Shown: positions 1 through 64,000 of the stretch, one piece after another | How positions within the stretch are numbered: the first letter of the stretch is position 1 | How the letters are laid out: each line of letters starts with the position of its first letter | Source of the DNA: an uncultured Candidatus Nemicrothrix sp. | GTDB lineage: Bacteria; Actinomycetota; Acidimicrobiia; Acidimicrobiales; UBA8592 | Direction: 5' to 3' | DNA: 64,000 bases | Assembly (NCBI GenBank): GCA_913046155.1 | Contig: CAJWRY010000001.1 | Coordinates: forward strand, 25,366-89,365 | Program-made: the position numbers and the translations under genes | The notes under the pieces: model-generated | What the model saw: only the letters and a program-made list of their open reading frames with translations | Database searches by the model: none | Told to the model about the DNA's origin: nothing

Positions 1-1431
1 GTTGGCGTACAAGTGTTGTTTGAGTGGAAGCAGTTTTCAGGTGGAGGTTCAGGAAAACCAGTAGGGAAACTTGAACTTTTTGGCTATGAGTTCTCAAGAG
101 GGCCAACACTCGTGCGAATAGCCCTCATCTTGATGCTAATCACATTCTGGGTAGTTGGTAATTATCAGGATGGTCGGACTGGCAGGTCATGGAATGCGCT
201 GAGAACAAGTGAAACCGCAGCTCGTGCTGCTGGGTTACCTGTTGCTTGGCTCAAAATTCTGTGTTTCGGAATAGGTGGCGGCCTTGCCGCTATCGGCGGC
301 GTCCTCTACGCACACACATTAAGATACGCAATTCCAGAAAACTACGGAGTTGCTCTCTCAATCATAGTGGTTCTTGCGCTAATCATTGGTGGGAAACATA
401 GGCTCATGGGAGCGGTACTTGGAGCTGTCTTCGTTAAATGGCTTCCAGAATTATCACGTGATGTACAAGAGTATGAAGGTCTAATCTATGGTGGAACTCT
501 TATTATCCTGACCTTGATAGCCCCAGATGGACTAGTCGGCATGTTTGAGTGGCTCGGAGAAAGAATCAAAAACCTAAAGGGTGATCCACAGGCTGAAAGG
601 TTCTCTTCTGTAGCTAAGGAAACTTCACCGTTAGAATCTCAGTTCTTAGCTCCCCTATCATCCTCTGATCCAAAGGGAAGTTTGATCGTCCGTGATGCAG
701 CTGTTGCATTTGGTGGTGTAAAGGCTGTTGACGGGGTTTCATTTGAAATACCTGCGGGAGGGGTTACCGGCCTAATCGGCTCTAATGGCGCAGGCAAAAC
801 AACTCTTTTCAATGCAATAACAGGACATGTTAAGGGGGCGACTGGACAATTCATTCTAGATGGTGAAGAAATCTCTCAGAAGCCCATTCACAATAGGGCT
901 TTGTCAGGACTTGGTCGAACCTTCCAAAACCTAAACCTTCATGACGATCTCAATGTTCTGGAACATGCTTTATTGGGGCTCGACAGGAATATGAAATACG
1001 GCCGGATTGCAGAATCTTTCCGAATGCCATGGGTACTTCGAGAAGAGAAGAAAGCACATTACGTTGCTGCAGAACTTCTGGATCATATGGACCTCTTAGA
1101 GTACTGGAATGAAAAGGTTGAAGACCTCCCCTATGGACTTCAAAAGAGAGTAGACGTCGTTCGAGCTCTAGCTACGAACCCCTCAATTCTCCTCTTGGAT
1201 GAACCTGCAGCAGGGCTACCAACTGCTGAAGCTCTAGAAATGATGAAAAAGGTGCAAGAGTATGCAAATCATATTTCTGCCGGAGTCTTGATAATCGAAC
1301 ACAATGTTGAACTAGTCGCCGACGTTAGCGACAGGATTATTGTGTTAGATGCGGGAAAAACAATAGCCGATGGTACTCCAGAGGAAGTAACAAGGAATGA
1401 GCAAGTAATCGCTGCTTATTTAGGAACATAA
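1..1431 (+). CDS. Branched-chain amino acid-type ABC transporter, permease + ATPase fusion (LivM-LivG-like); 5'-truncated by window
   Basis: Hydrophobic LivM-like N-half; Walker A GSNGAGKTT, LPYGLQKR signature, Walker B LLLDEP, C-terminal AYLG; frame open from base 1. Confidence 0.9.
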   Translation, partial: VGVQVLFEWKQFSGGGSGKPVGKLELFGYEFSRGPTLVRIALILMLITFWVVGNYQDGRTGRSWNALRTSETAARAAGLPVAWLKILCFGIGGGLAAIGGVLYAHTLRYAIPENYGVALSIIVVLALIIGGKHRLMGAVLGAVFVKWLPELSRDVQEYEGLIYGGTLIILTLIAPDGLVGMFEWLGERIKNLKGDPQAERFSSVAKETSPLESQFLAPLSSSDPKGSLIVRDAAVAFGGVKAVDGVSFEIPAGGVTGLIGSNGAGKTTLFNAITGHVKGATGQFILDGEEISQKPIHNRALSGLGRTFQNLNLHDDLNVLEHALLGLDRNMKYGRIAESFRMPWVLREEKKAHYVAAELLDHMDLLEYWNEKVEDLPYGLQKRVDVVRALATNPSILLLDEPAAGLPTAEALEMMKKVQEYANHISAGVLIIEHNVELVADVSDRIIVLDAGKTIADGTPEEVTRNEQVIAAYLGT

Positions 1432-1432
1432 T

Positions 1433-2149
1433 ATGAGTGGATTAATTATAAAGGATTTAAAAGTTGGGTATGGCCGAAATGAAGTCATCCACGGAGTTGA
1501 CATCAGGGTAAATTCAGGTGAGAAGGTCGCTCTACTTGGCGCTAACGGTGCAGGAAAGTCGACGGTACTCAAAACCATCTCTGGCCTTTTGACCCCAACA
1601 GAAGGAACAATAACATTCAACGGAGACGAAATCGGTGGAGCAAATCCTGCGGCACTTGTTGACATGGGCGTCATACAGGTGCCTGAAGGACGTAGAGTAT
1701 TCCCTGGGCTGAACGTTGAGGACAATTTAAAGGTAGCCAATTACGGAAAGTCTCCAGATCTTTTTGAAGAGGGACTTGAGACTGTTTACAATAAGTTCCC
1801 CATTCTTCAAGAAAGAAGGAAGCAAGCAGCTGGCCTACTAAGTGGCGGACAACAACAAATGCTTTCACTGAGTCGCGCAATCATAGCAAAACCAAAATTG
1901 CTACTCATAGACGAAATGTCTTTGGGATTAGCGCCGCTTCTGGTAAAAGAATTCTACGAGCAACTGGGAGACCTATTCTCTGAGGACGTGACTTTACTTC
2001 TAGTAGAACAAAATGCGGGACTAGCATTAAAGTACTGTTCGCGCTTCTACGTGCTTAGAAACGGTGAACTAGTCCTCCAAAGCGACTCGTCAGACTACAT
2101 AGATGACCCCACAGCTTTACAATCTGCATACTTAGGTGTGGACGCGTAA
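1433..2149 (+). CDS. ABC transporter ATP-binding subunit (LivF-like)
   Basis: GANGAGKST, QVPEGRRVF, LSGGQQQM, LLIDE.SLGLAP. Confidence 0.93.
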   Translation: MSGLIIKDLKVGYGRNEVIHGVDIRVNSGEKVALLGANGAGKSTVLKTISGLLTPTEGTITFNGDEIGGANPAALVDMGVIQVPEGRRVFPGLNVEDNLKVANYGKSPDLFEEGLETVYNKFPILQERRKQAAGLLSGGQQQMLSLSRAIIAKPKLLLIDEMSLGLAPLLVKEFYEQLGDLFSEDVTLLLVEQNAGLALKYCSRFYVLRNGELVLQSDSSDYIDDPTALQSAYLGVDA

Positions 2150-2168
2150 GCTCCGGGAGTGAACGCTT

Positions 2169-2651
2169 ATGGCTCGCATTGATATTCCTGATGGAGAGGA
2201 ATTAGAGCGAATACGCCTCTGGGAAATGACTTCAGGTCTTTCAGACGCGATTAACAGTTTTCGAATTGCATCTCATGATAAGAGCCAACTTACTCGAAGG
2301 GTCAGAGAAGTAGCCCGAATGCGAATAGCTGTAATAAACCAATGCCCCATATGACTTGATACCAGAAGTGCGTCGGGAACGGACAAAAAGCTTTCTGAGT
2401 CAGAGTATTGTGAAATTATTAGCGGAGAGAAACCTATTTCCTTAAATAGGCAAGAATTGCTTGCCCTAAATTTTGCTGAAGACTTTTGCAATGATCCAAA
2501 TTCACTAAATGAAGACTTTTTTGTCGAACTAAGGTCGGAATTCTCGGATGCAGAAATAGTTGATTTGGCTGGCTATGTCGCTTTCTGTTTAGGCATTGGT
2601 CGAGTATATAAAGTCTTAGATATCGCAAATGAGTGCCCAGTAGTTCATTAG
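2169..2651 (+). CDS. AhpD/carboxymuconolactone decarboxylase-like selenoprotein (CxxU), 160 aa, Sec at TGA 2352-2354
   Basis: Track ORFs 2169..2354 and 2457..2651 are in one frame separated only by TGA; read-through gives REVARMRIAVINQCPI-U-LDTR...ELRSEFSDAEIVDL, a complete AhpD-like protein with U at the second Cys of CxxC. Confidence 0.85.
2364..2396 (+). promoter_or_regulatory. Candidate bacterial SECIS hairpin
   Basis: TCG-[GGAA]-CGG apical stem-loop 21 nt after the UGA, with imperfect lower stem AGAAG/CTTTCT; folded by eye. Confidence 0.45.
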
Positions 2652-2666
2652 TAAAGTCGCTTAATG

Positions 2667-4205
2667 CTAATTGAAGGTGCTTCTCAAGTTTCGTTTGAGT
2701 ATTTTTCCTGTCGGAGCCTTAGGAAGTTCTTTGACGAATTCAACATACTTAGGTTTCTGGTAGCTTGCTAGATTACTTTTCGCAGTCAGCATAATATCCT
2801 CTGGCGATAAGTCATAACCTGGCTTAGCCACAACGAATGCCTTGACTGATTCTCCCCACTCATCGTCGGGGATACCTATCACCGCAACTTCAAGCACACC
2901 TTGGTGTTTTGCTATCGCTTCCTCAACTTGAATTGAGTAGATATTCTCTCCCCCAGAAATAATCATATCCTTAGCCCGGTCAACGATATAGCAATAGCCA
3001 TCAGAGTCCCAAGTTGCGATATCACCTGTCCACATCCAGCCATTACGAATGGTCTGACTTGTTAGATCTGGTCTTCCAAAATATCCGATCATATTTGCTT
3101 TAGACTTCACGATGATTTCACCTGGAGTCTCATTATCTTGGGGCACTACGTTCCCATCAGCGTCTACTATTCGAATAGTTGTGACAAAGCCCTCTCTTCC
3201 ACAGGACCGAAGTCTTTCGGGGTGAAAGTTTTCGCGTATTGCGAGATTGTGATCTTCCTGACTGAGGAACGTCATTGTTGTCCCTTCAGTTTGCCCATAA
3301 CCTTGTATCAAACTGCAAGGGAATGCATCGAGTGCTTCCCGAATGACCCTGCTCGGCATAGGTCCACCTCCGTATTGAATATTCCTTAACGTACTCAGGT
3401 TAAAAGATTCAAAATTCGGAACCGCCATCATCCAGTTCAACATTGTGGTTACCCCCAAGAAAGCAGAAACCTTTTCCTTTTCGATCAAGTTAAGGGCTAA
3501 CGTTGCATCAAAATTCATCAATACAAGCGGACAGCCGTGAGCGTGATAATTCATTGCTAGAACGACAGGAATATGAAACATTTGACCTGTCAGCATGTAG
3601 ACGTCGGAAGGTACTATACGTTCAGCCACAGTCTGATTTTGCATTCCGTACCAAACGCTTTCATGAGAGTGAAGAGCACCTTTTGATTCTCCGGTTGTTC
3701 CACCTGTGTAGAGAATAAAAAATGGATCCTCAGCTTTGTGGTTTGATGTTGGTGAAGGATCAACCGATGACTGAGCTTGAACTAATGATTCAAATGATTG
3801 GTCCCCTGTTTCACCGTATTCAAACCATCTATCGACCAGATCGGTTTCTGCTTGTACTTGCTTACCTAATTCAGACAAATCGCTATCAACAATTACAATG
3901 CTTGGGTTTCCATTTTCAATAATTTTAATTACTTCACTGGAAGATAATCTCCAATTCATAGGCTGAGCTATTAACCCGATTCGTCCACAGGCATAGAAGA
4001 GTGCGAGATGCTCTATTGAATTTTTGCTTAGAATCCCGACTCGATCACCTTTCTGTAGCCCAATTGATATCAAACCATTTGCTATTTTGTTTACTAGGTC
4101 TTCCAGCTCCCTAAAGCTAATTCTCCGATTTCGCTGTTCGTCAATTACTGCTACCTTGTTGGGAGTTAAACGTGCCCATTTTTGTGGTATCAAACCAATG
4201 TTCAT
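2667..4205 (-). CDS. Long-chain acyl-CoA synthetase (AMP-binding)
   Basis: YTGGTTGESKG, GYGQTE, TGD, KDMIISGGENIYS, PKAPTGK. Confidence 0.93.
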   Translation of the reverse strand: MNIGLIPQKWARLTPNKVAVIDEQRNRRISFRELEDLVNKIANGLISIGLQKGDRVGILSKNSIEHLALFYACGRIGLIAQPMNWRLSSSEVIKIIENGNPSIVIVDSDLSELGKQVQAETDLVDRWFEYGETGDQSFESLVQAQSSVDPSPTSNHKAEDPFFILYTGGTTGESKGALHSHESVWYGMQNQTVAERIVPSDVYMLTGQMFHIPVVLAMNYHAHGCPLVLMNFDATLALNLIEKEKVSAFLGVTTMLNWMMAVPNFESFNLSTLRNIQYGGGPMPSRVIREALDAFPCSLIQGYGQTEGTTMTFLSQEDHNLAIRENFHPERLRSCGREGFVTTIRIVDADGNVVPQDNETPGEIIVKSKANMIGYFGRPDLTSQTIRNGWMWTGDIATWDSDGYCYIVDRAKDMIISGGENIYSIQVEEAIAKHQGVLEVAVIGIPDDEWGESVKAFVVAKPGYDLSPEDIMLTAKSNLASYQKPKYVEFVKELPKAPTGKILKRNLRSTFN

Positions 4206-4208
4206 TTT

Positions 4209-5039
4209 TTACAGACCGCGTTGTCCAGCTTCGCGAAGAAAAGGCATAGCATCTGAATGGGGAGGATCATTAGGGGTAGAGCCGGTAGTAAGCCCACCAT
4301 CTACTACTAGACAATGCCCATTCGTGTTCCCTGATTCATCCGATGCGAGGTAGAGGGCGGCATTGGCAACATCTAAGGGCATGCCTGGCCTATTGAGAAT
4401 TGGAGATTTCGCTTTCACTATTTCACTTACCTCTTCTATTGCTTCATGGTCATCGGTATAAGCTGCGGCTACTAATGGGGTAACAGTAGATCCAGGGGCA
4501 ATACAATTTACCCTTACCCCAGACCTGCATAATTCGGCAGCCACGTTCTTTGTTAATCCAACTACTCCATGTTTAGCAGCAGCGTAGACATGAGGGCCAA
4601 GGCCGCCAGTCACACCTGCTGTGCTAGCTACATTAATAATTGAGCCTGATTTTTGTTGCTCCATATACGGGGCTGCATGTTTAATTCCTAGAAATGTTCC
4701 ATAGAGAAGAATATCTAGAGTTGCTTTGAACTCTGATGCGTCTGTTGAAGAGATTGGCCCTCTAGACCCCACAATACCCGCATTATTCATCACGATGTCT
4801 AAGCTTCCGTACGTTGATACCGCAGCTTCCATCAGTTCCTCTACATCGGCCTCCTCAGTCACGTCGCAATACTTAAATATTGCTTTGTGTCCCATTTCTG
4901 AGGAAAGATCTTCACCAAGTTCCCTTTGGATATCTCCAATTATGACAAGCGCTCCTTCCTCGACAAATCTTTTGACGGTCGCCTTACCTATGCCAGATGC
5001 TGCCCCTGTTACGACGGCGACTTTTTCTTTCAGCCTCAT
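4209..5039 (-). CDS. SDR family oxidoreductase
   Basis: TGAASGIG, NNAG, YAAAK. Confidence 0.93.
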   Translation of the reverse strand: MRLKEKVAVVTGAASGIGKATVKRFVEEGALVIIGDIQRELGEDLSSEMGHKAIFKYCDVTEEADVEELMEAAVSTYGSLDIVMNNAGIVGSRGPISSTDASEFKATLDILLYGTFLGIKHAAPYMEQQKSGSIINVASTAGVTGGLGPHVYAAAKHGVVGLTKNVAAELCRSGVRVNCIAPGSTVTPLVAAAYTDDHEAIEEVSEIVKAKSPILNRPGMPLDVANAALYLASDESGNTNGHCLVVDGGLTTGSTPNDPPHSDAMPFLREAGQRGL

Positions 5040-6217
5040 GATTCCCCTTGCATTTCATTTTGTGGTTCGATCCGCCCCACTCTTTGCCATGCAAAAACAG
5101 CAGCAAATAGCAAAGCGGTGGTACCCAACCAAGAATACGCAAAGCTTTCTGTCCAGTCCACAACGAATCCGAATAAGGGGGGTGATGCTAGTGCCCCTAA
5201 GTAGTATCCGGTCATAGTAATCCCAGTAGCTCTACTGACTGAAAGCGGAGCTTTATCTACTATGCATGCATGCATTGTTCCGATAGCTGAGAGTTGCGTT
5301 GAGACGCCAATGATAGCGCCTATTATCACCAATTCAATACCTAGTGCGGGGCCAAGACTAACCAATAAGACTGCAATTGATGAAGAAAATAGCAGAGCCA
5401 TTAGCAACTTAATTCTACTTTTGGCACCTACTCTGTCAGCAAACAGGCCATTACATATCATGGCCAAGACTCCAGAGAAACAAGCTATGGAAGTTACTGC
5501 TCCAGCAAATCCTGAGCTTGCGTCAAGAGAATCCTCTAAATATGAGACGATCCATGAGTAAAGGGGCTGAGATCCAGCTATAAGCAGAAAAGAAGCTATC
5601 CCGAACCAGTAGAAGTTTGATGGAAGCGTCTTATCGTTAGTCTGCTCAACACTATCGGTTATCAGATTCGGAACGAAAAGAAGCGCAGAAATCCCTACAC
5701 AAAGAGCAACTGCACCATTAACCACCAGGATATGTTCCCATTTCCATTGGTCTGCAGACCATGGACCTATCGCTGCCGCTAATGCAGCCATGAGCGGTAC
5801 GCCCGACGTTTTCACAGACATTGCAAGAGTGCGCTTTTCTGCTCCGATTACTTTTCCGATCACAACATTTGTTCCAGTATTTGAAAGCCCGTATGCTGCC
5901 CCTGCTAGCACGCTGGATATAACCCAGATGCTATAAGTCCCTATTGCAGCGATTAGAAAAGAGCAAATTGCGACAATAACCATATCCATTACGATTGAAG
6001 TTCTTGGCCCTATTCGTTCGGTAATTTTCCCTGCAAGAATTGAACCCAAGCCTGTTGAGCCGAAGTAAATACCAACAATCAATCCTACTTTTCCTTTTGA
6101 AACAAGTAACTCTTGGCTCAGAACAGTAGCTAGGAAACCAGGGAAAAATCCCAAAGACGCCCCAATTCCGACAGCGCCAGCCGAAACGGCTACAACACTC
6201 TTTTCCTTAACCCTCAT
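5036..6217 (-). CDS. MFS transporter
   Basis: About 12 hydrophobic segments, GKITERIGPR motif A; ATGA overlap with the SDR. Confidence 0.88.
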   Translation of the reverse strand: MRVKEKSVVAVSAGAVGIGASLGFFPGFLATVLSQELLVSKGKVGLIVGIYFGSTGLGSILAGKITERIGPRTSIVMDMVIVAICSFLIAAIGTYSIWVISSVLAGAAYGLSNTGTNVVIGKVIGAEKRTLAMSVKTSGVPLMAALAAAIGPWSADQWKWEHILVVNGAVALCVGISALLFVPNLITDSVEQTNDKTLPSNFYWFGIASFLLIAGSQPLYSWIVSYLEDSLDASSGFAGAVTSIACFSGVLAMICNGLFADRVGAKSRIKLLMALLFSSSIAVLLVSLGPALGIELVIIGAIIGVSTQLSAIGTMHACIVDKAPLSVSRATGITMTGYYLGALASPPLFGFVVDWTESFAYSWLGTTALLFAAVFAWQRVGRIEPQNEMQGES

Positions 6218-6259
6218 GAACTTTTCTAGAGAACTTGGGCAAATAGATACTCGCCGAAT

Positions 6260-7888
6260 TCATCCACGTATCTCAGCAGCTATCTGCTCTCGAAGGCGAA
6301 TCTTTTGTATCTTAGTTGCGGACATTGGCCATTCCGTTACGAATCGCACGTAACGAGGTATTTTGAAACTTGATAGTTGCCCCTTGCAGAATTCAATTAT
6401 TTCATTTTCAGTTGAGGACATTCCTTCTTTAAGTTGAATGAATGCTGCGGGTACCTCAACATATTTATTATCGGGCGCCGAAACAACTTGAGCTAACTGA
6501 ATTGCAGGGTGATGTGAGAGAAAACCTTCAATTTCAACTGCGGCAACATTTTCACCGCCGACCTTGAGCATGTCCTTTATTCTTCCGTGGTAAGTGACTC
6601 TACCCTCTTCATCTAGTGAACATAGGTCCCCTGTCCTGAACCAACCGTCTTCTGTAAAGGCCTCCAGGTTCTTTTCAGGCGCATTATGGTATCCCTCAAA
6701 TACGCAATAGCCTTTTATTAGAATCTCGCCTTGTTCGTTAGCCCCCAGAATTTCGTCAGTTTCTGGATGTCGAATTTGAGCTTGAATACCCCGGAAAAGC
6801 TTTCCTGAAGTTTCAGTCCTTTTCTCAAGTGAATCCTCAACATGACCAAATGAAACTACTCCGCCACATTCAGTCAGTCCGTAAGCACTTATTTGTACAG
6901 TGTTAGGCATCCGTTCTTGCATTGAGACAAGAAGATCCGCAGGACCTACATTGTTGACGATTCGCATGTTGAGTGCATTCGGATCATAATCAACGTGGTT
7001 AAGCAGGGCTTCCATGATTGTAGGAAAACTGGCAAAATTTAATGTAGCTTTTTCAGATTTCATGTAGGAGAGAGCTAATTTGGGTTCAAAGTATTCCATA
7101 GTCAACAAAGCGGCTCCGGCATCAATACATGCTATGAGTGGCAAGACAAAACTCATATGAAACATAGGGAGAGGATCCCACATCCTATCCGTTTCTGTAA
7201 TCATGAAACGAGTTCTACCTGCCTCGACAGCCGGTCGAACCAATGCTTCATGTGTAATAGGGCATCCTTTGGGGTTTGCAGTAGTACCCGATGTATACAT
7301 CATCATTGCTATGTCACGAACTTGAAGACGTGAGCGGCTTATCTCAATTTCCTCCACTTCAATATTTTCGCTGAGAGTTTCGAATGTTTCTGTATCAAGC
7401 ATTCCTACCGGCATGCGCTCTCCGAACAAAATAATAGAATTTAAATTACGGGCTTCAGGTAGTTGAAGTTGCATTGGATCTGTTTGATTTTCTAAATTTG
7501 GAAATGCTTCCTGAAGTAGTTCCACAAAGTCCACATGTTCAACTATCCGGTCGGTTGTCGCAAGCACCTTTAAACCCGCGTCATCAATCACATAGGCAAG
7601 TTCCTTCGCTTTGTAGCGAGCGTTAATGGGAACCGGTATTGCCCCAATGAGTTGACTTCCAAGAAGTAGATCAACAAATTCGATACAATTTGACATCAAT
7701 ATTCCAACAGAGTCACCGTCATTGATTCCGATTGCCTTAAGTGACCTCGCAGCATTTGTAGCCCGCTCGTAGAGTTGTGCAAATGTAGTTTTTGATTCAG
7801 GAAACACCACTATGTCGGAATCAGGATGTTTATTAACTGCGCGTGCCAATAAATCTGGAAGAGTGTAGACATCAGAAACTGTTAACAA
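6260..7888 (-). CDS. Fatty acyl-CoA synthetase (AMP-binding)
   Basis: YTSGTTANPKG, YGLTE, RTGD, KDMLKVGGENV. Confidence 0.93.
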   Translation of the reverse strand: MLTVSDVYTLPDLLARAVNKHPDSDIVVFPESKTTFAQLYERATNAARSLKAIGINDGDSVGILMSNCIEFVDLLLGSQLIGAIPVPINARYKAKELAYVIDDAGLKVLATTDRIVEHVDFVELLQEAFPNLENQTDPMQLQLPEARNLNSIILFGERMPVGMLDTETFETLSENIEVEEIEISRSRLQVRDIAMMMYTSGTTANPKGCPITHEALVRPAVEAGRTRFMITETDRMWDPLPMFHMSFVLPLIACIDAGAALLTMEYFEPKLALSYMKSEKATLNFASFPTIMEALLNHVDYDPNALNMRIVNNVGPADLLVSMQERMPNTVQISAYGLTECGGVVSFGHVEDSLEKRTETSGKLFRGIQAQIRHPETDEILGANEQGEILIKGYCVFEGYHNAPEKNLEAFTEDGWFRTGDLCSLDEEGRVTYHGRIKDMLKVGGENVAAVEIEGFLSHHPAIQLAQVVSAPDNKYVEVPAAFIQLKEGMSSTENEIIEFCKGQLSSFKIPRYVRFVTEWPMSATKIQKIRLREQIAAEIRG

Positions 7889-7943
7889 TGGTCCCCCTTA
7901 GGAGTCGTCTTGATAGGATGCGAAAATACATTTGGAGATTCAC

Positions 7944-8282
7944 ATGTTGACACCTGAAGAGGTAGCCGAGAAACATCTTACCGCAGTCAAAGGCGGAGAC
8001 CCATTTCTAATGGCTGAAGACTATGCTCAAGATGCACTTTTGGTTAGAGGCGAAGATGTTTTCGCCGGAAAGGAAGAAATATTCAACTACTTTGCAGGAG
8101 TTCCTAACAGGATGGGTTCTGGAGTAATTAAATTTATGAAATTAGAAGTGGACGGAGCGAGTGTGAGCTTTTTTTGGGAAATCACTGATGACAAAAAAGT
8201 AGTTTCAGGAAAAGATGTAATGATTATTAAAAACGGTTTGATCCAACATCAGGAAGTGACTCTACTAACCGAGGATTTTTAG
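7944..8282 (+). CDS. SnoaL/NTF2-like protein
   Basis: DYAQDA...GKEEIFNYF...GKDVMIIKNGLI pattern; GGAG before ATG 7944. Confidence 0.75.
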   Translation: MLTPEEVAEKHLTAVKGGDPFLMAEDYAQDALLVRGEDVFAGKEEIFNYFAGVPNRMGSGVIKFMKLEVDGASVSFFWEITDDKKVVSGKDVMIIKNGLIQHQEVTLLTEDF

Positions 8283-9007
8283 CTTTCTGACCTGCCTTCC
8301 ATGATGCCATCTGCACCTGGAAGCCACGATGCGACTCCTGCTACTGGGATTGCACAAATTACTGATTCAACAATTTCTGCTTCAGATGCTCCGGCTTTTC
8401 TTGCACCATTCGCATGCACGTTCACGAATCTAGATGAAAATTCTGCCGCGTTAACGGTACAAAGAAGCAATTCCACATTCTTGGCGTCAAGAAGATTCTC
8501 TGCAAGGCTAAACTCCCTCATCAATACGTAACCTTCAAGTGCTCGAGGAGCATCGTCTGCCATGAGTTCAACATACGGAGGTATAAATCCAAAATAACCT
8601 TCGAAATATTCAAGACAACTGTCACGGTCAAGTTCAAAATCCGGCATAACTTGAGACTCAATTTCAATTGCTTCGTTATAGATTTCGTTAACAGCTGCAG
8701 TGAATCTTGAGTAGACTTCTTCCCCCCTACTAATGAAAACAGTCAAGGCTGCTCCTCTCGCATCGTTTAAGGACAGACCTAGTTCCTTTGATCTACGAAG
8801 CTCTTCGTGAAGAAGTTGATCATGTCCTTTTACAGCTGCTGCAGAAGCCATGAAAAGCGCCTTAGCCCAAGCTGGTAAGGCACCATCACGATCAGTTACG
8901 TCGCGTAAACGAGCATAACCCTCTGCAAATTTTTGTGATTTTGCCGCAATTTCGCCTGAAAGCAGGACTTGACTTCCTAATGTTTTATGATCGGCATTTT
9001 CTCCCAT
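8279..9007 (-). CDS. Two-domain carboxymuconolactone decarboxylase (CMD/AhpD) family protein lacking CxxC
   Basis: LDAKNVELL...VHANGARKAGASEAEIVE in the C-half; degenerate copy GALPAWAKAL...SKELGLS in the N-half. Confidence 0.8.
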   Translation of the reverse strand: MGENADHKTLGSQVLLSGEIAAKSQKFAEGYARLRDVTDRDGALPAWAKALFMASAAAVKGHDQLLHEELRRSKELGLSLNDARGAALTVFISRGEEVYSRFTAAVNEIYNEAIEIESQVMPDFELDRDSCLEYFEGYFGFIPPYVELMADDAPRALEGYVLMREFSLAENLLDAKNVELLLCTVNAAEFSSRFVNVHANGARKAGASEAEIVESVICAIPVAGVASWLPGADGIMEGRSES

Positions 9008-9016
9008 GACTCTCCT

Positions 9017-9775
9017 TTATAGTTTTGAGACTTCTCCACCATCGATTACGAAACATGCCCCTGTAACGAAATCGGATATTGGCGACAGCAGATAGGCAAC
9101 CATTGGAGCAATTTCTTCAGGAAGTCCCATTCGTCTTTGAGGTATTTTTCGCAATCTAGCTTTCAGAACATCCTCATTTTCTAGGACTGCTGATTGAGCT
9201 GATGTTTCAAAGGCACCTGGGGCAATTGCATTGATACGAATTCTATACCTTGCCCATTCAGCAGCGAGTGATTCTGTAAGTCGTAATAGAGCTCCTTTTG
9301 ATGCTGAGTAGGAAGCGAGAGAAGCTTTTCCCTTCAATCCGGAAGTTGATGCGATATTGACGATTGATCCACCTCGTTCTTGAGCAACGAAATGTTTTGC
9401 TGCTGCTTTCGCTATTATTGCTGGGGCAATGACGTTGACTTTCAAAGTATTTTCCATAATCTCAATATCGCTATTTAAGGAATTTTCGGCAGGAGCAATC
9501 CCAGCGTTATTAACAATGCCATGCAAATTTCCGAATCTGCCACAAGCGACAGAAACTAATTCTTGTACTTCTTTCTTGATAGAAAGATCACATCGGACTG
9601 GAAGTATTCGTTCATCATTGTGTTTTTGAAGTGAATTTAGATCTTCCTCAGATCGAGCAGCAGCAACTACATATGCGCCCTCATCAATTAAATACTTCGA
9701 TATCGCCGACCCCAAACCACGGCTTGCTCCAGTTACTATTATTACCTTGTCTTCCAGCTCAAGATCCATCAACAA
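9017..9775 (-). CDS. SDR family oxidoreductase
   Basis: TGASRGLG, NNAG, YSASK. Confidence 0.92.
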   Translation of the reverse strand: MLMDLELEDKVIIVTGASRGLGSAISKYLIDEGAYVVAAARSEEDLNSLQKHNDERILPVRCDLSIKKEVQELVSVACGRFGNLHGIVNNAGIAPAENSLNSDIEIMENTLKVNVIAPAIIAKAAAKHFVAQERGGSIVNIASTSGLKGKASLASYSASKGALLRLTESLAAEWARYRIRINAIAPGAFETSAQSAVLENEDVLKARLRKIPQRRMGLPEEIAPMVAYLLSPISDFVTGACFVIDGGEVSKL

Positions 9776-10904
9776 ACTCTTTCACCATGCCATTAGCAAT
9801 GCCGAGTCTCAAGACCTCTGAAGCCCCTTCGTATACGCGCATCGGTCTCGCTTGACGATAATATTTTTCGATCTTTGAACCTCGGATTAAGCCCCATCGG
9901 CCCATCGTTTGGACACACCGGTCCACGACTCTACAAGCAGCTTCTGTTGCTGTCAGTTTAGCAAGTGACGATTTGTCTAAATTTTTAGCTGGATCTTCTG
10001 TAGCAAGTGAGGCAGTTTGGTAGGTCAAGTATCGTGATGATTCTAGATCTGACCAAGAGTCGGCTAGTAGAGTTGCGACTGGACCATGTTTAATCAATGG
10101 TCTGCTGAATTGCTCTCTTTGTGCACAGTGTTTCGTTGCTTCTTCTATAGCTCCAGTCATTACCCCTAAAGCAGCGCCTGCTACTGATATTCGGAAGACG
10201 GAAAGAGTTGCCAAAACGTTACGAAAGGCTGTACCAGGTTCGCCTAATCGTGCACTTTCAGGCAATACGACGTCATTGAACCTTAATTCTCCGAGTACAT
10301 GAGGGGCGATTATTTCCGGAGATGGGGATGTTTCAAGCCCATCGCTATCTGCAGGAACGAGAAACAAAGAGTAGCCGTCCTCTTCTTTAGCAAGTGTGGT
10401 GTAGAAAGAAGCTGATCCAGCGTTTGATATGAACGATTTTTCACCACGTAGTATTAGCTCTGCTCCTTTTCGCTCAACTGAGGTTTCAATACCTTTCAGA
10501 TCCGAACCAGCTCTGGGCTCTGTCAAAGCTAGAGCTGCAAGCGCTTCTGCTTTAGAAACAAGAGGCAACCATTCTTCTTTTTGTGACTCACTTCCCGCAA
10601 CTGAGATTGCGTAACTTCCAATCCCCTGTAACGCAAATAAAGAGTCAAGATGTGATGAAGTCTTCATGAGAATCTCTCGAACTAAACAGACCGCAAGTGG
10701 ATCTACCATCGAAAAACGTCCGCCATATTCTGAGGGAACCATTAATGCAGATAAACCACTGCCTCGCAATGCTTCTAATATAGGTTGATAAAGCTCACTT
10801 GACTCATCCGCTTCCATAGCGAAAGCTTCGACAGACTTTGCCAATCTTTTGCTGTCCTCAATAACACTCTCATACTTTGAGTCAATTTCCATAATGCCAG
10901 CCAT
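9759..10904 (-). CDS. Acyl-CoA dehydrogenase
   Basis: ALTEPRAGSD, GEKSFISNA, RVYEGASE (catalytic Glu); start uncertain (10892/10904/10931). Confidence 0.92.
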   Translation of the reverse strand: MAGIMEIDSKYESVIEDSKRLAKSVEAFAMEADESSELYQPILEALRGSGLSALMVPSEYGGRFSMVDPLAVCLVREILMKTSSHLDSLFALQGIGSYAISVAGSESQKEEWLPLVSKAEALAALALTEPRAGSDLKGIETSVERKGAELILRGEKSFISNAGSASFYTTLAKEEDGYSLFLVPADSDGLETSPSPEIIAPHVLGELRFNDVVLPESARLGEPGTAFRNVLATLSVFRISVAGAALGVMTGAIEEATKHCAQREQFSRPLIKHGPVATLLADSWSDLESSRYLTYQTASLATEDPAKNLDKSSLAKLTATEAACRVVDRCVQTMGRWGLIRGSKIEKYYRQARPMRVYEGASEVLRLGIANGMVKEFVDGS

Positions 10905-11008
10905 CAGTACCACCACATTTAAGTTACTCACCTATCCTAGACTGCTTCGACTAGATGACAAGAATAGAACCACAGTATAAGCTGATATTGAGGTGTAAAG
11001 GAGAACAC

Positions 11009-11740
11009 ATGGCCCTTACTGAAGTTTTTATGACCGCTGACGAACTTGCGGAGATGACCCCTGAGGAGTTTGTAAATCAAATCCGGCATGAATGCATGAA
11101 ACCTGGAAGAGGGATGCACAACCATCCCCTAGTTCTTGGACTTGAGGCTGGTACAGTGACTATCCCTCAACTTCAGCTCTTCACAGAACAGTTCTATCTT
11201 CATATTTCTAAAATGCTTCCATGGATCGGCGCTATCTACGTTCGCTGCCCCCATGAGGATGTAAGGACCGCTTTGGTGAAGAACTTAGCTGAAGAATGCA
11301 CAGGGTTTGAAAGCAATACAGCGGCCCACCCTGACTTGTTGCTTGAATTTGCTAAAGCACTTGATTGCGATATTGATGCAGTACGTAATGGAATCCAATT
11401 GCCAGCTGGAAGACGAGTAACCGAATACTTTGAATTCATGGGTTTATGCCGTGATTGGTTTGTTCCTCTCTCTGCTATAGGTATTGGTTTGGAGTCCTTT
11501 GTTCCTGACACATTCACTCGCATGGTAAAGGCTATGAAAGAAAATTATGGAATGACTGATGAGCAAGTAATTTTCTGGCAAATGCATATTCTTGCTGATC
11601 AAGATCATGGTGATGAAGGAATTGAAATGGTATCTAATTATGCGATCACCGGCGAACAACGAAAGGCAGTTTTTGACTGCACGATTGAAACTAGTCGCCT
11701 TTTCTATGATTTATGGAATCTTTATAGTTCCGTTGAATAG
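11009..11740 (+). CDS. Heme-oxygenase-like diiron enzyme (TenA/PqqC/CADD superfamily)
   Basis: HP...NLAEE...AAH...GLE...FWQMHILADQDH metal-ligand pattern; AAGGAG RBS before ATG 11009. Confidence 0.82.
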   Translation: MALTEVFMTADELAEMTPEEFVNQIRHECMKPGRGMHNHPLVLGLEAGTVTIPQLQLFTEQFYLHISKMLPWIGAIYVRCPHEDVRTALVKNLAEECTGFESNTAAHPDLLLEFAKALDCDIDAVRNGIQLPAGRRVTEYFEFMGLCRDWFVPLSAIGIGLESFVPDTFTRMVKAMKENYGMTDEQVIFWQMHILADQDHGDEGIEMVSNYAITGEQRKAVFDCTIETSRLFYDLWNLYSSVE

Positions 11741-11751
11741 ATTATTCGGCC

Positions 11752-12234
11752 ATGAGAAGAGAAGAAATAACTAGAGAACATCGCACCGCTGAAGAACTGA
11801 CTGTTGCTCTTGGAAAGCGAGGACATATCGTTACTTCTTGGGATGAATTACCGCAAGTCACCATGGATGAGACTGGCATTGAAACGACTTCTTATCGGAT
11901 AGGTTTACCAAATAACGATCGGGCTCCCACTGTTTTCAAAGTATATTTCCCTCCAGATTGTAGGGTTGAGGCACACACTCACTCATGTGACTACTCTGAG
12001 ATAATTTTAGAAGGTAGCCAAAGAGTAAGCGGGAAGTGGCTGCATAAGGGAGATATTCGTGTTGGATTAGCCAACAAGGGGTACGGCCCGCTGATAGCTG
12101 GACCAGAGGGTGCTTTGGTATTGGTAATTTTCGCTGATGGCAACTGGCCTGCTATCAGTATTGGCGCTGGTGATGGAAGCACCATTGATGCCTCACAACT
12201 CTTAGAGCAATTCAGCGCCGCAAAGGGACCATAA
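11752..12234 (+). CDS. Cupin-domain protein (ChrR-like)
   Basis: PP...HTH...E.ILEG and YGPL.AGPEG cupin motifs. Confidence 0.72.
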   Translation: MRREEITREHRTAEELTVALGKRGHIVTSWDELPQVTMDETGIETTSYRIGLPNNDRAPTVFKVYFPPDCRVEAHTHSCDYSEIILEGSQRVSGKWLHKGDIRVGLANKGYGPLIAGPEGALVLVIFADGNWPAISIGAGDGSTIDASQLLEQFSAAKGP

Positions 12235-12251
12235 CTTTTAGTATCTTTTAT

Positions 12252-12455
12252 CTAGTAAGTTATAGCGCGCGTTGGGCACAATGTCGCAGCTTCAATTATG
12301 AGTTCTTCAAATTCTTGGCCAGGATCTGCTTTGGTGACTTCAGCAGTAGAGTTTTGACCTACTTTAAACAGTTTTGGCGCAACGCGGACGCAATATGCTG
12401 TACCTTGGCATATTTCAACATCAACTTTTAGATTAAATGTGTTATTTTTTTTCAT
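12252..12455 (-). CDS. [3Fe-4S]-type ferredoxin
   Basis: CQGTAYC...CPTRAI; directly downstream of a P450. Confidence 0.9.
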   Translation of the reverse strand: MKKNNTFNLKVDVEICQGTAYCVRVAPKLFKVGQNSTAEVTKADPGQEFEELIIEAATLCPTRAITY

Positions 12456-12462
12456 TTCATGA

Positions 12463-13707
12463 TCACAGATCCTTTAGGATGATCGGAAATCTGCCGTATG
12501 CATCATGGTGGCTTAGCTCGGTGTAAGTAGGGAGGTCATTTGGGTCAAGTTGTATTCCTGCTCTAAATAGAGCGTGTGCAATATTGACCAAAGTTCCATC
12601 TGTTCCGTCATCATTATCGGTCCGGGCAGATAGACCTGTTACCAGTGTCCGGCCAATGCATGTGTGTTCTCCTCCCCCAAACGCAAACCCCCAAGGTTTC
12701 GCGTTTGCGGTATCTCTATATGGGTTAAATTTCCGAGCATCAGCACCAAATACCTTTTCGTCTCTGTTAGCAGGAGTAAACAGGCAAGCCACTCGTTCAC
12801 CTTCAGAAATTTCGACTCCGTTACTTAGGGTGACATCCTTTAATGCAATTCGTAATAGCGCCGGAGAAGGCAGGTGAAGTCGAATAGCTTCATGCCCTGC
12901 TCGTTTTAGGAATTCTCGGTCAAATCTCTTCTCGTAGTCTTCAGGGTGCTCTTCAAACCACTCATGCAGATGAATCATCAAATGAGGGATAGCATGAGTA
13001 GTTGTCTGGCTTGATGCTACTAGATATAAAGTTGCTTCACGCAAGGGTAATTCGTCATCCCAATCATCATTCCAGTGAAGATACATAAGGGTTAGAAGGT
13101 CTCGGGGCAAATCATCCTCTGACAAATCTCCACTGCGAAATTTATTAATTAAATCTAAACGACGCGCAACAGAGGGGTTATAGAACTCATCCACAAACCC
13201 TTCCCTAATCTTGAGGATTCGAGAAATTACTGTTGAGTGATCTTCTGTTGACCACTCGACAGTTGCCCCAGTACCAAGTTGCTCAATATAGGTGCGGAAT
13301 GCGTCAGTCCTTTCTTGGGAGTCCACACCGTCAATTCCAGTAGTTACAGCCGATATTCTGGCAAGCATTGTTCTCACTAACGCACAAAGATCCGCGCGAA
13401 CCTCCCCAGACTCATTTCGGGTCTCCTTACACTCCTGAAGAGCGCTTTCAATGAGCGGTAGAAGTTCTTTATGCTCATAGTACTCCAAAGCTTCTTTACG
13501 AAATAGAGGCGCTTGTAATCTTCGCCTTTCAAAATGAGCATCCTGATCGATAGTTAGCAGAGAGTCTCCAAAGAAAGGTTGACTTTCTTGATGGGATCCT
13601 TGCCGAAAGTTCTTTGATCGAAGAATTTCATCAACAGATGCGAAGTCAACAAAATGCTTAATGCCCTCAATATGCGGTGGCGGTATAAGGTCTCTTATCG
13701 TTTCCAA
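12463..13707 (-). CDS. Cytochrome P450 (atypical clade)
   Basis: HEAIR (ExxR), FGGGEHTCIG; I-helix ASSQTTT. Confidence 0.92.
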   Translation of the reverse strand: METIRDLIPPPHIEGIKHFVDFASVDEILRSKNFRQGSHQESQPFFGDSLLTIDQDAHFERRRLQAPLFRKEALEYYEHKELLPLIESALQECKETRNESGEVRADLCALVRTMLARISAVTTGIDGVDSQERTDAFRTYIEQLGTGATVEWSTEDHSTVISRILKIREGFVDEFYNPSVARRLDLINKFRSGDLSEDDLPRDLLTLMYLHWNDDWDDELPLREATLYLVASSQTTTHAIPHLMIHLHEWFEEHPEDYEKRFDREFLKRAGHEAIRLHLPSPALLRIALKDVTLSNGVEISEGERVACLFTPANRDEKVFGADARKFNPYRDTANAKPWGFAFGGGEHTCIGRTLVTGLSARTDNDDGTDGTLVNIAHALFRAGIQLDPNDLPTYTELSHHDAYGRFPIILKDL

Positions 13708-13774
13708 TTTTCTTCCCCAAACGACAACCTACTATCTGAGGTCAGTTTTCGGCAAAAGACGTTCGATTTTAGTT

Positions 13775-14929
13775 TTACTCGGTACTTAGAACAGCAGCGT
13801 TAAAGTACTGTGCTCCAGATCCCGCCCCAGTAACTAACGCATGTTTTGGATCCTGGATTTGCAAACCACTCGCTTGCCCTCGAAGCTGTCTTACCGCCTC
13901 TATGACCTTTAGATTAGGTCCACCCCACCCTGTATGGGAAAACGACAGTAGACCACCATCAGTGTTTGTGGGGTATTTTCCATTTGCGCCAATGCCATTT
14001 TCGAATAGAAAATCACTACCGTCCCCCTCGTCACAAAGCCCTAAGGTCTCAAATTGTCTTACGATTTCCCAAGTGTTTATATCATAAAGTTCAAACAGGT
14101 CAATATCTTGTACATTGAGCTCAGACTGTTTGAATGTTCGCTTGAATGCTTCTTTTCCTAGATTCTTAACTTCGTCATAACGAACGGGATTGACGTATTG
14201 CTGACGGTACCATTCTGAGCTACCACCTAGTATGCGGATAGGTTTCTGAGGACAATCTCTCGCCCGATCAGTAGACGTGACGATAAATGCTGACGCTCCC
14301 TCTGTCGCCAGACACAAATCAAGCAAGTGGAATGGCTCAGCTACCTTCGGGGATTGAATTATATCTTCGGGGGTGTACGGCCCTTTTCCGTACATTACTG
14401 CTTCGGGGTTTTGCGATCCGGCATTTCTAATTTCAGAGGCAATAGAGGACATTCTAAGACGATCAGGCTCAAATCTTTGGAAATATACTTGGGCAACCAT
14501 CGCGAAGTGAGCTGCGGTAAATAAGCCCCATGGTTCAACAAATTCATTAGTCGGTTGTGTGTAATCTGCTAGTTGTGCTCTTTTGAGGACTCCGGCCTGG
14601 CCTCCAAAGACTATAGCCACATTACATAAGCCAAAAGAGACTGCAGCAGCCGCATCCAATAATCCAGGTATTCCTTGTGGATAGGTATCGCCAACCCACC
14701 GGAAAGGTTTCCCAAATATACCTGTCCAATCAACCACACCAGGGTCTAACTCTGTCCCACCTGGACCAGGCCATCTCGCAGCTATTCCGTCTACCTCTGC
14801 CATATCCATACCGGCGTCATCAAGGGCTTTCTGAACAGCCTCCTCGCAAATTTGAATCGTACTTGTATCTATGGATTTAGCCTGTTTGGTAATTCCAATG
14901 CCTACTATTGCAATTTCCGGTTTATTCAT
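13775..14929 (-). CDS. SCP2/Ltp-type thiolase-family protein lacking the N-terminal catalytic Cys
   Basis: IAIVGIG, ELYD, NTDGGLLSFSH, EAVRQLRG; ATGA coupling at 14926-14929. Confidence 0.87.
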   Translation of the reverse strand: MNKPEIAIVGIGITKQAKSIDTSTIQICEEAVQKALDDAGMDMAEVDGIAARWPGPGGTELDPGVVDWTGIFGKPFRWVGDTYPQGIPGLLDAAAAVSFGLCNVAIVFGGQAGVLKRAQLADYTQPTNEFVEPWGLFTAAHFAMVAQVYFQRFEPDRLRMSSIASEIRNAGSQNPEAVMYGKGPYTPEDIIQSPKVAEPFHLLDLCLATEGASAFIVTSTDRARDCPQKPIRILGGSSEWYRQQYVNPVRYDEVKNLGKEAFKRTFKQSELNVQDIDLFELYDINTWEIVRQFETLGLCDEGDGSDFLFENGIGANGKYPTNTDGGLLSFSHTGWGGPNLKVIEAVRQLRGQASGLQIQDPKHALVTGAGSGAQYFNAAVLSTE

Positions 14930-16464
14930 ACTTGCCGTCCTTCTCCCCAAAAGTGAGCGCGAATCTCGTTTTTCGCAATCTTTCCAACCGCATTTTTAGG
15001 GAGCTCGTCCCAGATATCTATTCGCTCTGGCATTTTTATAGAAGTAAGTTCAGATCTGTTACATAGTTGCAATAGCTCGTTGGACGTTACTTCTGACTCT
15101 TCGTTTAGTGCAACTACTGCTACTATCCCCTCACCCCATTCCGAGTCAGGCACCCCTACGACAGACGCTTCTAGGACATCGGGATGCCTATACAGAACAT
15201 TCTCAATCTCAGTAGGGGCTATGTTCAGTCCACCGCGAATTATCAAATTCTTTTTCCTATCCACAATGTAAATGAATCCGTCATTGTCTACTTCAGCGAT
15301 ATCGCCCGAATGCATCCAGCCATCAATAAGCACTTGATCAGTCCTCTCGGGATCTCGAAAATATCCCTTCATGACGTGAGGTCCTGAGAAGATAACCTCT
15401 CCTCTTCCCCCAGCTTCAATTGATTTTTTATTCTCGTCTACAACTCGTACATGGACTCCGTACGAAGGCCTACCACAAGATTCCAATAACTTTAGATTAG
15501 TTGAGAGGCCCTTTAGATGATCAGCCTTGCTTAATATTGTTCCGATAGAGGCAATTTCAGCCATCCCATAAAGCTGGTTGAATATTGGGCCGAATCGCGC
15601 AACCAATTCTTCAAGTCTTTTTGGTGATATGGGAGATGAACCGTATCCAAGAGTCACAAGAGTTGATAGATTTTTATCGTCCTCTTCAGGCAACTTTTCC
15701 AGAAGGCGCATTAGTTGAGTAGGCACCAAAAAGGTATGAGTAACTGCATGATCATTAATCTGCTGTGCGAAATTCAAAGGGTTAAAATTTCTGCTGTCAG
15801 CAAAGCCTAAGGCTGCACCTACGGTAACGCATGGGAGGATTGTGATATTGACACTAGAGTTATGAGGGATTTGAATTAAATATCGACTTTTGGGGGTAAT
15901 GTCGTACTCGAGACAGGCAATCATTGCATGCTGAAGAACTCGTTTATGATCGAAAAGCACGCCCTTAGGTCGGCCAGTCGTTCCGCTCGTATATACGATA
16001 CAGAAATCATCATCAGGCTTAATATCATAAAAGGAGCTGGGAATCACTTTTGAACTCTCTCCTATCCTTGCCTCCCATTCGGAGCTCGAAATATCAAAGA
16101 CAGGTATTGAAGATTCATCGGCTAGTTGTTCAATCTGAGGTAAGTGCTCTTCATCCGTTAGAATTGCACACGGTTCACAATTTTCAAATATCTGCATCAT
16201 CTCTGCTCGCCCCAATCGGAAGTTTAAGCCGACATAAACTAGCGAGGACTTAGATATTGCTGTTATCAATTCCGGTATCTCTGGCCTGTTTGGAAGCAGA
16301 ACTGCTACTCGCTCCCCTTTTCCCCAATTATATGATTTGAGGTAATTTGCTATTTGATTGCTTCTACTCTCAAGCTCTCCGTACGTTTGTGGTTTATCTC
16401 CAAAAATTGCCTGTGCTTCAGGGTCGCGTGTGGCATTTCTATGTACCGCTAATCCGATGTGCAC
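14926..16464 (-). CDS. Acyl-CoA synthetase (AMP-binding)
   Basis: YTSGTTGRPKG, YGMAE, SGD, LPKNAVGK. Confidence 0.92.
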   Translation of the reverse strand: MHIGLAVHRNATRDPEAQAIFGDKPQTYGELESRSNQIANYLKSYNWGKGERVAVLLPNRPEIPELITAISKSSLVYVGLNFRLGRAEMMQIFENCEPCAILTDEEHLPQIEQLADESSIPVFDISSSEWEARIGESSKVIPSSFYDIKPDDDFCIVYTSGTTGRPKGVLFDHKRVLQHAMIACLEYDITPKSRYLIQIPHNSSVNITILPCVTVGAALGFADSRNFNPLNFAQQINDHAVTHTFLVPTQLMRLLEKLPEEDDKNLSTLVTLGYGSSPISPKRLEELVARFGPIFNQLYGMAEIASIGTILSKADHLKGLSTNLKLLESCGRPSYGVHVRVVDENKKSIEAGGRGEVIFSGPHVMKGYFRDPERTDQVLIDGWMHSGDIAEVDNDGFIYIVDRKKNLIIRGGLNIAPTEIENVLYRHPDVLEASVVGVPDSEWGEGIVAVVALNEESEVTSNELLQLCNRSELTSIKMPERIDIWDELPKNAVGKIAKNEIRAHFWGEGRQV

Positions 16465-16466
16465 GG

Positions 16467-16856
16467 CTACTCTTCTCCAACTTTAAAAAATGGCAACATC
16501 TTTTCCTTAAAAATTTGAAATGATACTCTCACTGCTTGACCGATTTTGACTTCAGAAGGGCTGCAATCTATTAGTCTTGAGTACATTCTCCAACCCTCTT
16601 CTAACTCAACATCAATGATTACGTATGGGTTGGGGTAGTCATCGTCTGGAGGTCTATGAACAATGGTGTAACTATAGATAGAGCCTTTTCCTGTACTTTC
16701 CTTGAATTCCCAGTTACCTGATTGACACCAAGGGCAAAGAATTTGGGGAGAGAAAAAGCTGGTGTTACATGTTCCGCAAACTGGCCTAACGAGCTTTTTA
16801 TTTTTAGCTTCGTCCCAGAATTTGGTTGTTAGCATGGCCGGATTATCCGGTGTCAC
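16467..16856 (-). CDS. DUF35/ChsH2-like Zn-ribbon + OB-fold protein
   Basis: FW...CGTC...CPWC...GKGSIYSYT...PY...VELEEG. Confidence 0.9.
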   Translation of the reverse strand: MTPDNPAMLTTKFWDEAKNKKLVRPVCGTCNTSFFSPQILCPWCQSGNWEFKESTGKGSIYSYTIVHRPPDDDYPNPYVIIDVELEEGWRMYSRLIDCSPSEVKIGQAVRVSFQIFKEKMLPFFKVGEE

Positions 16857-17725
16857 GCTTCAACCTCAGACAATAATTTAAGAGCAGCTTCTTGAACTGT
16901 CATCCCAACAGCGACGCCCCGTTCTCTAGCTGTTTGGTTACATGCGCTAATCCTACCCTCCGAATAAGCCTTGAACGCATCACCTACAGGAGCTGACCAA
17001 GCATCACAACACGCCCCAGCTAAACCATGTTCATCGGTTATCTTCAGCCCTGCAATCCCTGCGTTATTTTTGCTCATACCTCCATCAGAACAAATGAAAC
17101 CATGAGGAGAGACTTCAAGAAGGAATTTCGCCCCTGATCGACCTGTGTGTCCTGCCGTAACTAGTACGTTATTAGAATCTTCTGGAAGTGCGAAGACGAT
17201 AGAATCCGTTACGATTATTTCTCTTCCAGTATCCGATGTAGCGACTGACTCTCTACGAATCTTTGTACCTGCGGTTACATCTCCTGGATCATTCTCAAGA
17301 AGCACTACGGAAGCTTCTTTAACAGTCATACCTTCCAGCACTCCAGCTCGTTCGGCAAGGATATTGACTCGTGAAATTAATCCCGTTTCGTAAAGGTCAA
17401 TACCATTTCCTAGCTCTGCAGTCATGCCATCAGCTGCCGCAGCTGGTATTCCCAATGCCTCAAGGTACCATAGACCTGCTATACCCGCTCCATCTTTTCC
17501 CACACACCCGTCATGGGCGATGACAGCACGGGGACGGTGAGGGGCAATTAGGCGAGCGGGCAAAACTCCAAGATATGAGGAAGGAACAACTACATCGCGT
17601 CCCTCGTTTCGAGAATCGACATATCTCGCAGAGTCCATTGCCACTACCCGCCCTTGAGAATGTTCAAGAACTACGTCATGAGGATGGTCCGCTTCGTCAT
17701 TGAGCAGAGGTGCCTCTTCACTCAT
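16853..17725 (-). CDS. Hypothetical protein made of two tandem homologous domains
   Basis: Repeated pattern DS...DG..(G/S)K..AGIAGL...D...A..G....Y..G.IS..N..A...GV..GMTV.EA. Confidence 0.8.
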   Translation of the reverse strand: MSEEAPLLNDEADHPHDVVLEHSQGRVVAMDSARYVDSRNEGRDVVVPSSYLGVLPARLIAPHRPRAVIAHDGCVGKDGAGIAGLWYLEALGIPAAAADGMTAELGNGIDLYETGLISRVNILAERAGVLEGMTVKEASVVLLENDPGDVTAGTKIRRESVATSDTGREIIVTDSIVFALPEDSNNVLVTAGHTGRSGAKFLLEVSPHGFICSDGGMSKNNAGIAGLKITDEHGLAGACCDAWSAPVGDAFKAYSEGRISACNQTARERGVAVGMTVQEAALKLLSEVEA

Positions 17726-17789
17726 CTGTTTTTTCTCTCATGGCTCTGGTTCTACTAATAGCAATTCCGGTCATTTAGCTTTTCTCGCT

Positions 17790-18989
17790 TTAGTTGAATA
17801 CAACGGGATATCTTCCAAAGTAAGGTCGTGTGGTTGAATCATCCATTTCAGGAGGATTGTCTGGGTCAGGCTTACATCCATTTAGAAATAATGTTTGAAC
17901 TGCCACAGGTACAAGGCCAAAGAGATGGTCCTCTTCAGTTGAATTTGTGTCAAAAACTAGCCCGGCAGCAAGGTCTTGGCCGATACAAGCATGCATTCCT
18001 TGTCCAAAACTCAAACCCCAGGGTGTAACACCAGGCTCCAAATTTCTGTTTGGATTGAATTCCTCAGCATCATCGCCATATATCTCTTTATCACGGTTTA
18101 CAGTTTCAAGGTCAATAACAACTTTGTCTCCTTCTGCAATCTTTATGCCCGATTTCAGCTCAATGTCTTCTAACGCCCATCTTGCTGCAGTCGGTGATGA
18201 CGGCTGGAGCCTAATTGTCTCATGAGTGGCTTTTTGGAGGAATACTTTATCGCTATAAGCTTTAGCCTGATCTTCTGGATGTTCTTCCAGCCACTTGAAA
18301 ATATTGTGAACTACTCTCGTTAGCGCGGTAGCTGACGTGTGCGCCCCTGCTAGCAAATAGAAAGCAATTTCTCGCCGAAGCGATTCTCTTGTCATAGGAA
18401 CTTTATCCTGATTGCGCAAAAGGACCTGTAGCACGTCCCTCGGAAGTTCTTCCTCTTCAATTTCGCCGCGTTCAAATTTTTCTAATAAATCATTTCTGAG
18501 AGCTATACCAGGTTCCAGAAACTCTCTATCAAATGCCTCAAGCTTTTCTTCTATTTCGGTTCGCTTTGCATCGACATCACCCGTGTAGAAGCCTAAAGTT
18601 GCACCTTCAATAAAGGTTGTTAGGTAGTCGTATAACCGACTCGTTTCCTCGTATGTTCCAAGTGGGCGGTCTACACCAGCTGTTAGTGCAGCTAGGTTCA
18701 TCATAAGTTGGTGTCCGAAGTCAACTAATTCTGCTTTTCCACTCTCCAAATATGGGTCAACAGTCTCTTGAATAATCTTTGGAAACATATCTCGCTCATA
18801 CTCAAAGAAGGTATCCCTACGAAAGAGCCGATTTTCTAGTCGGCGGCGTTGCCTGTGTTCGTCTCCGTGAAGATTAACAACCACATCTTCCATAACAACT
18901 TCACCGGCATCATAGAGCGCTTGTCGTAGTTGTTTGTGCCTGTATACTTCTCGAGCGTCATCTGGAGTAGTTATTACTATCTCAGTCAT
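17790..18989 (-). CDS. Cytochrome P450 (atypical clade)
   Basis: AGAHTSA, HETIR, FGQGMHACIG. Confidence 0.93.
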   Translation of the reverse strand: MTEIVITTPDDAREVYRHKQLRQALYDAGEVVMEDVVVNLHGDEHRQRRRLENRLFRRDTFFEYERDMFPKIIQETVDPYLESGKAELVDFGHQLMMNLAALTAGVDRPLGTYEETSRLYDYLTTFIEGATLGFYTGDVDAKRTEIEEKLEAFDREFLEPGIALRNDLLEKFERGEIEEEELPRDVLQVLLRNQDKVPMTRESLRREIAFYLLAGAHTSATALTRVVHNIFKWLEEHPEDQAKAYSDKVFLQKATHETIRLQPSSPTAARWALEDIELKSGIKIAEGDKVVIDLETVNRDKEIYGDDAEEFNPNRNLEPGVTPWGLSFGQGMHACIGQDLAAGLVFDTNSTEEDHLFGLVPVAVQTLFLNGCKPDPDNPPEMDDSTTRPYFGRYPVVFN

Positions 18990-19039
18990 GTCTCCCCTTT
19001 CCCATTAATAGCTTGATTAATCCTTTAAAGTTTGTCAAT

Positions 19040-20263
19040 TCAAAAGATTACTGGGTAGGTGCTGAAATGCTTACGCTCTGAATTAGGGTCGTGCTGTGGT
19101 GGATTATTCGGGTCGCGTCTGCCGCCTGCAGACAGCAATGCGTGGGCCATTATCGCAACTGTTCCGAAAAGAGCCTCCGATTCCGGCCTGTCTGGGTCAA
19201 TCTCTAGACCACCATCGAGCTCGGCTCCCACACAAGCGTGCATTCCTGCCCCAAAACTCATGCCCCAACGAGGTATACCTTCTGGTACTTCTCGATATGG
19301 ATCATAAGTACCGGAGCTTTCCCCAAAGATTTCATTATCTCTATTCGCTAGCATGAGGTCAAGAGTGACTTCAGTCCCTTCACTTAACAAAGTTCCATCT
19401 GATAGTTCCATATCTCTAAGAGGGCGCCTTAAAGCAACCGGGCTAGCAGGATTCAATCTGAGAGATTCATGCATACAGCGTTGAACAAACGAAAGATCTT
19501 CTCTGGCTTTATTTAGATCCTCTGGATATTGTTGGCCCCAATTCAAAATGTCATCAACGGTATGTGTAAAGGCATTGGCCGTAGAGTGAGCTCCAGCCTG
19601 AAGATAAAAGCAAATTTCTCGAAAAATAATTTGATCAGTTAATCCCAACTGTTCTCTGTTTACCAATAACGTCGTTAAAACATCTTTTGGTAGATCATCT
19701 TGATTTATTGTTCCGTTGATGCTTTCTTCGATAAGTCTCTCTCTGGTTTCTCTGCTCGGATCAAAGAAATCCTTTGCGAATTGGTCCATAGCTTCTTTTA
19801 CTTCTTGACGCACCTGATCTTTATTTCTTTTTGAATGAAGGAGAGTCGCACCTTCGCTAAATTTCTTTACTATTCCGTAGAGAGTCTCTGTTTGCTTTGC
19901 GTCTGAAGGGTCCTGATCAATACCTGCAATTGTTGCAGTCAAGTTCATTGCGCATCTGTAACCGATGACAGATAAGTCACCTTGCTTGGCCTCGACAAAA
20001 GGATTAAGAGTTATATCGATTGTCCTGCCGAGCACCTCATGCTCCCAATAGCTAAAGATTTCTCGTCTGAAAAGCCTATTCTCAACTCTGCGTCGCTCTC
20101 TATGTGCTTTACCATGAAGGTCCAAAAGCGTATCTGACATCACTACTGCTCCTTCAGAGTAGCCTGCTTGTCTCAACTCTTTAGAGCGAAATGCTTCTCG
20201 AACTTGCGACCATGAGGCGAGACGTATCCTCTTACTTGTTTTCTTTTCCATTTCCGATTCCAC
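19040..20263 (-). CDS. Cytochrome P450 (atypical clade)
   Basis: AGAHSTA, HESLR, FGAGMHACVG; start 20263 (GTG) or 20251. Confidence 0.93.
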   Translation of the reverse strand: MESEMEKKTSKRIRLASWSQVREAFRSKELRQAGYSEGAVVMSDTLLDLHGKAHRERRRVENRLFRREIFSYWEHEVLGRTIDITLNPFVEAKQGDLSVIGYRCAMNLTATIAGIDQDPSDAKQTETLYGIVKKFSEGATLLHSKRNKDQVRQEVKEAMDQFAKDFFDPSRETRERLIEESINGTINQDDLPKDVLTTLLVNREQLGLTDQIIFREICFYLQAGAHSTANAFTHTVDDILNWGQQYPEDLNKAREDLSFVQRCMHESLRLNPASPVALRRPLRDMELSDGTLLSEGTEVTLDLMLANRDNEIFGESSGTYDPYREVPEGIPRWGMSFGAGMHACVGAELDGGLEIDPDRPESEALFGTVAIMAHALLSAGGRRDPNNPPQHDPNSERKHFSTYPVIF

Positions 20264-20287
20264 TTAATTCAGGATAGGTTCCTGAGC

Positions 20288-20680
20288 ATGGTTAAACCAG
20301 TTGAAATAGTTGAGAGTTTTCTCCATGCTTTGTCGGAAAGAGAGATGGGAGTAATTATGTCTTTCTTCAATGAGGAGTCTTCGTGGCAAAATGTTCCTCA
20401 TCCACCCTCTAACGGGGTTCAAGAAATTGAATTAATGTTTTCCCCGATTATTCGCAAAAGCTCAAAGGTTCAATGGGATATCTTAAGCGCAGCCTATGTA
20501 GGAAATAGAGCCTGGCTGGAAAGGATAGATAGGTTCTGGATAGACGGCGCTGAGTATTCTGTTCAATGCAACGGAGTTTTTGAGTTTGACTTGTCTAAGG
20601 GGAAAATAATGACTGTTCGAGATTATGTTGACTTGGGTGAATGGAGAGAGAGGCTGACTTTAGCTCGGCTCAACGAATAA
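20288..20680 (+). CDS. Limonene-1,2-epoxide hydrolase / SnoaL-like protein
   Basis: WQNVP, LERIDRF, GVFE...KI...RDY.D (R-x-D and D catalytic set). Confidence 0.85.
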   Translation: MVKPVEIVESFLHALSEREMGVIMSFFNEESSWQNVPHPPSNGVQEIELMFSPIIRKSSKVQWDILSAAYVGNRAWLERIDRFWIDGAEYSVQCNGVFEFDLSKGKIMTVRDYVDLGEWRERLTLARLNE

Positions 20681-20686
20681 CATCAG

Positions 20687-22021
20687 TTACTTATATGCCT
20701 TATCCCAAGTGAGAACCTCACCAGCCCAGTTGCCAACTTTCCAGCCAGCAAGCGGTTCGTGACTCGGCCAAAGATCTGAAAGATTTAATACTTTGCCATC
20801 AGCAATAACTGTTGAGATCTCATTCTTATTATTCAACACTCTTATATCTTCAGCGGGATCGGAGTCAACAATAATGATGTCGGCTAGCTTATCTTTCTCA
20901 ATCGTTCCTAGTTGGTCTTCCATTTGCATTGCCCAAGCACCATTCTTAGTAGCTGTGGTAATCGCTTCTACAGGAGTCAAATCTAAAGAATCAACGAAGA
21001 TCTCTAACTCACGACCATGCCAATGCCCATAAGGTGTCAATGCAAAGCCACTTTCTGAGCCTGAAAGAATTCGAACTCCATTGTCATAGGCTTTGCGGAT
21101 CATTTTTGCGGTTTGCTCAATTTCGCCCCGAAAAATATCCTCCATTCCTGGGCTAGCCTGAACTTTGGATCCAAAGTCAGCAAGGTTTGCTAAGAATGTG
21201 AATGTTGGGCAGATAGATGCGCCATTAGATATCACAGCTTCAAGACCTTCATCATCCATAAAGGAAGCATGAAGTATTAAATCGACACCCTCTTCGGCAC
21301 ATACTTTAACGCTTTGCGCTCCGCGACAGTGCGCCATAACAGGGACTGAAAGTTCGTGTGCCGTCTGGCAAGCGGCTTTTATCTCTTCCCTATTCCATAC
21401 GAGCAACTCGCCAGATCGACCGGGAACTGAACCTGTGGCGTGTAGCTTGATCCAATCAGCTCCATATTTAATATGCCGTCGGACCCATTGCACTATTTCA
21501 TCTTTTGTATTCACGATTTGCGCATACCCGACGGTTCCTTCATCGGGTATTAATCGTCCAGCTGTTCCACCTACAGCAGTCAACAAGGCTTGAACACCTG
21601 TCTTGATTCGGGGGCCTTGAACGACACCTGCATTAACGGCGTCACGCAGAGCAGGACCAATACCGTGGGAAGTGTCTGGATCAACGAAAGATGTAACTCC
21701 AGCTCTAAGCATTTTTCTTAGATTTTGAGCAGCTACAAGTGCTACCAGCGTTGGATCTCTGTGGAAGAAAAGTTCATCATTAGATTGCACATCATCAAAT
21801 GAGCAATGAAGGTGAGAGTCAATTAGACCTGGCATAATCGTTTTCCCTGTAGCATCGAGCTCTATCACCTCTTCGATCTTGAGGTCATTTACTACGCTCG
21901 TTGCTTCATTTCCCAAAGCAACTATTTGATTTCCTGCTACGGCAATTCCTCCATTTGGTCTGGGGTCAGCCCCCGTGCCGTCTATAAGAGTTCCACCTGA
22001 AATCAGCATAATATCTGTCAT
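20687..22021 (-). CDS. Metal-dependent amidohydrolase (Xaa-Pro dipeptidase-like subgroup)
   Basis: MPGLIDSHLH, GADWIK, MAH, ILH, G.IE..KLADII. Confidence 0.9.
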   Translation of the reverse strand: MTDIMLISGGTLIDGTGADPRPNGGIAVAGNQIVALGNEATSVVNDLKIEEVIELDATGKTIMPGLIDSHLHCSFDDVQSNDELFFHRDPTLVALVAAQNLRKMLRAGVTSFVDPDTSHGIGPALRDAVNAGVVQGPRIKTGVQALLTAVGGTAGRLIPDEGTVGYAQIVNTKDEIVQWVRRHIKYGADWIKLHATGSVPGRSGELLVWNREEIKAACQTAHELSVPVMAHCRGAQSVKVCAEEGVDLILHASFMDDEGLEAVISNGASICPTFTFLANLADFGSKVQASPGMEDIFRGEIEQTAKMIRKAYDNGVRILSGSESGFALTPYGHWHGRELEIFVDSLDLTPVEAITTATKNGAWAMQMEDQLGTIEKDKLADIIIVDSDPAEDIRVLNNKNEISTVIADGKVLNLSDLWPSHEPLAGWKVGNWAGEVLTWDKAYK

Positions 22022-22061
22022 AGGACTATGTTATTGGATAAGTAGAGTAAATAGAAGGGTT

Positions 22062-22367
22062 ATGATGATACGGCATTGTGTATTACTAAAGTTTCAGGCA
22101 GGTACGTCAGAGGAAATCATGAATGAAGCTGCAAGAGGTATCCGAGCTTTACCTGAGTACATTCCCGAGATTGCTAGCTATTCAGTAGGGTTTGATGCGA
22201 AACTCAGGGAAGATAATTATGATTTAGCTGTCGTCGGTGATTTTTCCTCTTCAGATGATTACTTGGTATATGCCTCACACCCCAAGCACCTTGAAGTTAT
22301 TTCTGAACTCTTGGCACCGTATCTTGAGGGAAGGAGTGCTGTTCAGTATGAATATGATTCGGAGTGA
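22062..22367 (+). CDS. Dabb (stress-responsive A/B barrel) protein
   Basis: IRHCVLLKF...LP..IP...Y..HPKH; start moved from 21975 to avoid overlap. Confidence 0.88.
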   Translation: MMIRHCVLLKFQAGTSEEIMNEAARGIRALPEYIPEIASYSVGFDAKLREDNYDLAVVGDFSSSDDYLVYASHPKHLEVISELLAPYLEGRSAVQYEYDSE

Positions 22368-22579
22368 CTTTTCGAATTGAAATTGAAACCGATGACTGTA
22401 TGAGCTCAGGCAAGTGTGTTGCTGACTATCCAGAGGTCTTCGTATTTGATGAAGAAGAGCTTGCTGCATTAATTCCGAACGCAAAACTTACTGATAAAGA
22501 AATTATCAAAGTAGCAAGAAATTGTCCTAGCAGAGCAATTTTGGTATTTGACGAGAATAACGACCAAGTAGATACATAG
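22364..22579 (+). CDS. [3Fe-4S]-type ferredoxin
   Basis: CMSSGKC...P.VF...CPSRAI. Confidence 0.9.
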   Translation: MTFRIEIETDDCMSSGKCVADYPEVFVFDEEELAALIPNAKLTDKEIIKVARNCPSRAILVFDENNDQVDT

Positions 22580-22590
22580 GAGATCAAAGA

Positions 22591-23364
22591 ATGAAGTCGC
22601 TAATTGTTACTGGAGGAGCAAACGGTCTGGGTCGCTCCATTGCTCAGAGCGCTAGCGATGCAGGGTACAGAGTAGGGATCATTGATGTAAACATTGATGC
22701 GCTTGAGGACGCTGCCTCATCTATTCAAAATACTGTGCCGCTAATTGCTTCTGTCACGTCTTCTGATGAAATAGCAGCAGCTCTAGACAAGTTTGGAACA
22801 ATACCAGATATTTGGGTTAATAACGCGGGCATAGTTAAGTTTGGTCCGCTGCTTGAACTGCCCGTAGATGACTGGAGGGCAGTTGTTGAAGTCAACCTTA
22901 CCGGCACATTTATCTGCTCTACTATCGTTGCGGAAGCGATGGCGCTCCGAGGCTCAGGTTCAATCATAAACATTACGTCAATTAACGGGATTTCAGCGGG
23001 AACGAATTCTGGCGCATACGGTGCTACGAAGTCAGCAATTTCATTGTTAACTCAGCAAATGTCATTGGAGTGGGGAAAACTTGGTCTCAGAGTTAATGCT
23101 TTAGCTCCCGGTTTGATAGATGGTGGAATGTCCGAACCAATTTACTCGGATCCACATTTTCGAAAACTACGGACGGAGAAAGTCCCTGTTGGTCGCCTTG
23201 GAACAGAAGAAGACATCGCACAAGCGGTACTTTTCCTTGGATCAGAGAAAGCCAGCTACATTACTGGGCACGAACTTGTTGTGGACGGAGGAATTATTAA
23301 TTCGATAATCGCTAATCTCCCCCGGCCGTCAAGCGTTGATTCGGTTGGTTTAGATGGAGAGTGA
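22591..23364 (+). CDS. SDR family oxidoreductase
   Basis: TGGANGLG, NNAG, YGATK. Confidence 0.92.
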   Translation: MKSLIVTGGANGLGRSIAQSASDAGYRVGIIDVNIDALEDAASSIQNTVPLIASVTSSDEIAAALDKFGTIPDIWVNNAGIVKFGPLLELPVDDWRAVVEVNLTGTFICSTIVAEAMALRGSGSIINITSINGISAGTNSGAYGATKSAISLLTQQMSLEWGKLGLRVNALAPGLIDGGMSEPIYSDPHFRKLRTEKVPVGRLGTEEDIAQAVLFLGSEKASYITGHELVVDGGIINSIIANLPRPSSVDSVGLDGE

Positions 23365-24205
23365 TTTTGAAATCGCTATAAAAGTTGCCCCACATCATAT
23401 TGATTGGGAGACGATGTTATGGGTAGCTACGCACGCTGATGCAAATCCTGTGTATTCAGACTTTTGGAATTTTGATCACTTTTACCCTATTTACGGGGAC
23501 TCAAGCGGCCCGTGCCTTGAATCTTGGGTTACGCTTTCTGCGATTGCCCAAGCTACTTCGCGTATCAGGATTGGATGCATGGTGAATGGAGTTCACTACC
23601 GCCATCCTGCTGTCGTTGCGAACATGGCTTCTGGGCTTGACATTATTAGTGATGGCCGATTTGAACTAGGGCTAGGAGCAGGTTGGAATCAAGAAGAGTC
23701 GGGTGCATACGGAATACATTTAGGTTCACTTACTGAAAGATTCGACCGCTTTGATGAAGCCCTTGCAGTAATTTTTTCACTTCTCCATGAGGAGAGAACT
23801 TCTTTTAAAGGTGAATATTTTTCGCTCAAAGAGGCTCTTAATAACCCGAAAGGACCTCAGGAAAGGCTACCTATTTGCATCGGTGGGACGGGAGAGAAAA
23901 GGACACTCCCCAATGTGGCGAAATATGCCTCTCACTGGAATCTGCCGTCCTACGATAAAAGTCTTTTTACTAACAAACTCAATTCCCTGAAATTGTATTG
24001 TGGTGAAATTGGGAGGGATGTCAAAGAAATTAAAATTTCTACTCATATTTTCGTTGAAGAAGCTACAGATGAAGAAACAATCATTGAACAACTTCGGACC
24101 CAAGAAGAAGCTGGAATTAACCAGTCAATAATCTATTTTCAGCCACCAGTTACAAGAGAGAAGGTCAGGTCCGTTACAGAACTGCTTTCCAATACTGCCC
24201 GGTGA
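23354..24205 (+). CDS. LLM-class F420-dependent oxidoreductase
   Basis: W.FDHFYP, YRHPAVVANMA..LDIISDGR.ELGLGAGW, IGGTGEKRTL. Confidence 0.88.
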   Translation: MESDFEIAIKVAPHHIDWETMLWVATHADANPVYSDFWNFDHFYPIYGDSSGPCLESWVTLSAIAQATSRIRIGCMVNGVHYRHPAVVANMASGLDIISDGRFELGLGAGWNQEESGAYGIHLGSLTERFDRFDEALAVIFSLLHEERTSFKGEYFSLKEALNNPKGPQERLPICIGGTGEKRTLPNVAKYASHWNLPSYDKSLFTNKLNSLKLYCGEIGRDVKEIKISTHIFVEEATDEETIIEQLRTQEEAGINQSIIYFQPPVTREKVRSVTELLSNTAR

Positions 24206-24216
24206 GCTTTGACAAA

Positions 24217-25098
24217 TTAGGGTGCGAGTGCTTCGAAGGTTTCCCATTCTGGGATTTTAAAATTCCCATCATGAGGAATTGCCTGAATACAGACGTGGCT
24301 AGCTCCGGCTTTTTCATGTTCCTTTATTCGCTTTTCTATCTGTTGGATTGACCCCCATGCGACTAAAGAATCAATAAAATAATCAGAAGGAGAATCAATA
24401 TCATCTTCGGAGAAACCAAGCCTTTTCCAACTATTCCGATAATTTGGAAGTGAAGCATAGATCCGTAAGGCACTTTTAGCGGCACTGTGCGCAGTCTCCT
24501 TGTCTTGTGTTAAGACAACCTTTTGTTCGACGCATAATAATTTGTCTTTACCAAGTATTTCTCGTGCTTGGTGAGTGTGATCTGGAGTCGTCCAGTATGG
24601 GTGCGCACCGTCCGCATACTCAGATGATAATTGAAGCATTTGTGGTCCCAATGCTGCAACTACGCATTGGGGCTCGTGGTTTGGAGGAATTGAAGTATAT
24701 GGTGAGGTTTTGAAGGTTCTGAGATACGAACGCATTGTTGCAATAGGTTTCTCATAAGGAATTTGCCGTAAACCTTCAACAAGTGGTGCATGGGAAATAC
24801 CTAGACCTAGAAGGAAGCGTCCCCCTGATTGTTCTGCGAGGGTCGCCGCGGCCTGTCGTGTAACGCCAGGAAGCCTATGGTAGATATTTGCTATCCCCGT
24901 TGCGAAGTGAAGATTCTCAGTTGTTGACGCCAAATAAGCTATGTGTGCGAATGGATCTCTTCCTGTGGTTTCAGGGATCCAAAGCATGGAGTACCCAAGG
25001 CCCTCTATTCTTTGAGCAAATTCCTTTGATTCCTCAAATCCTAAAGCATCGGTCGGGTGCCAAACTCCACGTTTCTTTAGTACTGATTTCTTTATCAT
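24217..25098 (-). CDS. LLM-class F420-dependent oxidoreductase (MSMEG_4141-like)
   Basis: ATGIANI, GRFLLGLGISH, AALGPQML...DGAHPY.TTP.HT, LPNY. Confidence 0.88.
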   Translation of the reverse strand: MIKKSVLKKRGVWHPTDALGFEESKEFAQRIEGLGYSMLWIPETTGRDPFAHIAYLASTTENLHFATGIANIYHRLPGVTRQAAATLAEQSGGRFLLGLGISHAPLVEGLRQIPYEKPIATMRSYLRTFKTSPYTSIPPNHEPQCVVAALGPQMLQLSSEYADGAHPYWTTPDHTHQAREILGKDKLLCVEQKVVLTQDKETAHSAAKSALRIYASLPNYRNSWKRLGFSEDDIDSPSDYFIDSLVAWGSIQQIEKRIKEHEKAGASHVCIQAIPHDGNFKIPEWETFEALAP

Positions 25099-25141
25099 AC
25101 GACAAGGCTAGTTTGCAGGTGTGACATGGGACTTGTAGTTA

Positions 25142-25402
25142 TTACTGAAGCTCTAATCCGAGCTGTTCCCAAATTTCTTCCTTCTTTGCTTCAAAAGTCT
25201 CATCGTCTATTTCACCATTTGCCTTTGCAGCACTTAATTCAGCGAACTGTCTGTATAACTCCTCTTCAGGGGTTCCTGTGTCATCAGCTTCATCCTCAGA
25301 GCTTCTTCGTTCAGCTCGCTCAGCACGCTTAGCCTCTTGCTTTTCTCTCTTAGTTTGCTCTCGCTGGCGCTTTCCCCAGCTTTCTCTTCCCTTGCTAGCC
25401 AT
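25142..25402 (-). CDS. Small hypothetical protein (basic N-terminus, acidic C-terminus) downstream of cspA
   Basis: KRQRE..KREKQE.K..R pattern; AGGG RBS; 8-nt gap after cspA. Confidence 0.75.
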   Translation of the reverse strand: MASKGRESWGKRQREQTKREKQEAKRAERAERRSSEDEADDTGTPEEELYRQFAELSAAKANGEIDDETFEAKKEEIWEQLGLELQ

Positions 25403-25410
25403 GATGGTCC

Positions 25411-25617
25411 CTATAGAGCTTTTACATTTAAAGCTTCGTCCCCTTTGCGTCCCTCGCCTATATCAAACTCTACTTGCTGTCCTTCTTCTAAATTCTTAAA
25501 TCCATCGCCGTCGATATTGGAATAGTGGACGAAGACATCATCTCCGCCCTCACGTTCAATAAATCCGTAGCCTTTTTGTGTGTTAAAGAACTTTACTGTT
25601 CCTGTTGCCATACTCAT
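25411..25617 (-). CDS. cspA: Cold-shock protein
   Basis: GTVKFFN..KGYGFI...DVFVHYS (RNP1/RNP2); start may be 25611. Confidence 0.95.
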
Positions 25618-25680
25618 ATCCTATCGTTAGGCGTCATTGTGTTAGATCCACGTTAGGCGATTAGAAAGCAAATTCCTTTG

Positions 25681-25700
25681 ATAAAGAAATATTTCTTTAT
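25681..25700. repeat. Perfect 20-bp palindrome ATAAAGAAAT-ATTTCTTTAT between cysQ and cspA
   Basis: Read directly from the sequence. Confidence 0.8.
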
Positions 25701-25708
25701 AGCTAGCA

Positions 25709-26449
25709 TTACTTTCCATTCAAAACACCCAATACATCATTGAGGAGCTCAGGGTGGCTGATGATTAGACCTCTTACAATAGGAACTTCTTTGTTAAAAA
25801 TAAACTCTGTTCCGTCTAACTGGCAGGCGGTTAATCCCGCAGCGCGAGCCACAGCGATGGGACCGCATACATCCCACTCATATAACCCAGAATTATGGAT
25901 GTAAACATCAGCCTCTCCCCCAATCACTAGTGATGCTTTAATACCCGCAGAACCGCAACTCGCCAGTCGGGCACCAATCGCCTCTGCTACGTATGCGGCA
26001 TGGTACGAATTCCATCGATTACTAATCACTAGCTTTGAATCTGATACTGGTCGTTCTTTTGGGTATAACGTTGCAGTTGAGTAGAGCCTCTTCAATGAGG
26101 GGCACGAAACAGCTCCGGCCGCTATTTTCCCATTTTCAATCAGAGCAATATGAACAGCCCATTCTTCACTACCTGCATACGGGTAATCTTGTGAGCCGTC
26201 AAGCGGATCCACGATCCAGACACGGTTTGCTTGGATCCGACTTAAATCGTCTGCCCCTTCTTCCGACAGCACAGCATCTTTCGGGCGGTGCTTTGTTAGC
26301 TCGTCAATAATTATATTGTGAGCAAAGATATCGCCTTTATCTCTCAATACCCATGAGTTTATACCTGAGGCAATTCCATCATCTCTTAATTTTAAAAGCT
26401 CTGAGCCAGCCTTTTCAGCAAGATATGAAGCTAACTCATGGTCGTCCAT
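25709..26449 (-). CDS. cysQ: 3'(2'),5'-bisphosphate nucleotidase CysQ (inositol monophosphatase family)
   Basis: LSEE, WIVDPLDGS, WAVHIAL, GSAG.K, YEWD. Confidence 0.85.
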   Translation of the reverse strand: MDDHELASYLAEKAGSELLKLRDDGIASGINSWVLRDKGDIFAHNIIIDELTKHRPKDAVLSEEGADDLSRIQANRVWIVDPLDGSQDYPYAGSEEWAVHIALIENGKIAAGAVSCPSLKRLYSTATLYPKERPVSDSKLVISNRWNSYHAAYVAEAIGARLASCGSAGIKASLVIGGEADVYIHNSGLYEWDVCGPIAVARAAGLTACQLDGTEFIFNKEVPIVRGLIISHPELLNDVLGVLNGK

Positions 26450-26457
26450 CTAGCTAG

Positions 26458-26808
26458 TTAACGGATGAAATCTGCTATGCGGTCTTTAGGCCGACCGATT
26501 ATTGCCTTGTCCCCATTCACAATCACAGGCCTTTGTAATAATTGCTTATGCTTGACCAATATTTCCACTACATTTTGCGGATTATTTACGAAATCATCAG
26601 GATCTAATTCAAGTTTTTTGAATTTCGAATCTTTTCGTACGAGATCTTCTACAGGGTCCTCCAGTCCGGAGACAATTTTTTCGAGGGTAGCTTTGTCCGG
26701 TGGTTCTTTAATATACAGAACTACTTCATATTCAATTCCCTCATCCTCAGCGACCGCTAAGGCGTTTCGAGATGACCCTCAATGAGGGTTGTGATAAATC
26801 GTAATCAT
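26458..26808 (-). CDS. arsC: ArsC-family (glutaredoxin-type) arsenate reductase selenoprotein, 116 aa, Sec at TGA 26781-26779; absent from ORF track
   Basis: Manual translation MITIYHNPH-U-GSSRNAL...Y...PP...LVRK...LLQRPVI...IGRP; matches ArsC ITIYHNPACGTSRN with U at catalytic Cys12; GGAG 8 nt upstream of ATG. Confidence 0.88.
26741..26775 (-). promoter_or_regulatory. Candidate SECIS hairpin of arsC
   Basis: CCTTAGC-[GGTC]-GCTGAGG, loop 23 nt after UGA and starting with G; lower stem TCATC/GATGA. Confidence 0.65.
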
Positions 26809-26878
26809 AAACATGACTCCTTAAATTAAATCGGTCATCTGAATACTATCTCTCAGCCAATAAAAAAATAGGTTATGT

Positions 26879-27493
26879 TCAATCATTCATCCAATCGCAG
26901 ACTATTTCCCAACATGTTAATATTTGGAGTTGCAACTCCTCTAACGAGTTGTCATTGGAAATGACCAGGTCCGCTACTCGTCGTCGCTCTTCATCAGTTG
27001 CTTGCGACTGCATCCTTGCGAGTGCCTCTTCTTTCTCTACGCCGCGTAGTTGAAGCCGCTCAATTCGCTTTTCATATGATGCTTCGACAACTATAACCTT
27101 TTGATATAAAGGCACACCATTGATTTGCGCCAAAGGCTGCTCTACAAGAACAGCCATATCTAGTATCGTGAGCTTTGCACTTTGCTTCTCAAGCATACTA
27201 GTTAACCTTTTATTAATTCCTGGGTGTGTTATCGCTTCAAGCTTTGCGAGTTGTCTTTCAGAGTTAAATACTATTTGGCCAAGTGCAGCGCGATTAATTG
27301 TCCCATCTGGATTGAGTATGTCCTCGCTGAATGTTTCTATGATATCCAAGTACTCGTTTGAGGATTGATCCAACACAGAATGCCCTACTGCGTCAACGTT
27401 GATAACTGATGCTCCAAGTGTTTGGAATATATTGGCGACTGTGGATTTGCCAGCACCAATACCCCCCGTTAAACCTATGCAAAACGTTTGCAT
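26879..27493 (-). CDS. coaE: Dephospho-CoA kinase
   Basis: IGLTGGIGAGKSTV, INR..LG.IVF, LE.ITHP, AD.VI.N. Confidence 0.95.
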   Translation of the reverse strand: MQTFCIGLTGGIGAGKSTVANIFQTLGASVINVDAVGHSVLDQSSNEYLDIIETFSEDILNPDGTINRAALGQIVFNSERQLAKLEAITHPGINKRLTSMLEKQSAKLTILDMAVLVEQPLAQINGVPLYQKVIVVEASYEKRIERLQLRGVEKEEALARMQSQATDEERRRVADLVISNDNSLEELQLQILTCWEIVCDWMND

Positions 27494-28734
27494 TTAGTAA
27501 ATCCTATATGCAACTCTCGAAGTGCCCGTAGGCAGAAATTTGGGTGATGGCTGAAATCATTTAAGTCATCTAAAAACCACATTTCTTCAATTCGCTCTAG
27601 GAGAACTTTGAAGCTTAGTAGTATTTCTCTTCGGGCGAGAGGAGCACCCATACAGTAGTGAGTACCAAACCCAAAAGCTAGGTGCTGTCGTGAGTTCTCC
27701 CTTTCAAGATTCAACTTTTGGGGAGTTTCAAACATTGCATCATCAAGATTCGCGGCTGCATAGCGAACATTTATTACAGAGCCTTTAGGAATATCTACCC
27801 CATGAAATTTAATATCTTCAGCTGCTTCGCGAAATAATCCTTGGACAGGGCCTTCAAGCCTTAATATTTCTTCGACGAGTACGGGTAAATATTTTTTGGG
27901 ATCGCTCTTTAGTAGATTCCATTGGTCAGGTTGTTGAATTAATAGCATTACGCCAGCAGAGATAGCATTCGTACTTGTCTCGGAACCTCCAACAAAGGTA
28001 TCTGCCATCATCTCGGCGTGGAGTTCCTCGTCCGTTAAGGTTCGGCCCCATTCGGGGATTTCCGTGTTCACAAGATCGCTCAAAAGACTATCATCTGGTG
28101 TTTCTCGCAATCTATCGAATATGGGCTGAAAGTAGTGCTGAGCTTCGATTTCCATCTCAGTTGACCAGATTGCTTCTTCTTCCGTTTGCATCATTCCCAA
28201 TCGCTGAACCCATGCGTCTGTCCATGCCTTAATTTTCCAAATATCTTCTTCAGGAACTCCTACTTGATGCCCTATCACAATAAGTGGAAGCGGTATTGCG
28301 AAATCACGTACCCAGTCACATCTTCCATTATCAATGAAACCATCGAACAAGCGATTAGCGAGATTCTCAACAAACGGATCCATTTTTTTGATTTTCTGGG
28401 GGCGAAACGCATGAGCAAATAACTTTCGCATTTCTTTGTGTTCCGGGTCATCCCTACCAGCTAATGTAGGAGCAGGGATCCACCCCTTCTCTCTATACAG
28501 TTCTCGCAACATAGCGGATCGCCTATCAGTCTTTGCCTTATCGCGCTTATTTCGAAATGACTTAGTGTCTTTTAAAACTTCTTGCACGTCTTCGTAGCGA
28601 GTAATAATGAACATCCCTGATTTTGGATCCTGCCAGACTGGAGCGTTATCTTGAAGGATTTTATATGCACCGTAGGGACACTCAGATATATCGGGGTCAA
28701 AGAAATCCACATCTCTTTTATTGAAACTACTCAT
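27475..28734 (-). CDS. Cytochrome P450 (canonical)
   Basis: GGSETS, EEILR, HLAFGFGTHYCMGAPLAR. Confidence 0.95.
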   Translation of the reverse strand: MSSFNKRDVDFFDPDISECPYGAYKILQDNAPVWQDPKSGMFIITRYEDVQEVLKDTKSFRNKRDKAKTDRRSAMLRELYREKGWIPAPTLAGRDDPEHKEMRKLFAHAFRPQKIKKMDPFVENLANRLFDGFIDNGRCDWVRDFAIPLPLIVIGHQVGVPEEDIWKIKAWTDAWVQRLGMMQTEEEAIWSTEMEIEAQHYFQPIFDRLRETPDDSLLSDLVNTEIPEWGRTLTDEELHAEMMADTFVGGSETSTNAISAGVMLLIQQPDQWNLLKSDPKKYLPVLVEEILRLEGPVQGLFREAAEDIKFHGVDIPKGSVINVRYAAANLDDAMFETPQKLNLERENSRQHLAFGFGTHYCMGAPLARREILLSFKVLLERIEEMWFLDDLNDFSHHPNFCLRALRELHIGFTKCKRFA

Positions 28735-28735
28735 G

Positions 28736-29803
28736 CTACGTTCCTTTGATCCTATCTTTGACTGCTGTTGAGTTTTCTGCAGTTGTGAAGCGATCAGCGT
28801 GGGTTAGCCTTGCTAGTTCTACCGCAATTGTCACCCAGTCATCATCTACTCTGATACCAGAACAGTCGGCAGCTATATTAAGGCTTCGAAAAATGGAAAC
28901 GGTGATTGCTGCGTCTATCATCCCCTCGGTTCCAACTTCTTCACCGAGCTGTTTTCGGACTTCAGGAAGGTTTGATGTTTGTCGATTTGCCGATTCAGTA
29001 AATGCAATAAGCGATTCAGCATGCGGTACGCCAGATAGGGCTCCCGAACCGTTTATTGCATTACTTAGATCTAAATTTGAGTTAATTGCTTCGCTACTCG
29101 AACTGAGAAACATTGAGTGCGCACTTGTTCAATAAAAACATTCATTTATTGCGGAGGTTCTTGCCGCAACCAATTCAATTTGTTGACGAGATAAGCTTCT
29201 ATGTTCCCAAACCATTTCGCCAAAATTAGTTCCAGAATACATAGACCTCACAAGCAGCATCCGCCTCGCATTGTCAGCTTGAGCGAGACTTAACGAGACA
29301 GCAACATGAGGCAAACCCCTTGGTGAAAAGGTCGGCAGAAACGCGACATCATTAACTAAGTCTTCGGGTCTTTCCTTCGTTGGAGCACCGTCATGGGCAT
29401 TTGGCAACTTTTCTCTGGGGTAGCCGAGAATATCGGCGAGAGTAAAGACGGGAACTACTTGTGTGACGATTGCAGCAAGCTCCGCGTAGCGATCCTGACC
29501 TAGTACATCCACGATGCGGTCATAAGCGTCTCTATCTATAGTGGAAGACTCATATGTAATTTTACGAACAACCGCCCTTACATAAGGACTTAGACTCTCA
29601 GTTTCTTGATGAGAGTATTTAGATAAATCATTAACTCTTTCAACTAACGTGGGTTGACTGGAGTTTCGTACTTCTTGCGCAATCTGAATTCTTTGCTGGC
29701 CTGTCCACCAAGCACCAGGTTTTCCTAAGTTATGCCACACGATTTCAAAGCTTTGGATAACCTCATCGGGCACTATTGTCTTCAAAGGTAAGAACGGTGC
29801 CAT
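28736..29803 (-). CDS. Alkylhydroperoxidase (AhpD)-related selenoprotein, 355 aa, Sec at TGA 29131-29129
   Basis: Track ORFs 29129..29803 and 28736..29113 are in frame; read-through gives ELVAARTSAINECFY-U-TSAHSMFL, the full AhpD N-x-C-x-Y-C-x3-H motif with U. Confidence 0.87.
29087..29112 (-). promoter_or_regulatory. Weak candidate SECIS hairpin
   Basis: CTC-[AGTTC]-GAG, loop 24 nt after UGA with G at loop position 2; lower stem TGTTT/AAGCA. Confidence 0.3.
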
Positions 29804-29812
29804 CTCGAAAGT

Positions 29813-31033
29813 TTAAACCCTAGGCTCTTTTGGAAGTCCAAGCACCATCTCCCCTAAAATGTTTCTTTGGATCTGAGAGGTGCCAGCATAAATTGTTCCT
29901 GCTCGTGCGTTATAGAAGGCCCCTATCCATGAGGCACTTTGATTTGGAGAACCAGGATTGTCGGCATGAAATGAGGTTGAAGCTTTAGCACCCGAAAGAA
30001 CCATGGATTCATTACCTAAAATATCTAGAGCTAATTCAGTTATTCGTTTGTGATATTCAGACCAATAAAGCTTGAACATGCTTTCTTGAGGACCAGGCTG
30101 CTTTCCATCTAAGAAGCCAGTTAGAGTTCTCATGCCGAGCAGTCGCATTATCTCGACTTCGATATATGATTGCGCCAGTCTTTGGCGAAATGCAGGTGCT
30201 GTATGCTTACCCTGTGCAACTGCTAATTCAATTAATTTATCCATTTCATTCCTGAACATAATTGGCATCGTCGCAGCACTTTCACCTCTTTCATAACCCA
30301 ACAAAGTCATTGCAACTGCCCAACCACCATTAACTTCACCGACAACATTCTCTTTGCTGGTTCGAGCGTTCGTAAAAAAAGTTTCATTAAAATCCGATTC
30401 ACCTGACAACATTTCAATAGGACGCATCTCAATGCCTTCTTGATCTACGGGGCATAACAAAAATGAGATGCCCCTATGCTTGGGAGCTTCTTTGTCAGTC
30501 CTACAGAGTACAAATATCCAGTTAGCGAATTGCCCCGCGGATGTCCAAATCTTCTGTCCTTCTATTACCCATTCATCTCCATCGAGAGTAGCTGAGCATC
30601 CAAGTCCCCCTAGGTCAGAGCCTGCGTCTGGTTCTGAGTACCCTTGACACCAGACATGTTCACCGGAAATTATTTTGGGAAGAAATGACGATTTCTGTTC
30701 TTCCGTGCCCCAATGCAGAATCGTGTTTCCGACCATCTGTATGCTGAATGCGTCATTTGAGCCACCGGAGGGAACTCCGGCTTTCATGAACTCTTCTGCA
30801 AGAATTACTTGTTCAAGTTCGCTTAATCCGCCACCGCCGACTTCTTTAGGCCATGAAGGGGCAAGGAATCCATTCTCTGCCAGCAACGGCCGCCAAATAT
30901 TGTTGGCGAATTCGTAAGCTTCTTCGGGATTTAGCGATCCGATTCCTTCCCAATTGGAGGGTAAGTTTGTCTTTAGAAAACTTTGAACCACAGCTCGAAA
31001 TTTTTCCGCTTCTTCTGAATAAGTTGGTAACAA
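29813..31033 (-). CDS. Acyl-CoA dehydrogenase (actinobacterial FadE/ChsE-like)
   Basis: WCQGYSEPDAGSDL, GQKIWTS, LGYERG, TIYAGTSQIQRNI. Confidence 0.93.
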   Translation of the reverse strand: MLPTYSEEAEKFRAVVQSFLKTNLPSNWEGIGSLNPEEAYEFANNIWRPLLAENGFLAPSWPKEVGGGGLSELEQVILAEEFMKAGVPSGGSNDAFSIQMVGNTILHWGTEEQKSSFLPKIISGEHVWCQGYSEPDAGSDLGGLGCSATLDGDEWVIEGQKIWTSAGQFANWIFVLCRTDKEAPKHRGISFLLCPVDQEGIEMRPIEMLSGESDFNETFFTNARTSKENVVGEVNGGWAVAMTLLGYERGESAATMPIMFRNEMDKLIELAVAQGKHTAPAFRQRLAQSYIEVEIMRLLGMRTLTGFLDGKQPGPQESMFKLYWSEYHKRITELALDILGNESMVLSGAKASTSFHADNPGSPNQSASWIGAFYNARAGTIYAGTSQIQRNILGEMVLGLPKEPRV

Positions 31034-31065
31034 AGTTCCTCAATTCCTAGAGAGTTAGTAGCTGT

Positions 31066-32262
31066 TCAGCCAACTACACCCTTATCTTTTAGTTCTGAAA
31101 TAAGCTCCTCTGAATAACCTAACGCCTGAAGGGTCTCGTCATTATGTTGACCTCGGTGCGCCGCACTGTATTTTGGATCTACTGTAGTAACCGAAAATCG
31201 CGCTGCTGGTTTAGGTTGGCGAACAATTCCTGCATCTGGGTGTTCCCATTCCACCAAAGTTTCGTTATGGATAACTTGCGGATCGACAATAGCTTCTTCA
31301 CCTGTAAGTACTGGCCCGCTTGGTACATCAGCTTCTATTAAAGCCTCTATCGCTTCTTCGCAGGTCATTTCCAAAAATGCGCCTGCTAGCATTTCGCCAA
31401 GCAAGACAAAGTTTTCTGGATTTGCTGCAAGAGCAGCCATCGAAGAGAACCTTTCATCCTCTCCCCATTCCGGATGACCAACTGCAGCGCATACTCCTGC
31501 TCGCTGTTTATCAGAGGCGGCGAAATACACTATTTTCCCATCACTGCACTCTGTTAAGTTATAAACACTGGATAACAGAATTCCACCATTTGCGTCATCA
31601 TCTACCATTGTAAGATCCATCATTCCATCCGGCCAGAAAAAATACATACAGGCATCAACCATTGGAATTTCAACGTGTTGCCCTGCACCAGTTCTCTCTC
31701 GCGCCAATAATGCAGCAGTAGTCGCTTGCGCTACTGTCAGAGCTGTTGATTTGTCAGCATAAAGATTTCTTACCAAGTCGGGAAAAGGTATTTGGGGGTT
31801 CAGTTGGCGACTTATCACTCCACAAATTCCCTGGATCACAGGATCAAGCACTGGTCGGCTGGAATACGGCCCAGTTGGCCCAAATCCACTGATTGAGACG
31901 TAAATCAGATTTGGATTTATTTTAGATAGCTCCTCGTAACCCAATCCCATTCTATCAATTGCACCGGGTCGGAAGTTTTGGACGAAAACATCAACAGTTT
32001 TGGCCAGCTCCCTAATAATTTCAACACCTTCCTCTTTGGACAAGTCAAGGGATAAAGAATTCTTTCCCCTATTGTTATTCATGTAAAAGGCGCCTATCCC
32101 GCCCTTGTCGAAGGAAGGTAATCTTGTCATATCACCCAGCCCATCAACAGGTTCCACCTTCAATACTTCTGCTCCTTGGTCGGCAAGAAGCATCGTTGCT
32201 AGTGGCCCAGATACGACTTGCGTTAAGTCCAAGATCTTGAAACCGTCTAATGGTCCAGTCAT
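31066..32262 (-). CDS. CaiB/BaiF family III CoA-transferase
   Basis: GPLDG.KILDL...GP....LADQGAEV.KVE, NRGK.S, NFRPG; AGGAG before ATG 32262. Confidence 0.92.
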   Translation of the reverse strand: MTGPLDGFKILDLTQVVSGPLATMLLADQGAEVLKVEPVDGLGDMTRLPSFDKGGIGAFYMNNNRGKNSLSLDLSKEEGVEIIRELAKTVDVFVQNFRPGAIDRMGLGYEELSKINPNLIYVSISGFGPTGPYSSRPVLDPVIQGICGVISRQLNPQIPFPDLVRNLYADKSTALTVAQATTAALLARERTGAGQHVEIPMVDACMYFFWPDGMMDLTMVDDDANGGILLSSVYNLTECSDGKIVYFAASDKQRAGVCAAVGHPEWGEDERFSSMAALAANPENFVLLGEMLAGAFLEMTCEEAIEALIEADVPSGPVLTGEEAIVDPQVIHNETLVEWEHPDAGIVRQPKPAARFSVTTVDPKYSAAHRGQHNDETLQALGYSEELISELKDKGVVG

Positions 32263-32440
32263 AAATCTCCTTAGTAGTTGATAAGAGGCTATTCCCTCAC
32301 TATATTCTGGCAAAATCTATCGACCTAATTTTCTTATCTTTCACCCCTAACAACGGCAGATAATAGTTGCTTCAAAATTCTTACAGCAAGATGAAGAGAG
32401 TTGGACATTAGCCCCTCATCCACGAGAAGAAAAGCTTTAG

Positions 32441-32905
32441 TTATGCTCTTTCGACCGTTTGACCTGAGAGGCGGTGCTCGCCATCACCGAATCCTGCGGG
32501 GGCCTGTTTGTTTGGAAGTGATAACCCAATGAATATTCCAGCTATCACAATTAAAGAAACAAATACTCCAGAGGTAAGCATAACGATGACTGGCGCCGGA
32601 CACGTTCCCGCAATTGCCCATCCGCAGCCAAAGATTGCCCCGCCCTTAAGGTGATTTGCCTTTACATCTGATCGCTGAAGAGCAATCATACCCCCAAACC
32701 TTGTTTTGGTATTTCGGCTTTCTAAAATGCCGAGACCAATAGTCGCTATGAAAATCGCGGAACCCATGAACCCGAATACATAGAATTCATCTAGTTTCAA
32801 CATGTTGTGTATTGTGTCGTACTCATGAAGGGACCCAGCGGCTAATACTCCCCCAAACATTGCACCGAAGGCGAGACCAATAATATTTTTCCTAAAGCGA
32901 TTCAT
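32441..32905 (-). CDS. YeeE/YedE-family membrane protein (PmpB-like half)
   Basis: GGAIFG.GWAIAGTCPAP; ATGA coupling at 32902-32905. Confidence 0.85.
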   Translation of the reverse strand: MNRFRKNIIGLAFGAMFGGVLAAGSLHEYDTIHNMLKLDEFYVFGFMGSAIFIATIGLGILESRNTKTRFGGMIALQRSDVKANHLKGGAIFGCGWAIAGTCPAPVIVMLTSGVFVSLIVIAGIFIGLSLPNKQAPAGFGDGEHRLSGQTVERA

Positions 32906-33399
32906 AGTTTCCCACCAGAAATCAATCGAAGAAACCCTGTTGTGAGTATTGCTGAAGTCATGAAGGTAACTGTTGCAGCAATTGAGGATTTTGACCGTTG
33001 AGCAGTTCCGCAAATTCCATGGCCAGAGGTGCAACCTCCCCCTAGTTTGGCACCGTAACCAATCAATATTCCGCCTATAAATATCGCAGGTACCATGACC
33101 CAGATAGGCGCAGCATTTCTGAAGGAGTCAAACCCGATTCTCAAACCCTTTGAGTCTTGAAGAAATTGGGTCACGACATACCCTCCCAATCCAAGCCCCG
33201 CAAAGTACCAGACTCTCCATGCGGCTCTGTCGCCTACTCTGCGAACGTGATTCATTGTATGGATATACGCACCGCTTGCTCCTAATGGCTGATTCATCAT
33301 CAAGAAAAAACATACTGTAATCACACCAAGTATGGGACCGAGAATATACCAGTCAGCCTGTTGAGGTAACATAGCTCCGAAGAGCATTTTGTCCGGCAT
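32902..33399 (-). CDS. YeeE/YedE-family membrane protein (PmpA-like half)
   Basis: LGASG, GGILIGYGAKLGGGCTSGHGICG. Confidence 0.87.
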   Translation of the reverse strand: MPDKMLFGAMLPQQADWYILGPILGVITVCFFLMMNQPLGASGAYIHTMNHVRRVGDRAAWRVWYFAGLGLGGYVVTQFLQDSKGLRIGFDSFRNAAPIWVMVPAIFIGGILIGYGAKLGGGCTSGHGICGTAQRSKSSIAATVTFMTSAILTTGFLRLISGGKL

Positions 33400-33466
33400 A
33401 AAACTCACGCTATTTGCAATGTGGGAGTTCGGCAACAATTAGACTAAAATTTGAGGGGGTGTAGAT

Positions 33467-34819
33467 ATGACAGATCTTCAAGAAAAAATAACTACCAAAG
33501 TTGGAATCCCCCGTGACAAAGCACCGGAACCTCCTTTGGGTACAGATCCTATAATTTTTGGAGACCGCTACTACTCTCAGGAATTTGCATCAAATGAGTG
33601 GGACCGAATGTGGACTCGAGTTTGGCAGATTGCTGGACGTGTTGACCAAATCCCATCAACTGGAGATTACATCAGCTACGAAATCATGCACGAATCTATA
33701 ATCTGCGTGCGAGGTGAAGATTCACGTATTCGGGCTTTTTATAATGCCTGCCAACATAGGGGCAACCAACTTGTCACAGCGGAAATGGGCTCTCTCGCAA
33801 GTGGCGAATTCCAATGTGCCTACCATGGTTGGAGATTTAGCACTTCTGGAGAATGCACCTGGGCGTATTGTGAAGATGACTTTCCTCAAGGATCGCCATG
33901 TGGAAAAGCGAACCTTGTAGAAATCCCTTGTGATACTTGGGCCGGTTTCATCTGGTTCAATATGGATCCTGAATGTATTTCCCTTAGGGATTCATTGGAG
34001 CCTGTTGCTTCTCATCTAGATACCTACCGTATGGAAGACATGAAAAGAACCCACTGGGTGACCATAGAGGGACAATGGAATTGGAAATGCGTGCAGGATA
34101 ACTTCAACGAAAGCTACCACCTTCCCTTCGTGCATCCACAGACCGTGGCTACTATGAACGAACATCACACGGGTTGCCAGTTTGACTTATACCCTTCAGG
34201 GCATTGTCGCATGCTAATGCCTGGCGGTGGTCCGGGGCCTCACTTTAGGGGGTCAGCTGAAAAGACATTTAAGGGATTACAACAAACTTTTGACTTCTGG
34301 GAATTTGATCCCGAACCATTTAGGGATGATCTACCCGGCCTCCGTGTAGCGCTTCAGGAAAGGAAACGTGAACTCTCAGAGTCAAAAGGGTATGACTTTA
34401 CCCAATACTCGGATGAACAATTAACTGATCACTACCACTACACCGTTTTCCCGAATATCTCTTTCAGTATGAAGCCTGATGGTTGCATATTCCTAAGGTC
34501 TGCTCCACACCCCACCGATCCAAATAAATGCTTATTTGATATGTGGTACTTAACCATGTTCCCTGAAGGAGCGAAAGAGTACTATTCAAATTCAATGCGT
34601 GATTGGGTCTCGATAGACCATCAGGTTGAGCACGTAACTGGCATAGCCGGTGAAGTTAGTTGTGGCCCGGGCATTGATCAGGATGTCGCTATATGGTCTA
34701 CTCAACACAAAGGTCTGCGCTCACGTGGTTACAGAGGAGAATACCTTCCAGCGCAGGAGAGAAGAATCCGGTATTTCCATGAGACTCTTGACCGATACCT
34801 TGCCATGGACCCTGCATGA
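33467..34819 (+). CDS. Rieske non-heme iron oxygenase alpha subunit
   Basis: CQHRG...CAYHGW Rieske site; NWK...NFNESYHLPFVH and DQD mononuclear Fe site. Confidence 0.93.
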   Translation: MTDLQEKITTKVGIPRDKAPEPPLGTDPIIFGDRYYSQEFASNEWDRMWTRVWQIAGRVDQIPSTGDYISYEIMHESIICVRGEDSRIRAFYNACQHRGNQLVTAEMGSLASGEFQCAYHGWRFSTSGECTWAYCEDDFPQGSPCGKANLVEIPCDTWAGFIWFNMDPECISLRDSLEPVASHLDTYRMEDMKRTHWVTIEGQWNWKCVQDNFNESYHLPFVHPQTVATMNEHHTGCQFDLYPSGHCRMLMPGGGPGPHFRGSAEKTFKGLQQTFDFWEFDPEPFRDDLPGLRVALQERKRELSESKGYDFTQYSDEQLTDHYHYTVFPNISFSMKPDGCIFLRSAPHPTDPNKCLFDMWYLTMFPEGAKEYYSNSMRDWVSIDHQVEHVTGIAGEVSCGPGIDQDVAIWSTQHKGLRSRGYRGEYLPAQERRIRYFHETLDRYLAMDPA

Positions 34820-35196
34820 GCAATGATAACTCTCACGAGTTGGGAAATCTCGAAGATTTAGAAGAGGGTGGAATGCGGGTCTTTGAAGACATCGGCGATT
34901 ATGGAATCGTTGTCTGTCGTGTCAACGGGGAATTATATGCTTTAGAAGATAACTGCAGTCATGCAGACACGCCTCTCAGTGAAGGACGTTTACGATCTCA
35001 TAACCTTACATGCCCCTTACATGGAACATCATTTGACGTACGAACCGGAGAACACAGTGGACCGCCGGCATATGAAGGGGTTCCATGCTTTAAGATAGAG
35101 GTTGATAATGGAGTTGCCGTAGCTTTACCGCTAGAAAATAAAGCAAACAACGACGACGGCTATGGGGGCATCGGCGGAATGTTCCAAACACGCTAG
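34816..35196 (+). CDS. Rieske [2Fe-2S] ferredoxin
   Basis: CSH...LSEG...CPLHG..FDVRTG. Confidence 0.92.
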   Translation: MSNDNSHELGNLEDLEEGGMRVFEDIGDYGIVVCRVNGELYALEDNCSHADTPLSEGRLRSHNLTCPLHGTSFDVRTGEHSGPPAYEGVPCFKIEVDNGVAVALPLENKANNDDGYGGIGGMFQTR

Positions 35197-35207
35197 GGCG
35201 ATACAAG

Positions 35208-35975
35208 ATGAGAACTATAGACAATCCAGTAGCAATTGTTACAGGTGCAGCACAGGGACTTGGTAAAGCAATCGCTAAACGATTAGCAGATGAAGGTTGT
35301 AGAGTTTCAATAACCGACAAGAATTCGGAAGTCGTTGTCGCTGGAGAAGAAATAGGAGCCGAATCCTATGTTGGTAACGTTGGAGAGGCTCGACATGTAC
35401 GACAGGTGGTTGATTCTGTCCTCAAAATTTACGGCAAGATTGATATTTTGATCAATAACGCCGGTGAAGTCTTTCCCACCGGACCTCGAGATGACTGGGA
35501 TACGACTGATGAGATGTTTGACAGGGTCTTTTCATCTAACACAAAAGGAGCTTACTTATTTGGTCGCGCAGTAGCTTCTTGCATGATGCAAAATAATTTC
35601 GGCCATATCCTAAACGTTAGCACTGATCACGTAAAGCCCTCTCCGACTTCTGCAAGGCATCATGGACACGGAAATATGGATCTATACAACGCAAGCAAAT
35701 GGGCTTTGAACGGATTTACATTTGATTGGGCAAAGTCGCTTGCGAAGTACAATATTCGTGTAAATAACTTGTGTGTTGGTGCTACTAACACTGAGATGCT
35801 CAGAAAATGGAGTGGCTCAAACCCAGACCCTGAGTGGGTAAAGAGTTGGATGAAGCCAGAAGACGTAGCCGAAGTCGTTATTAGCCTTATTGAAGAAGGG
35901 CCTGATGGAAGAACGGGAGATAACGTAGGACTCTACGCTGGCTTTGATTGTATTCTTCCACCAGCTGAAACATAG
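35208..35975 (+). CDS. SDR family oxidoreductase
   Basis: TGAAQGLG, NNAG, YNASK. Confidence 0.9.
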   Translation: MRTIDNPVAIVTGAAQGLGKAIAKRLADEGCRVSITDKNSEVVVAGEEIGAESYVGNVGEARHVRQVVDSVLKIYGKIDILINNAGEVFPTGPRDDWDTTDEMFDRVFSSNTKGAYLFGRAVASCMMQNNFGHILNVSTDHVKPSPTSARHHGHGNMDLYNASKWALNGFTFDWAKSLAKYNIRVNNLCVGATNTEMLRKWSGSNPDPEWVKSWMKPEDVAEVVISLIEEGPDGRTGDNVGLYAGFDCILPPAET

Positions 35976-35991
35976 TTATATCGCAATAGCA

Positions 35992-37290
35992 CTATAGTTC
36001 TACGTTCAAATCCCAGCAGGTATGGATATCACCAAGATTGAGAGCAGTTAACTTTGGGTTTGTACCTTTTTGTAGTTTTAGGTCTGGATAGGAATTTAGA
36101 AGGAGTTCCGATGCGACCACAGCGCAGTCGCGAACGATCGCATACATTGACCTAGCTCGTTCCTTTGGGACAGCAGGGTGGATAGAAGGCTTACCAAGAG
36201 AGAATGCTATTCCTGAGGGCAACCCATCTGCCCTATATTGACCTCTTGGTTCTCGCTGGCATAAATCTTTCCTCCCGATAACAAATTTATTTGGTTCATT
36301 AAATTGCCTTGGGTCCCGATTTGCTGCTGCAGCGGAACACATCAATAGTCCACCCTGAGGGATTAAGCGGCCAAAGCGCTCAATTTCATATTTTGCAAAC
36401 CGTTCGGCCGATAAAACAGGTGGGCTAAACCTGAGAGTTTCTAACCATGCGAACTTAAGCATTCGTCGATCATCTAAAACTTTTTTCATCTCGCTTGGAT
36501 TAGTCATCAAATTAAACCACAGGCTTGATAGGCCACCTATAAGTGTGCCTTGATCGATATCAAGAAAGGTCAGAATCACATCCTGTGCTGTCACATCGCG
36601 ATTGAGATTTGCAGTTTGGAGGATGCTAGTTATCAGGTCATTCTGCGGCTTGAGTCGTCGAGCAAGGCAAACCTCACCCACCATAGTTTCCATTCCTTGC
36701 ATAGCTGCAATACCACGTTGTTTGTGGCTGGGGTTCCACCCATCTACAAGTCTTGATTGCCAATAGAGAGCCATGAATTGCTCTACATCCTCATCTGGAA
36801 TGCCTATTACTTTCCCGAACAGGCGAAGAGGAACTTGAGTACAGAATTCCGTTGCTAGGTTAATTTCTTTCTTATCAAACGAAGTTAGAACCTCATCAAC
36901 TACATCGGTTATATGGTTATCTACTAGGTTTTCATATTCTTGTTGGATTTCTTTTTCTTGCCAAAGACTCACAGAGTCGCTCTTCATCAGATTATGCCAA
37001 CTCTTAGGGCGGGTCTCAAAATTCCTGTCATCAGTAAATACAGATGTAACGTCATCATAACGAGTTATCCAAAATCGGTTATTTAACCAGTCCCGATAGC
37101 AAGGATAATTCTCACGGAGTATCTCAAGAAGAGGATACGGGTCCTCAAGGTATTCATTAGAAATCAGTTGACGAGGTTTTATAAGATTAGTTGTCTCACC
37201 GACTCTTTCGCGCTGGTAGACCTCGTAAGTTCTGTAACCTGGAGCTGCTTCTGGTTCCTCGTCATGGTTGTATTCCTCTGAAAGGTCCAT
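35992..37290 (-). CDS. Cytochrome P450-fold protein lacking the axial heme Cys
   Basis: DPYP...LR, ITRYDDV, DLI, ETLRFSPPV, AAANRDPRQF retained; heme loop reads FSLGKPSIHPAV and I-helix DIDQGTL; likely start 37290. Confidence 0.82.
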   Translation of the reverse strand: MDLSEEYNHDEEPEAAPGYRTYEVYQRERVGETTNLIKPRQLISNEYLEDPYPLLEILRENYPCYRDWLNNRFWITRYDDVTSVFTDDRNFETRPKSWHNLMKSDSVSLWQEKEIQQEYENLVDNHITDVVDEVLTSFDKKEINLATEFCTQVPLRLFGKVIGIPDEDVEQFMALYWQSRLVDGWNPSHKQRGIAAMQGMETMVGEVCLARRLKPQNDLITSILQTANLNRDVTAQDVILTFLDIDQGTLIGGLSSLWFNLMTNPSEMKKVLDDRRMLKFAWLETLRFSPPVLSAERFAKYEIERFGRLIPQGGLLMCSAAAANRDPRQFNEPNKFVIGRKDLCQREPRGQYRADGLPSGIAFSLGKPSIHPAVPKERARSMYAIVRDCAVVASELLLNSYPDLKLQKGTNPKLTALNLGDIHTCWDLNVEL

Positions 37291-37291
37291 A

Positions 37292-38737
37292 TCAGTTCGT
37301 GGGGATTTCAAAGTCAAGCCATAATTCTCGTATGGAGCCAAGCCCTATAGGGGCAAGAGAAACACCATCTATGTCTTTAGGCATACGCTCCTTATTGATA
37401 CGAACATTCCGAAATGCGGATTCGAGAATTTGCGAACCTATGACAGTTTCTTGATGAGAGATCCATGCTCCAGGACATAAGTGTGGGCCCACTCCAAAGG
37501 CCATATGACTGCACTTTCCTTCTTTGTTATAACCTGACCGCAAAATTTTACCCGAATATAGATCGTCACGGAAGATATTGAATTCCTCGGGATTCAAAAA
37601 TATTCTCTCGTCATGGTTTGCTGATACATCAACCATATGGATTAGGGATCCGGAAGGGATTGTGACTCCATGCATTACTATCTCATTAGTGTTGTGCCTT
37701 GGTTGGCCACCAATTGAGGTTGAATGCCTGAGCATTTCATGAAAAGCGGTATCCCAAAGTTCTTCGTTTCTTTGAACTGCTTGATACTGGTCCTTATGCT
37801 GGAGTAACAAATACCACAAATTCATTATTGCTCCTCGTGTAGTTTCTCCGCCTCCACCCACTACCAAAGCTATAAATGAAGTTATTTCTTCTGTAGACAT
37901 GACATCGCCGTCAATTTCAGAATTGCACAGCTCCGAAATGATATCCATGCATATCTCTTGACCTGACTCATCTTCCAAGTAGGTTGGGTTACCTCTCTTC
38001 TCTTCGACAAGATCTTCTACATAGTTTTCTAAGTCTTGCCGTGCCTCAAGTCCTTCGTGATGTGTCTCTGACCCACCTAGCCCAGACATCATAGCATCGT
38101 ACCACCAGGTAAATTGCTGCCTTGCATCTTGCGGTATCCCAAGCACCTCTGCAACGACACTGATAGGGAACTCGTTTGCAAAGGCTTTTCCTAATTCCAG
38201 CGTCGCTATCCCCCTCTCATTGTCAATAATGAGATCTTTAGGGTTATCTTGTGACCACCATTCTTGAATTAATTCCTGAGCGATTTCCTCAAGAGCGTGC
38301 AATCTCTTGGTGAGTGCTGCTCCAACTAAATGACGGCCGTATATGTTTCTTCGTCTGCGGTGTTCTATTCCACTCAATTCAAGTTGCGTATTACCCAATA
38401 CTCCACTTGATGAGCCTTTAGGGATCGTGTTAAAGCCTAATTCATCAAAATAAGAATTTGTTATGTCCTCGTATCGAGTAACAAAGTAGCAATTATGTAG
38501 TTCGTCGTGAAAAACCGGATAATGATCTCTCATTATTTTGTAGTAGGGATATGGGTTGCGCCCAAACTCTCCACTGTCAAATATGCGTGGATCAATGAGT
38601 GGTACTCCATTCTCGTCGAAGCCCATGTCAACTGCTTCCCCTACTGGCATATGTGGGAATTTTCTTTGAGCTGCCTCGTGGTTTTCTTCGAAATTCAAGA
38701 TTTCGTTCATTGCGTAATTTGTTGATTCTCTAGCCAT
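37292..38737 (-). CDS. Cytochrome P450 with long N-terminal extension
   Basis: GGGETT, HEMLR, HMAFGVGPHLCPG. Confidence 0.93.
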   Translation of the reverse strand: MARESTNYAMNEILNFEENHEAAQRKFPHMPVGEAVDMGFDENGVPLIDPRIFDSGEFGRNPYPYYKIMRDHYPVFHDELHNCYFVTRYEDITNSYFDELGFNTIPKGSSSGVLGNTQLELSGIEHRRRRNIYGRHLVGAALTKRLHALEEIAQELIQEWWSQDNPKDLIIDNERGIATLELGKAFANEFPISVVAEVLGIPQDARQQFTWWYDAMMSGLGGSETHHEGLEARQDLENYVEDLVEEKRGNPTYLEDESGQEICMDIISELCNSEIDGDVMSTEEITSFIALVVGGGGETTRGAIMNLWYLLLQHKDQYQAVQRNEELWDTAFHEMLRHSTSIGGQPRHNTNEIVMHGVTIPSGSLIHMVDVSANHDERIFLNPEEFNIFRDDLYSGKILRSGYNKEGKCSHMAFGVGPHLCPGAWISHQETVIGSQILESAFRNVRINKERMPKDIDGVSLAPIGLGSIRELWLDFEIPTN

Positions 38738-38788
38738 AGCGCCTCAGGTTAGTAGGTGAATTCTCTCCGCTCCATCTTCATTCAAAAA

Positions 38789-39976
38789 TCAAGGAACAAT
38801 TCCATCTTCTTTCAAAAGGTCCCTATGTGATTTTCCAATACCTAATTCAGTCATTATCTCATCAGCATGCTCATTCAAGATCGGAGCACTAGCTAAGTTT
38901 GTGAGCTTAGTTTTGCTAAATAATGTTGAGTGTCGAGGCGTTCGAACTTTTCCGGCTGTGGGGTGCTCCCACTCATAGAACGTCTGATTATGGCGTATTT
39001 GGGGATTGTCAAAAGTCTCTGCTATCTCCGTTACTTCACCGCATGGGACGGAGTGTTCATGTAACTTCCCAGCTATATGATGCGTGTCGAACTCTCTGAA
39101 AGCATCAGCTATCAGGGTCCCCAATATTTCATTGTTATTGTCAGTATGGCGCGCTTCGCGTGTAGCAAATCTTGGATCAGTAAACCACTCTGGATGGCCA
39201 AGGGATTGATAGAGACCTTTAATTTGGCTATCGGTAACTGCAAAGTACACGATGTGGCCATTTTTAGTTTCAGTCATGTTCATGAGTCGACTAAGATGAG
39301 TACCTGGTTCGACATCTTCGTCAAGCAAAGTTTCAGCCATCCCTCCATCGGGCCAAAGGAAAGATATAGCTACATCGACCATAGCTATCTGCAGTTCTTG
39401 ACCTCCACTGCCTTTCTCTCTAGCAAAAAGCGCTGCTGTTACAGATAAAGCGATTTCCCAGGCAACTGCTTTATCAATGATTGCTGTTCGCATCAGGTCA
39501 GGAAATGGAATTTCAGGGTTAACCTGCAAACTCACATACCCACATTGTGCTTGCAGAACTGGGTCATATACGGCCCGTCCAGAATACGGGCCATCTTGTC
39601 CGTAACCGGAAAGTGAAACATAAATAGCAGAGGGGTTAATTTTGCTAATTGACTTATAGTCAAGTCCAAGGTTTTCTATCTTGCCCGGCCTCATGGACTG
39701 CACAACAACATCGGCACCCCGAATAAGATCTAAGGCGACTTCTTGCCCTTTCGTTTCTTTCAAATTTATCTGTATGGAACGCTTACCTCGATTACAGTTT
39801 AGAACTGCGCTATTCATGCCTCCCTTAGAAAATCCGGAACTGCGCGTAATGTCCCCAATTCCAGGATACTCAACCTTTATGACGTCAGCCCCAAGCTCAG
39901 CCAATAACATTGTTGCTACTGGCCCAGCAACAACTTGCGTGAAATCAACGATTTTAATTCCCTCTAATGGACCCAT
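38789..39976 (-). CDS. CaiB/BaiF family III CoA-transferase
   Basis: GPLEGIKIVDF...AGP...LAELGADVIKVE, NRGKRS, GYGQDGPY. Confidence 0.92.
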   Translation of the reverse strand: MGPLEGIKIVDFTQVVAGPVATMLLAELGADVIKVEYPGIGDITRSSGFSKGGMNSAVLNCNRGKRSIQINLKETKGQEVALDLIRGADVVVQSMRPGKIENLGLDYKSISKINPSAIYVSLSGYGQDGPYSGRAVYDPVLQAQCGYVSLQVNPEIPFPDLMRTAIIDKAVAWEIALSVTAALFAREKGSGGQELQIAMVDVAISFLWPDGGMAETLLDEDVEPGTHLSRLMNMTETKNGHIVYFAVTDSQIKGLYQSLGHPEWFTDPRFATREARHTDNNNEILGTLIADAFREFDTHHIAGKLHEHSVPCGEVTEIAETFDNPQIRHNQTFYEWEHPTAGKVRTPRHSTLFSKTKLTNLASAPILNEHADEIMTELGIGKSHRDLLKEDGIVP

Positions 39977-39979
39977 AAC

Positions 39980-41197
39980 CTATCTCAGTGCTTGATAGAC
40001 GACAGCTTTGAGTTCTCTACGAATGGGATAAAAGCTTGATGGCATAAACTGTGTCATGAACACACAAGTCAGTTCTTCCTTAGGATCAACCCAGAATCTT
40101 GTGCTTGCTGCCCCACCCCAAGCAAATTGCCCCTGTGACCCTAGAGCCGCGTTAGCTATTGGGTCTTGCAGAACTGAAAATCCTAAACCAAATCCCATTC
40201 CTTCCATAGCTGTCTCAGAAAATGTTGATTGCCCAAAGTCATTTAACGTTGTTTGGTTCGGCAAATGATTTGATGTCATGAACTCAAGTGTTTTACGCCC
40301 AATTACCCGCTTCCCTTCAAGTTCTCCACCATTCATTAGCATGGTTACGAATCTTTGGTAGTCATCAGTAGTTGATACGAGCCCACCACCTCCAGATAAG
40401 AAGGTTGGTTTTGCAAGATAATGACTTGACTCCCAATTATCGATTCTCGTTAACGGATTTTCTTTGGTGAACGCATAATTTGAAGTGAAGCGATCTATAT
40501 TCTCATCACTGACTTGAAACGCAGTATCTATCATTCCTAACGGTGTAGTTATGTGCTGTGAAATATATTCATCAAGAAATATTCCGCTTATAACTTCGAC
40601 GAGCCGTCCGCAAACATCAGTTGACATTGAGTAATTCCAACTTGTTCCGGGATCAAACAAAAGAGGCATCTCTGATAGACGCTTAACTGTTTCCTCAAGG
40701 TTAGGTTGCTGATCATCATTCAGACGCATCGCTATGCTTCCCAAATTTGAGCTCCTGTACATTTTGTCCAAGTTGTTTGAAAAGTGAAAGGCATATGTCA
40801 GTCCGGATGTGTGCATTAACATATCGCGCATGGTTAGCGGAGTCTGCGCAGGACGCAGAACAGGATTTAAGTATGAACCTCCGATTAATACCTGAGGGTC
40901 AGAGAATTCAGGCAGAAATTTCTCTACCTTATCCTCAAGAAGAAAGAGTCCCTGTTCATAAAGTTGCATTAAGGCAATAGAGGTAATCGGTTTCGTCATT
41001 GAATAAATACGAAAGACCGAATTATCCTGGAGATCACGACCTGTCTCGATATCTGCTTTTCCAACGGTATGCCGAAGAACAACTTCGCCACGGTGACTTA
41101 TCTGGACTTGAGCACAAGGGAATTTATTATCACTGACGTAACGGTCGCATAATTCAGTCACACGATTTAATCTTTTGCCATCAAATCCAGTACTCAT
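39980..41197 (-). CDS. Serine hydrolase, beta-lactamase class C-like esterase
   Basis: FRIYSMTK (SxxK), HTSGL, W.YS, WGGAA. Confidence 0.9.
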   Translation of the reverse strand: MSTGFDGKRLNRVTELCDRYVSDNKFPCAQVQISHRGEVVLRHTVGKADIETGRDLQDNSVFRIYSMTKPITSIALMQLYEQGLFLLEDKVEKFLPEFSDPQVLIGGSYLNPVLRPAQTPLTMRDMLMHTSGLTYAFHFSNNLDKMYRSSNLGSIAMRLNDDQQPNLEETVKRLSEMPLLFDPGTSWNYSMSTDVCGRLVEVISGIFLDEYISQHITTPLGMIDTAFQVSDENIDRFTSNYAFTKENPLTRIDNWESSHYLAKPTFLSGGGGLVSTTDDYQRFVTMLMNGGELEGKRVIGRKTLEFMTSNHLPNQTTLNDFGQSTFSETAMEGMGFGLGFSVLQDPIANAALGSQGQFAWGGAASTRFWVDPKEELTCVFMTQFMPSSFYPIRRELKAVVYQALR

Positions 41198-41276
41198 TTC
41201 GCTCCCTTAAAAGCCTTTTATACGACTAAAGTCTAGACTGACATAATTCATTCCTTAAAATAGCGAGTTTATTAAT

Positions 41277-42971
41277 ATGACGTCAGATGTTGAACAACAG
41301 CCAAAGAAGGCGGATTTCATCAGAGATTCGGTCAAAGCTGACATATCTTCGCAAAGGCACTCCGGCAGGGTTCAGACCAGATTTCCACCTGAGCCAAACG
41401 GCTACTTACATGTAGGGCACGCTAAATCAATATGTCTTAATTTTGGCATTGCTGAAGAGTTTGGCGGACTTTGCAACTTACGTTTTGATGACACGAATCC
41501 TGAGACGGAAAATGTTGAGTTCGTAAATTCAATTCATCATGATATTGAATGGCTCCTTGGCAAGGCATTATCTACCGACCCAGTATTTGCTTCCGATTAT
41601 TTTGAGAATATGTTTGAGTGGGCAATCACACTGATTACAAAAGGCAAGGCATACGTAGATGACCAAGATGCCACCACAATTTCTGAGCTAAGGGGTTCTT
41701 ATACGAAAGCCGGTGTGGATAGTCCTTTCCGAGAAAGGAGTCCTGAGGAGAATCTAGAACTATTCCTAAAGATGAGAGACGGCGGATTTCCTGAGGGTAG
41801 TTGTGTCCTAAGAGCCAAAATAGCCATGGATCATGAAAATATGAATATGCGTGACCCTGTTCTCTACCGGATCAGGAAGAAGTCTCACTTCCGCACCGGT
41901 AGCAAATGGGTTATTTACCCTACCTATGATTGGGCACATGGCCAGTCAGATGCATTAGAGAAGGTAACGCATTCCCTCTGCACGCTTGAATTTGAGTCTC
42001 ATAGATTGCTATACGATTGGTTTCTCGATCAACTTGAAGTGCCATTTGCTCAACGGCCTTACCAAACTGAATTTGCTCGACTAAATTTCACTCATACTGT
42101 CTTATCTAAACGGCTTTTAAAGAAACTAGTTGAGGATGAAGTGGTTGAAGGTTGGGATGACCCACGAATGCCAACAATTTCTGGCCTGAGAAGAAGGGGC
42201 TACCCATCAAAATCTATACGAGACTTTTGCCAACATATCGGAATAGCGAAGACCAACAGTACTCATGAAATTGAACTTTTAGAGTCATTTGTTAGAACTG
42301 AACTCAATCAATCCTCACAAAGGAGAATGGCGGTGATTGACCCCGTAAGACTAACGATCACGAACTGGCCGGAAGGAACGACTGAATATAGGACTGCAAT
42401 TAATAATCCAGAGGACGAGAGTGCGGGAACAAGAGAGGTACCTTTCTCTGGGCAACTTTTCATAGAGCGCGAGGACTTCATGGAAGATCCACCAGCGAAA
42501 TTCTTCCGCTTGTCACCAGGTAGAGAGGTTCGACTACGGTATGGATACTTTGTAACATGCACAGACATCGTAAAAGATAAGTCTGGAAAAGTCGTAGAGA
42601 TTCTTTGCACATATGACCCTGAAACTAGTGGCGGAAAAGCTCCTGACGGGCGAAAGGTCAAGGCGACAATACATTGGGTTGAGCAGACTAATTGCATTAG
42701 AGGTTCGGTAGCTACATACGATCGCCTATTCTCCTCTGAGAGACCTGATTTACTTGACGACCCTTTCGAGGACTTGAATAAAGAGTCCTTAAAAATTCTT
42801 GAATCTGCTGTTTTCGAACCAGCAGTAGCTGACATAGCAAACGGTGAGGCAGTTCAATTTGAAAGACTCGGGTACTTCTGCCGTGACGAATCCCAATTAA
42901 ACCTTTTCCATCGCACCGTCGGACTCCGAGATGAGTGGGCTAACATCCAAAAACGCAACAAATCTAAATAG
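41277..42971 (+). CDS. glnS: Glutamine--tRNA ligase
   Basis: TRFPPEPNGYLHVGHAKSICLNFG, YPTYDWAH, THSLCTLEF, VLSKR, GWDDPRMPT, QFERLGYF. Confidence 0.95.
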   Translation: MTSDVEQQPKKADFIRDSVKADISSQRHSGRVQTRFPPEPNGYLHVGHAKSICLNFGIAEEFGGLCNLRFDDTNPETENVEFVNSIHHDIEWLLGKALSTDPVFASDYFENMFEWAITLITKGKAYVDDQDATTISELRGSYTKAGVDSPFRERSPEENLELFLKMRDGGFPEGSCVLRAKIAMDHENMNMRDPVLYRIRKKSHFRTGSKWVIYPTYDWAHGQSDALEKVTHSLCTLEFESHRLLYDWFLDQLEVPFAQRPYQTEFARLNFTHTVLSKRLLKKLVEDEVVEGWDDPRMPTISGLRRRGYPSKSIRDFCQHIGIAKTNSTHEIELLESFVRTELNQSSQRRMAVIDPVRLTITNWPEGTTEYRTAINNPEDESAGTREVPFSGQLFIEREDFMEDPPAKFFRLSPGREVRLRYGYFVTCTDIVKDKSGKVVEILCTYDPETSGGKAPDGRKVKATIHWVEQTNCIRGSVATYDRLFSSERPDLLDDPFEDLNKESLKILESAVFEPAVADIANGEAVQFERLGYFCRDESQLNLFHRTVGLRDEWANIQKRNKSK

Positions 42972-44145
42972 CAGCTCGTTCTTCTGGGGTTCGCACTCTT
43001 CCATCTCCATGATTGAAGAGAACATCGTTATAGCCTTTGCCTTCAGGCAGAGCATTTAAGTACTCAGATTTATGGAAACTTACGTAAACAGTTCGTCGGC
43101 ACTTACCTGATTTAGTTGGCGGTGGGGCTACATGCAATGTATGCCCGTAGTGGATAGTTACATCTCCTGGACTTGCAGAGATTGGAACAGCTTTATCACT
43201 CACCTCAGCAACGTCTAGACCGCCAGAGTAACGATGTGATCCCGGCAGAAATATCAGTTGCCCGGACTCCTCGTTAGCCTCATCAAGTTGAACCCCAATG
43301 TTTAAACCAGGACAAATGAGAGGGTGGCCTCCCATTCCACAATCACGATGCCATGGAAGGTCAGATAGTCCCTGCTCTATTTCAGGAACTTTCATTACAA
43401 CAGAGATACCGTCGCCATGATCTGGAGTTGGGAACAATTTCTCTTCTGCAAGACTTGCGAGATTTAGTAAACGTTCATCGTTTGGCAATTGTGAAAACTG
43501 GTCTGAGCCTATATTGAGGTACGTAACTCTGCAGCAGTGTTCATCTCCACTTTTATCTGTTGCCCACCAAGATCTCTTATCTTCCACGGACGCTGCTGAC
43601 TTCCGTTCCTCGATTTCGCTTGACATGAGTTCTATCTCATTAGCGCTGAAGACATTCTTAACCAGAATAAACCCCAGTTTACTTAATGAATCCCGCATTT
43701 TTCTGCGATCAGAACCGTAGTCAAATACGTGGGATCCTTCGCTAGGTATATCCTCATTAGAAAAGATTGGGCGGCTGTTATAAAGAGCTTGAAGAGGCGC
43801 TTCCCATGCAGCTACGTGATTAAATTGACCTGCAATAAGTGAAATTTTATTTTGCAAAATCAAACCCATCATGGACCAAGATTCACTTGCAAGATTTTCC
43901 CACGTTTCTCTATCAGTGCGTAAGATTACCTTCGCTTCATCAGCATTTTTGTCTAACTCTATTCCTTTATTAGTAGAAGAGAGCCTGAACTCATGATTTT
44001 CACCTAATTTCACGCCAAGAGACCGCCCAATTCCAACAGAGAGCGCCGCTTGCTTTCCAAGCGTTCCTCCACCGGCTTCATTAAGTACATGTTCATGAAG
44101 TTCTGCGATACTGCGCTGGGGAAAGAATGTGGCATCAACTTGCAT
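42964..44145 (-). CDS. PhyH-family Fe(II)/2OG dioxygenase with an extra N-terminal (SCP2-like?) domain
   Basis: WHRD, G.L..LPGSH, PGDVTIH...TLH, RR; about 140 aa N-terminal extension. Confidence 0.8.
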   Translation of the reverse strand: MQVDATFFPQRSIAELHEHVLNEAGGGTLGKQAALSVGIGRSLGVKLGENHEFRLSSTNKGIELDKNADEAKVILRTDRETWENLASESWSMMGLILQNKISLIAGQFNHVAAWEAPLQALYNSRPIFSNEDIPSEGSHVFDYGSDRRKMRDSLSKLGFILVKNVFSANEIELMSSEIEERKSAASVEDKRSWWATDKSGDEHCCRVTYLNIGSDQFSQLPNDERLLNLASLAEEKLFPTPDHGDGISVVMKVPEIEQGLSDLPWHRDCGMGGHPLICPGLNIGVQLDEANEESGQLIFLPGSHRYSGGLDVAEVSDKAVPISASPGDVTIHYGHTLHVAPPPTKSGKCRRTVYVSFHKSEYLNALPEGKGYNDVLFNHGDGRVRTPEERAAI

Positions 44146-44202
44146 GCCCTAAGTGTACTCTCGTTAAGCTGGCTGAGAAATTCTTTCACTTTGGTTTAAT
44201 TT

Positions 44203-45120
44203 TTACAACCATTCAGACTTGAGGTGGTCCGGTATCGGTCGCACTCTAGGATACCAAGGAGAACGAAGAGGGTCACCTTCCTTTAGGGATAGAGAGAGCC
44301 CCGGTGTCAGAGGTACGGTTGGTTTCGTTTCTGGCCTGGTGGCATAACAGATATCGTCGCCATAAATTCTGATCGTGATAGCTCTTCTTCTTCCTGATGA
44401 TGACGTGGGGCCACCTCCATGAAGCACACTTGGGTGAGCAATAATGATATCCCCTGGGGTGATCTCCCATGACCGGATGTCATAGTCATCTCGGTGTTTT
44501 TCAATATCTGGTAGCGGTGGGTAGGAATCATCGTAGTGTGGGTGAGTTGGGTCTTCGGAAACTTTTGATGGGTTGAAACCATCGTAAATTAAACCTCTTT
44601 GTGAACCCGCCACATATTCTAAGCATTCTGCTTTAGTTAGGGCGTCTAGCGAAATCCAAGCTGAAGCTATCTGGTTTCCTTGTATTGGCCAGTAAGGGGT
44701 GTCTTGATGCCAAGGTGTTCGGGCGGCATTCCCCTTTTCTTTAATGAAAAATTCATCCGAATACAGCCACAAATTCTCAGATCCGATAAGTTTTCCGATC
44801 AGGTCCGCTACCGGAGAATCATAAACTAGTCTTCTGATCTCTGGGATGACTTCAAAGTTACGTATAGTCTCAATAAACTCGCCTTCTTCACCTTCAAAGA
44901 AAAGGTGCTTTTCTTGACTACTGTTGTTGAGTACTCGCTGCAGACCTAATTCTAGTAATAGAAGCCATTGAGGGTCGAGTGCGTTTTCCAACATGACAAC
45001 TCCATCACGTTTGAATGCTGCTTTAATGTCATCTGTGATAACGGCAAGCGGATCGTCCAAAGCGATTCTCTGAGGTGATTTTAAGTTAGAAGCTCGAATC
45101 CGTGAGTTTTTGTTTTCCAT
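44203..45120 (-). CDS. PhyH-family Fe(II)/2OG dioxygenase
   Basis: F.RDGVV, TPWHQD.PYW, PGD...H...LHG, RRA. Confidence 0.9.
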   Translation of the reverse strand: MENKNSRIRASNLKSPQRIALDDPLAVITDDIKAAFKRDGVVMLENALDPQWLLLLELGLQRVLNNSSQEKHLFFEGEEGEFIETIRNFEVIPEIRRLVYDSPVADLIGKLIGSENLWLYSDEFFIKEKGNAARTPWHQDTPYWPIQGNQIASAWISLDALTKAECLEYVAGSQRGLIYDGFNPSKVSEDPTHPHYDDSYPPLPDIEKHRDDYDIRSWEITPGDIIIAHPSVLHGGGPTSSSGRRRAITIRIYGDDICYATRPETKPTVPLTPGLSLSLKEGDPLRSPWYPRVRPIPDHLKSEWL

Positions 45121-45122
45121 GG

Positions 45123-45968
45123 TTATGACTGACGAAAATTTTGCATTAGGTCTCCAGGTAAAGACTCATCAAAGAATAACCTATCTTGAAATTTTCTCAT
45201 TCCAGAAAGCCATTTCTCGGGGTTTTTGGCTTTGAATTCTGTGTAACCTTGCACTTGGTCGTGAGGAAGTATCATAAAGCGCTCCTCTCTGATAGCTTCC
45301 ATACATAACTCAGCCACATCGTTTGGCTCTATGATTCCGTCCGAACTTGCTACTCCCCCTTCTTCCCATTCTGGGTCCTCATCTTCTTTGTTATCAGGGC
45401 TGTTTGTTAGGATGTCCGTTCTAACTGCTTGAGGACACAATACAGAAACTCTTATTCCTTGGTGAAAGTGGGTAATGGAGATCCATTCAGCTAAGGAAAC
45501 TGCTGCGCTTTTAGTTATTGAGTAGGAAAGGGAGCCTATTTGAGTGAGCAACCCAGCTGCAGAGGCAGTATTTAAGAGGTAGCCACCACCGTTAGCGATC
45601 ATTTGTGGCAAGACAGCGCGAGCCGCATAAATATGAGCCATTACATGGACTTCCCACATCTTTTGGATACGTTCGTTCGTGTCTTCTAAACCTGCTGATG
45701 TAACAAATCCAGCGTTTGAACAGAACAAATCTATCGGTCCATGATCATGCTCAATCGTGGCTACCATCTTTTGGATTTGGTTTTCATTGGAGACATCAAC
45801 CTCGTGAGATATTCCGTTAATCTTTTCCGCTACTTTGGTAGCATTCTCACCATTCTTGTCGGCAACGATAACTATGCGAGCGTTTCTGCTAGCCGCGACT
45901 TCAGCGAGAGCAGCTCCAATACCTGCTCCGGCACCGGTAACTACTACTACTTTCCCTTCAATTTCCAT
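45123..45968 (-). CDS. SDR family oxidoreductase
   Basis: TGAGAGIG, CSNAG, NTASAAG, YSITK. Confidence 0.92.
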   Translation of the reverse strand: MEIEGKVVVVTGAGAGIGAALAEVAASRNARIVIVADKNGENATKVAEKINGISHEVDVSNENQIQKMVATIEHDHGPIDLFCSNAGFVTSAGLEDTNERIQKMWEVHVMAHIYAARAVLPQMIANGGGYLLNTASAAGLLTQIGSLSYSITKSAAVSLAEWISITHFHQGIRVSVLCPQAVRTDILTNSPDNKEDEDPEWEEGGVASSDGIIEPNDVAELCMEAIREERFMILPHDQVQGYTEFKAKNPEKWLSGMRKFQDRLFFDESLPGDLMQNFRQS

Positions 45969-46082
45969 GGATCTCTTCTTTCTATAGGCATGTTCTTCAA
46001 TAGAAATACGTTTTCACGTTAATTCAAGTAAAGATGACTTTTTCAAATTCGGCGAATAAAAGACATTTTTCATTTTTTTCAG

Positions 46083-46170
46083 TACAATGTAAGTGCTGTG
46101 GCGTTATCACGTGACTTTACCCGAGAGTATTGTCCGTGAATTACGTAGCGGCTCGGACCCAAGGGTTCGA
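46083..46170 (+). promoter_or_regulatory. Putative -10 box (TACAAT) followed by a two-hairpin 5' leader of the SNF2 gene
   Basis: TACAAT 46083-88; interrupted hairpin 46095-46152 (TCACG/CGTGA, GAC/GTC, TAC/GTA) and TCGGACC-[CAAG]-GGTTCGA 46153-46170. Confidence 0.4.
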
Positions 46171-46211
46171 ATAAACAAGGAGAATACGTTATTAATAAAG
46201 GTAGTTCTGAC

Positions 46212-49200
46212 ATGACTGCTCATGAGTTTGAAATCATGGTGCAGCGACATCTTGATGGACTGACGGATGAGAATACCCTGCACAGACTGCAGAGTAATCA
46301 GTCGCGATGGGTGGAAACTCTTTTCAGGTTCCTTGAACAAACTGATAAGAGCATTACACGTGTGCGTCGACAACATAGAGGGATTGAACGTAGAACTGTT
46401 TTGGATGACTTGAACTCAGAAGCTGATCGGATAGATAAAGTTTTAACAGATATACTCGGTCCAGCTCCCAGCCAAGAAGTTATCGCCACAGATATCGAAG
46501 AAGATGCCTCTAAAGCTCAAATCCAGCTCGCATGGAGAGACGGAAGGCTCATTGCGTGGCTAGGTGCACATAAATCTCAAACATTTGGACATGAAACCAT
46601 CCTGGATAGCCTTGGACGCATTGGAGCGAACTCTATTGAATGGAGCGCCTCTGACGACCTGCAACTTCCTAACGAGCAATCAGCTCCCTGCGTGTCCGCA
46701 CCTATTTCTTCAACCTTAGGGTGGCTCGTATCCCTTGGCAGTGATCGACCTGATTCGGTTGGGGCAACATCAATTTGGATGGGGTTAGCTGCAGGTTTAG
46801 CTGTGAAACTGGTTGTTGAGGGGAAAATTTATCCAGCCCTACACGAAGTAGGAGGTACTCATAATTCTGATTCAGGTGATGCTCTATTCCATGTGAGGTG
46901 GTCCCCTGCTCTGATTGATTTGGATGCCCACGCAGCGCTTGTCGCTTCGACTCCAAGTGCTGTAATGCTTGCATGCGATGAGACAGACCGTCATCGTTTC
47001 GTTGGAAAAGTTTTATCAGATTTAACTGATTCAATTGTTCGCATGGCAGCGGGTCAAGTCAAACTTCCTTATGCTCCTGCTGATATTAAATCAAGGGAAG
47101 ATTTCGGTGAGATGGTTGTAGCGGGCCTTGATGGAATGGCTTTTCGAGGCAATTCGGATTACGGATCAGATATCTCTAGAAGACTTAATCAGTGGGCTGT
47201 TCCAGTAACAGGCATCGAGAAGCTCCGCCTCTTGGTTCGCCTCAGCCCTCCTGATGATTCAGGAGCTTGGCTAAGCGAAGTGCTCGTTCCAATTGAGTCT
47301 GGCGGCCTGGAACCTATTGAAATAACTATAAATACTGGGAGTGAAACCCGGCGCAAACTAGTAAATAAGCAGATTTCACGACTGGAACGTCTTTTCCCTG
47401 AACTATTAAGACCTGGAGGTCGAAGGCGGGGTGAAGTTCTTCTCTCACAATCAGAGGCTTGGGATTTGATGACCCATACTGGCGAGAAACTTAAAGCGGC
47501 AGGGTTTGACGTTGAAGTTCCTGCTATGTCGAAACGAAAGGCGACTCCAATATTACGGATCACAGCAGAATCACAAGAAACCATGGTAAGTGCGCAGCAA
47601 CTTGCTGATATCAGTTGGAGTGCCGTGTTTGATGATGTTGAACTTAATGCCGAGGAGATAGAGCGTCTTGCAAGTGAAGCTCGACCGCTTGTTGAGTCTA
47701 AAGGACAATGGATTGAATTAGATAAAGCTGATCTTGCAGAAGCAGCCGCAGCGCTTGCTGAATACTCTAAGAAAACTCAAATGAGCGGAGCGGAAATGCT
47801 TCGCCATGCTTTGGGTCTTGAGGGGCGCGCCCTCGGAGGCATCACGCTTGATGGTGACGGGTGGGCCGCAGATTTATTGCGAAGCGTAAAGGACTTACCG
47901 GAGAACCCTATTACGAAGCCCGAAGGCTTTGTGGGCGAACTTCGCTCATATCAAGCAGATGCTTTAGCATGGATCAATTTCCTTGACAACGCTGGTTTAG
48001 GAGGATGTCTTGCGCTTGATATGGGCTTAGGGAAAACTCCCACAACATTAGCTAATCTAGCTAACACTCCCCGTCCAGAACCTGGCCTCGTGATTGCTCC
48101 ACCAGCTGTAGTCGGGAACTGGAGAGTTGAGGCAACTAGGTTTGTCCCTGATGCTTCAGTACTGGTTCATCATGGCCCTAATAGAGCTAAGGGAGATAAG
48201 TTGAAGAACGCAGTAGCTAAACATGACATTGTTATAACTACATATGGGACTGCTGTCAGAGATATTGACCAGCTCAAAGAAATTCAATGGTCAAAGGTAG
48301 TTCTTGATGAAGCACAAGCAATTAAGAATCCCGCAGCTGAGACTTCGCAACAATTACGGAAGTTAAATGCCCATTCACGAATTGCTCTAACGGGAACGCC
48401 GATAGAAAACGGTTTGGGTGACCTATGGTCAATTCTAGACTGGGCAAATCCGGATCTTCTTGGCCCTCGAAATCAGTTCATTGCCCAACTTACGCCTGAG
48501 AAACGTATTGAATCAGGAAATGAAAATGCATTGAAGGCATTAAACGGGATCATGGTCTACCGGCGAACGAAATCTGAGCCTTTAATCGCAGCTGAACTTC
48601 CAGACAGAATTGATGAGCTTGACCATTGCGCTATGACTGCTGAACAAATAGGACTATACAAAGCTGTCGTCGATAGTTTGATAGAAGAAACGGAAATGAC
48701 TAAAGCCGGGTCACCTCAGAGAAAAGGTGCTGTTCTTGCCGCCATTACTGCTTTGAAGCAAATATGTAATCATCCATTAAATTACCAAGATGATGGGCTC
48801 GGAATTGAGGGTCGATCTGGGAAGTTAGAACGACTCTACGAGATAATGGAAACTGTGTTTGCTGCCGATGAACGTGTTTTGGTGTTCACACATTTTGCAA
48901 CTTGGGGTGAACGCCTTGCCACTCATCTCACTGAGCGCTATGAATTGCCAATTCATTGCTACCACGGTGGTTTGGGGAGATCTGCTCGCGATCAAATGGT
49001 TGATAGTTTCCAGAAAGGGAAGGGTCGAGGTGCTATGGTTCTGTCTCTTAAAGCTGGAGGGACGGGCTTAAATTTGACCGCAGCAAATCATGTTGTCTTA
49101 TATGACCGGTGGTGGAATCCTGCAGTTGAGGATCAAGCCAGAGACAGAGTCTGGCGTATTGGACAGAAAAATACTGTTATCGCCCACCGGCTAATTTGCC

Positions 49201-49385
49201 CGGGAACCGTTGATGAACGTGTCGAGGAAGTTGTTGCGGGGAAACGGCAAATAGCTAACTTAGTTCTGCCGAAATCCAGTTCAATTGGTGACCTTGACGC
49301 TACCCAGTTGCAAGAAGCTTTGGGAATTGATGCTGACTCGTTGCTTGCGTTTGAATCGGCGCAAGGAAATGGAGAAGCTTCATGA
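46212..49385 (+). CDS. SNF2-family DEAD/DEAH-box helicase
   Basis: LRSYQ, DMGLGKT, LDEAQ.IKN, LTGTPIEN, SLKAGGTGLNLT.ANHV..YDRWWNPAVEDQA.DR..RIGQ. Confidence 0.95.
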   Translation: MTAHEFEIMVQRHLDGLTDENTLHRLQSNQSRWVETLFRFLEQTDKSITRVRRQHRGIERRTVLDDLNSEADRIDKVLTDILGPAPSQEVIATDIEEDASKAQIQLAWRDGRLIAWLGAHKSQTFGHETILDSLGRIGANSIEWSASDDLQLPNEQSAPCVSAPISSTLGWLVSLGSDRPDSVGATSIWMGLAAGLAVKLVVEGKIYPALHEVGGTHNSDSGDALFHVRWSPALIDLDAHAALVASTPSAVMLACDETDRHRFVGKVLSDLTDSIVRMAAGQVKLPYAPADIKSREDFGEMVVAGLDGMAFRGNSDYGSDISRRLNQWAVPVTGIEKLRLLVRLSPPDDSGAWLSEVLVPIESGGLEPIEITINTGSETRRKLVNKQISRLERLFPELLRPGGRRRGEVLLSQSEAWDLMTHTGEKLKAAGFDVEVPAMSKRKATPILRITAESQETMVSAQQLADISWSAVFDDVELNAEEIERLASEARPLVESKGQWIELDKADLAEAAAALAEYSKKTQMSGAEMLRHALGLEGRALGGITLDGDGWAADLLRSVKDLPENPITKPEGFVGELRSYQADALAWINFLDNAGLGGCLALDMGLGKTPTTLANLANTPRPEPGLVIAPPAVVGNWRVEATRFVPDASVLVHHGPNRAKGDKLKNAVAKHDIVITTYGTAVRDIDQLKEIQWSKVVLDEAQAIKNPAAETSQQLRKLNAHSRIALTGTPIENGLGDLWSILDWANPDLLGPRNQFIAQLTPEKRIESGNENALKALNGIMVYRRTKSEPLIAAELPDRIDELDHCAMTAEQIGLYKAVVDSLIEETEMTKAGSPQRKGAVLAAITALKQICNHPLNYQDDGLGIEGRSGKLERLYEIMETVFAADERVLVFTHFATWGERLATHLTERYELPIHCYHGGLGRSARDQMVDSFQKGKGRGAMVLSLKAGGTGLNLTAANHVVLYDRWWNPAVEDQARDRVWRIGQKNTVIAHRLICPGTVDERVEEVVAGKRQIANLVLPKSSSIGDLDATQLQEALGIDADSLLAFESAQGNGEAS

Positions 49386-49795
49386 CTAGAAGAAATGCGA
49401 CTAGGGGTTCGTCCGCTGCTCAACCTATGAATACGACGGGCAGGAAAAAGCGACGTAGGAACAGAAATAGAGCAGACCCAAAAAAGTTTTGGGGAAACAA
49501 AGAGGCTCTTCCGTTGCCTGTTCATGATGTGGAAGTTCCGTCGACAACGCAAGCTGTTTTGGACTCTTTGGGGAAACCTCCTATACCGGGACAGGAAGTG
49601 CCCTCTTTGGAATATTTAGGCGAGATCTATAACCGTTCAGCAGGACTAGCGTTCGCGCTGGCTGCTGCCGGAGGACTTGATAAATCCCTTCCTGACGGCA
49701 TTGATCAAGAACTAGACCCTGTTAATACTATTAATGACGATGATCCCTATAATATTCTTCGACCTGAAGATGATATTGATGGGAATCGTATTTAA
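49382..49795 (+). CDS. Hypothetical protein coupled to SNF2
   Basis: ATGA overlap with GGAG RBS; basic N-terminus, FWG...SLG.PP.PG motif. Confidence 0.7.
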   Translation: MTRRNATRGSSAAQPMNTTGRKKRRRNRNRADPKKFWGNKEALPLPVHDVEVPSTTQAVLDSLGKPPIPGQEVPSLEYLGEIYNRSAGLAFALAAAGGLDKSLPDGIDQELDPVNTINDDDPYNILRPEDDIDGNRI

Positions 49796-50718
49796 AATAA
49801 TTTTGCTTGGACGCTTATTTCATCTCCGGTTATTTTCCCAGTTTCAACGCTGATTCCTAAGAGTTCATCTAAATCTGCGAGTAGTGTCATTCCCGAACTG
49901 TGGTTGAGCGCAGCTATCCTCCCGACAACACTTCTCACTTTCATATCATGACTGCCAGTTGAGAGACTGATTGGGTATTTTTGAATCTTTTCCCAACATG
50001 TTTCTGTACTGTATTCGTTGTCCCATGTTGTAGCTATTTCGGTAATCTCAGTTATTCCTGAGGTCAGGATACAGTCTTTTACTTTTCCTAAAAGTATTTT
50101 GAGTTCTTTTTGTAGGGAGTCTCGCACTAAAGGGTTCAGTAATCCATCTATCTTTTTTCGTATTGAGATTGCTTGCCCTATACCCAATTCCTCGGTAATT
50201 AGGTCTTCTAGCAACCGTACTGTGATCCCATCAGGTGTTTCCACGACTAAGACTGCGTGAATGGCGCCTTGTTCAAGAAGGCGTGTGTGGATTCTAGTTG
50301 ACGCACTTGTACCAACTTTTGTTGATCCGTCAAAGAAACCGGCAATGTAAAGAATATTTTCCTTTTGCATCCGCTTAAGGATTTTTTGTGAAATTGAGCT
50401 TCGGTCTTTTGTATGCACGTTATGGAATTGTGCTGCGAAAATATTATCTTCTCGAATGCAGCTGCCACATTTCTTTCCGCTTTTGACTAGTTTCTCACAC
50501 CTATTTTGTTTCTCGTCCTCGAATAGATCACCGTAATTGACACACATTCTCTCCAGTGGTGTAGGTACCTGATATGAAAAGTCATACCCTATCAAACTCT
50601 GAGTGGTGACCGTCTCTGCATCGTGGTCGTAAATTTGGATATGTGGTTGATTGTTTCTCCACAATACTTTCAGGTAAGTAATTTTTCTGTAGGAACTATC
50701 GTTGACTATTTTTTTCAT
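49792..50718 (-). CDS. DUF2797-like protein
   Basis: R.C...C...CGSC, LYIAGF...KVGT...RLLEQGA. Confidence 0.75.
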   Translation of the reverse strand: MKKIVNDSSYRKITYLKVLWRNNQPHIQIYDHDAETVTTQSLIGYDFSYQVPTPLERMCVNYGDLFEDEKQNRCEKLVKSGKKCGSCIREDNIFAAQFHNVHTKDRSSISQKILKRMQKENILYIAGFFDGSTKVGTSASTRIHTRLLEQGAIHAVLVVETPDGITVRLLEDLITEELGIGQAISIRKKIDGLLNPLVRDSLQKELKILLGKVKDCILTSGITEITEIATTWDNEYSTETCWEKIQKYPISLSTGSHDMKVRSVVGRIAALNHSSGMTLLADLDELLGISVETGKITGDEISVQAKLF

Positions 50719-50774
50719 TCTAAATATTTTAATCGGTGTACGTTAAGAGTGTTCTAAAGCTATCGTTCGTATTT

Positions 50775-51407
50775 ATGGATACTTCTCCCCCATCTCAATT
50801 TATTGTCACTTTGGATGTTGAAGGTGTTTTGACACCAGAGATATGGATAGCTGTCGCTGACCATTTTGGTATTGATGAACTGAAGAGGACTACAAAAGAC
50901 GAACCTCATTATCAGTTACTCATGGAACAGCGAATTAGGTTGGTAAATGAGCACGATATCAGTTTGGCGGATATCCAGTCTATTATTTCATCGTTATCTC
51001 CCCTTGAGGGTGCTTTGGCTTTTCTAAATGAGCTACGTTCAACTGTTCCAGTAGTCTTGCTTTCTGATACTTTTGAGGAATTTATTGGCCCATTGATGCT
51101 TCAATTACAGAAGCCTTTAGTTTTATGCCATAGGCTTTTGATTGATGACGATGGACATATCTCAAGCTTTGCGGAGCGAATTCCAGACCAGAAGTTTGAA
51201 GCCGTTCGTGCTTTACAGAGGTTAAATTATCAAGTGATCGCAGCCGGTGATTCCTACAACGATTTATCAATGATTGATCAGGCTGACGCAGGGTTTTTAT
51301 TTAGAGCCCCGAACCATGTTCGCACAGAGCGTTCCGACCTTGCGTGCTTTGATGATTACAGCGATTTGCTCTCATCCATCAAGAACATTATCGAAAGCGG
51401 TTGCTAG
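50775..51407 (+). CDS. thrH: Phosphoserine phosphatase / homoserine phosphotransferase (HAD)
   Basis: LDVEGVL.PEIW, LSDTF, LCH.L, AAGDSYND..M. Confidence 0.92.
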   Translation: MDTSPPSQFIVTLDVEGVLTPEIWIAVADHFGIDELKRTTKDEPHYQLLMEQRIRLVNEHDISLADIQSIISSLSPLEGALAFLNELRSTVPVVLLSDTFEEFIGPLMLQLQKPLVLCHRLLIDDDGHISSFAERIPDQKFEAVRALQRLNYQVIAAGDSYNDLSMIDQADAGFLFRAPNHVRTERSDLACFDDYSDLLSSIKNIIESGC

Positions 51408-52609
51408 TCCCATCTAACAGGCAATTTTGAGAACCCTTTGAGAACGCCTGCTGAAGTTTGTGTGGGAGGTCCATTAGCACGTATTTTCGGCAATCTTCTG
51501 GTTATCGCTGCTAGAGCAACCTTCCCTTCAAGGCGACTTAACGGAGCTCCAAGGCAATAATGCGATCCGACTCCAAATGAAGTGTGGTTACGAAGAGCTA
51601 TAGGGTCTCTATTTATATCAAATACATCCGGATTCTTCCAGAGGTTCGGATCTCTATTTGCAGAACCGAACATCATACAAACCTTAGAATCAACAGGTAC
51701 TGTAACTCCGTGAAAAGTAACTTCTTCTGTATTTGTTCTGAATAAGCCGTGTACTGGAGCATCAAATCGGAGACTTTCTTCAATTGCATTTGGAATTCGG
51801 TCAGGTTCTGATTTGAGGACTTCAAATTGCTCTGGGTATTCCATGAGTCGATGCAGAACGTTCCCTATCATGAGGGTTGTTGTTTCTGAACCGGCTACTA
51901 GAAGAAATTGGCAGAATCCAAGTATTTTCTTTGTTGAGAGGTTCTTGCCGTCATTAGTTACCGTAAGTAGTCGAGTTAATAAGTCTTCAGGGACGTCCTG
52001 CCCGGTAATCAGACGATCTTTTCTTTCTGCAATATGGTTGCCGAAATATTCGAAGAAGTCCTGATAGGCCGATTTTACTTCAGTGGACGCTTCTCGTCCT
52101 CCTGAGTATGCGACTGCCTCTGCCATTCGAAGTACCCAGCTTCGGAAAAGGCCGATGTCTTTTGTGGGAGTACCGAGCAACCAACACATAACAGTAAGAG
52201 GAATCGGAGCTGCGAACTCTTCAATGATGTTTCCCGACATGTTCTCCTCAAATTGATCGATGAGTTCGTCGGCTAAATCAACAATTTCTCTTTCCATCTT
52301 TTCAATAGTTGAGGCCTTAAATATTCTTGAGATCGCGATTCGTTCTTGTGTATGTTCTGGAGGGTCGCTTGAAACAAGCACTCCGGTTCCTGGCTCCGAA
52401 TACGCTAATCCTGGGCCAAATTTAGAAGACCATATTTTCTCATCTCGTAATGCTGCTGTTACGTCCTCTCCTCTTGTTAGCGTGTAATGGGCAGAAGGTT
52501 CGCTTGTGTGATGAACCGGACATTTATCTCTCAGTAAACTCATTACAGTTGTTGGATTATCTTGAAAATGCTGGTCAGCAAAACTGAATGTAATATCTTC
52601 TGAATTCAT
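51404..52609 (-). CDS. Cytochrome P450 (canonical)
   Basis: DPPEH, AGSETT, EESLR, FGVGSHYCLGAPLSRLE. Confidence 0.95.
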   Translation of the reverse strand: MNSEDITFSFADQHFQDNPTTVMSLLRDKCPVHHTSEPSAHYTLTRGEDVTAALRDEKIWSSKFGPGLAYSEPGTGVLVSSDPPEHTQERIAISRIFKASTIEKMEREIVDLADELIDQFEENMSGNIIEEFAAPIPLTVMCWLLGTPTKDIGLFRSWVLRMAEAVAYSGGREASTEVKSAYQDFFEYFGNHIAERKDRLITGQDVPEDLLTRLLTVTNDGKNLSTKKILGFCQFLLVAGSETTTLMIGNVLHRLMEYPEQFEVLKSEPDRIPNAIEESLRFDAPVHGLFRTNTEEVTFHGVTVPVDSKVCMMFGSANRDPNLWKNPDVFDINRDPIALRNHTSFGVGSHYCLGAPLSRLEGKVALAAITRRLPKIRANGPPTQTSAGVLKGFSKLPVRWD

Positions 52610-52615
52610 TTATTC

Positions 52616-54583
52616 CTAGAGTGACCGTATAAGGTTTGCTGCTTGATGGATTGCTGCTTGGATTCCATTTGTTCCTGATGCATCACCGATTGTGTGAATT
52701 GCCTGGTTTGATTGAAGAGATTGGTTTGTTAGGTAGTCTCCTAATTCTCTGTTGGGGTGATTATAGGTAACTAAAGCTACTGTGTTGGCTTGAAGCCTTC
52801 GTTTGCGTTCTGTGAATGGGACTCCAATCATAACTTCATCTTGAGTTATAGCTTGGATGTAGTGTCCTCCTATGAAGTCAAAATTTTGGGACATGAGCCG
52901 TTCTTTCGCTGCTTCAACGGTTGCAGGAGGGTACGGAAGTGAAGCACCGAGGCTCTCATATCTGCTGACGAGAGTTACTTGCATTCCGCGCTCAAGAAGA
53001 GCGTCTGCTACTGAAATTGCCTCAAATGTTCCAGTGTCATCAAAGATAACTGCGGGCCCTTCTGTATTTACTCTTCCGCCGAATCCCAGAACATCCCAAC
53101 TGCTGTAAACATGATTCAAATCAAATCCTTTTAAGGGAGCAATAGGTGTTGTTAACTGGAATCCATCTTTTCGAGGAGTAGAGCCGGTGGCTAGAATAAC
53201 CCGATCTGGAGATATCTCGGCGACCAAATCGGGATCAACTAGCGAATTTAATGTGACGTTCACTTTGAGTCGTTCCATTTCTGTTTCTAGCCATTTTGTG
53301 ATTGCTCCAAGGTCAGACCGATGTGGCGCAGTGGCAGCAATTGTTACTTGCCCTCCTAGTCGTTTGGTTGCTTCGTGAAGGTGCACGTCGTGACCTAGTA
53401 TTGCTGCTGTTCGGGCTGCTTCAAGTCCGGCAGGGCCGCCTCCGACAATGAGGATCTTCTCTATTGATTTTGGTTTTTCGGTTGGTTCGAATGTGACTTC
53501 TGTTTCATTTGCGGCAGCGATATTAACGACACATCCGAGTTTGCCTGTTGACATGATTTGCCCGACACAGCCAAAGTTTGATCCGATGCAGGGACGGATT
53601 AGGTCGGGGTTACCTTGTTTCGCCTTATTGACTAGTCCGGGGTCTGCGATGAGAGCACGAACCATAGAAACCATATCGGCCTGCCCTTCATTTATAATTG
53701 TGTCTGCTTGATCTAGTGTCATTATTCGCCCTACGACGATTGTTGGCTTCGTTAGTTGTCTTATTATCGGCTCGTTGGCAGGCATTTCGTGGCCGAGTGG
53801 GTCATCCATCGGAGAGAGCAGTTTATGGAATCGCCAATATGAACCCATGTGAAGTGAAATATAATCGACGTAGGGTTCAACTATTTTTGCTATTTCTGCA
53901 TTGTCTTCAGCTGTCAGTCCTCCCGGAATATATTCTTCGTTGGGCAGCCTTATCCCTACGCAGATATCGTTGCCAACCTCTTCTCGAATGGCGTGGATAA
54001 TCTCCATAAGGAATCGCATGCGGTTCTCTAGAGAACCTCCGTATTGGTCTGTGCGTATGTTATTAGCCGGCGATAGGAACTGTTCGATGAGGTATCCACT
54101 GGAGGCATGAATATCAACTCCATCTAAGCCCCCGTCTCTGCATCTACGGGCAGCAGCGGCGAATGAATGAACCATCTCTTCGATCATTGACCTAGTCATC
54201 TCTATCGGAATTCCCCCAGCGATAGGATTTGGGATGGGACTGGAAGATATCTGAGTTGTTCCTTTTCCTGGTGCTCGAGCAGATCCTGGATGGTATATTT
54301 GCTGAAGCATTTTCATACCGTGTGGTTTAAGGGCAGTGCTTAGCTCTTTGTAGAAATCGATAACTGCATCGTCATGTAGCGGGATAATGCTTCTCATAGC
54401 AGGTGAAGAAAGATGGACACTTGTTGCTTCAAGTGTGCTCATTCCTACTCCACCGACTGCACGTGCTTCATGGTATGCAATCAGTCGCTTGAGTGGTAAC
54501 GCTGTTGAATGAGCAGAACGAACGATTCTATTTGGAATAGTAAGTGGACCAACGTTGATTGGTTGGAATAACTGCTCGTACAT
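52616..54583 (-). CDS. NADH:flavin oxidoreductase (OYE barrel + Fe-S + FAD domain, FadH/BaiCD-like)
   Basis: NRIV, GYLIEQFLSP..N.RTDQYGGSLENR, CIGSNFGC...CVVN, GGGPAGLEAA; GGAGGGG RBS before ATG 54583. Confidence 0.9.
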   Translation of the reverse strand: MYEQLFQPINVGPLTIPNRIVRSAHSTALPLKRLIAYHEARAVGGVGMSTLEATSVHLSSPAMRSIIPLHDDAVIDFYKELSTALKPHGMKMLQQIYHPGSARAPGKGTTQISSSPIPNPIAGGIPIEMTRSMIEEMVHSFAAAARRCRDGGLDGVDIHASSGYLIEQFLSPANNIRTDQYGGSLENRMRFLMEIIHAIREEVGNDICVGIRLPNEEYIPGGLTAEDNAEIAKIVEPYVDYISLHMGSYWRFHKLLSPMDDPLGHEMPANEPIIRQLTKPTIVVGRIMTLDQADTIINEGQADMVSMVRALIADPGLVNKAKQGNPDLIRPCIGSNFGCVGQIMSTGKLGCVVNIAAANETEVTFEPTEKPKSIEKILIVGGGPAGLEAARTAAILGHDVHLHEATKRLGGQVTIAATAPHRSDLGAITKWLETEMERLKVNVTLNSLVDPDLVAEISPDRVILATGSTPRKDGFQLTTPIAPLKGFDLNHVYSSWDVLGFGGRVNTEGPAVIFDDTGTFEAISVADALLERGMQVTLVSRYESLGASLPYPPATVEAAKERLMSQNFDFIGGHYIQAITQDEVMIGVPFTERKRRLQANTVALVTYNHPNRELGDYLTNQSLQSNQAIHTIGDASGTNGIQAAIHQAANLIRSL

Positions 54584-54617
54584 GGCTTCCCCTCCAGCTA
54601 AGCACTGATAATAGTTT

Positions 54618-55739
54618 CTACCCTCGTGGCTCCCTGTCAAGTCCAAGCACTCGTTCGCCGAGAATGTTGCGCATGACGTTCGATGTCCCACCCATAATTG
54701 TGTAGGCGGGAGCGTAAGATAGGCCCTTGGTTAATTGACTATCAAGAAGGGCTTTAGGTCCAAGTACCCGGCTTACAAATTGGGCAACGTTCCATTCATG
54801 TTCGGTGCAGAAGCATTTCGTTGCTGCGCTGAAACCTGATGGGGCTTGTTGAAGAGTTTCACGGTATACGAGGAGTCTTCCTATGTGGTAGCCAGCTTCA
54901 AGTTTACTAATCTCTTGCCGATTTAAAGGATCTGATAGATTCGCACACTTTTTTGCTTCATCGTAAAGAGCTTTGTTGGATACGAGCCTGTCTATGCCAC
55001 CTCGCTCGTGTTCAAGCTGCTTCATCGTTTGTTTGAATGCTGCCCCTTCTTGCCCTACCAGATTCTCTACAGGCACTTCTACATCATTGAAATAGACTTC
55101 ACAAAAGTGCCTGTTCAGTGTCATATCCGTGATGGGCCTCACCTCTATTCCTGGCAGATCCATGGGAACGATTATTTCTGAGATTCCTCGGTGCGGCGGG
55201 CCTTCAGCGTTTGTCCGACAGATTAGGTAACAATAATCAGCTACGTCGCCAAAACTCGTCCAGATCTTTTGCCCATTTATTCGGAAGACATTGCCATCAT
55301 GTTCTGCTGATGTCGACAACGAGGCTAGATCGGATCCACTATCTGGTTCGCTCATGCCTATGCACCATGTTGTTTCTCCAGTGAGCATATGTGGAAGGTA
55401 TTCTGCTTTTTGATCGTCGGTGCCATAGCTAATAACTGTGGGACCCATTTGACGATCTGCGAACCACATTGCAGCTATGGGGGCCCCAGCAGCGATCATT
55501 TCCTCCGCTACAATGACGCGTTCAATCGCTGGACGTTCTTGCCCTCCGTGTTCTTTAGGCCATCCCATTCCGATCCAACCGTTTTCAGCCATAGTCTGCG
55601 CAAACTCTTTTGAAAATCCGTTGATCCAACTATCGTTAAATCGGCCGTGTTTTTCTACTCCTTTGCGTGCTACTTCACGGGCCTGCTCACGTAATTCTTG
55701 CTGTTCATTTGTGAACGTGAATTCAAGTGTGCTTGTCAT
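54618..55739 (-). CDS. Acyl-CoA dehydrogenase (FadE/ChsE-like)
   Basis: IGMSEPDSGSDL, GQKIWTS, LEHERG, TIMGGTS.VMRN. Confidence 0.92.
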   Translation of the reverse strand: MTSTLEFTFTNEQQELREQAREVARKGVEKHGRFNDSWINGFSKEFAQTMAENGWIGMGWPKEHGGQERPAIERVIVAEEMIAAGAPIAAMWFADRQMGPTVISYGTDDQKAEYLPHMLTGETTWCIGMSEPDSGSDLASLSTSAEHDGNVFRINGQKIWTSFGDVADYCYLICRTNAEGPPHRGISEIIVPMDLPGIEVRPITDMTLNRHFCEVYFNDVEVPVENLVGQEGAAFKQTMKQLEHERGGIDRLVSNKALYDEAKKCANLSDPLNRQEISKLEAGYHIGRLLVYRETLQQAPSGFSAATKCFCTEHEWNVAQFVSRVLGPKALLDSQLTKGLSYAPAYTIMGGTSNVMRNILGERVLGLDREPRG

Positions 55740-55753
55740 CTGGTTAAGTCTTG

Positions 55754-56236
55754 TTAACGTAGTTCGTTGACTTTGGTGAGGATTTCTTGAGCGTGTTCTT
55801 TTGTCTTTGGTTTTGTAAACACGTGTACGATCTTTCCTTTCGGGTCGATGAGGAAAGTTGTTCGGTGAAGCCCCATATACGTTTTCCCATAGTTTTTCTT
55901 TTCTCCCCAGACGCCGTACTTACCTATAATTTTGTGATCGGTGTCGGCTATTAGAGGGAAGGATAGGTTGTATTTTGTTGCGAATTTTTCATGACTCGTA
56001 TTAGCGTCTGGGGAAATTCCTATGACCTGAATATCGTGTTTTTTGAGGTTGCCTAGATTATCTTGAAGGTTGCAGGCTTGATTTGTGCAACCTGGCGTGT
56101 TGTCCTTTGGGTAAAAGTAGACTGCTGTGTATTCTCCAAGAAAGTCTGACAGTTTAATTTTATCGCCGGTGAAAGTGACGGATTGAAAGGCGGGTGCTTT
56201 CTTTCCGACAGGTAAAGGTTGTGCTTGTGTATTCAT
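55754..56236 (-). CDS. bcp: Thioredoxin-dependent peroxiredoxin BCP (Cys form)
   Basis: YFYPKDNTPGCTNQAC, GISPD, RTTFLID. Confidence 0.94.
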   Translation of the reverse strand: MNTQAQPLPVGKKAPAFQSVTFTGDKIKLSDFLGEYTAVYFYPKDNTPGCTNQACNLQDNLGNLKKHDIQVIGISPDANTSHEKFATKYNLSFPLIADTDHKIIGKYGVWGEKKNYGKTYMGLHRTTFLIDPKGKIVHVFTKPKTKEHAQEILTKVNELR

Positions 56237-56277
56237 AAATTCCTTTGGTTAATACCCACTCTAGCACTTCGCCTTTT

Positions 56278-56868
56278 TTAGCTAGAAATCATCTGACTAG
56301 TCGCAAGTTTTTCGCCCATATCAGCTACAAGTACATTAATTATGTAGTCCATGCTGTCTTTGGTTGAGATGGGAAGTGTTAGTTGCCCGTTCTGATGCAG
56401 TGCTGAATACCCCGAAATAGCCGAGAGCACAAGTCTGCCCCAATGGATAATCACCAACTCATCAATGCCAGCATCATGAAGTATCTTGTGCATCGGGTAA
56501 TTAACGTCTTCGATGGCTTCTAGAATTTGAGCGTCGGTACCTGGTGGATAAATTGACGCCGAAAATTCAGCTGGGTGCGTGAGAGCGAAGTCGAATTGTG
56601 CATGAAGAACTGATCGCACAGCATCAATACCGGCGACACCCATAGCTGCTTGGCTTAAGCGCTGGGCAAGTTTTTGTAAGCTTCGTAACGCAATCTCTCG
56701 CTCAAGTCCTTTTGCGCCGTCCACATGAGCGTAGAGTGATTGCACTCGAATGCCTAAACGTGCGGCAACAGCTGTCATTGTCACTGCTTGCACATTCTGC
56801 GTCTCTCCGAGTAATTCATAGGCGGTGTCTATAACATCAGTTTTTGAAATTCCGATACGGGCAGCCAT
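56278..56868 (-). CDS. TetR/AcrR family regulator
   Basis: VTMTAVAARLGIRVQSLYAHV HTH; AGAGG RBS before ATG 56868. Confidence 0.9.
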   Translation of the reverse strand: MAARIGISKTDVIDTAYELLGETQNVQAVTMTAVAARLGIRVQSLYAHVDGAKGLEREIALRSLQKLAQRLSQAAMGVAGIDAVRSVLHAQFDFALTHPAEFSASIYPPGTDAQILEAIEDVNYPMHKILHDAGIDELVIIHWGRLVLSAISGYSALHQNGQLTLPISTKDSMDYIINVLVADMGEKLATSQMISS

Positions 56869-56895
56869 TTTTCCTCTATTCAGGTTGCTATTCGT

Positions 56896-56934
56896 GTCTA
56901 AATATATCAGACTTATATCTAATGTCATTAGATA
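56896..56934. promoter_or_regulatory. Tandem putative TetR operators TCTAA-N5-TYAGA
   Basis: GTCTAA-ATATA-TCAGAC (56896-56912) and perfect 9-bp inverted repeat TATCTAATG-T-CATTAGATA (56916-56934), cores 21 bp apart, between tetR and the divergent operon. Confidence 0.7.
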
Positions 56935-57968
56935 CGCCTCAAATCTTTAAAATACCTGATAGTTCCGAAAGAGAACTGCAAGACCTATTCCTTGAAAAGG
57001 GTTGGGGTGATGGACTTCCGATGGTCGCCCCTACACGTGATCGCGTTGAAGAAATGCTAAGTGCATCAAAAGATCTTGATCCGGATGAAGTCATTGCGTC
57101 ACTTCCGCCTCGTGACGGCATAGCAACCAGACGAATCATTGCAGTAAATGCTGTTATGGCTGGCTGCAAGCCCGAGCACTTCCCTGTCCTTGTTTCAGCT
57201 ATTCGTGCACTGAGTGCGCCAGAGATTAACCTGCGGGGCGTGAACGCAACCACGCATTGCGTTGCGCCATTACTCATTGTGCATGGCAAAGCCGCTAGGG
57301 ATGGGGATTACAATAGCGGTCTGGGGGCGTTCGGACCAGGAAATCTCGCCAACGCAACCACTGGTAGAGCCGTACGCTTAATTCTCCATCATGTCGCAGG
57401 AGCCACACCAGGTACCGGCGATGCCTCCACACAGGGAAGCCCAGCTAAATATTCCTATTGCGTAGCCGAAAATCTTGATTCATCTCCATGGGGTGGTTAT
57501 GCAAGAAGTGTCGGCATTAACGATGAATCTGCTGTGACGATCCATTGTGGAGAGGCTCCGCACAATGTGCATGATATGGAATCATCAGAGCCCTCAGCCA
57601 TCCTTGACAAAGTGGCGTCAACGATGACGTCATGGGGGCAAAATAACGCACCGATAAGCCAAGGCGAATACTTTATCGCTCTCTGCCCAGAACACGCCTC
57701 AACATGCTCTTCACATGGATGGAGCAGATCCGATATAGCGTCTTACTTATTCAACAAAGCTACGGTGAACGTCGGAGAAGCTCGAAAAGCGTTTGAATTA
57801 CGAGCATGGGCGCCATGGCAACATGCACTTGAAGATACCGACACCATTTCAATGACGGAGAAACCAGAGAATATCAAAATCTTTGTAACCGGTGGGGCTG
57901 GCAAACACAGTTGCATTATCCCTAGCTGGGGCATGACCAAAAGTGTGACCGTCCCGATATTACCCTGA
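56922..57968 (+). CDS. Conserved hypothetical protein, partner of the UGSC (seleno)protein
   Basis: GWGDGLP.VAPT..RV..ML, IAVNAVMAGC.P, GPGN.ANAT.GRA.RL, C.AEN...SPW, GGAG.HS; start ATG 56922 avoids overlap with tetR. Confidence 0.75.
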   Translation: MSLDTPQIFKIPDSSERELQDLFLEKGWGDGLPMVAPTRDRVEEMLSASKDLDPDEVIASLPPRDGIATRRIIAVNAVMAGCKPEHFPVLVSAIRALSAPEINLRGVNATTHCVAPLLIVHGKAARDGDYNSGLGAFGPGNLANATTGRAVRLILHHVAGATPGTGDASTQGSPAKYSYCVAENLDSSPWGGYARSVGINDESAVTIHCGEAPHNVHDMESSEPSAILDKVASTMTSWGQNNAPISQGEYFIALCPEHASTCSSHGWSRSDIASYLFNKATVNVGEARKAFELRAWAPWQHALEDTDTISMTEKPENIKIFVTGGAGKHSCIIPSWGMTKSVTVPILP

Positions 57969-57975
57969 AGGAGAA

Positions 57976-58503
57976 ATGATGGAAATTTATGCACCTACTG
58001 GAAACACAGGAGAGCCACAAAGATCTCTCGCTGCCCCTATCCCAGTATTGAATGGGTTGTCGCTGGGAATTCTTGATAACACGAAACCCAACGCAAGAGT
58101 CCTACTTGATCGGCTTGCTGAACGACTCACGGAACGCGTTGGTCTCACATTAGCGAAAGCAGAAGTCAAAAACGCCGCTCTAGCTGCCCCTGATCAGGTT
58201 CTGGAGTCCCTCTCAAAGGAGGTGCAAGTTGTCTTGACGGCTTCAGCCGATTGAGGGAGTTGTACCTCATGGAGTGTCCATGATGCTGTTCAACTTGAGA
58301 AATCAGGAATACCCACAGTGGTAATTACAACTGAGAGTTTCAGGAAGCTTACCGAACAGGTTGCGGCATCATTGGGTCATGCCGATCTTCGAATCCTTTC
58401 GGTTGGTCACCCGTTGGGTGGCACGAGTGAAGAAATTGTGCGTCAATGGGCAGATGACGCTGTTGAAGAAACCATTAATCTGCTGACTGGAGAACGAATA
58501 TGA
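57976..58503 (+). CDS. UGSC-family selenoprotein (UxxC), 175 aa, Sec at TGA 58252-58254
   Basis: Track ORFs 57976..58254 and 58318..58503 are in frame; read-through VLTASAD-U-GSCTSWSVHDAVQLEKSGIPTVVI...HPLGG; ends in ATGA overlap with next gene. Confidence 0.92.
58258..58295 (+). promoter_or_regulatory. SECIS-like hairpin of the UGSC gene
   Basis: Perfect TCATGGA-[GTG]-TCCATGA (58267-58283), loop 19 nt after UGA and starting with G; lower stem AGTTG/CAACT. Confidence 0.72.
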
Positions 58504-59315
58504 GTATCCCGATTAATCTGGAAGACCAAAAGGCTCTGGTCACCGGCGCTGGTGCTGGAATCGGGCGAGAGATTGCTATCTGGTTGGCGAAGGCTGGCGC
58601 CACAGTTGTTGTCAATGATTTAGTTCCCGAACGAGCCGAATCAGTAGCCAGAGAGATCACAGAAAACGGAAGTGAGGCTTTTGCGATTCCGGCTGATTGT
58701 CGGGATGATACTGCGGTAGATCAGTTAGTGAACCAAAGTCTTGACATCATGGGCGGCCTCAGTATCGCCGTCAATAATGTCGGTATGCTTCCACCAAATA
58801 GAGGCTTAAAGTCCTTTGTTGAATATAACGGGGACGACTGGCGTGACATCATTGACCAGAATTTGACCCTCTCCGCACTCTGTGGCCGAGCAGAAGCCGA
58901 AGTGATGTCAAGAAATGGAGGTGGTGTCATCATCTTTGTGTCATCGGGAGAAACTACACGCCCATCCCCCTATAACTCCGCCTACGCAGCGTCAAAGGCG
59001 GCTATTAACCATCTAGTTACTTCAATGGCAGTTGAGCTGGGTCCAGCCGGCATACGCGTTTTAGGGATTGCACCTGGCACAACACTAACAGAGACGGTTG
59101 CGGCAGCGTTTACAGAAGACCGAATAAAACAACTCGTTGCCTCGACACCGTTACGCAAAATGGTGGATCATGACGAACTTGCAAGACTGGTAGTTTTTTT
59201 AGCAAGCGACCTTGCCCGATGCATCACCGGACAATTCATAATGACTGACGCAGGAGCATTCCTATCTAGAACCCGCCCAGGAAACCTCGAAGGGATCCGA
59301 GGCAATGACACCTGA
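58500..59315 (+). CDS. SDR family oxidoreductase
   Basis: TGAGAGIG, NNVG, YAASK. Confidence 0.92.
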   Translation: MSIPINLEDQKALVTGAGAGIGREIAIWLAKAGATVVVNDLVPERAESVAREITENGSEAFAIPADCRDDTAVDQLVNQSLDIMGGLSIAVNNVGMLPPNRGLKSFVEYNGDDWRDIIDQNLTLSALCGRAEAEVMSRNGGGVIIFVSSGETTRPSPYNSAYAASKAAINHLVTSMAVELGPAGIRVLGIAPGTTLTETVAAAFTEDRIKQLVASTPLRKMVDHDELARLVVFLASDLARCITGQFIMTDAGAFLSRTRPGNLEGIRGNDT

Positions 59316-59550
59316 AATAGCTGAACAGCTAAAAAATACGCTGACAACTTTGGTAGAGCAGGATGGTGGCTCTATCGAGCTCGTACAGTTCACAAATGAC
59401 AGTATGGAATTTAATTTACTACTAGATAGTGCGGAGTGCGCTGAGTGTATCATGCCCAAACAGTTCCTTGAAGAAGTCTTCCTTGCCCAAGCTCAGACAA
59501 TTTATGATAATTTACGATCGGTTCTAATTAACGATCCCCGAAAGGATTAG
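59305..59550 (+). CDS. NifU C-terminal-like small protein (CxxC)
   Basis: LVEQDGGSIELV...CAECIMP. Confidence 0.65.
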   Translation: MTPEIAEQLKNTLTTLVEQDGGSIELVQFTNDSMEFNLLLDSAECAECIMPKQFLEEVFLAQAQTIYDNLRSVLINDPRKD

Positions 59551-59558
59551 ATTCTGCA

Positions 59559-61133
59559 ATGCTTGAATCGCCGAAAAATGTTGCTGTCGTATTGTTGGAT
59601 TCACTAAACAGGCATCTTTTGGGTTGTTACGGAGGTAAAGAGTTCTCCACTCCCAATATTGATCGCTTCGCATCCCAACAGGCAGTTCGATTCACAAATC
59701 ATGTCACCGGTTCACTTCCCTGCATGCCAGCACGTCATGATATTCTATGCGGTGCATTGGATTTCTTATGGAGACCTTGGGGGTCAATTGAAATCTGGGA
59801 ACAACCAATCACTGCTGTTCTGCGAGGGCAGGGCGTCACATCCTATTTAGCTACCGATCATCCTCATCTCTTTGAAGCCGGTGGAGAAAATTACCACACC
59901 GAATTTAGCGGCTGGCAATACGTGCGTGGACACGAAGGTGACTTGTGGCGAACATACAATGACCCGTCATGGATGGGTTCACCGGCAATGCCTGCGCGAC
60001 CGGGTGGCTGGTTTTGGTCCCGTTACGGCATTGACACACCTGCCAGAGGATATGACAGATCTCGAACATTCTTCAGAACTGAAGATGATTATCCTGGCCC
60101 ACAAACAATGAAAGACGCTGAGCGGTTCCTTCGGAAAGCGTCACCACATCATGAGCGTTGGTTTCTGTTCGTTGATGAATTTGACCCTCACGAACCCTTT
60201 GACACTCCCCCACCATGGTCCGGCATGTATTTTGATGAACCGTGGAATGATGAATGGATTATCTGGCCGCCATATATTGATGGCGGCATTACAGGTGGAG
60301 TGATTACAGAGAAGGAGGGTCGGCATATACGTGCTAATTATGGTGCGAAGCTCTCAATGATTGATCACTGGTTCGGTCGCATCCTTGACACCTTTGATGA
60401 TATGAACTTATGGAAAGATACGGCGCTCATTGTTTGCACAGATCATGGGCATTATCTCGGTGATGAGAGAGATGGACGAGATATTTGGGGGAAACCAGGA
60501 GTACCTCAATATGAACCGTTGGGGCATACTCCCCTTTTGGTCTCCTGGCCCGGTGTTGACGGCGGCGCAACAATTGACTCTTTGACTACCAACGTTGACC
60601 TGTTCGCCACATTAGCTGATGTCTTTGATGTTCAGGTTGGCCACCGTACTCATGGAACCTCTTTAAAGCCATTACTTGAAAACACCAATTCGTCCATCAG
60701 GGATTGGGCAATTGGTGGTGTCTGGGGTAACTGGGTGCAGATAACAGACGGCAACCATAAGTACGCACGGTCAGCTGTTGAAAGCAATTATCCGATTTCT
60801 ATCTACTCCAACAGATGGTCAACAATGCCTATTCATGTCAATGGCATTGTGGGCATGCCTCCCCCCGATCGGCGCGCTTACCTTGACACAATGCCTGGCA
60901 CGGATATACCGGTACTTCGACAACCTTTTGAATACGGAGACCGAATGCCTATCTGGGCTTTCGGGGATCGGGCAGTCGGCAAGCATTACCTATTTGATAT
61001 CGCCACAGACCCCAATGAGCAGGAAAACCGAATCGGCGAGAAAGAAGAAGCTGAAATGATTGAACTTCTTCGGGTAGCTTTGACGGAGCTGGAAGCACCG
61101 TCAGATCAATTTGAGAGAATCGGCTTACGTTAG
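59559..61133 (+). CDS. Sulfatase (formylglycine type)
   Basis: LLDSLN, CMPAR (CxPxR), FDPHEPF, TDHGHYLG, WGK. Confidence 0.92.
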   Translation: MLESPKNVAVVLLDSLNRHLLGCYGGKEFSTPNIDRFASQQAVRFTNHVTGSLPCMPARHDILCGALDFLWRPWGSIEIWEQPITAVLRGQGVTSYLATDHPHLFEAGGENYHTEFSGWQYVRGHEGDLWRTYNDPSWMGSPAMPARPGGWFWSRYGIDTPARGYDRSRTFFRTEDDYPGPQTMKDAERFLRKASPHHERWFLFVDEFDPHEPFDTPPPWSGMYFDEPWNDEWIIWPPYIDGGITGGVITEKEGRHIRANYGAKLSMIDHWFGRILDTFDDMNLWKDTALIVCTDHGHYLGDERDGRDIWGKPGVPQYEPLGHTPLLVSWPGVDGGATIDSLTTNVDLFATLADVFDVQVGHRTHGTSLKPLLENTNSSIRDWAIGGVWGNWVQITDGNHKYARSAVESNYPISIYSNRWSTMPIHVNGIVGMPPPDRRAYLDTMPGTDIPVLRQPFEYGDRMPIWAFGDRAVGKHYLFDIATDPNEQENRIGEKEEAEMIELLRVALTELEAPSDQFERIGLR

Positions 61134-62170
61134 CTACCTTTACCGTTTGGGTATACAGCTATTCGTGTGTGGCGTTCAGTATCAGTAGATTCCGCAAACG
61201 CTTCTACAGCTCCATCAAGATTGACGTGCCCAGTCTGCCAGCAACTCACATCTATTGCCCCAGAAGCCAACGCCGCTAAGGAGTTGGTGTAATCATCGCC
61301 GATAGGGGAACCGCCAAATTGGACGTTGATGCCTTTTGTGTGGGCGGAAGCGGTGAAGAGTACGTCATCATCAAGGTTTTGGCCTGCGACAATAATCCGG
61401 GAAGACCATGGGGCCGTAATGAGTATTTCGTTAAGTACGCCGGGAGCGCCAACACATTCAACAACGACACAACGCGATCCCACAGGAACGCTTGTTGCCC
61501 AAATATCCATGGGGTTTTCAGCATTTGGGTCTACGACTACATCAGCTCCCATATTTTCAGCTGATTTACGCCTGAATGGGGAAGGATCGGAGGCAATTAC
61601 CGGTCCTACTCCTTGCGCTTTTAACGCTGCGACTACAGCGAGCCCTATAGCGCCACAACCTACGATTAAAGGAACTTCGCCTTCTTGAAGGTTTGCTATT
61701 CGAGCATATTGAATTCCTACTGAGAGTGGTTCCATTAACGCTGCCGTTTCCGTCGGCATAGATTCGGGAACCTTTTGAACAACTTGTTCGCTCAGCGCCA
61801 GATACTCTCCAAACCCTCCCGGATACTCATTGGAGTATCCGAGTACGGCAAAACCATCAGGTCCGAACACAACAGGTTGAGAAACTACCCTATCCCCGAT
61901 ACGAAGGTCTTCGGATACGGATTCACCAAGTTCGACGATTTCGCCGCAGAATTCATGACCCAAAACAATGTCCTTCTGAGGATTAAAGTTAAACGGCCCT
62001 CCGAATTCTTGAGACCATTCTGATAACCGTTTCGCATTATGCACCATATGCAAATCACTGGCACAGATACAGCAACATAAGGATTTCACTATGATCTGAC
62101 CGGCTTTTACAATTGGGTCAGGAAACTCATCAACACGCAATTCGCCAGCACGTAGTAGTAATGCTTTCAT
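61130..62170 (-). CDS. Zinc-binding (MDR) dehydrogenase
   Basis: ICASDLH, GHEFCG, GGFGEY, GCGAIG; no structural-Zn Cys cluster. Confidence 0.9.
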   Translation of the reverse strand: MKALLLRAGELRVDEFPDPIVKAGQIIVKSLCCCICASDLHMVHNAKRLSEWSQEFGGPFNFNPQKDIVLGHEFCGEIVELGESVSEDLRIGDRVVSQPVVFGPDGFAVLGYSNEYPGGFGEYLALSEQVVQKVPESMPTETAALMEPLSVGIQYARIANLQEGEVPLIVGCGAIGLAVVAALKAQGVGPVIASDPSPFRRKSAENMGADVVVDPNAENPMDIWATSVPVGSRCVVVECVGAPGVLNEILITAPWSSRIIVAGQNLDDDVLFTASAHTKGINVQFGGSPIGDDYTNSLAALASGAIDVSCWQTGHVNLDGAVEAFAESTDTERHTRIAVYPNGKGS

Positions 62171-62278
62171 GAGCCCTCCGTATCCTCAACATTAACCCTT
62201 AATACGAAGATAGTGAAAGTGCCTAATGATCAATTGCGCATGCATGATAGTTGATGGAGAATAGATACGGAGATTGTT

Positions 62279-63061
62279 ATGAGCAAGTTGAAGAACTTAT
62301 CTGTTGAGGGAACGGTGATATTAGTCACCGGCGGCACTTCAGGAATCGGGAGAGTAGTAACTACGACTTTATGCGCTCAAGGAGCCTCAGTCGTGTTTAC
62401 TGGCCGAAACGAAACCGAAGGCAACGCCATCAACACCGAGCTTAGGGGCGAGGGGTCCGATTGCCATTTCGTCTCCGCCGACCTTAGGGAAGAAGGCGGC
62501 ATAACACGAGTCATTGATAAATGTCTATCAACATATGGACGGTTGGATGTTGCATTCAATAACGCAGGAATCTTTGATAACTCAGCATTATTTCACGAGT
62601 ACAAAGATGAAGATTGGGAACTGATGATTGCATCAAACCTCACCTCAATTTTTCGGTGCATGAAGGCTGAATTAGAAGTGATGATAAAGCAGGGCGAGGG
62701 GGTCATCATCAATAATGCTTCCGTAGTTGGCCACCGTGCGACCGAACGAGCAACACCTGGATATGTCGCTAGCAAACATGGTGTTATTGGTCTAACCAGA
62801 CAAGCGGCACTTCAATATGCCAATGCGGGTATTCGAGTGAACTCTATTTCTCCTGGCCCAACATTCACCGAAATCCAACAACCCCTCGTTGACCAGGGGC
62901 CTGATGCTGTAGCCGATCACGTTGGCACATTGAATCCGCGCGCTCAATTTATTTCACCGGAAGAGATAGCCGATGTTGTTCTCTTTTTGGCAGGATCCGC
63001 ACCGGATATGCTCACGGGGCAAGACATAGCTATTGACGGCGGACAGTTGTACAAGTTATGA
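62279..63061 (+). CDS. SDR family oxidoreductase
   Basis: TGGTSGIG, AFNNAG, YVASKHG. Confidence 0.92.
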   Translation: MSKLKNLSVEGTVILVTGGTSGIGRVVTTTLCAQGASVVFTGRNETEGNAINTELRGEGSDCHFVSADLREEGGITRVIDKCLSTYGRLDVAFNNAGIFDNSALFHEYKDEDWELMIASNLTSIFRCMKAELEVMIKQGEGVIINNASVVGHRATERATPGYVASKHGVIGLTRQAALQYANAGIRVNSISPGPTFTEIQQPLVDQGPDAVADHVGTLNPRAQFISPEEIADVVLFLAGSAPDMLTGQDIAIDGGQLYKL

Positions 63062-63070
63062 GGAGGATAA

Positions 63071-63586
63071 TTGACTACACCTAATTGGTTGGGATCAATA
63101 AAGCAAACCGCATTCGTCACCCACGACATTGAAGCGACCGCCCAGGAATGGGTTGATATCCATGGAATTGGCCCATGGTTTATCTACACCGTTGATATTC
63201 CCGACACGAAATACGGAGAACAGTTAATTCCGCTGAAGGCGCGCATGGCCTTAGCGCAAAGTGGTTCCCAGCAAATTGAACTAATTGAACCATCAGAAAA
63301 TCCCTCTATCTATACAGAATTCATTGACGCAGGAAAAGAGGGCATCCACCATATTTGTTACTGGGCCAACATTGATGACGCCCGAACACACTTCAACTCA
63401 ATTGGATATGAAGAAGCCCAATATGGGGTGACAAGTAACGGAAACGAATTTTTATACGTCTATGGTTCACAAGACATACCCTTTATTGAGATCGTTGACC
63501 CAAACGAATCAATGTCTGCGTTTTTTGCTCTCGTTGCACAGAGCGCTCAAGACTGGGACGGGTCAGACCCTATACGGTTTTTATAA
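63071..63586 (+). CDS. VOC/glyoxalase family protein
   Basis: Q.AFV..DIE...W....GIGPW, IELIEP...SIY.EF...G.EGIHH. Confidence 0.87.
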   Translation: MTTPNWLGSIKQTAFVTHDIEATAQEWVDIHGIGPWFIYTVDIPDTKYGEQLIPLKARMALAQSGSQQIELIEPSENPSIYTEFIDAGKEGIHHICYWANIDDARTHFNSIGYEEAQYGVTSNGNEFLYVYGSQDIPFIEIVDPNESMSAFFALVAQSAQDWDGSDPIRFL

Positions 63587-64000
63587 TGGACCCAATCATA
63601 AAAGTTGAAGCTATACAAGATATAACCCTAATGCTTCATGAACAGGCACGTCTCGCTGACCTAAACCGACCTGAGGAGCAGGTTCTCTGTTTCACCGAAG
63701 ATGTTGTCGCCGACTATTACGGAGAGCCACTGCACGGCAGGGATGCTATCTATGCATTGCTAGTTCCTGCCCTTAAACGCTGGATTGCCAGTAGCCACAG
63801 CATCAGCAATGTCCAAATCGAGGTAGTTGATGAGAAGTCAGCCCGATCCGTTTCCTATGTACATGCATGGCACCGAATTAACGAAACAGGCGTAGGTGAT
63901 TACGAAGTAAGAGGGCAATACCATGACGAGTGGTCTCTCACCCAAGAAGGATGGAGAATCAATAAACGAATTTTCCTCACCATGGGTGCCACTCCTCCCC
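63586..64000 (+). CDS. SnoaL/NTF2-like protein, 3'-truncated by window (not in ORF track)
   Basis: Open frame from ATG 63586 (TAATG overlap): CFTEDV...GRDAI...H.ISN...GQYHDEW...GWRI..R. Confidence 0.85.
   Translation, partial: MDPIIKVEAIQDITLMLHEQARLADLNRPEEQVLCFTEDVVADYYGEPLHGRDAIYALLVPALKRWIASSHSISNVQIEVVDEKSARSVSYVHAWHRINETGVGDYEVRGQYHDEWSLTQEGWRINKRIFLTMGATPP

Follow-up and report, generated by a model that had tools for sequence, protein, structure and literature searches.

Four TGA codons that interrupt genes in a 64-kb window (the whole stretch of DNA analysed here) from a marine member of the Acidimicrobiales are almost certainly selenocysteine (Sec) codons read by the standard bacterial decoding route. 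This reading, to which we give a probability of about 97% on comparative sequence grounds, is based on the conservation of the codons, the covariation of the stems that follow them and the presence of the Sec machinery in the genus. The same estimate covers the explanation as a whole, in which the host would be an aerobic marine member of the Acidimicrobiales with a genome of roughly 2.1 Mb and at least 15 selenoproteins, several of whose genes share one conserved segment of catabolic genes. The predicted selenoprotein genes of the window are as follows:

2169..2651, plus strand: AhpD/CMD-like CxxU selenoprotein gene (CPIU), 160 aa, U62, TGA 2352-2354
26458..26808, minus strand: ArsC-family (R773/glutaredoxin-type) selenoprotein gene, 116 aa, UxxS at U10, TGA 26781-26779
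28736..29803, minus strand: AhpD-related CFYUT selenoprotein gene (CFYU; NF041238), 355 aa, U225, TGA 29131-29129
57976..58503, plus strand: UGSC-family selenoprotein gene (NF041046, PF24696), 175 aa, UxxC at U93, TGA 58252-58254

In-frame TGA codons and downstream stem-loops

The TGA starts and sequence contexts given in an earlier note on this DNA (2352 and 58252 on the plus strand, 26781 and 29131 on the minus strand) are exact, and the four interrupted ORFs become complete on read-through, as that note had proposed, with frames of 160, 116, 355 and 175 aa. In profile searches, each read-through product scores as a single domain across the TGA, and the proposed AhpD-like, ArsC-like and UGSC assignments hold at Pfam or NCBIfam cut-offs. 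These genes are "hidden" in that plain gene callers miss them, but not in that three products exceed curated NCBIfam cut-offs (TIGR00014, NF041238 and NF041046) and close reads exist in the 2008 GOS set. The claim that the TGAs occupy catalytic Cys positions is borne out by homologue alignments, in which the columns hold TGA or Cys, apart from one Ser; for CFYU, the Cys match is only to distant AhpD proteins. Among distinct homologous sequences, there are 26 TGA and 3 Cys for CPIU (a tally that takes in the CHIU paralogue family), 21 TGA and 6 Cys for ArsC, 23 TGA and 1 Ser for CFYU, and 33 TGA and 1 Cys for UGSC. TAA, TAG or TGG was never found at these columns among the homologues compared.

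The bacterial SECIS model places a loop 16–37 nt downstream of the UGA, with a G in its first two positions (PMC13188914), and the hairpins that follow all four TGAs fit it. The conserved loops begin at +20, +24, +25 and +19/20, with G as loop position 1 or 2, in agreement with the SECIS-like hairpins that had been noticed with loops 19–24 nt downstream. The candidate SECIS elements, positioned relative to the TGA, are:

2368..2384, plus strand: SECIS of the CPIU gene, +14 to +30, two mismatches in the copy of the window
26745..26762, minus strand: SECIS of the ArsC gene, +17 to +34, loop GGUC
29093..29111, minus strand: SECIS of the CFYU gene, +18 to +36, loop AGUUC
58267..58283, plus strand: SECIS of the UGSC gene, +13 to +29

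Across homologues, the stems are 90–97% paired and show compensatory changes, the covariation tallies counting sequences related by kinship and not events. The CPIU stem is 90% paired over 25 TGA homologues but 33% over 3 Cys homologues. That of ArsC is 96.6% paired, with a two-sided change in 8 cells (0/500 shuffles), and that of CFYU 93.7%, its closing pair being C-G in 12 sequences and U-A in 6 (0/500 shuffles). The UGSC stem is 94% paired over 33 homologues, with A-U/G-C and G-C/C-G swaps between paralogue families. In the folding check proposed in the earlier note, however, the four hairpins are no more stable than shuffled sequences (folding energy z of +0.95, −0.86, −0.61 and −1.38), and stability was rejected as SECIS evidence. 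For CFYU, the folding energy is lowest in a structure other than the conserved stem. A crude test for a hairpin with a loop G is also passed by 38 of 171 true TGA stops and 136 of 600 Cys codons of the genome, as well as by 9 of 15 Cys homologues; with a background of 22–23%, it is a weak discriminator. The support for the SECIS elements is conservation and covariation, not the single sequence.

Selenocysteine machinery and selenoproteome of the host

The assembly (1.41 Mb, 67.5% complete) encodes a SelB with its wing domain, truncated by the contig start (C50:3-1541), and a search of this incomplete genome found no selA, selD or tRNA-Sec. In the genus, selA is present in 20/22 genomes, selD in 5/5 (SelD being itself a selenoprotein) and a tRNA-Sec with a UCA anticodon in 4/5, and the near-complete relatives G002 and G007 carry all of selA, selB, selC and selD. 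The search for the machinery that the earlier note had called for thus succeeded for selB in the assembly and for the other genes in the genus, but not in the assembly. In G002, selA lies directly upstream of selB and tRNA-Sec 11.5 kb farther upstream; since SelB stands at the start of contig C50, this gene order explains the gaps for selA and tRNA-Sec. Sec use, which the earlier note had described as usually limited in the phylum, is not rare in the order: strong selA was found in 9/16 genomes of other families, and selB, with a strict threshold that makes the count a lower bound, in 32 or more of 151; Sec has also been reported for Actinomarina, a sister lineage (10.64898/2026.04.03.716425). 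Decoding would proceed as follows: SelD would make selenophosphate, SelA would charge tRNA-Sec(UCA), and SelB, bound to the hairpin with the loop G some 20 nt past the UGA, would deliver Sec. The products would be redox enzymes in which Sec replaces the attacking Cys.

Were the TGAs premature stops in pseudogenes or assembly errors, the lack of selA, selD and selC in this assembly would be in keeping with it. However, the same TGA is kept at the same catalytic column in 21–33 homologues from independent assemblies, down to 27–54% identity. On either side of it, the proteins are conserved over their full length, and TAA or TAG never takes its place, which makes such decay or error scarcely conceivable. 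The genes could also be split and their halves made separately, as an in-frame ATG at 29113, five codons past the CFYU TGA, opens a 125-aa ORF. This is extremely improbable: the CxxC motif would be divided between the halves, the ATG lies within the conserved motif-plus-stem region, no such restart occurs in the other three genes and the Cys homologues are single chains.

Full-length proteins without selenium would be obtained if UGA meant Trp or Gly throughout the genome or if a suppressor decoded it as Cys, and selenium shortage can lead to misinsertion of Cys at Sec codons. Reassignment to Trp has a precedent in one actinomycete family, the Eggerthellaceae (PMC13462651). Nevertheless, TGA is an ordinary stop as well, ending 171 of the 632 long ORFs of the genome, in-frame TGAs occur at Cys columns only, and the UCA tRNA scores as tRNA-Sec and is accompanied by selA, selB and selD. 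Decoding without selenium is therefore very improbable, and Sec recoding is the reading retained here.

A genome scan for further TGA/Cys genes, also suggested earlier and blind to Sec close to the C-terminus, yielded six more predicted selenoprotein genes, each with a conserved TGA, i.e. 10 in 1.41 Mb; the crude hairpin filter helped to choose the six, and the 10/10 pass is partly circular. The 94%-complete relatives G007 and G002 have at least 16 and at least 15, respectively. With 10 genes, the host fits the definition of a selenoprotein-rich organism (six or more genes; PMC5029168), as the earlier note had suggested from the four in 64 kb. The window nevertheless overstates this richness: 0.45 selenoproteins would be expected from the genome mean, so that it is about nine times denser and should not be extrapolated. 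No Sec form was found among the thioredoxins or molybdopterin enzymes of the genome. The Rv2466c-like UPWC protein was discarded as a new family, as it belongs to the known "DsbA 2" DxxUP family, and other genomic TGA candidates were adjacent genes sharing a frame or upstream non-coding DNA. A heme-copper oxidase is present in 8/8 relatives.

Predicted functions and the UGSC partner

The CPIU gene comes after a Liv-type ABC transporter ATPase gene, and its product passes PF02627 (29.8, cut-off 23) while staying under every NCBIfam subfamily cut-off. AhpD alkylhydroperoxidase proper has a His four residues past the second Cys; the CPIU protein (2169-2651) has Arg there, like two of its Cys homologues, and does not qualify as AhpD proper. 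CFYU, whose gene is flanked by acyl-CoA dehydrogenase and P450 genes, keeps this His and has the CxxU motif (NF041238 score 248.6, cut-off 175). Both proteins are fairly probably hydroperoxide or disulfide reductases, which would act via a selenenyl-sulfide between Sec and the Cys that precedes it by three residues.

The ArsC gene, with AAGGAG 8 nt before its ATG at 26808, is flanked by coaE and an inositol-monophosphatase-family gene, and its product scores 107.6 for TIGR00014 (cut-off 106.05). In an alignment with R773/E. coli ArsC, the three Arg and the His-x3-Cys-x2-Ser loop correspond, but Sec replaces Cys12 and the gene is outside any ars operon. With the profiles used, glutaredoxin (PF00462) was found in 0/5 and mycoredoxin-1 (TIGR02200) in 0/9 genomes, all incomplete, and MshC, mycothione-reductase-like and Mca/MshB motifs were detected in the genome. 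ArsC would be recycled by mycothiol and the Rv2466c-like selenoprotein of the genome, not by glutaredoxin; arsenate reduction with such recycling has, in our judgement, an even chance of being its function.

The UGSC product carries the UxxC motif of its family, as UGSC, and exceeds the cut-offs of NF041046 (142.5, cut-off 125) and PF24696. Cys stands at the Sec column in 94 of 106 database homologues. In this genus, its operon and divergent regulator comprise, besides UGSC itself:

56278..56928, minus strand: divergent TetR-family regulator, genus-conserved
56922..57968, plus strand: UGSC partner gene, 348 aa, at least 5846 database relatives
58500-59315, plus strand: SDR
59305-59550, plus strand: weak NifU-like protein
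59559-61133, plus strand: sulfatase

The 348-aa partner matches no Pfam or NCBIfam family. Its gene adjoins UGSC in 29/30 UGSC loci, always directly upstream or fused (natural fusions P0227 and P0228), and the pairing also occurs in Cys-form operons. A model of the complex, made on a Cys-form pair from another Acidimicrobiia genome with its own alignments, scores 0.84, whereas the best control scores 0.00. The mark of the complex is attained by 58/80 solved pairs and 2/110 mismatched pairs; at least 71% of contacts recur between runs, and the partner pLDDT is at least 86. Because of the fixed gene order, the natural fusions and this model, UGSC is with good confidence predicted to be the Sec-bearing small subunit of a two-protein complex.

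The UGSC model (pLDDT 88.8) is built of five alternating strand-helix units and has flavodoxin-like/Rossmann-like matches, unlike the thioredoxin fold guessed at in the GOS paper. These matches are generic, with many ties and Z values up to 11. Fold searches gave no clear match for the partner (best Foldseek E 8e-4, TM 0.26; best VIA Z 5.6), nor was there a sequence match among solved structures, which does not show a new fold. The pair would be an oxidoreductase in which UGSC acts as the UxxC subunit does in PrdB/GrdB reductases. UGSC itself falls outside that family (TIGR01917 16.5, cut-off 602, E 0.003; hhalign with the PrdB-like protein of the genome, E 0.016, probability 2.9%), and the likeness is a resemblance only. 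By abundance, UGSC ranks in the top five of the marine selenoprotein families, without assigned function, and the GOS paper reports its fusion to an "Unknown_1" domain (PMC2398784), which may be the 348-aa partner. The fixed partner gene and the complex model are added here to the family; together with natural Cys-form operons, the partner and its predicted interface make UGSC directly testable.

Comparison with known selenoproteomes

No report linking this lineage to selenium was found in a literature search with most subscription journals outside its scope. All selenoprotein families found here are already catalogued: the GOS marine selenoproteome (Zhang and Gladyshev 2008, PMC2398784) shares AhpD-like 1 and 2, ArsC 1 (UxxS), UGSC, PrdB, SelW-like, Prx, Prx-like UGC, DsbA 2 and SelD. 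In its Dataset S1, an orphan read is 123/126 identical (98%, by eye) to the C81 protein of this genome, and the genus motifs NPHUGSS and DPIUPWC occur 7 and 15 times. That set consists of unassigned reads, and Actinobacteria are not mentioned in the main text of the paper, whereas the families are united here in one genus with its machinery. The novelty is a named aerobic host lineage and the evidence for the UGSC complex. Reads that had been catalogued in 2008 with no host thereby obtain one; the result also bears on which microbes consume seawater selenium and corrects annotation, since such genes are truncated or missed. We tentatively suggest, as a rather unlikely combination, that the genus is a main source of several orphan ocean families, that its selenoprotein density per megabase is close to that of selenoprotein-rich anaerobes without a Sec formate dehydrogenase being present, and that UGSC and its partner form an undescribed PrdB/GrdB-like selenoenzyme of reductive cleavage or activation in a mycothiol-coupled selenium network. 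If so, the pair would act on a catabolic substrate like the B subunits of proline/glycine reductase.

A Sec system has been reported in Actinomarina (10.64898/2026.04.03.716425), likewise small-genome aerobic marine Acidimicrobiia with selA/B/C/D and a Sec-type SelD. In this sister order, there are about 5 selenoproteins per 1.1 Mb, most of them without a name; the number here is at least 15–16 per 2.1–2.2 Mb. Selenoprotein-rich organisms are mostly anaerobes (78.3%; PMC5029168), and record counts reach 56–63 (PMC13326102). Like those of Desulfobacterota, Clostridia and Synergistota, the host encodes at least six selenoproteins, at a density of about 7 per Mb. Those mostly anaerobic organisms rely on FdhA, HdrA and Frh, whereas the host is aerobic and none of its molybdopterin-domain matches contains a TGA. 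Aerobic bacteria are said in reviews to seldom retain selenoproteins (PMC13188914); a streamlined aerobe with at least 15 of them, genus-wide, would stand beside Actinomarina as a clear counter-example.

Selenocysteine codons in the window

The four in-frame TGA codons read earlier as selenocysteine (Sec) codons are real and were rightly interpreted, as indicated by codon conservation, decoding machinery and stem covariation. All four are found where they had been placed and all four frames are complete once read through. In a domain search, each read-through product gives one family match spanning the TGA:

2169-2651, plus strand: CPIU, 160 aa, TGA at 2352, CMD/AhpD (PF02627)
29803-28736, minus strand: CFYU, 355 aa, TGA at 29131, CMD/AhpD (PF02627)
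26808-26458, minus strand: ArsC, 116 aa, TGA at 26781
57976-58503, plus strand: UGSC, 175 aa, TGA at 58252

Three of the four products pass curated NCBIfam cut-offs, two of these models being titled '(seleno)protein'. Homologues were expected to carry Cys or a conserved TGA in the same column. TGA occurs there in 26 (CPIU), 21 (ArsC), 23 (CFYU) and 33 (UGSC) distinct homologous sequences, the exceptions being Cys (3, 6, 0 and 1, respectively) and one Ser; TAA, TAG and TGG are absent from this column among the aligned homologues of the four genes. Cys occupies this column in 94 of 106 full-length UGSC homologues. TGA is still an ordinary stop in this genome, as it terminates 171 of 632 long ORFs.

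The claim of SECIS-like hairpins stands for their conserved position, loop G and covariation, which fit the bacterial SECIS model (PMC13188914), but single hairpins prove little: none of the four is more stable than shuffled sequences, and a comparable hairpin is present at 22–23% of ordinary stops and Cys codons. Stem pairing across homologues in a fixed register reaches 90% (CPIU), 97% (ArsC), 93% (CFYU) and 94% (UGSC), and falls to 9–62% once the register is slid. Cys-bearing homologues pair at 33% for CPIU and 52% for ArsC. Cells with two-sided changes at synonymous positions number 7 for CFYU and 8 for ArsC, counts inflated by the kinship of the sequences and matched by 0 of 500 shuffles.

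Host, decoding machinery and selenoprotein content

The window lies on contig C1 of a 1.41 Mb assembly (67.5% complete, 44.6% G+C); near-complete relatives have genomes of 2.1–2.2 Mb and all eight encode a heme-copper oxidase, so the genus would respire oxygen. The genome search for Sec machinery proposed in the earlier note recovers SelB, including its SECIS-binding wing domain, from base 1 of contig C50 (89–56% identity to marine Acidimicrobiales metagenome genomes, e.g. SAT1582, SAT136, MCMED-G02 and SP142). The other components are found in genus relatives: selA in 20 of 22 genomes, selD, itself Sec-containing, in 5/5 genomes examined and tRNA-Sec (anticodon UCA) in 4/5. In the near-complete relative G002, selA is immediately 5' of selB and tRNA-Sec 11.5 kb further upstream; together with the position of SelB at a contig edge, this order places selA and tRNA-Sec in a gap of the source assembly. 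Decoding would follow the SelA/B/C/D route. Limited Sec use, described earlier as usual for the phylum, does not apply to this order: the machinery is common in the Acidimicrobiales genomes searched. It is also reported for Actinomarina (bioRxiv 10.64898/2026.04.03.716425). No Sec report for the genus was found in the searched literature.

A whole-genome TGA scan using coding score and hairpin gave six additional selenoprotein genes, all located elsewhere in the genome (extracted loci L236-L241):

C8:17300, plus strand
C100:1182, plus strand
C4:24429, plus strand
C81:4237, minus strand
C13:15020, plus strand
C56:905, minus strand

Each belongs to a redox family (two AhpD-like CxxU, Rv2466c-like UxxC, ResA-like UGC, PrdB-like UxxC, Rdx/SelW CxxU) and keeps its TGA in relatives. 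The organism is thus selenoprotein-rich, as had been proposed, with 10 genes in the source assembly; including paralogues and families absent from it, at least 16 are found in G007, another near-complete relative, and at least 15 in G002 (~7 per Mb), lower bounds limited to the families searched. Against a genome-mean expectation of 0.45 per 64 kb, the four in the window represent a ~9-fold excess (Poisson P near 0.001, calculated by hand; ~0.03 across 22 windows). This segment is kept in relatives. The PrdB-like, UGSC, CFYU and ArsC genes are found in the same order within 65 kb in G002:C26 and G007:C2; the window therefore belongs to a conserved selenoprotein-dense segment, which is no operon.

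Family searches found neither Sec formate dehydrogenase nor Sec thioredoxin. Orthologues of a BCP-type peroxiredoxin (L349:5799-6161 in G007 vs L333:1501-1863 in G002) differ between species of the genus, some carrying Sec and others Cys, a split that reads as recent switching. At C21:14365 (minus strand) of the source assembly, a ferredoxin (66 aa) and its reductase share a frame with one TGA between them; SECIS is absent and ATG is lacking for 91 codons. The reductase probably uses a rare CTG start and not read-through.

Proposed functions of the AhpD-like and ArsC proteins

The attacking residue of AhpD is the second Cys of its CxxC motif, and both AhpD-like proteins align Sec at this position. 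Peroxides or disulfides would be their substrates in a selenenyl-sulfide cycle, which fits the place of their genes beside P450 and acyl-CoA dehydrogenase genes. The window also carries a coupled P450 pair (35992-38737). Unlike AhpD, which has His, the 160-aa protein has an Arg that is shared with two of its Cys homologues and hence is a subfamily trait, not a Sec adaptation.

ArsC retains the catalytic loop and Arg triad in alignment, and its gene lacks an ars operon. Neither glutaredoxin nor mycoredoxin-1 was found in the genomes searched, mycothiol genes are present by motif matches, and a Rv2466c-like protein, from a mycothiol-dependent family, is a selenoprotein in the source genome; this protein is proposed as the likeliest ArsC reductant. 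Two separate MshC-like (mycothiol ligase) genes are detected by motif at the ends of contigs C4 and C9.

UGSC, its probable partner and known families

A 348-aa gene (56922-57968) has no family match but >5800 relatives. Of 30 UGSC loci (three paralogue families plus other families of the order), 29 have this gene immediately 5' of UGSC. It also flanks Cys-form UGSC genes, and the two proteins are fused in two cases. A complex model of a natural Cys-form pair scores 0.84 (best control 0.00), a mark reached by 58/80 solved pairs and 2/110 mismatched pairs; at least 71% of contacts agree between runs, with a pLDDT of 86 or higher for the partner. The confident predicted interface comprises UGSC residues 1–12, including invariant Pro7. 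The modelling supports binding of UGSC to this partner.

Three side observations concern these genes and their surroundings. A UGSC paralogue (L124, on G015:C91 of another relative) has TGT where its orthologues have TGA and keeps the stem, likely a recent Sec-to-Cys change. A Cys-type thioredoxin-dependent peroxidase gene (BCP, 55754-56236) adjoins the TetR gene of the UGSC operon, a place kept in the genus. In an Acidimicrobiia genome (L376:2294-6537), two divergent UGSC-partner pairs with opposite gene orders flank an IclR gene.

The families of all the selenoproteins, including AhpD-like, ArsC-like and UGSC as the earlier note had stated, are already in current lists; the finding adds value by assigning a host and by linking UGSC to a partner. 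These families were among the most abundant marine selenoproteins in the 2008 GOS study (PMC2398784), whose dataset contains reads near-identical to the source genome's proteins. UGSC is modelled with a flavodoxin-like fold in which UxxC opens the helix following strand 3, and the protein resembles PrdB/GrdB only weakly.
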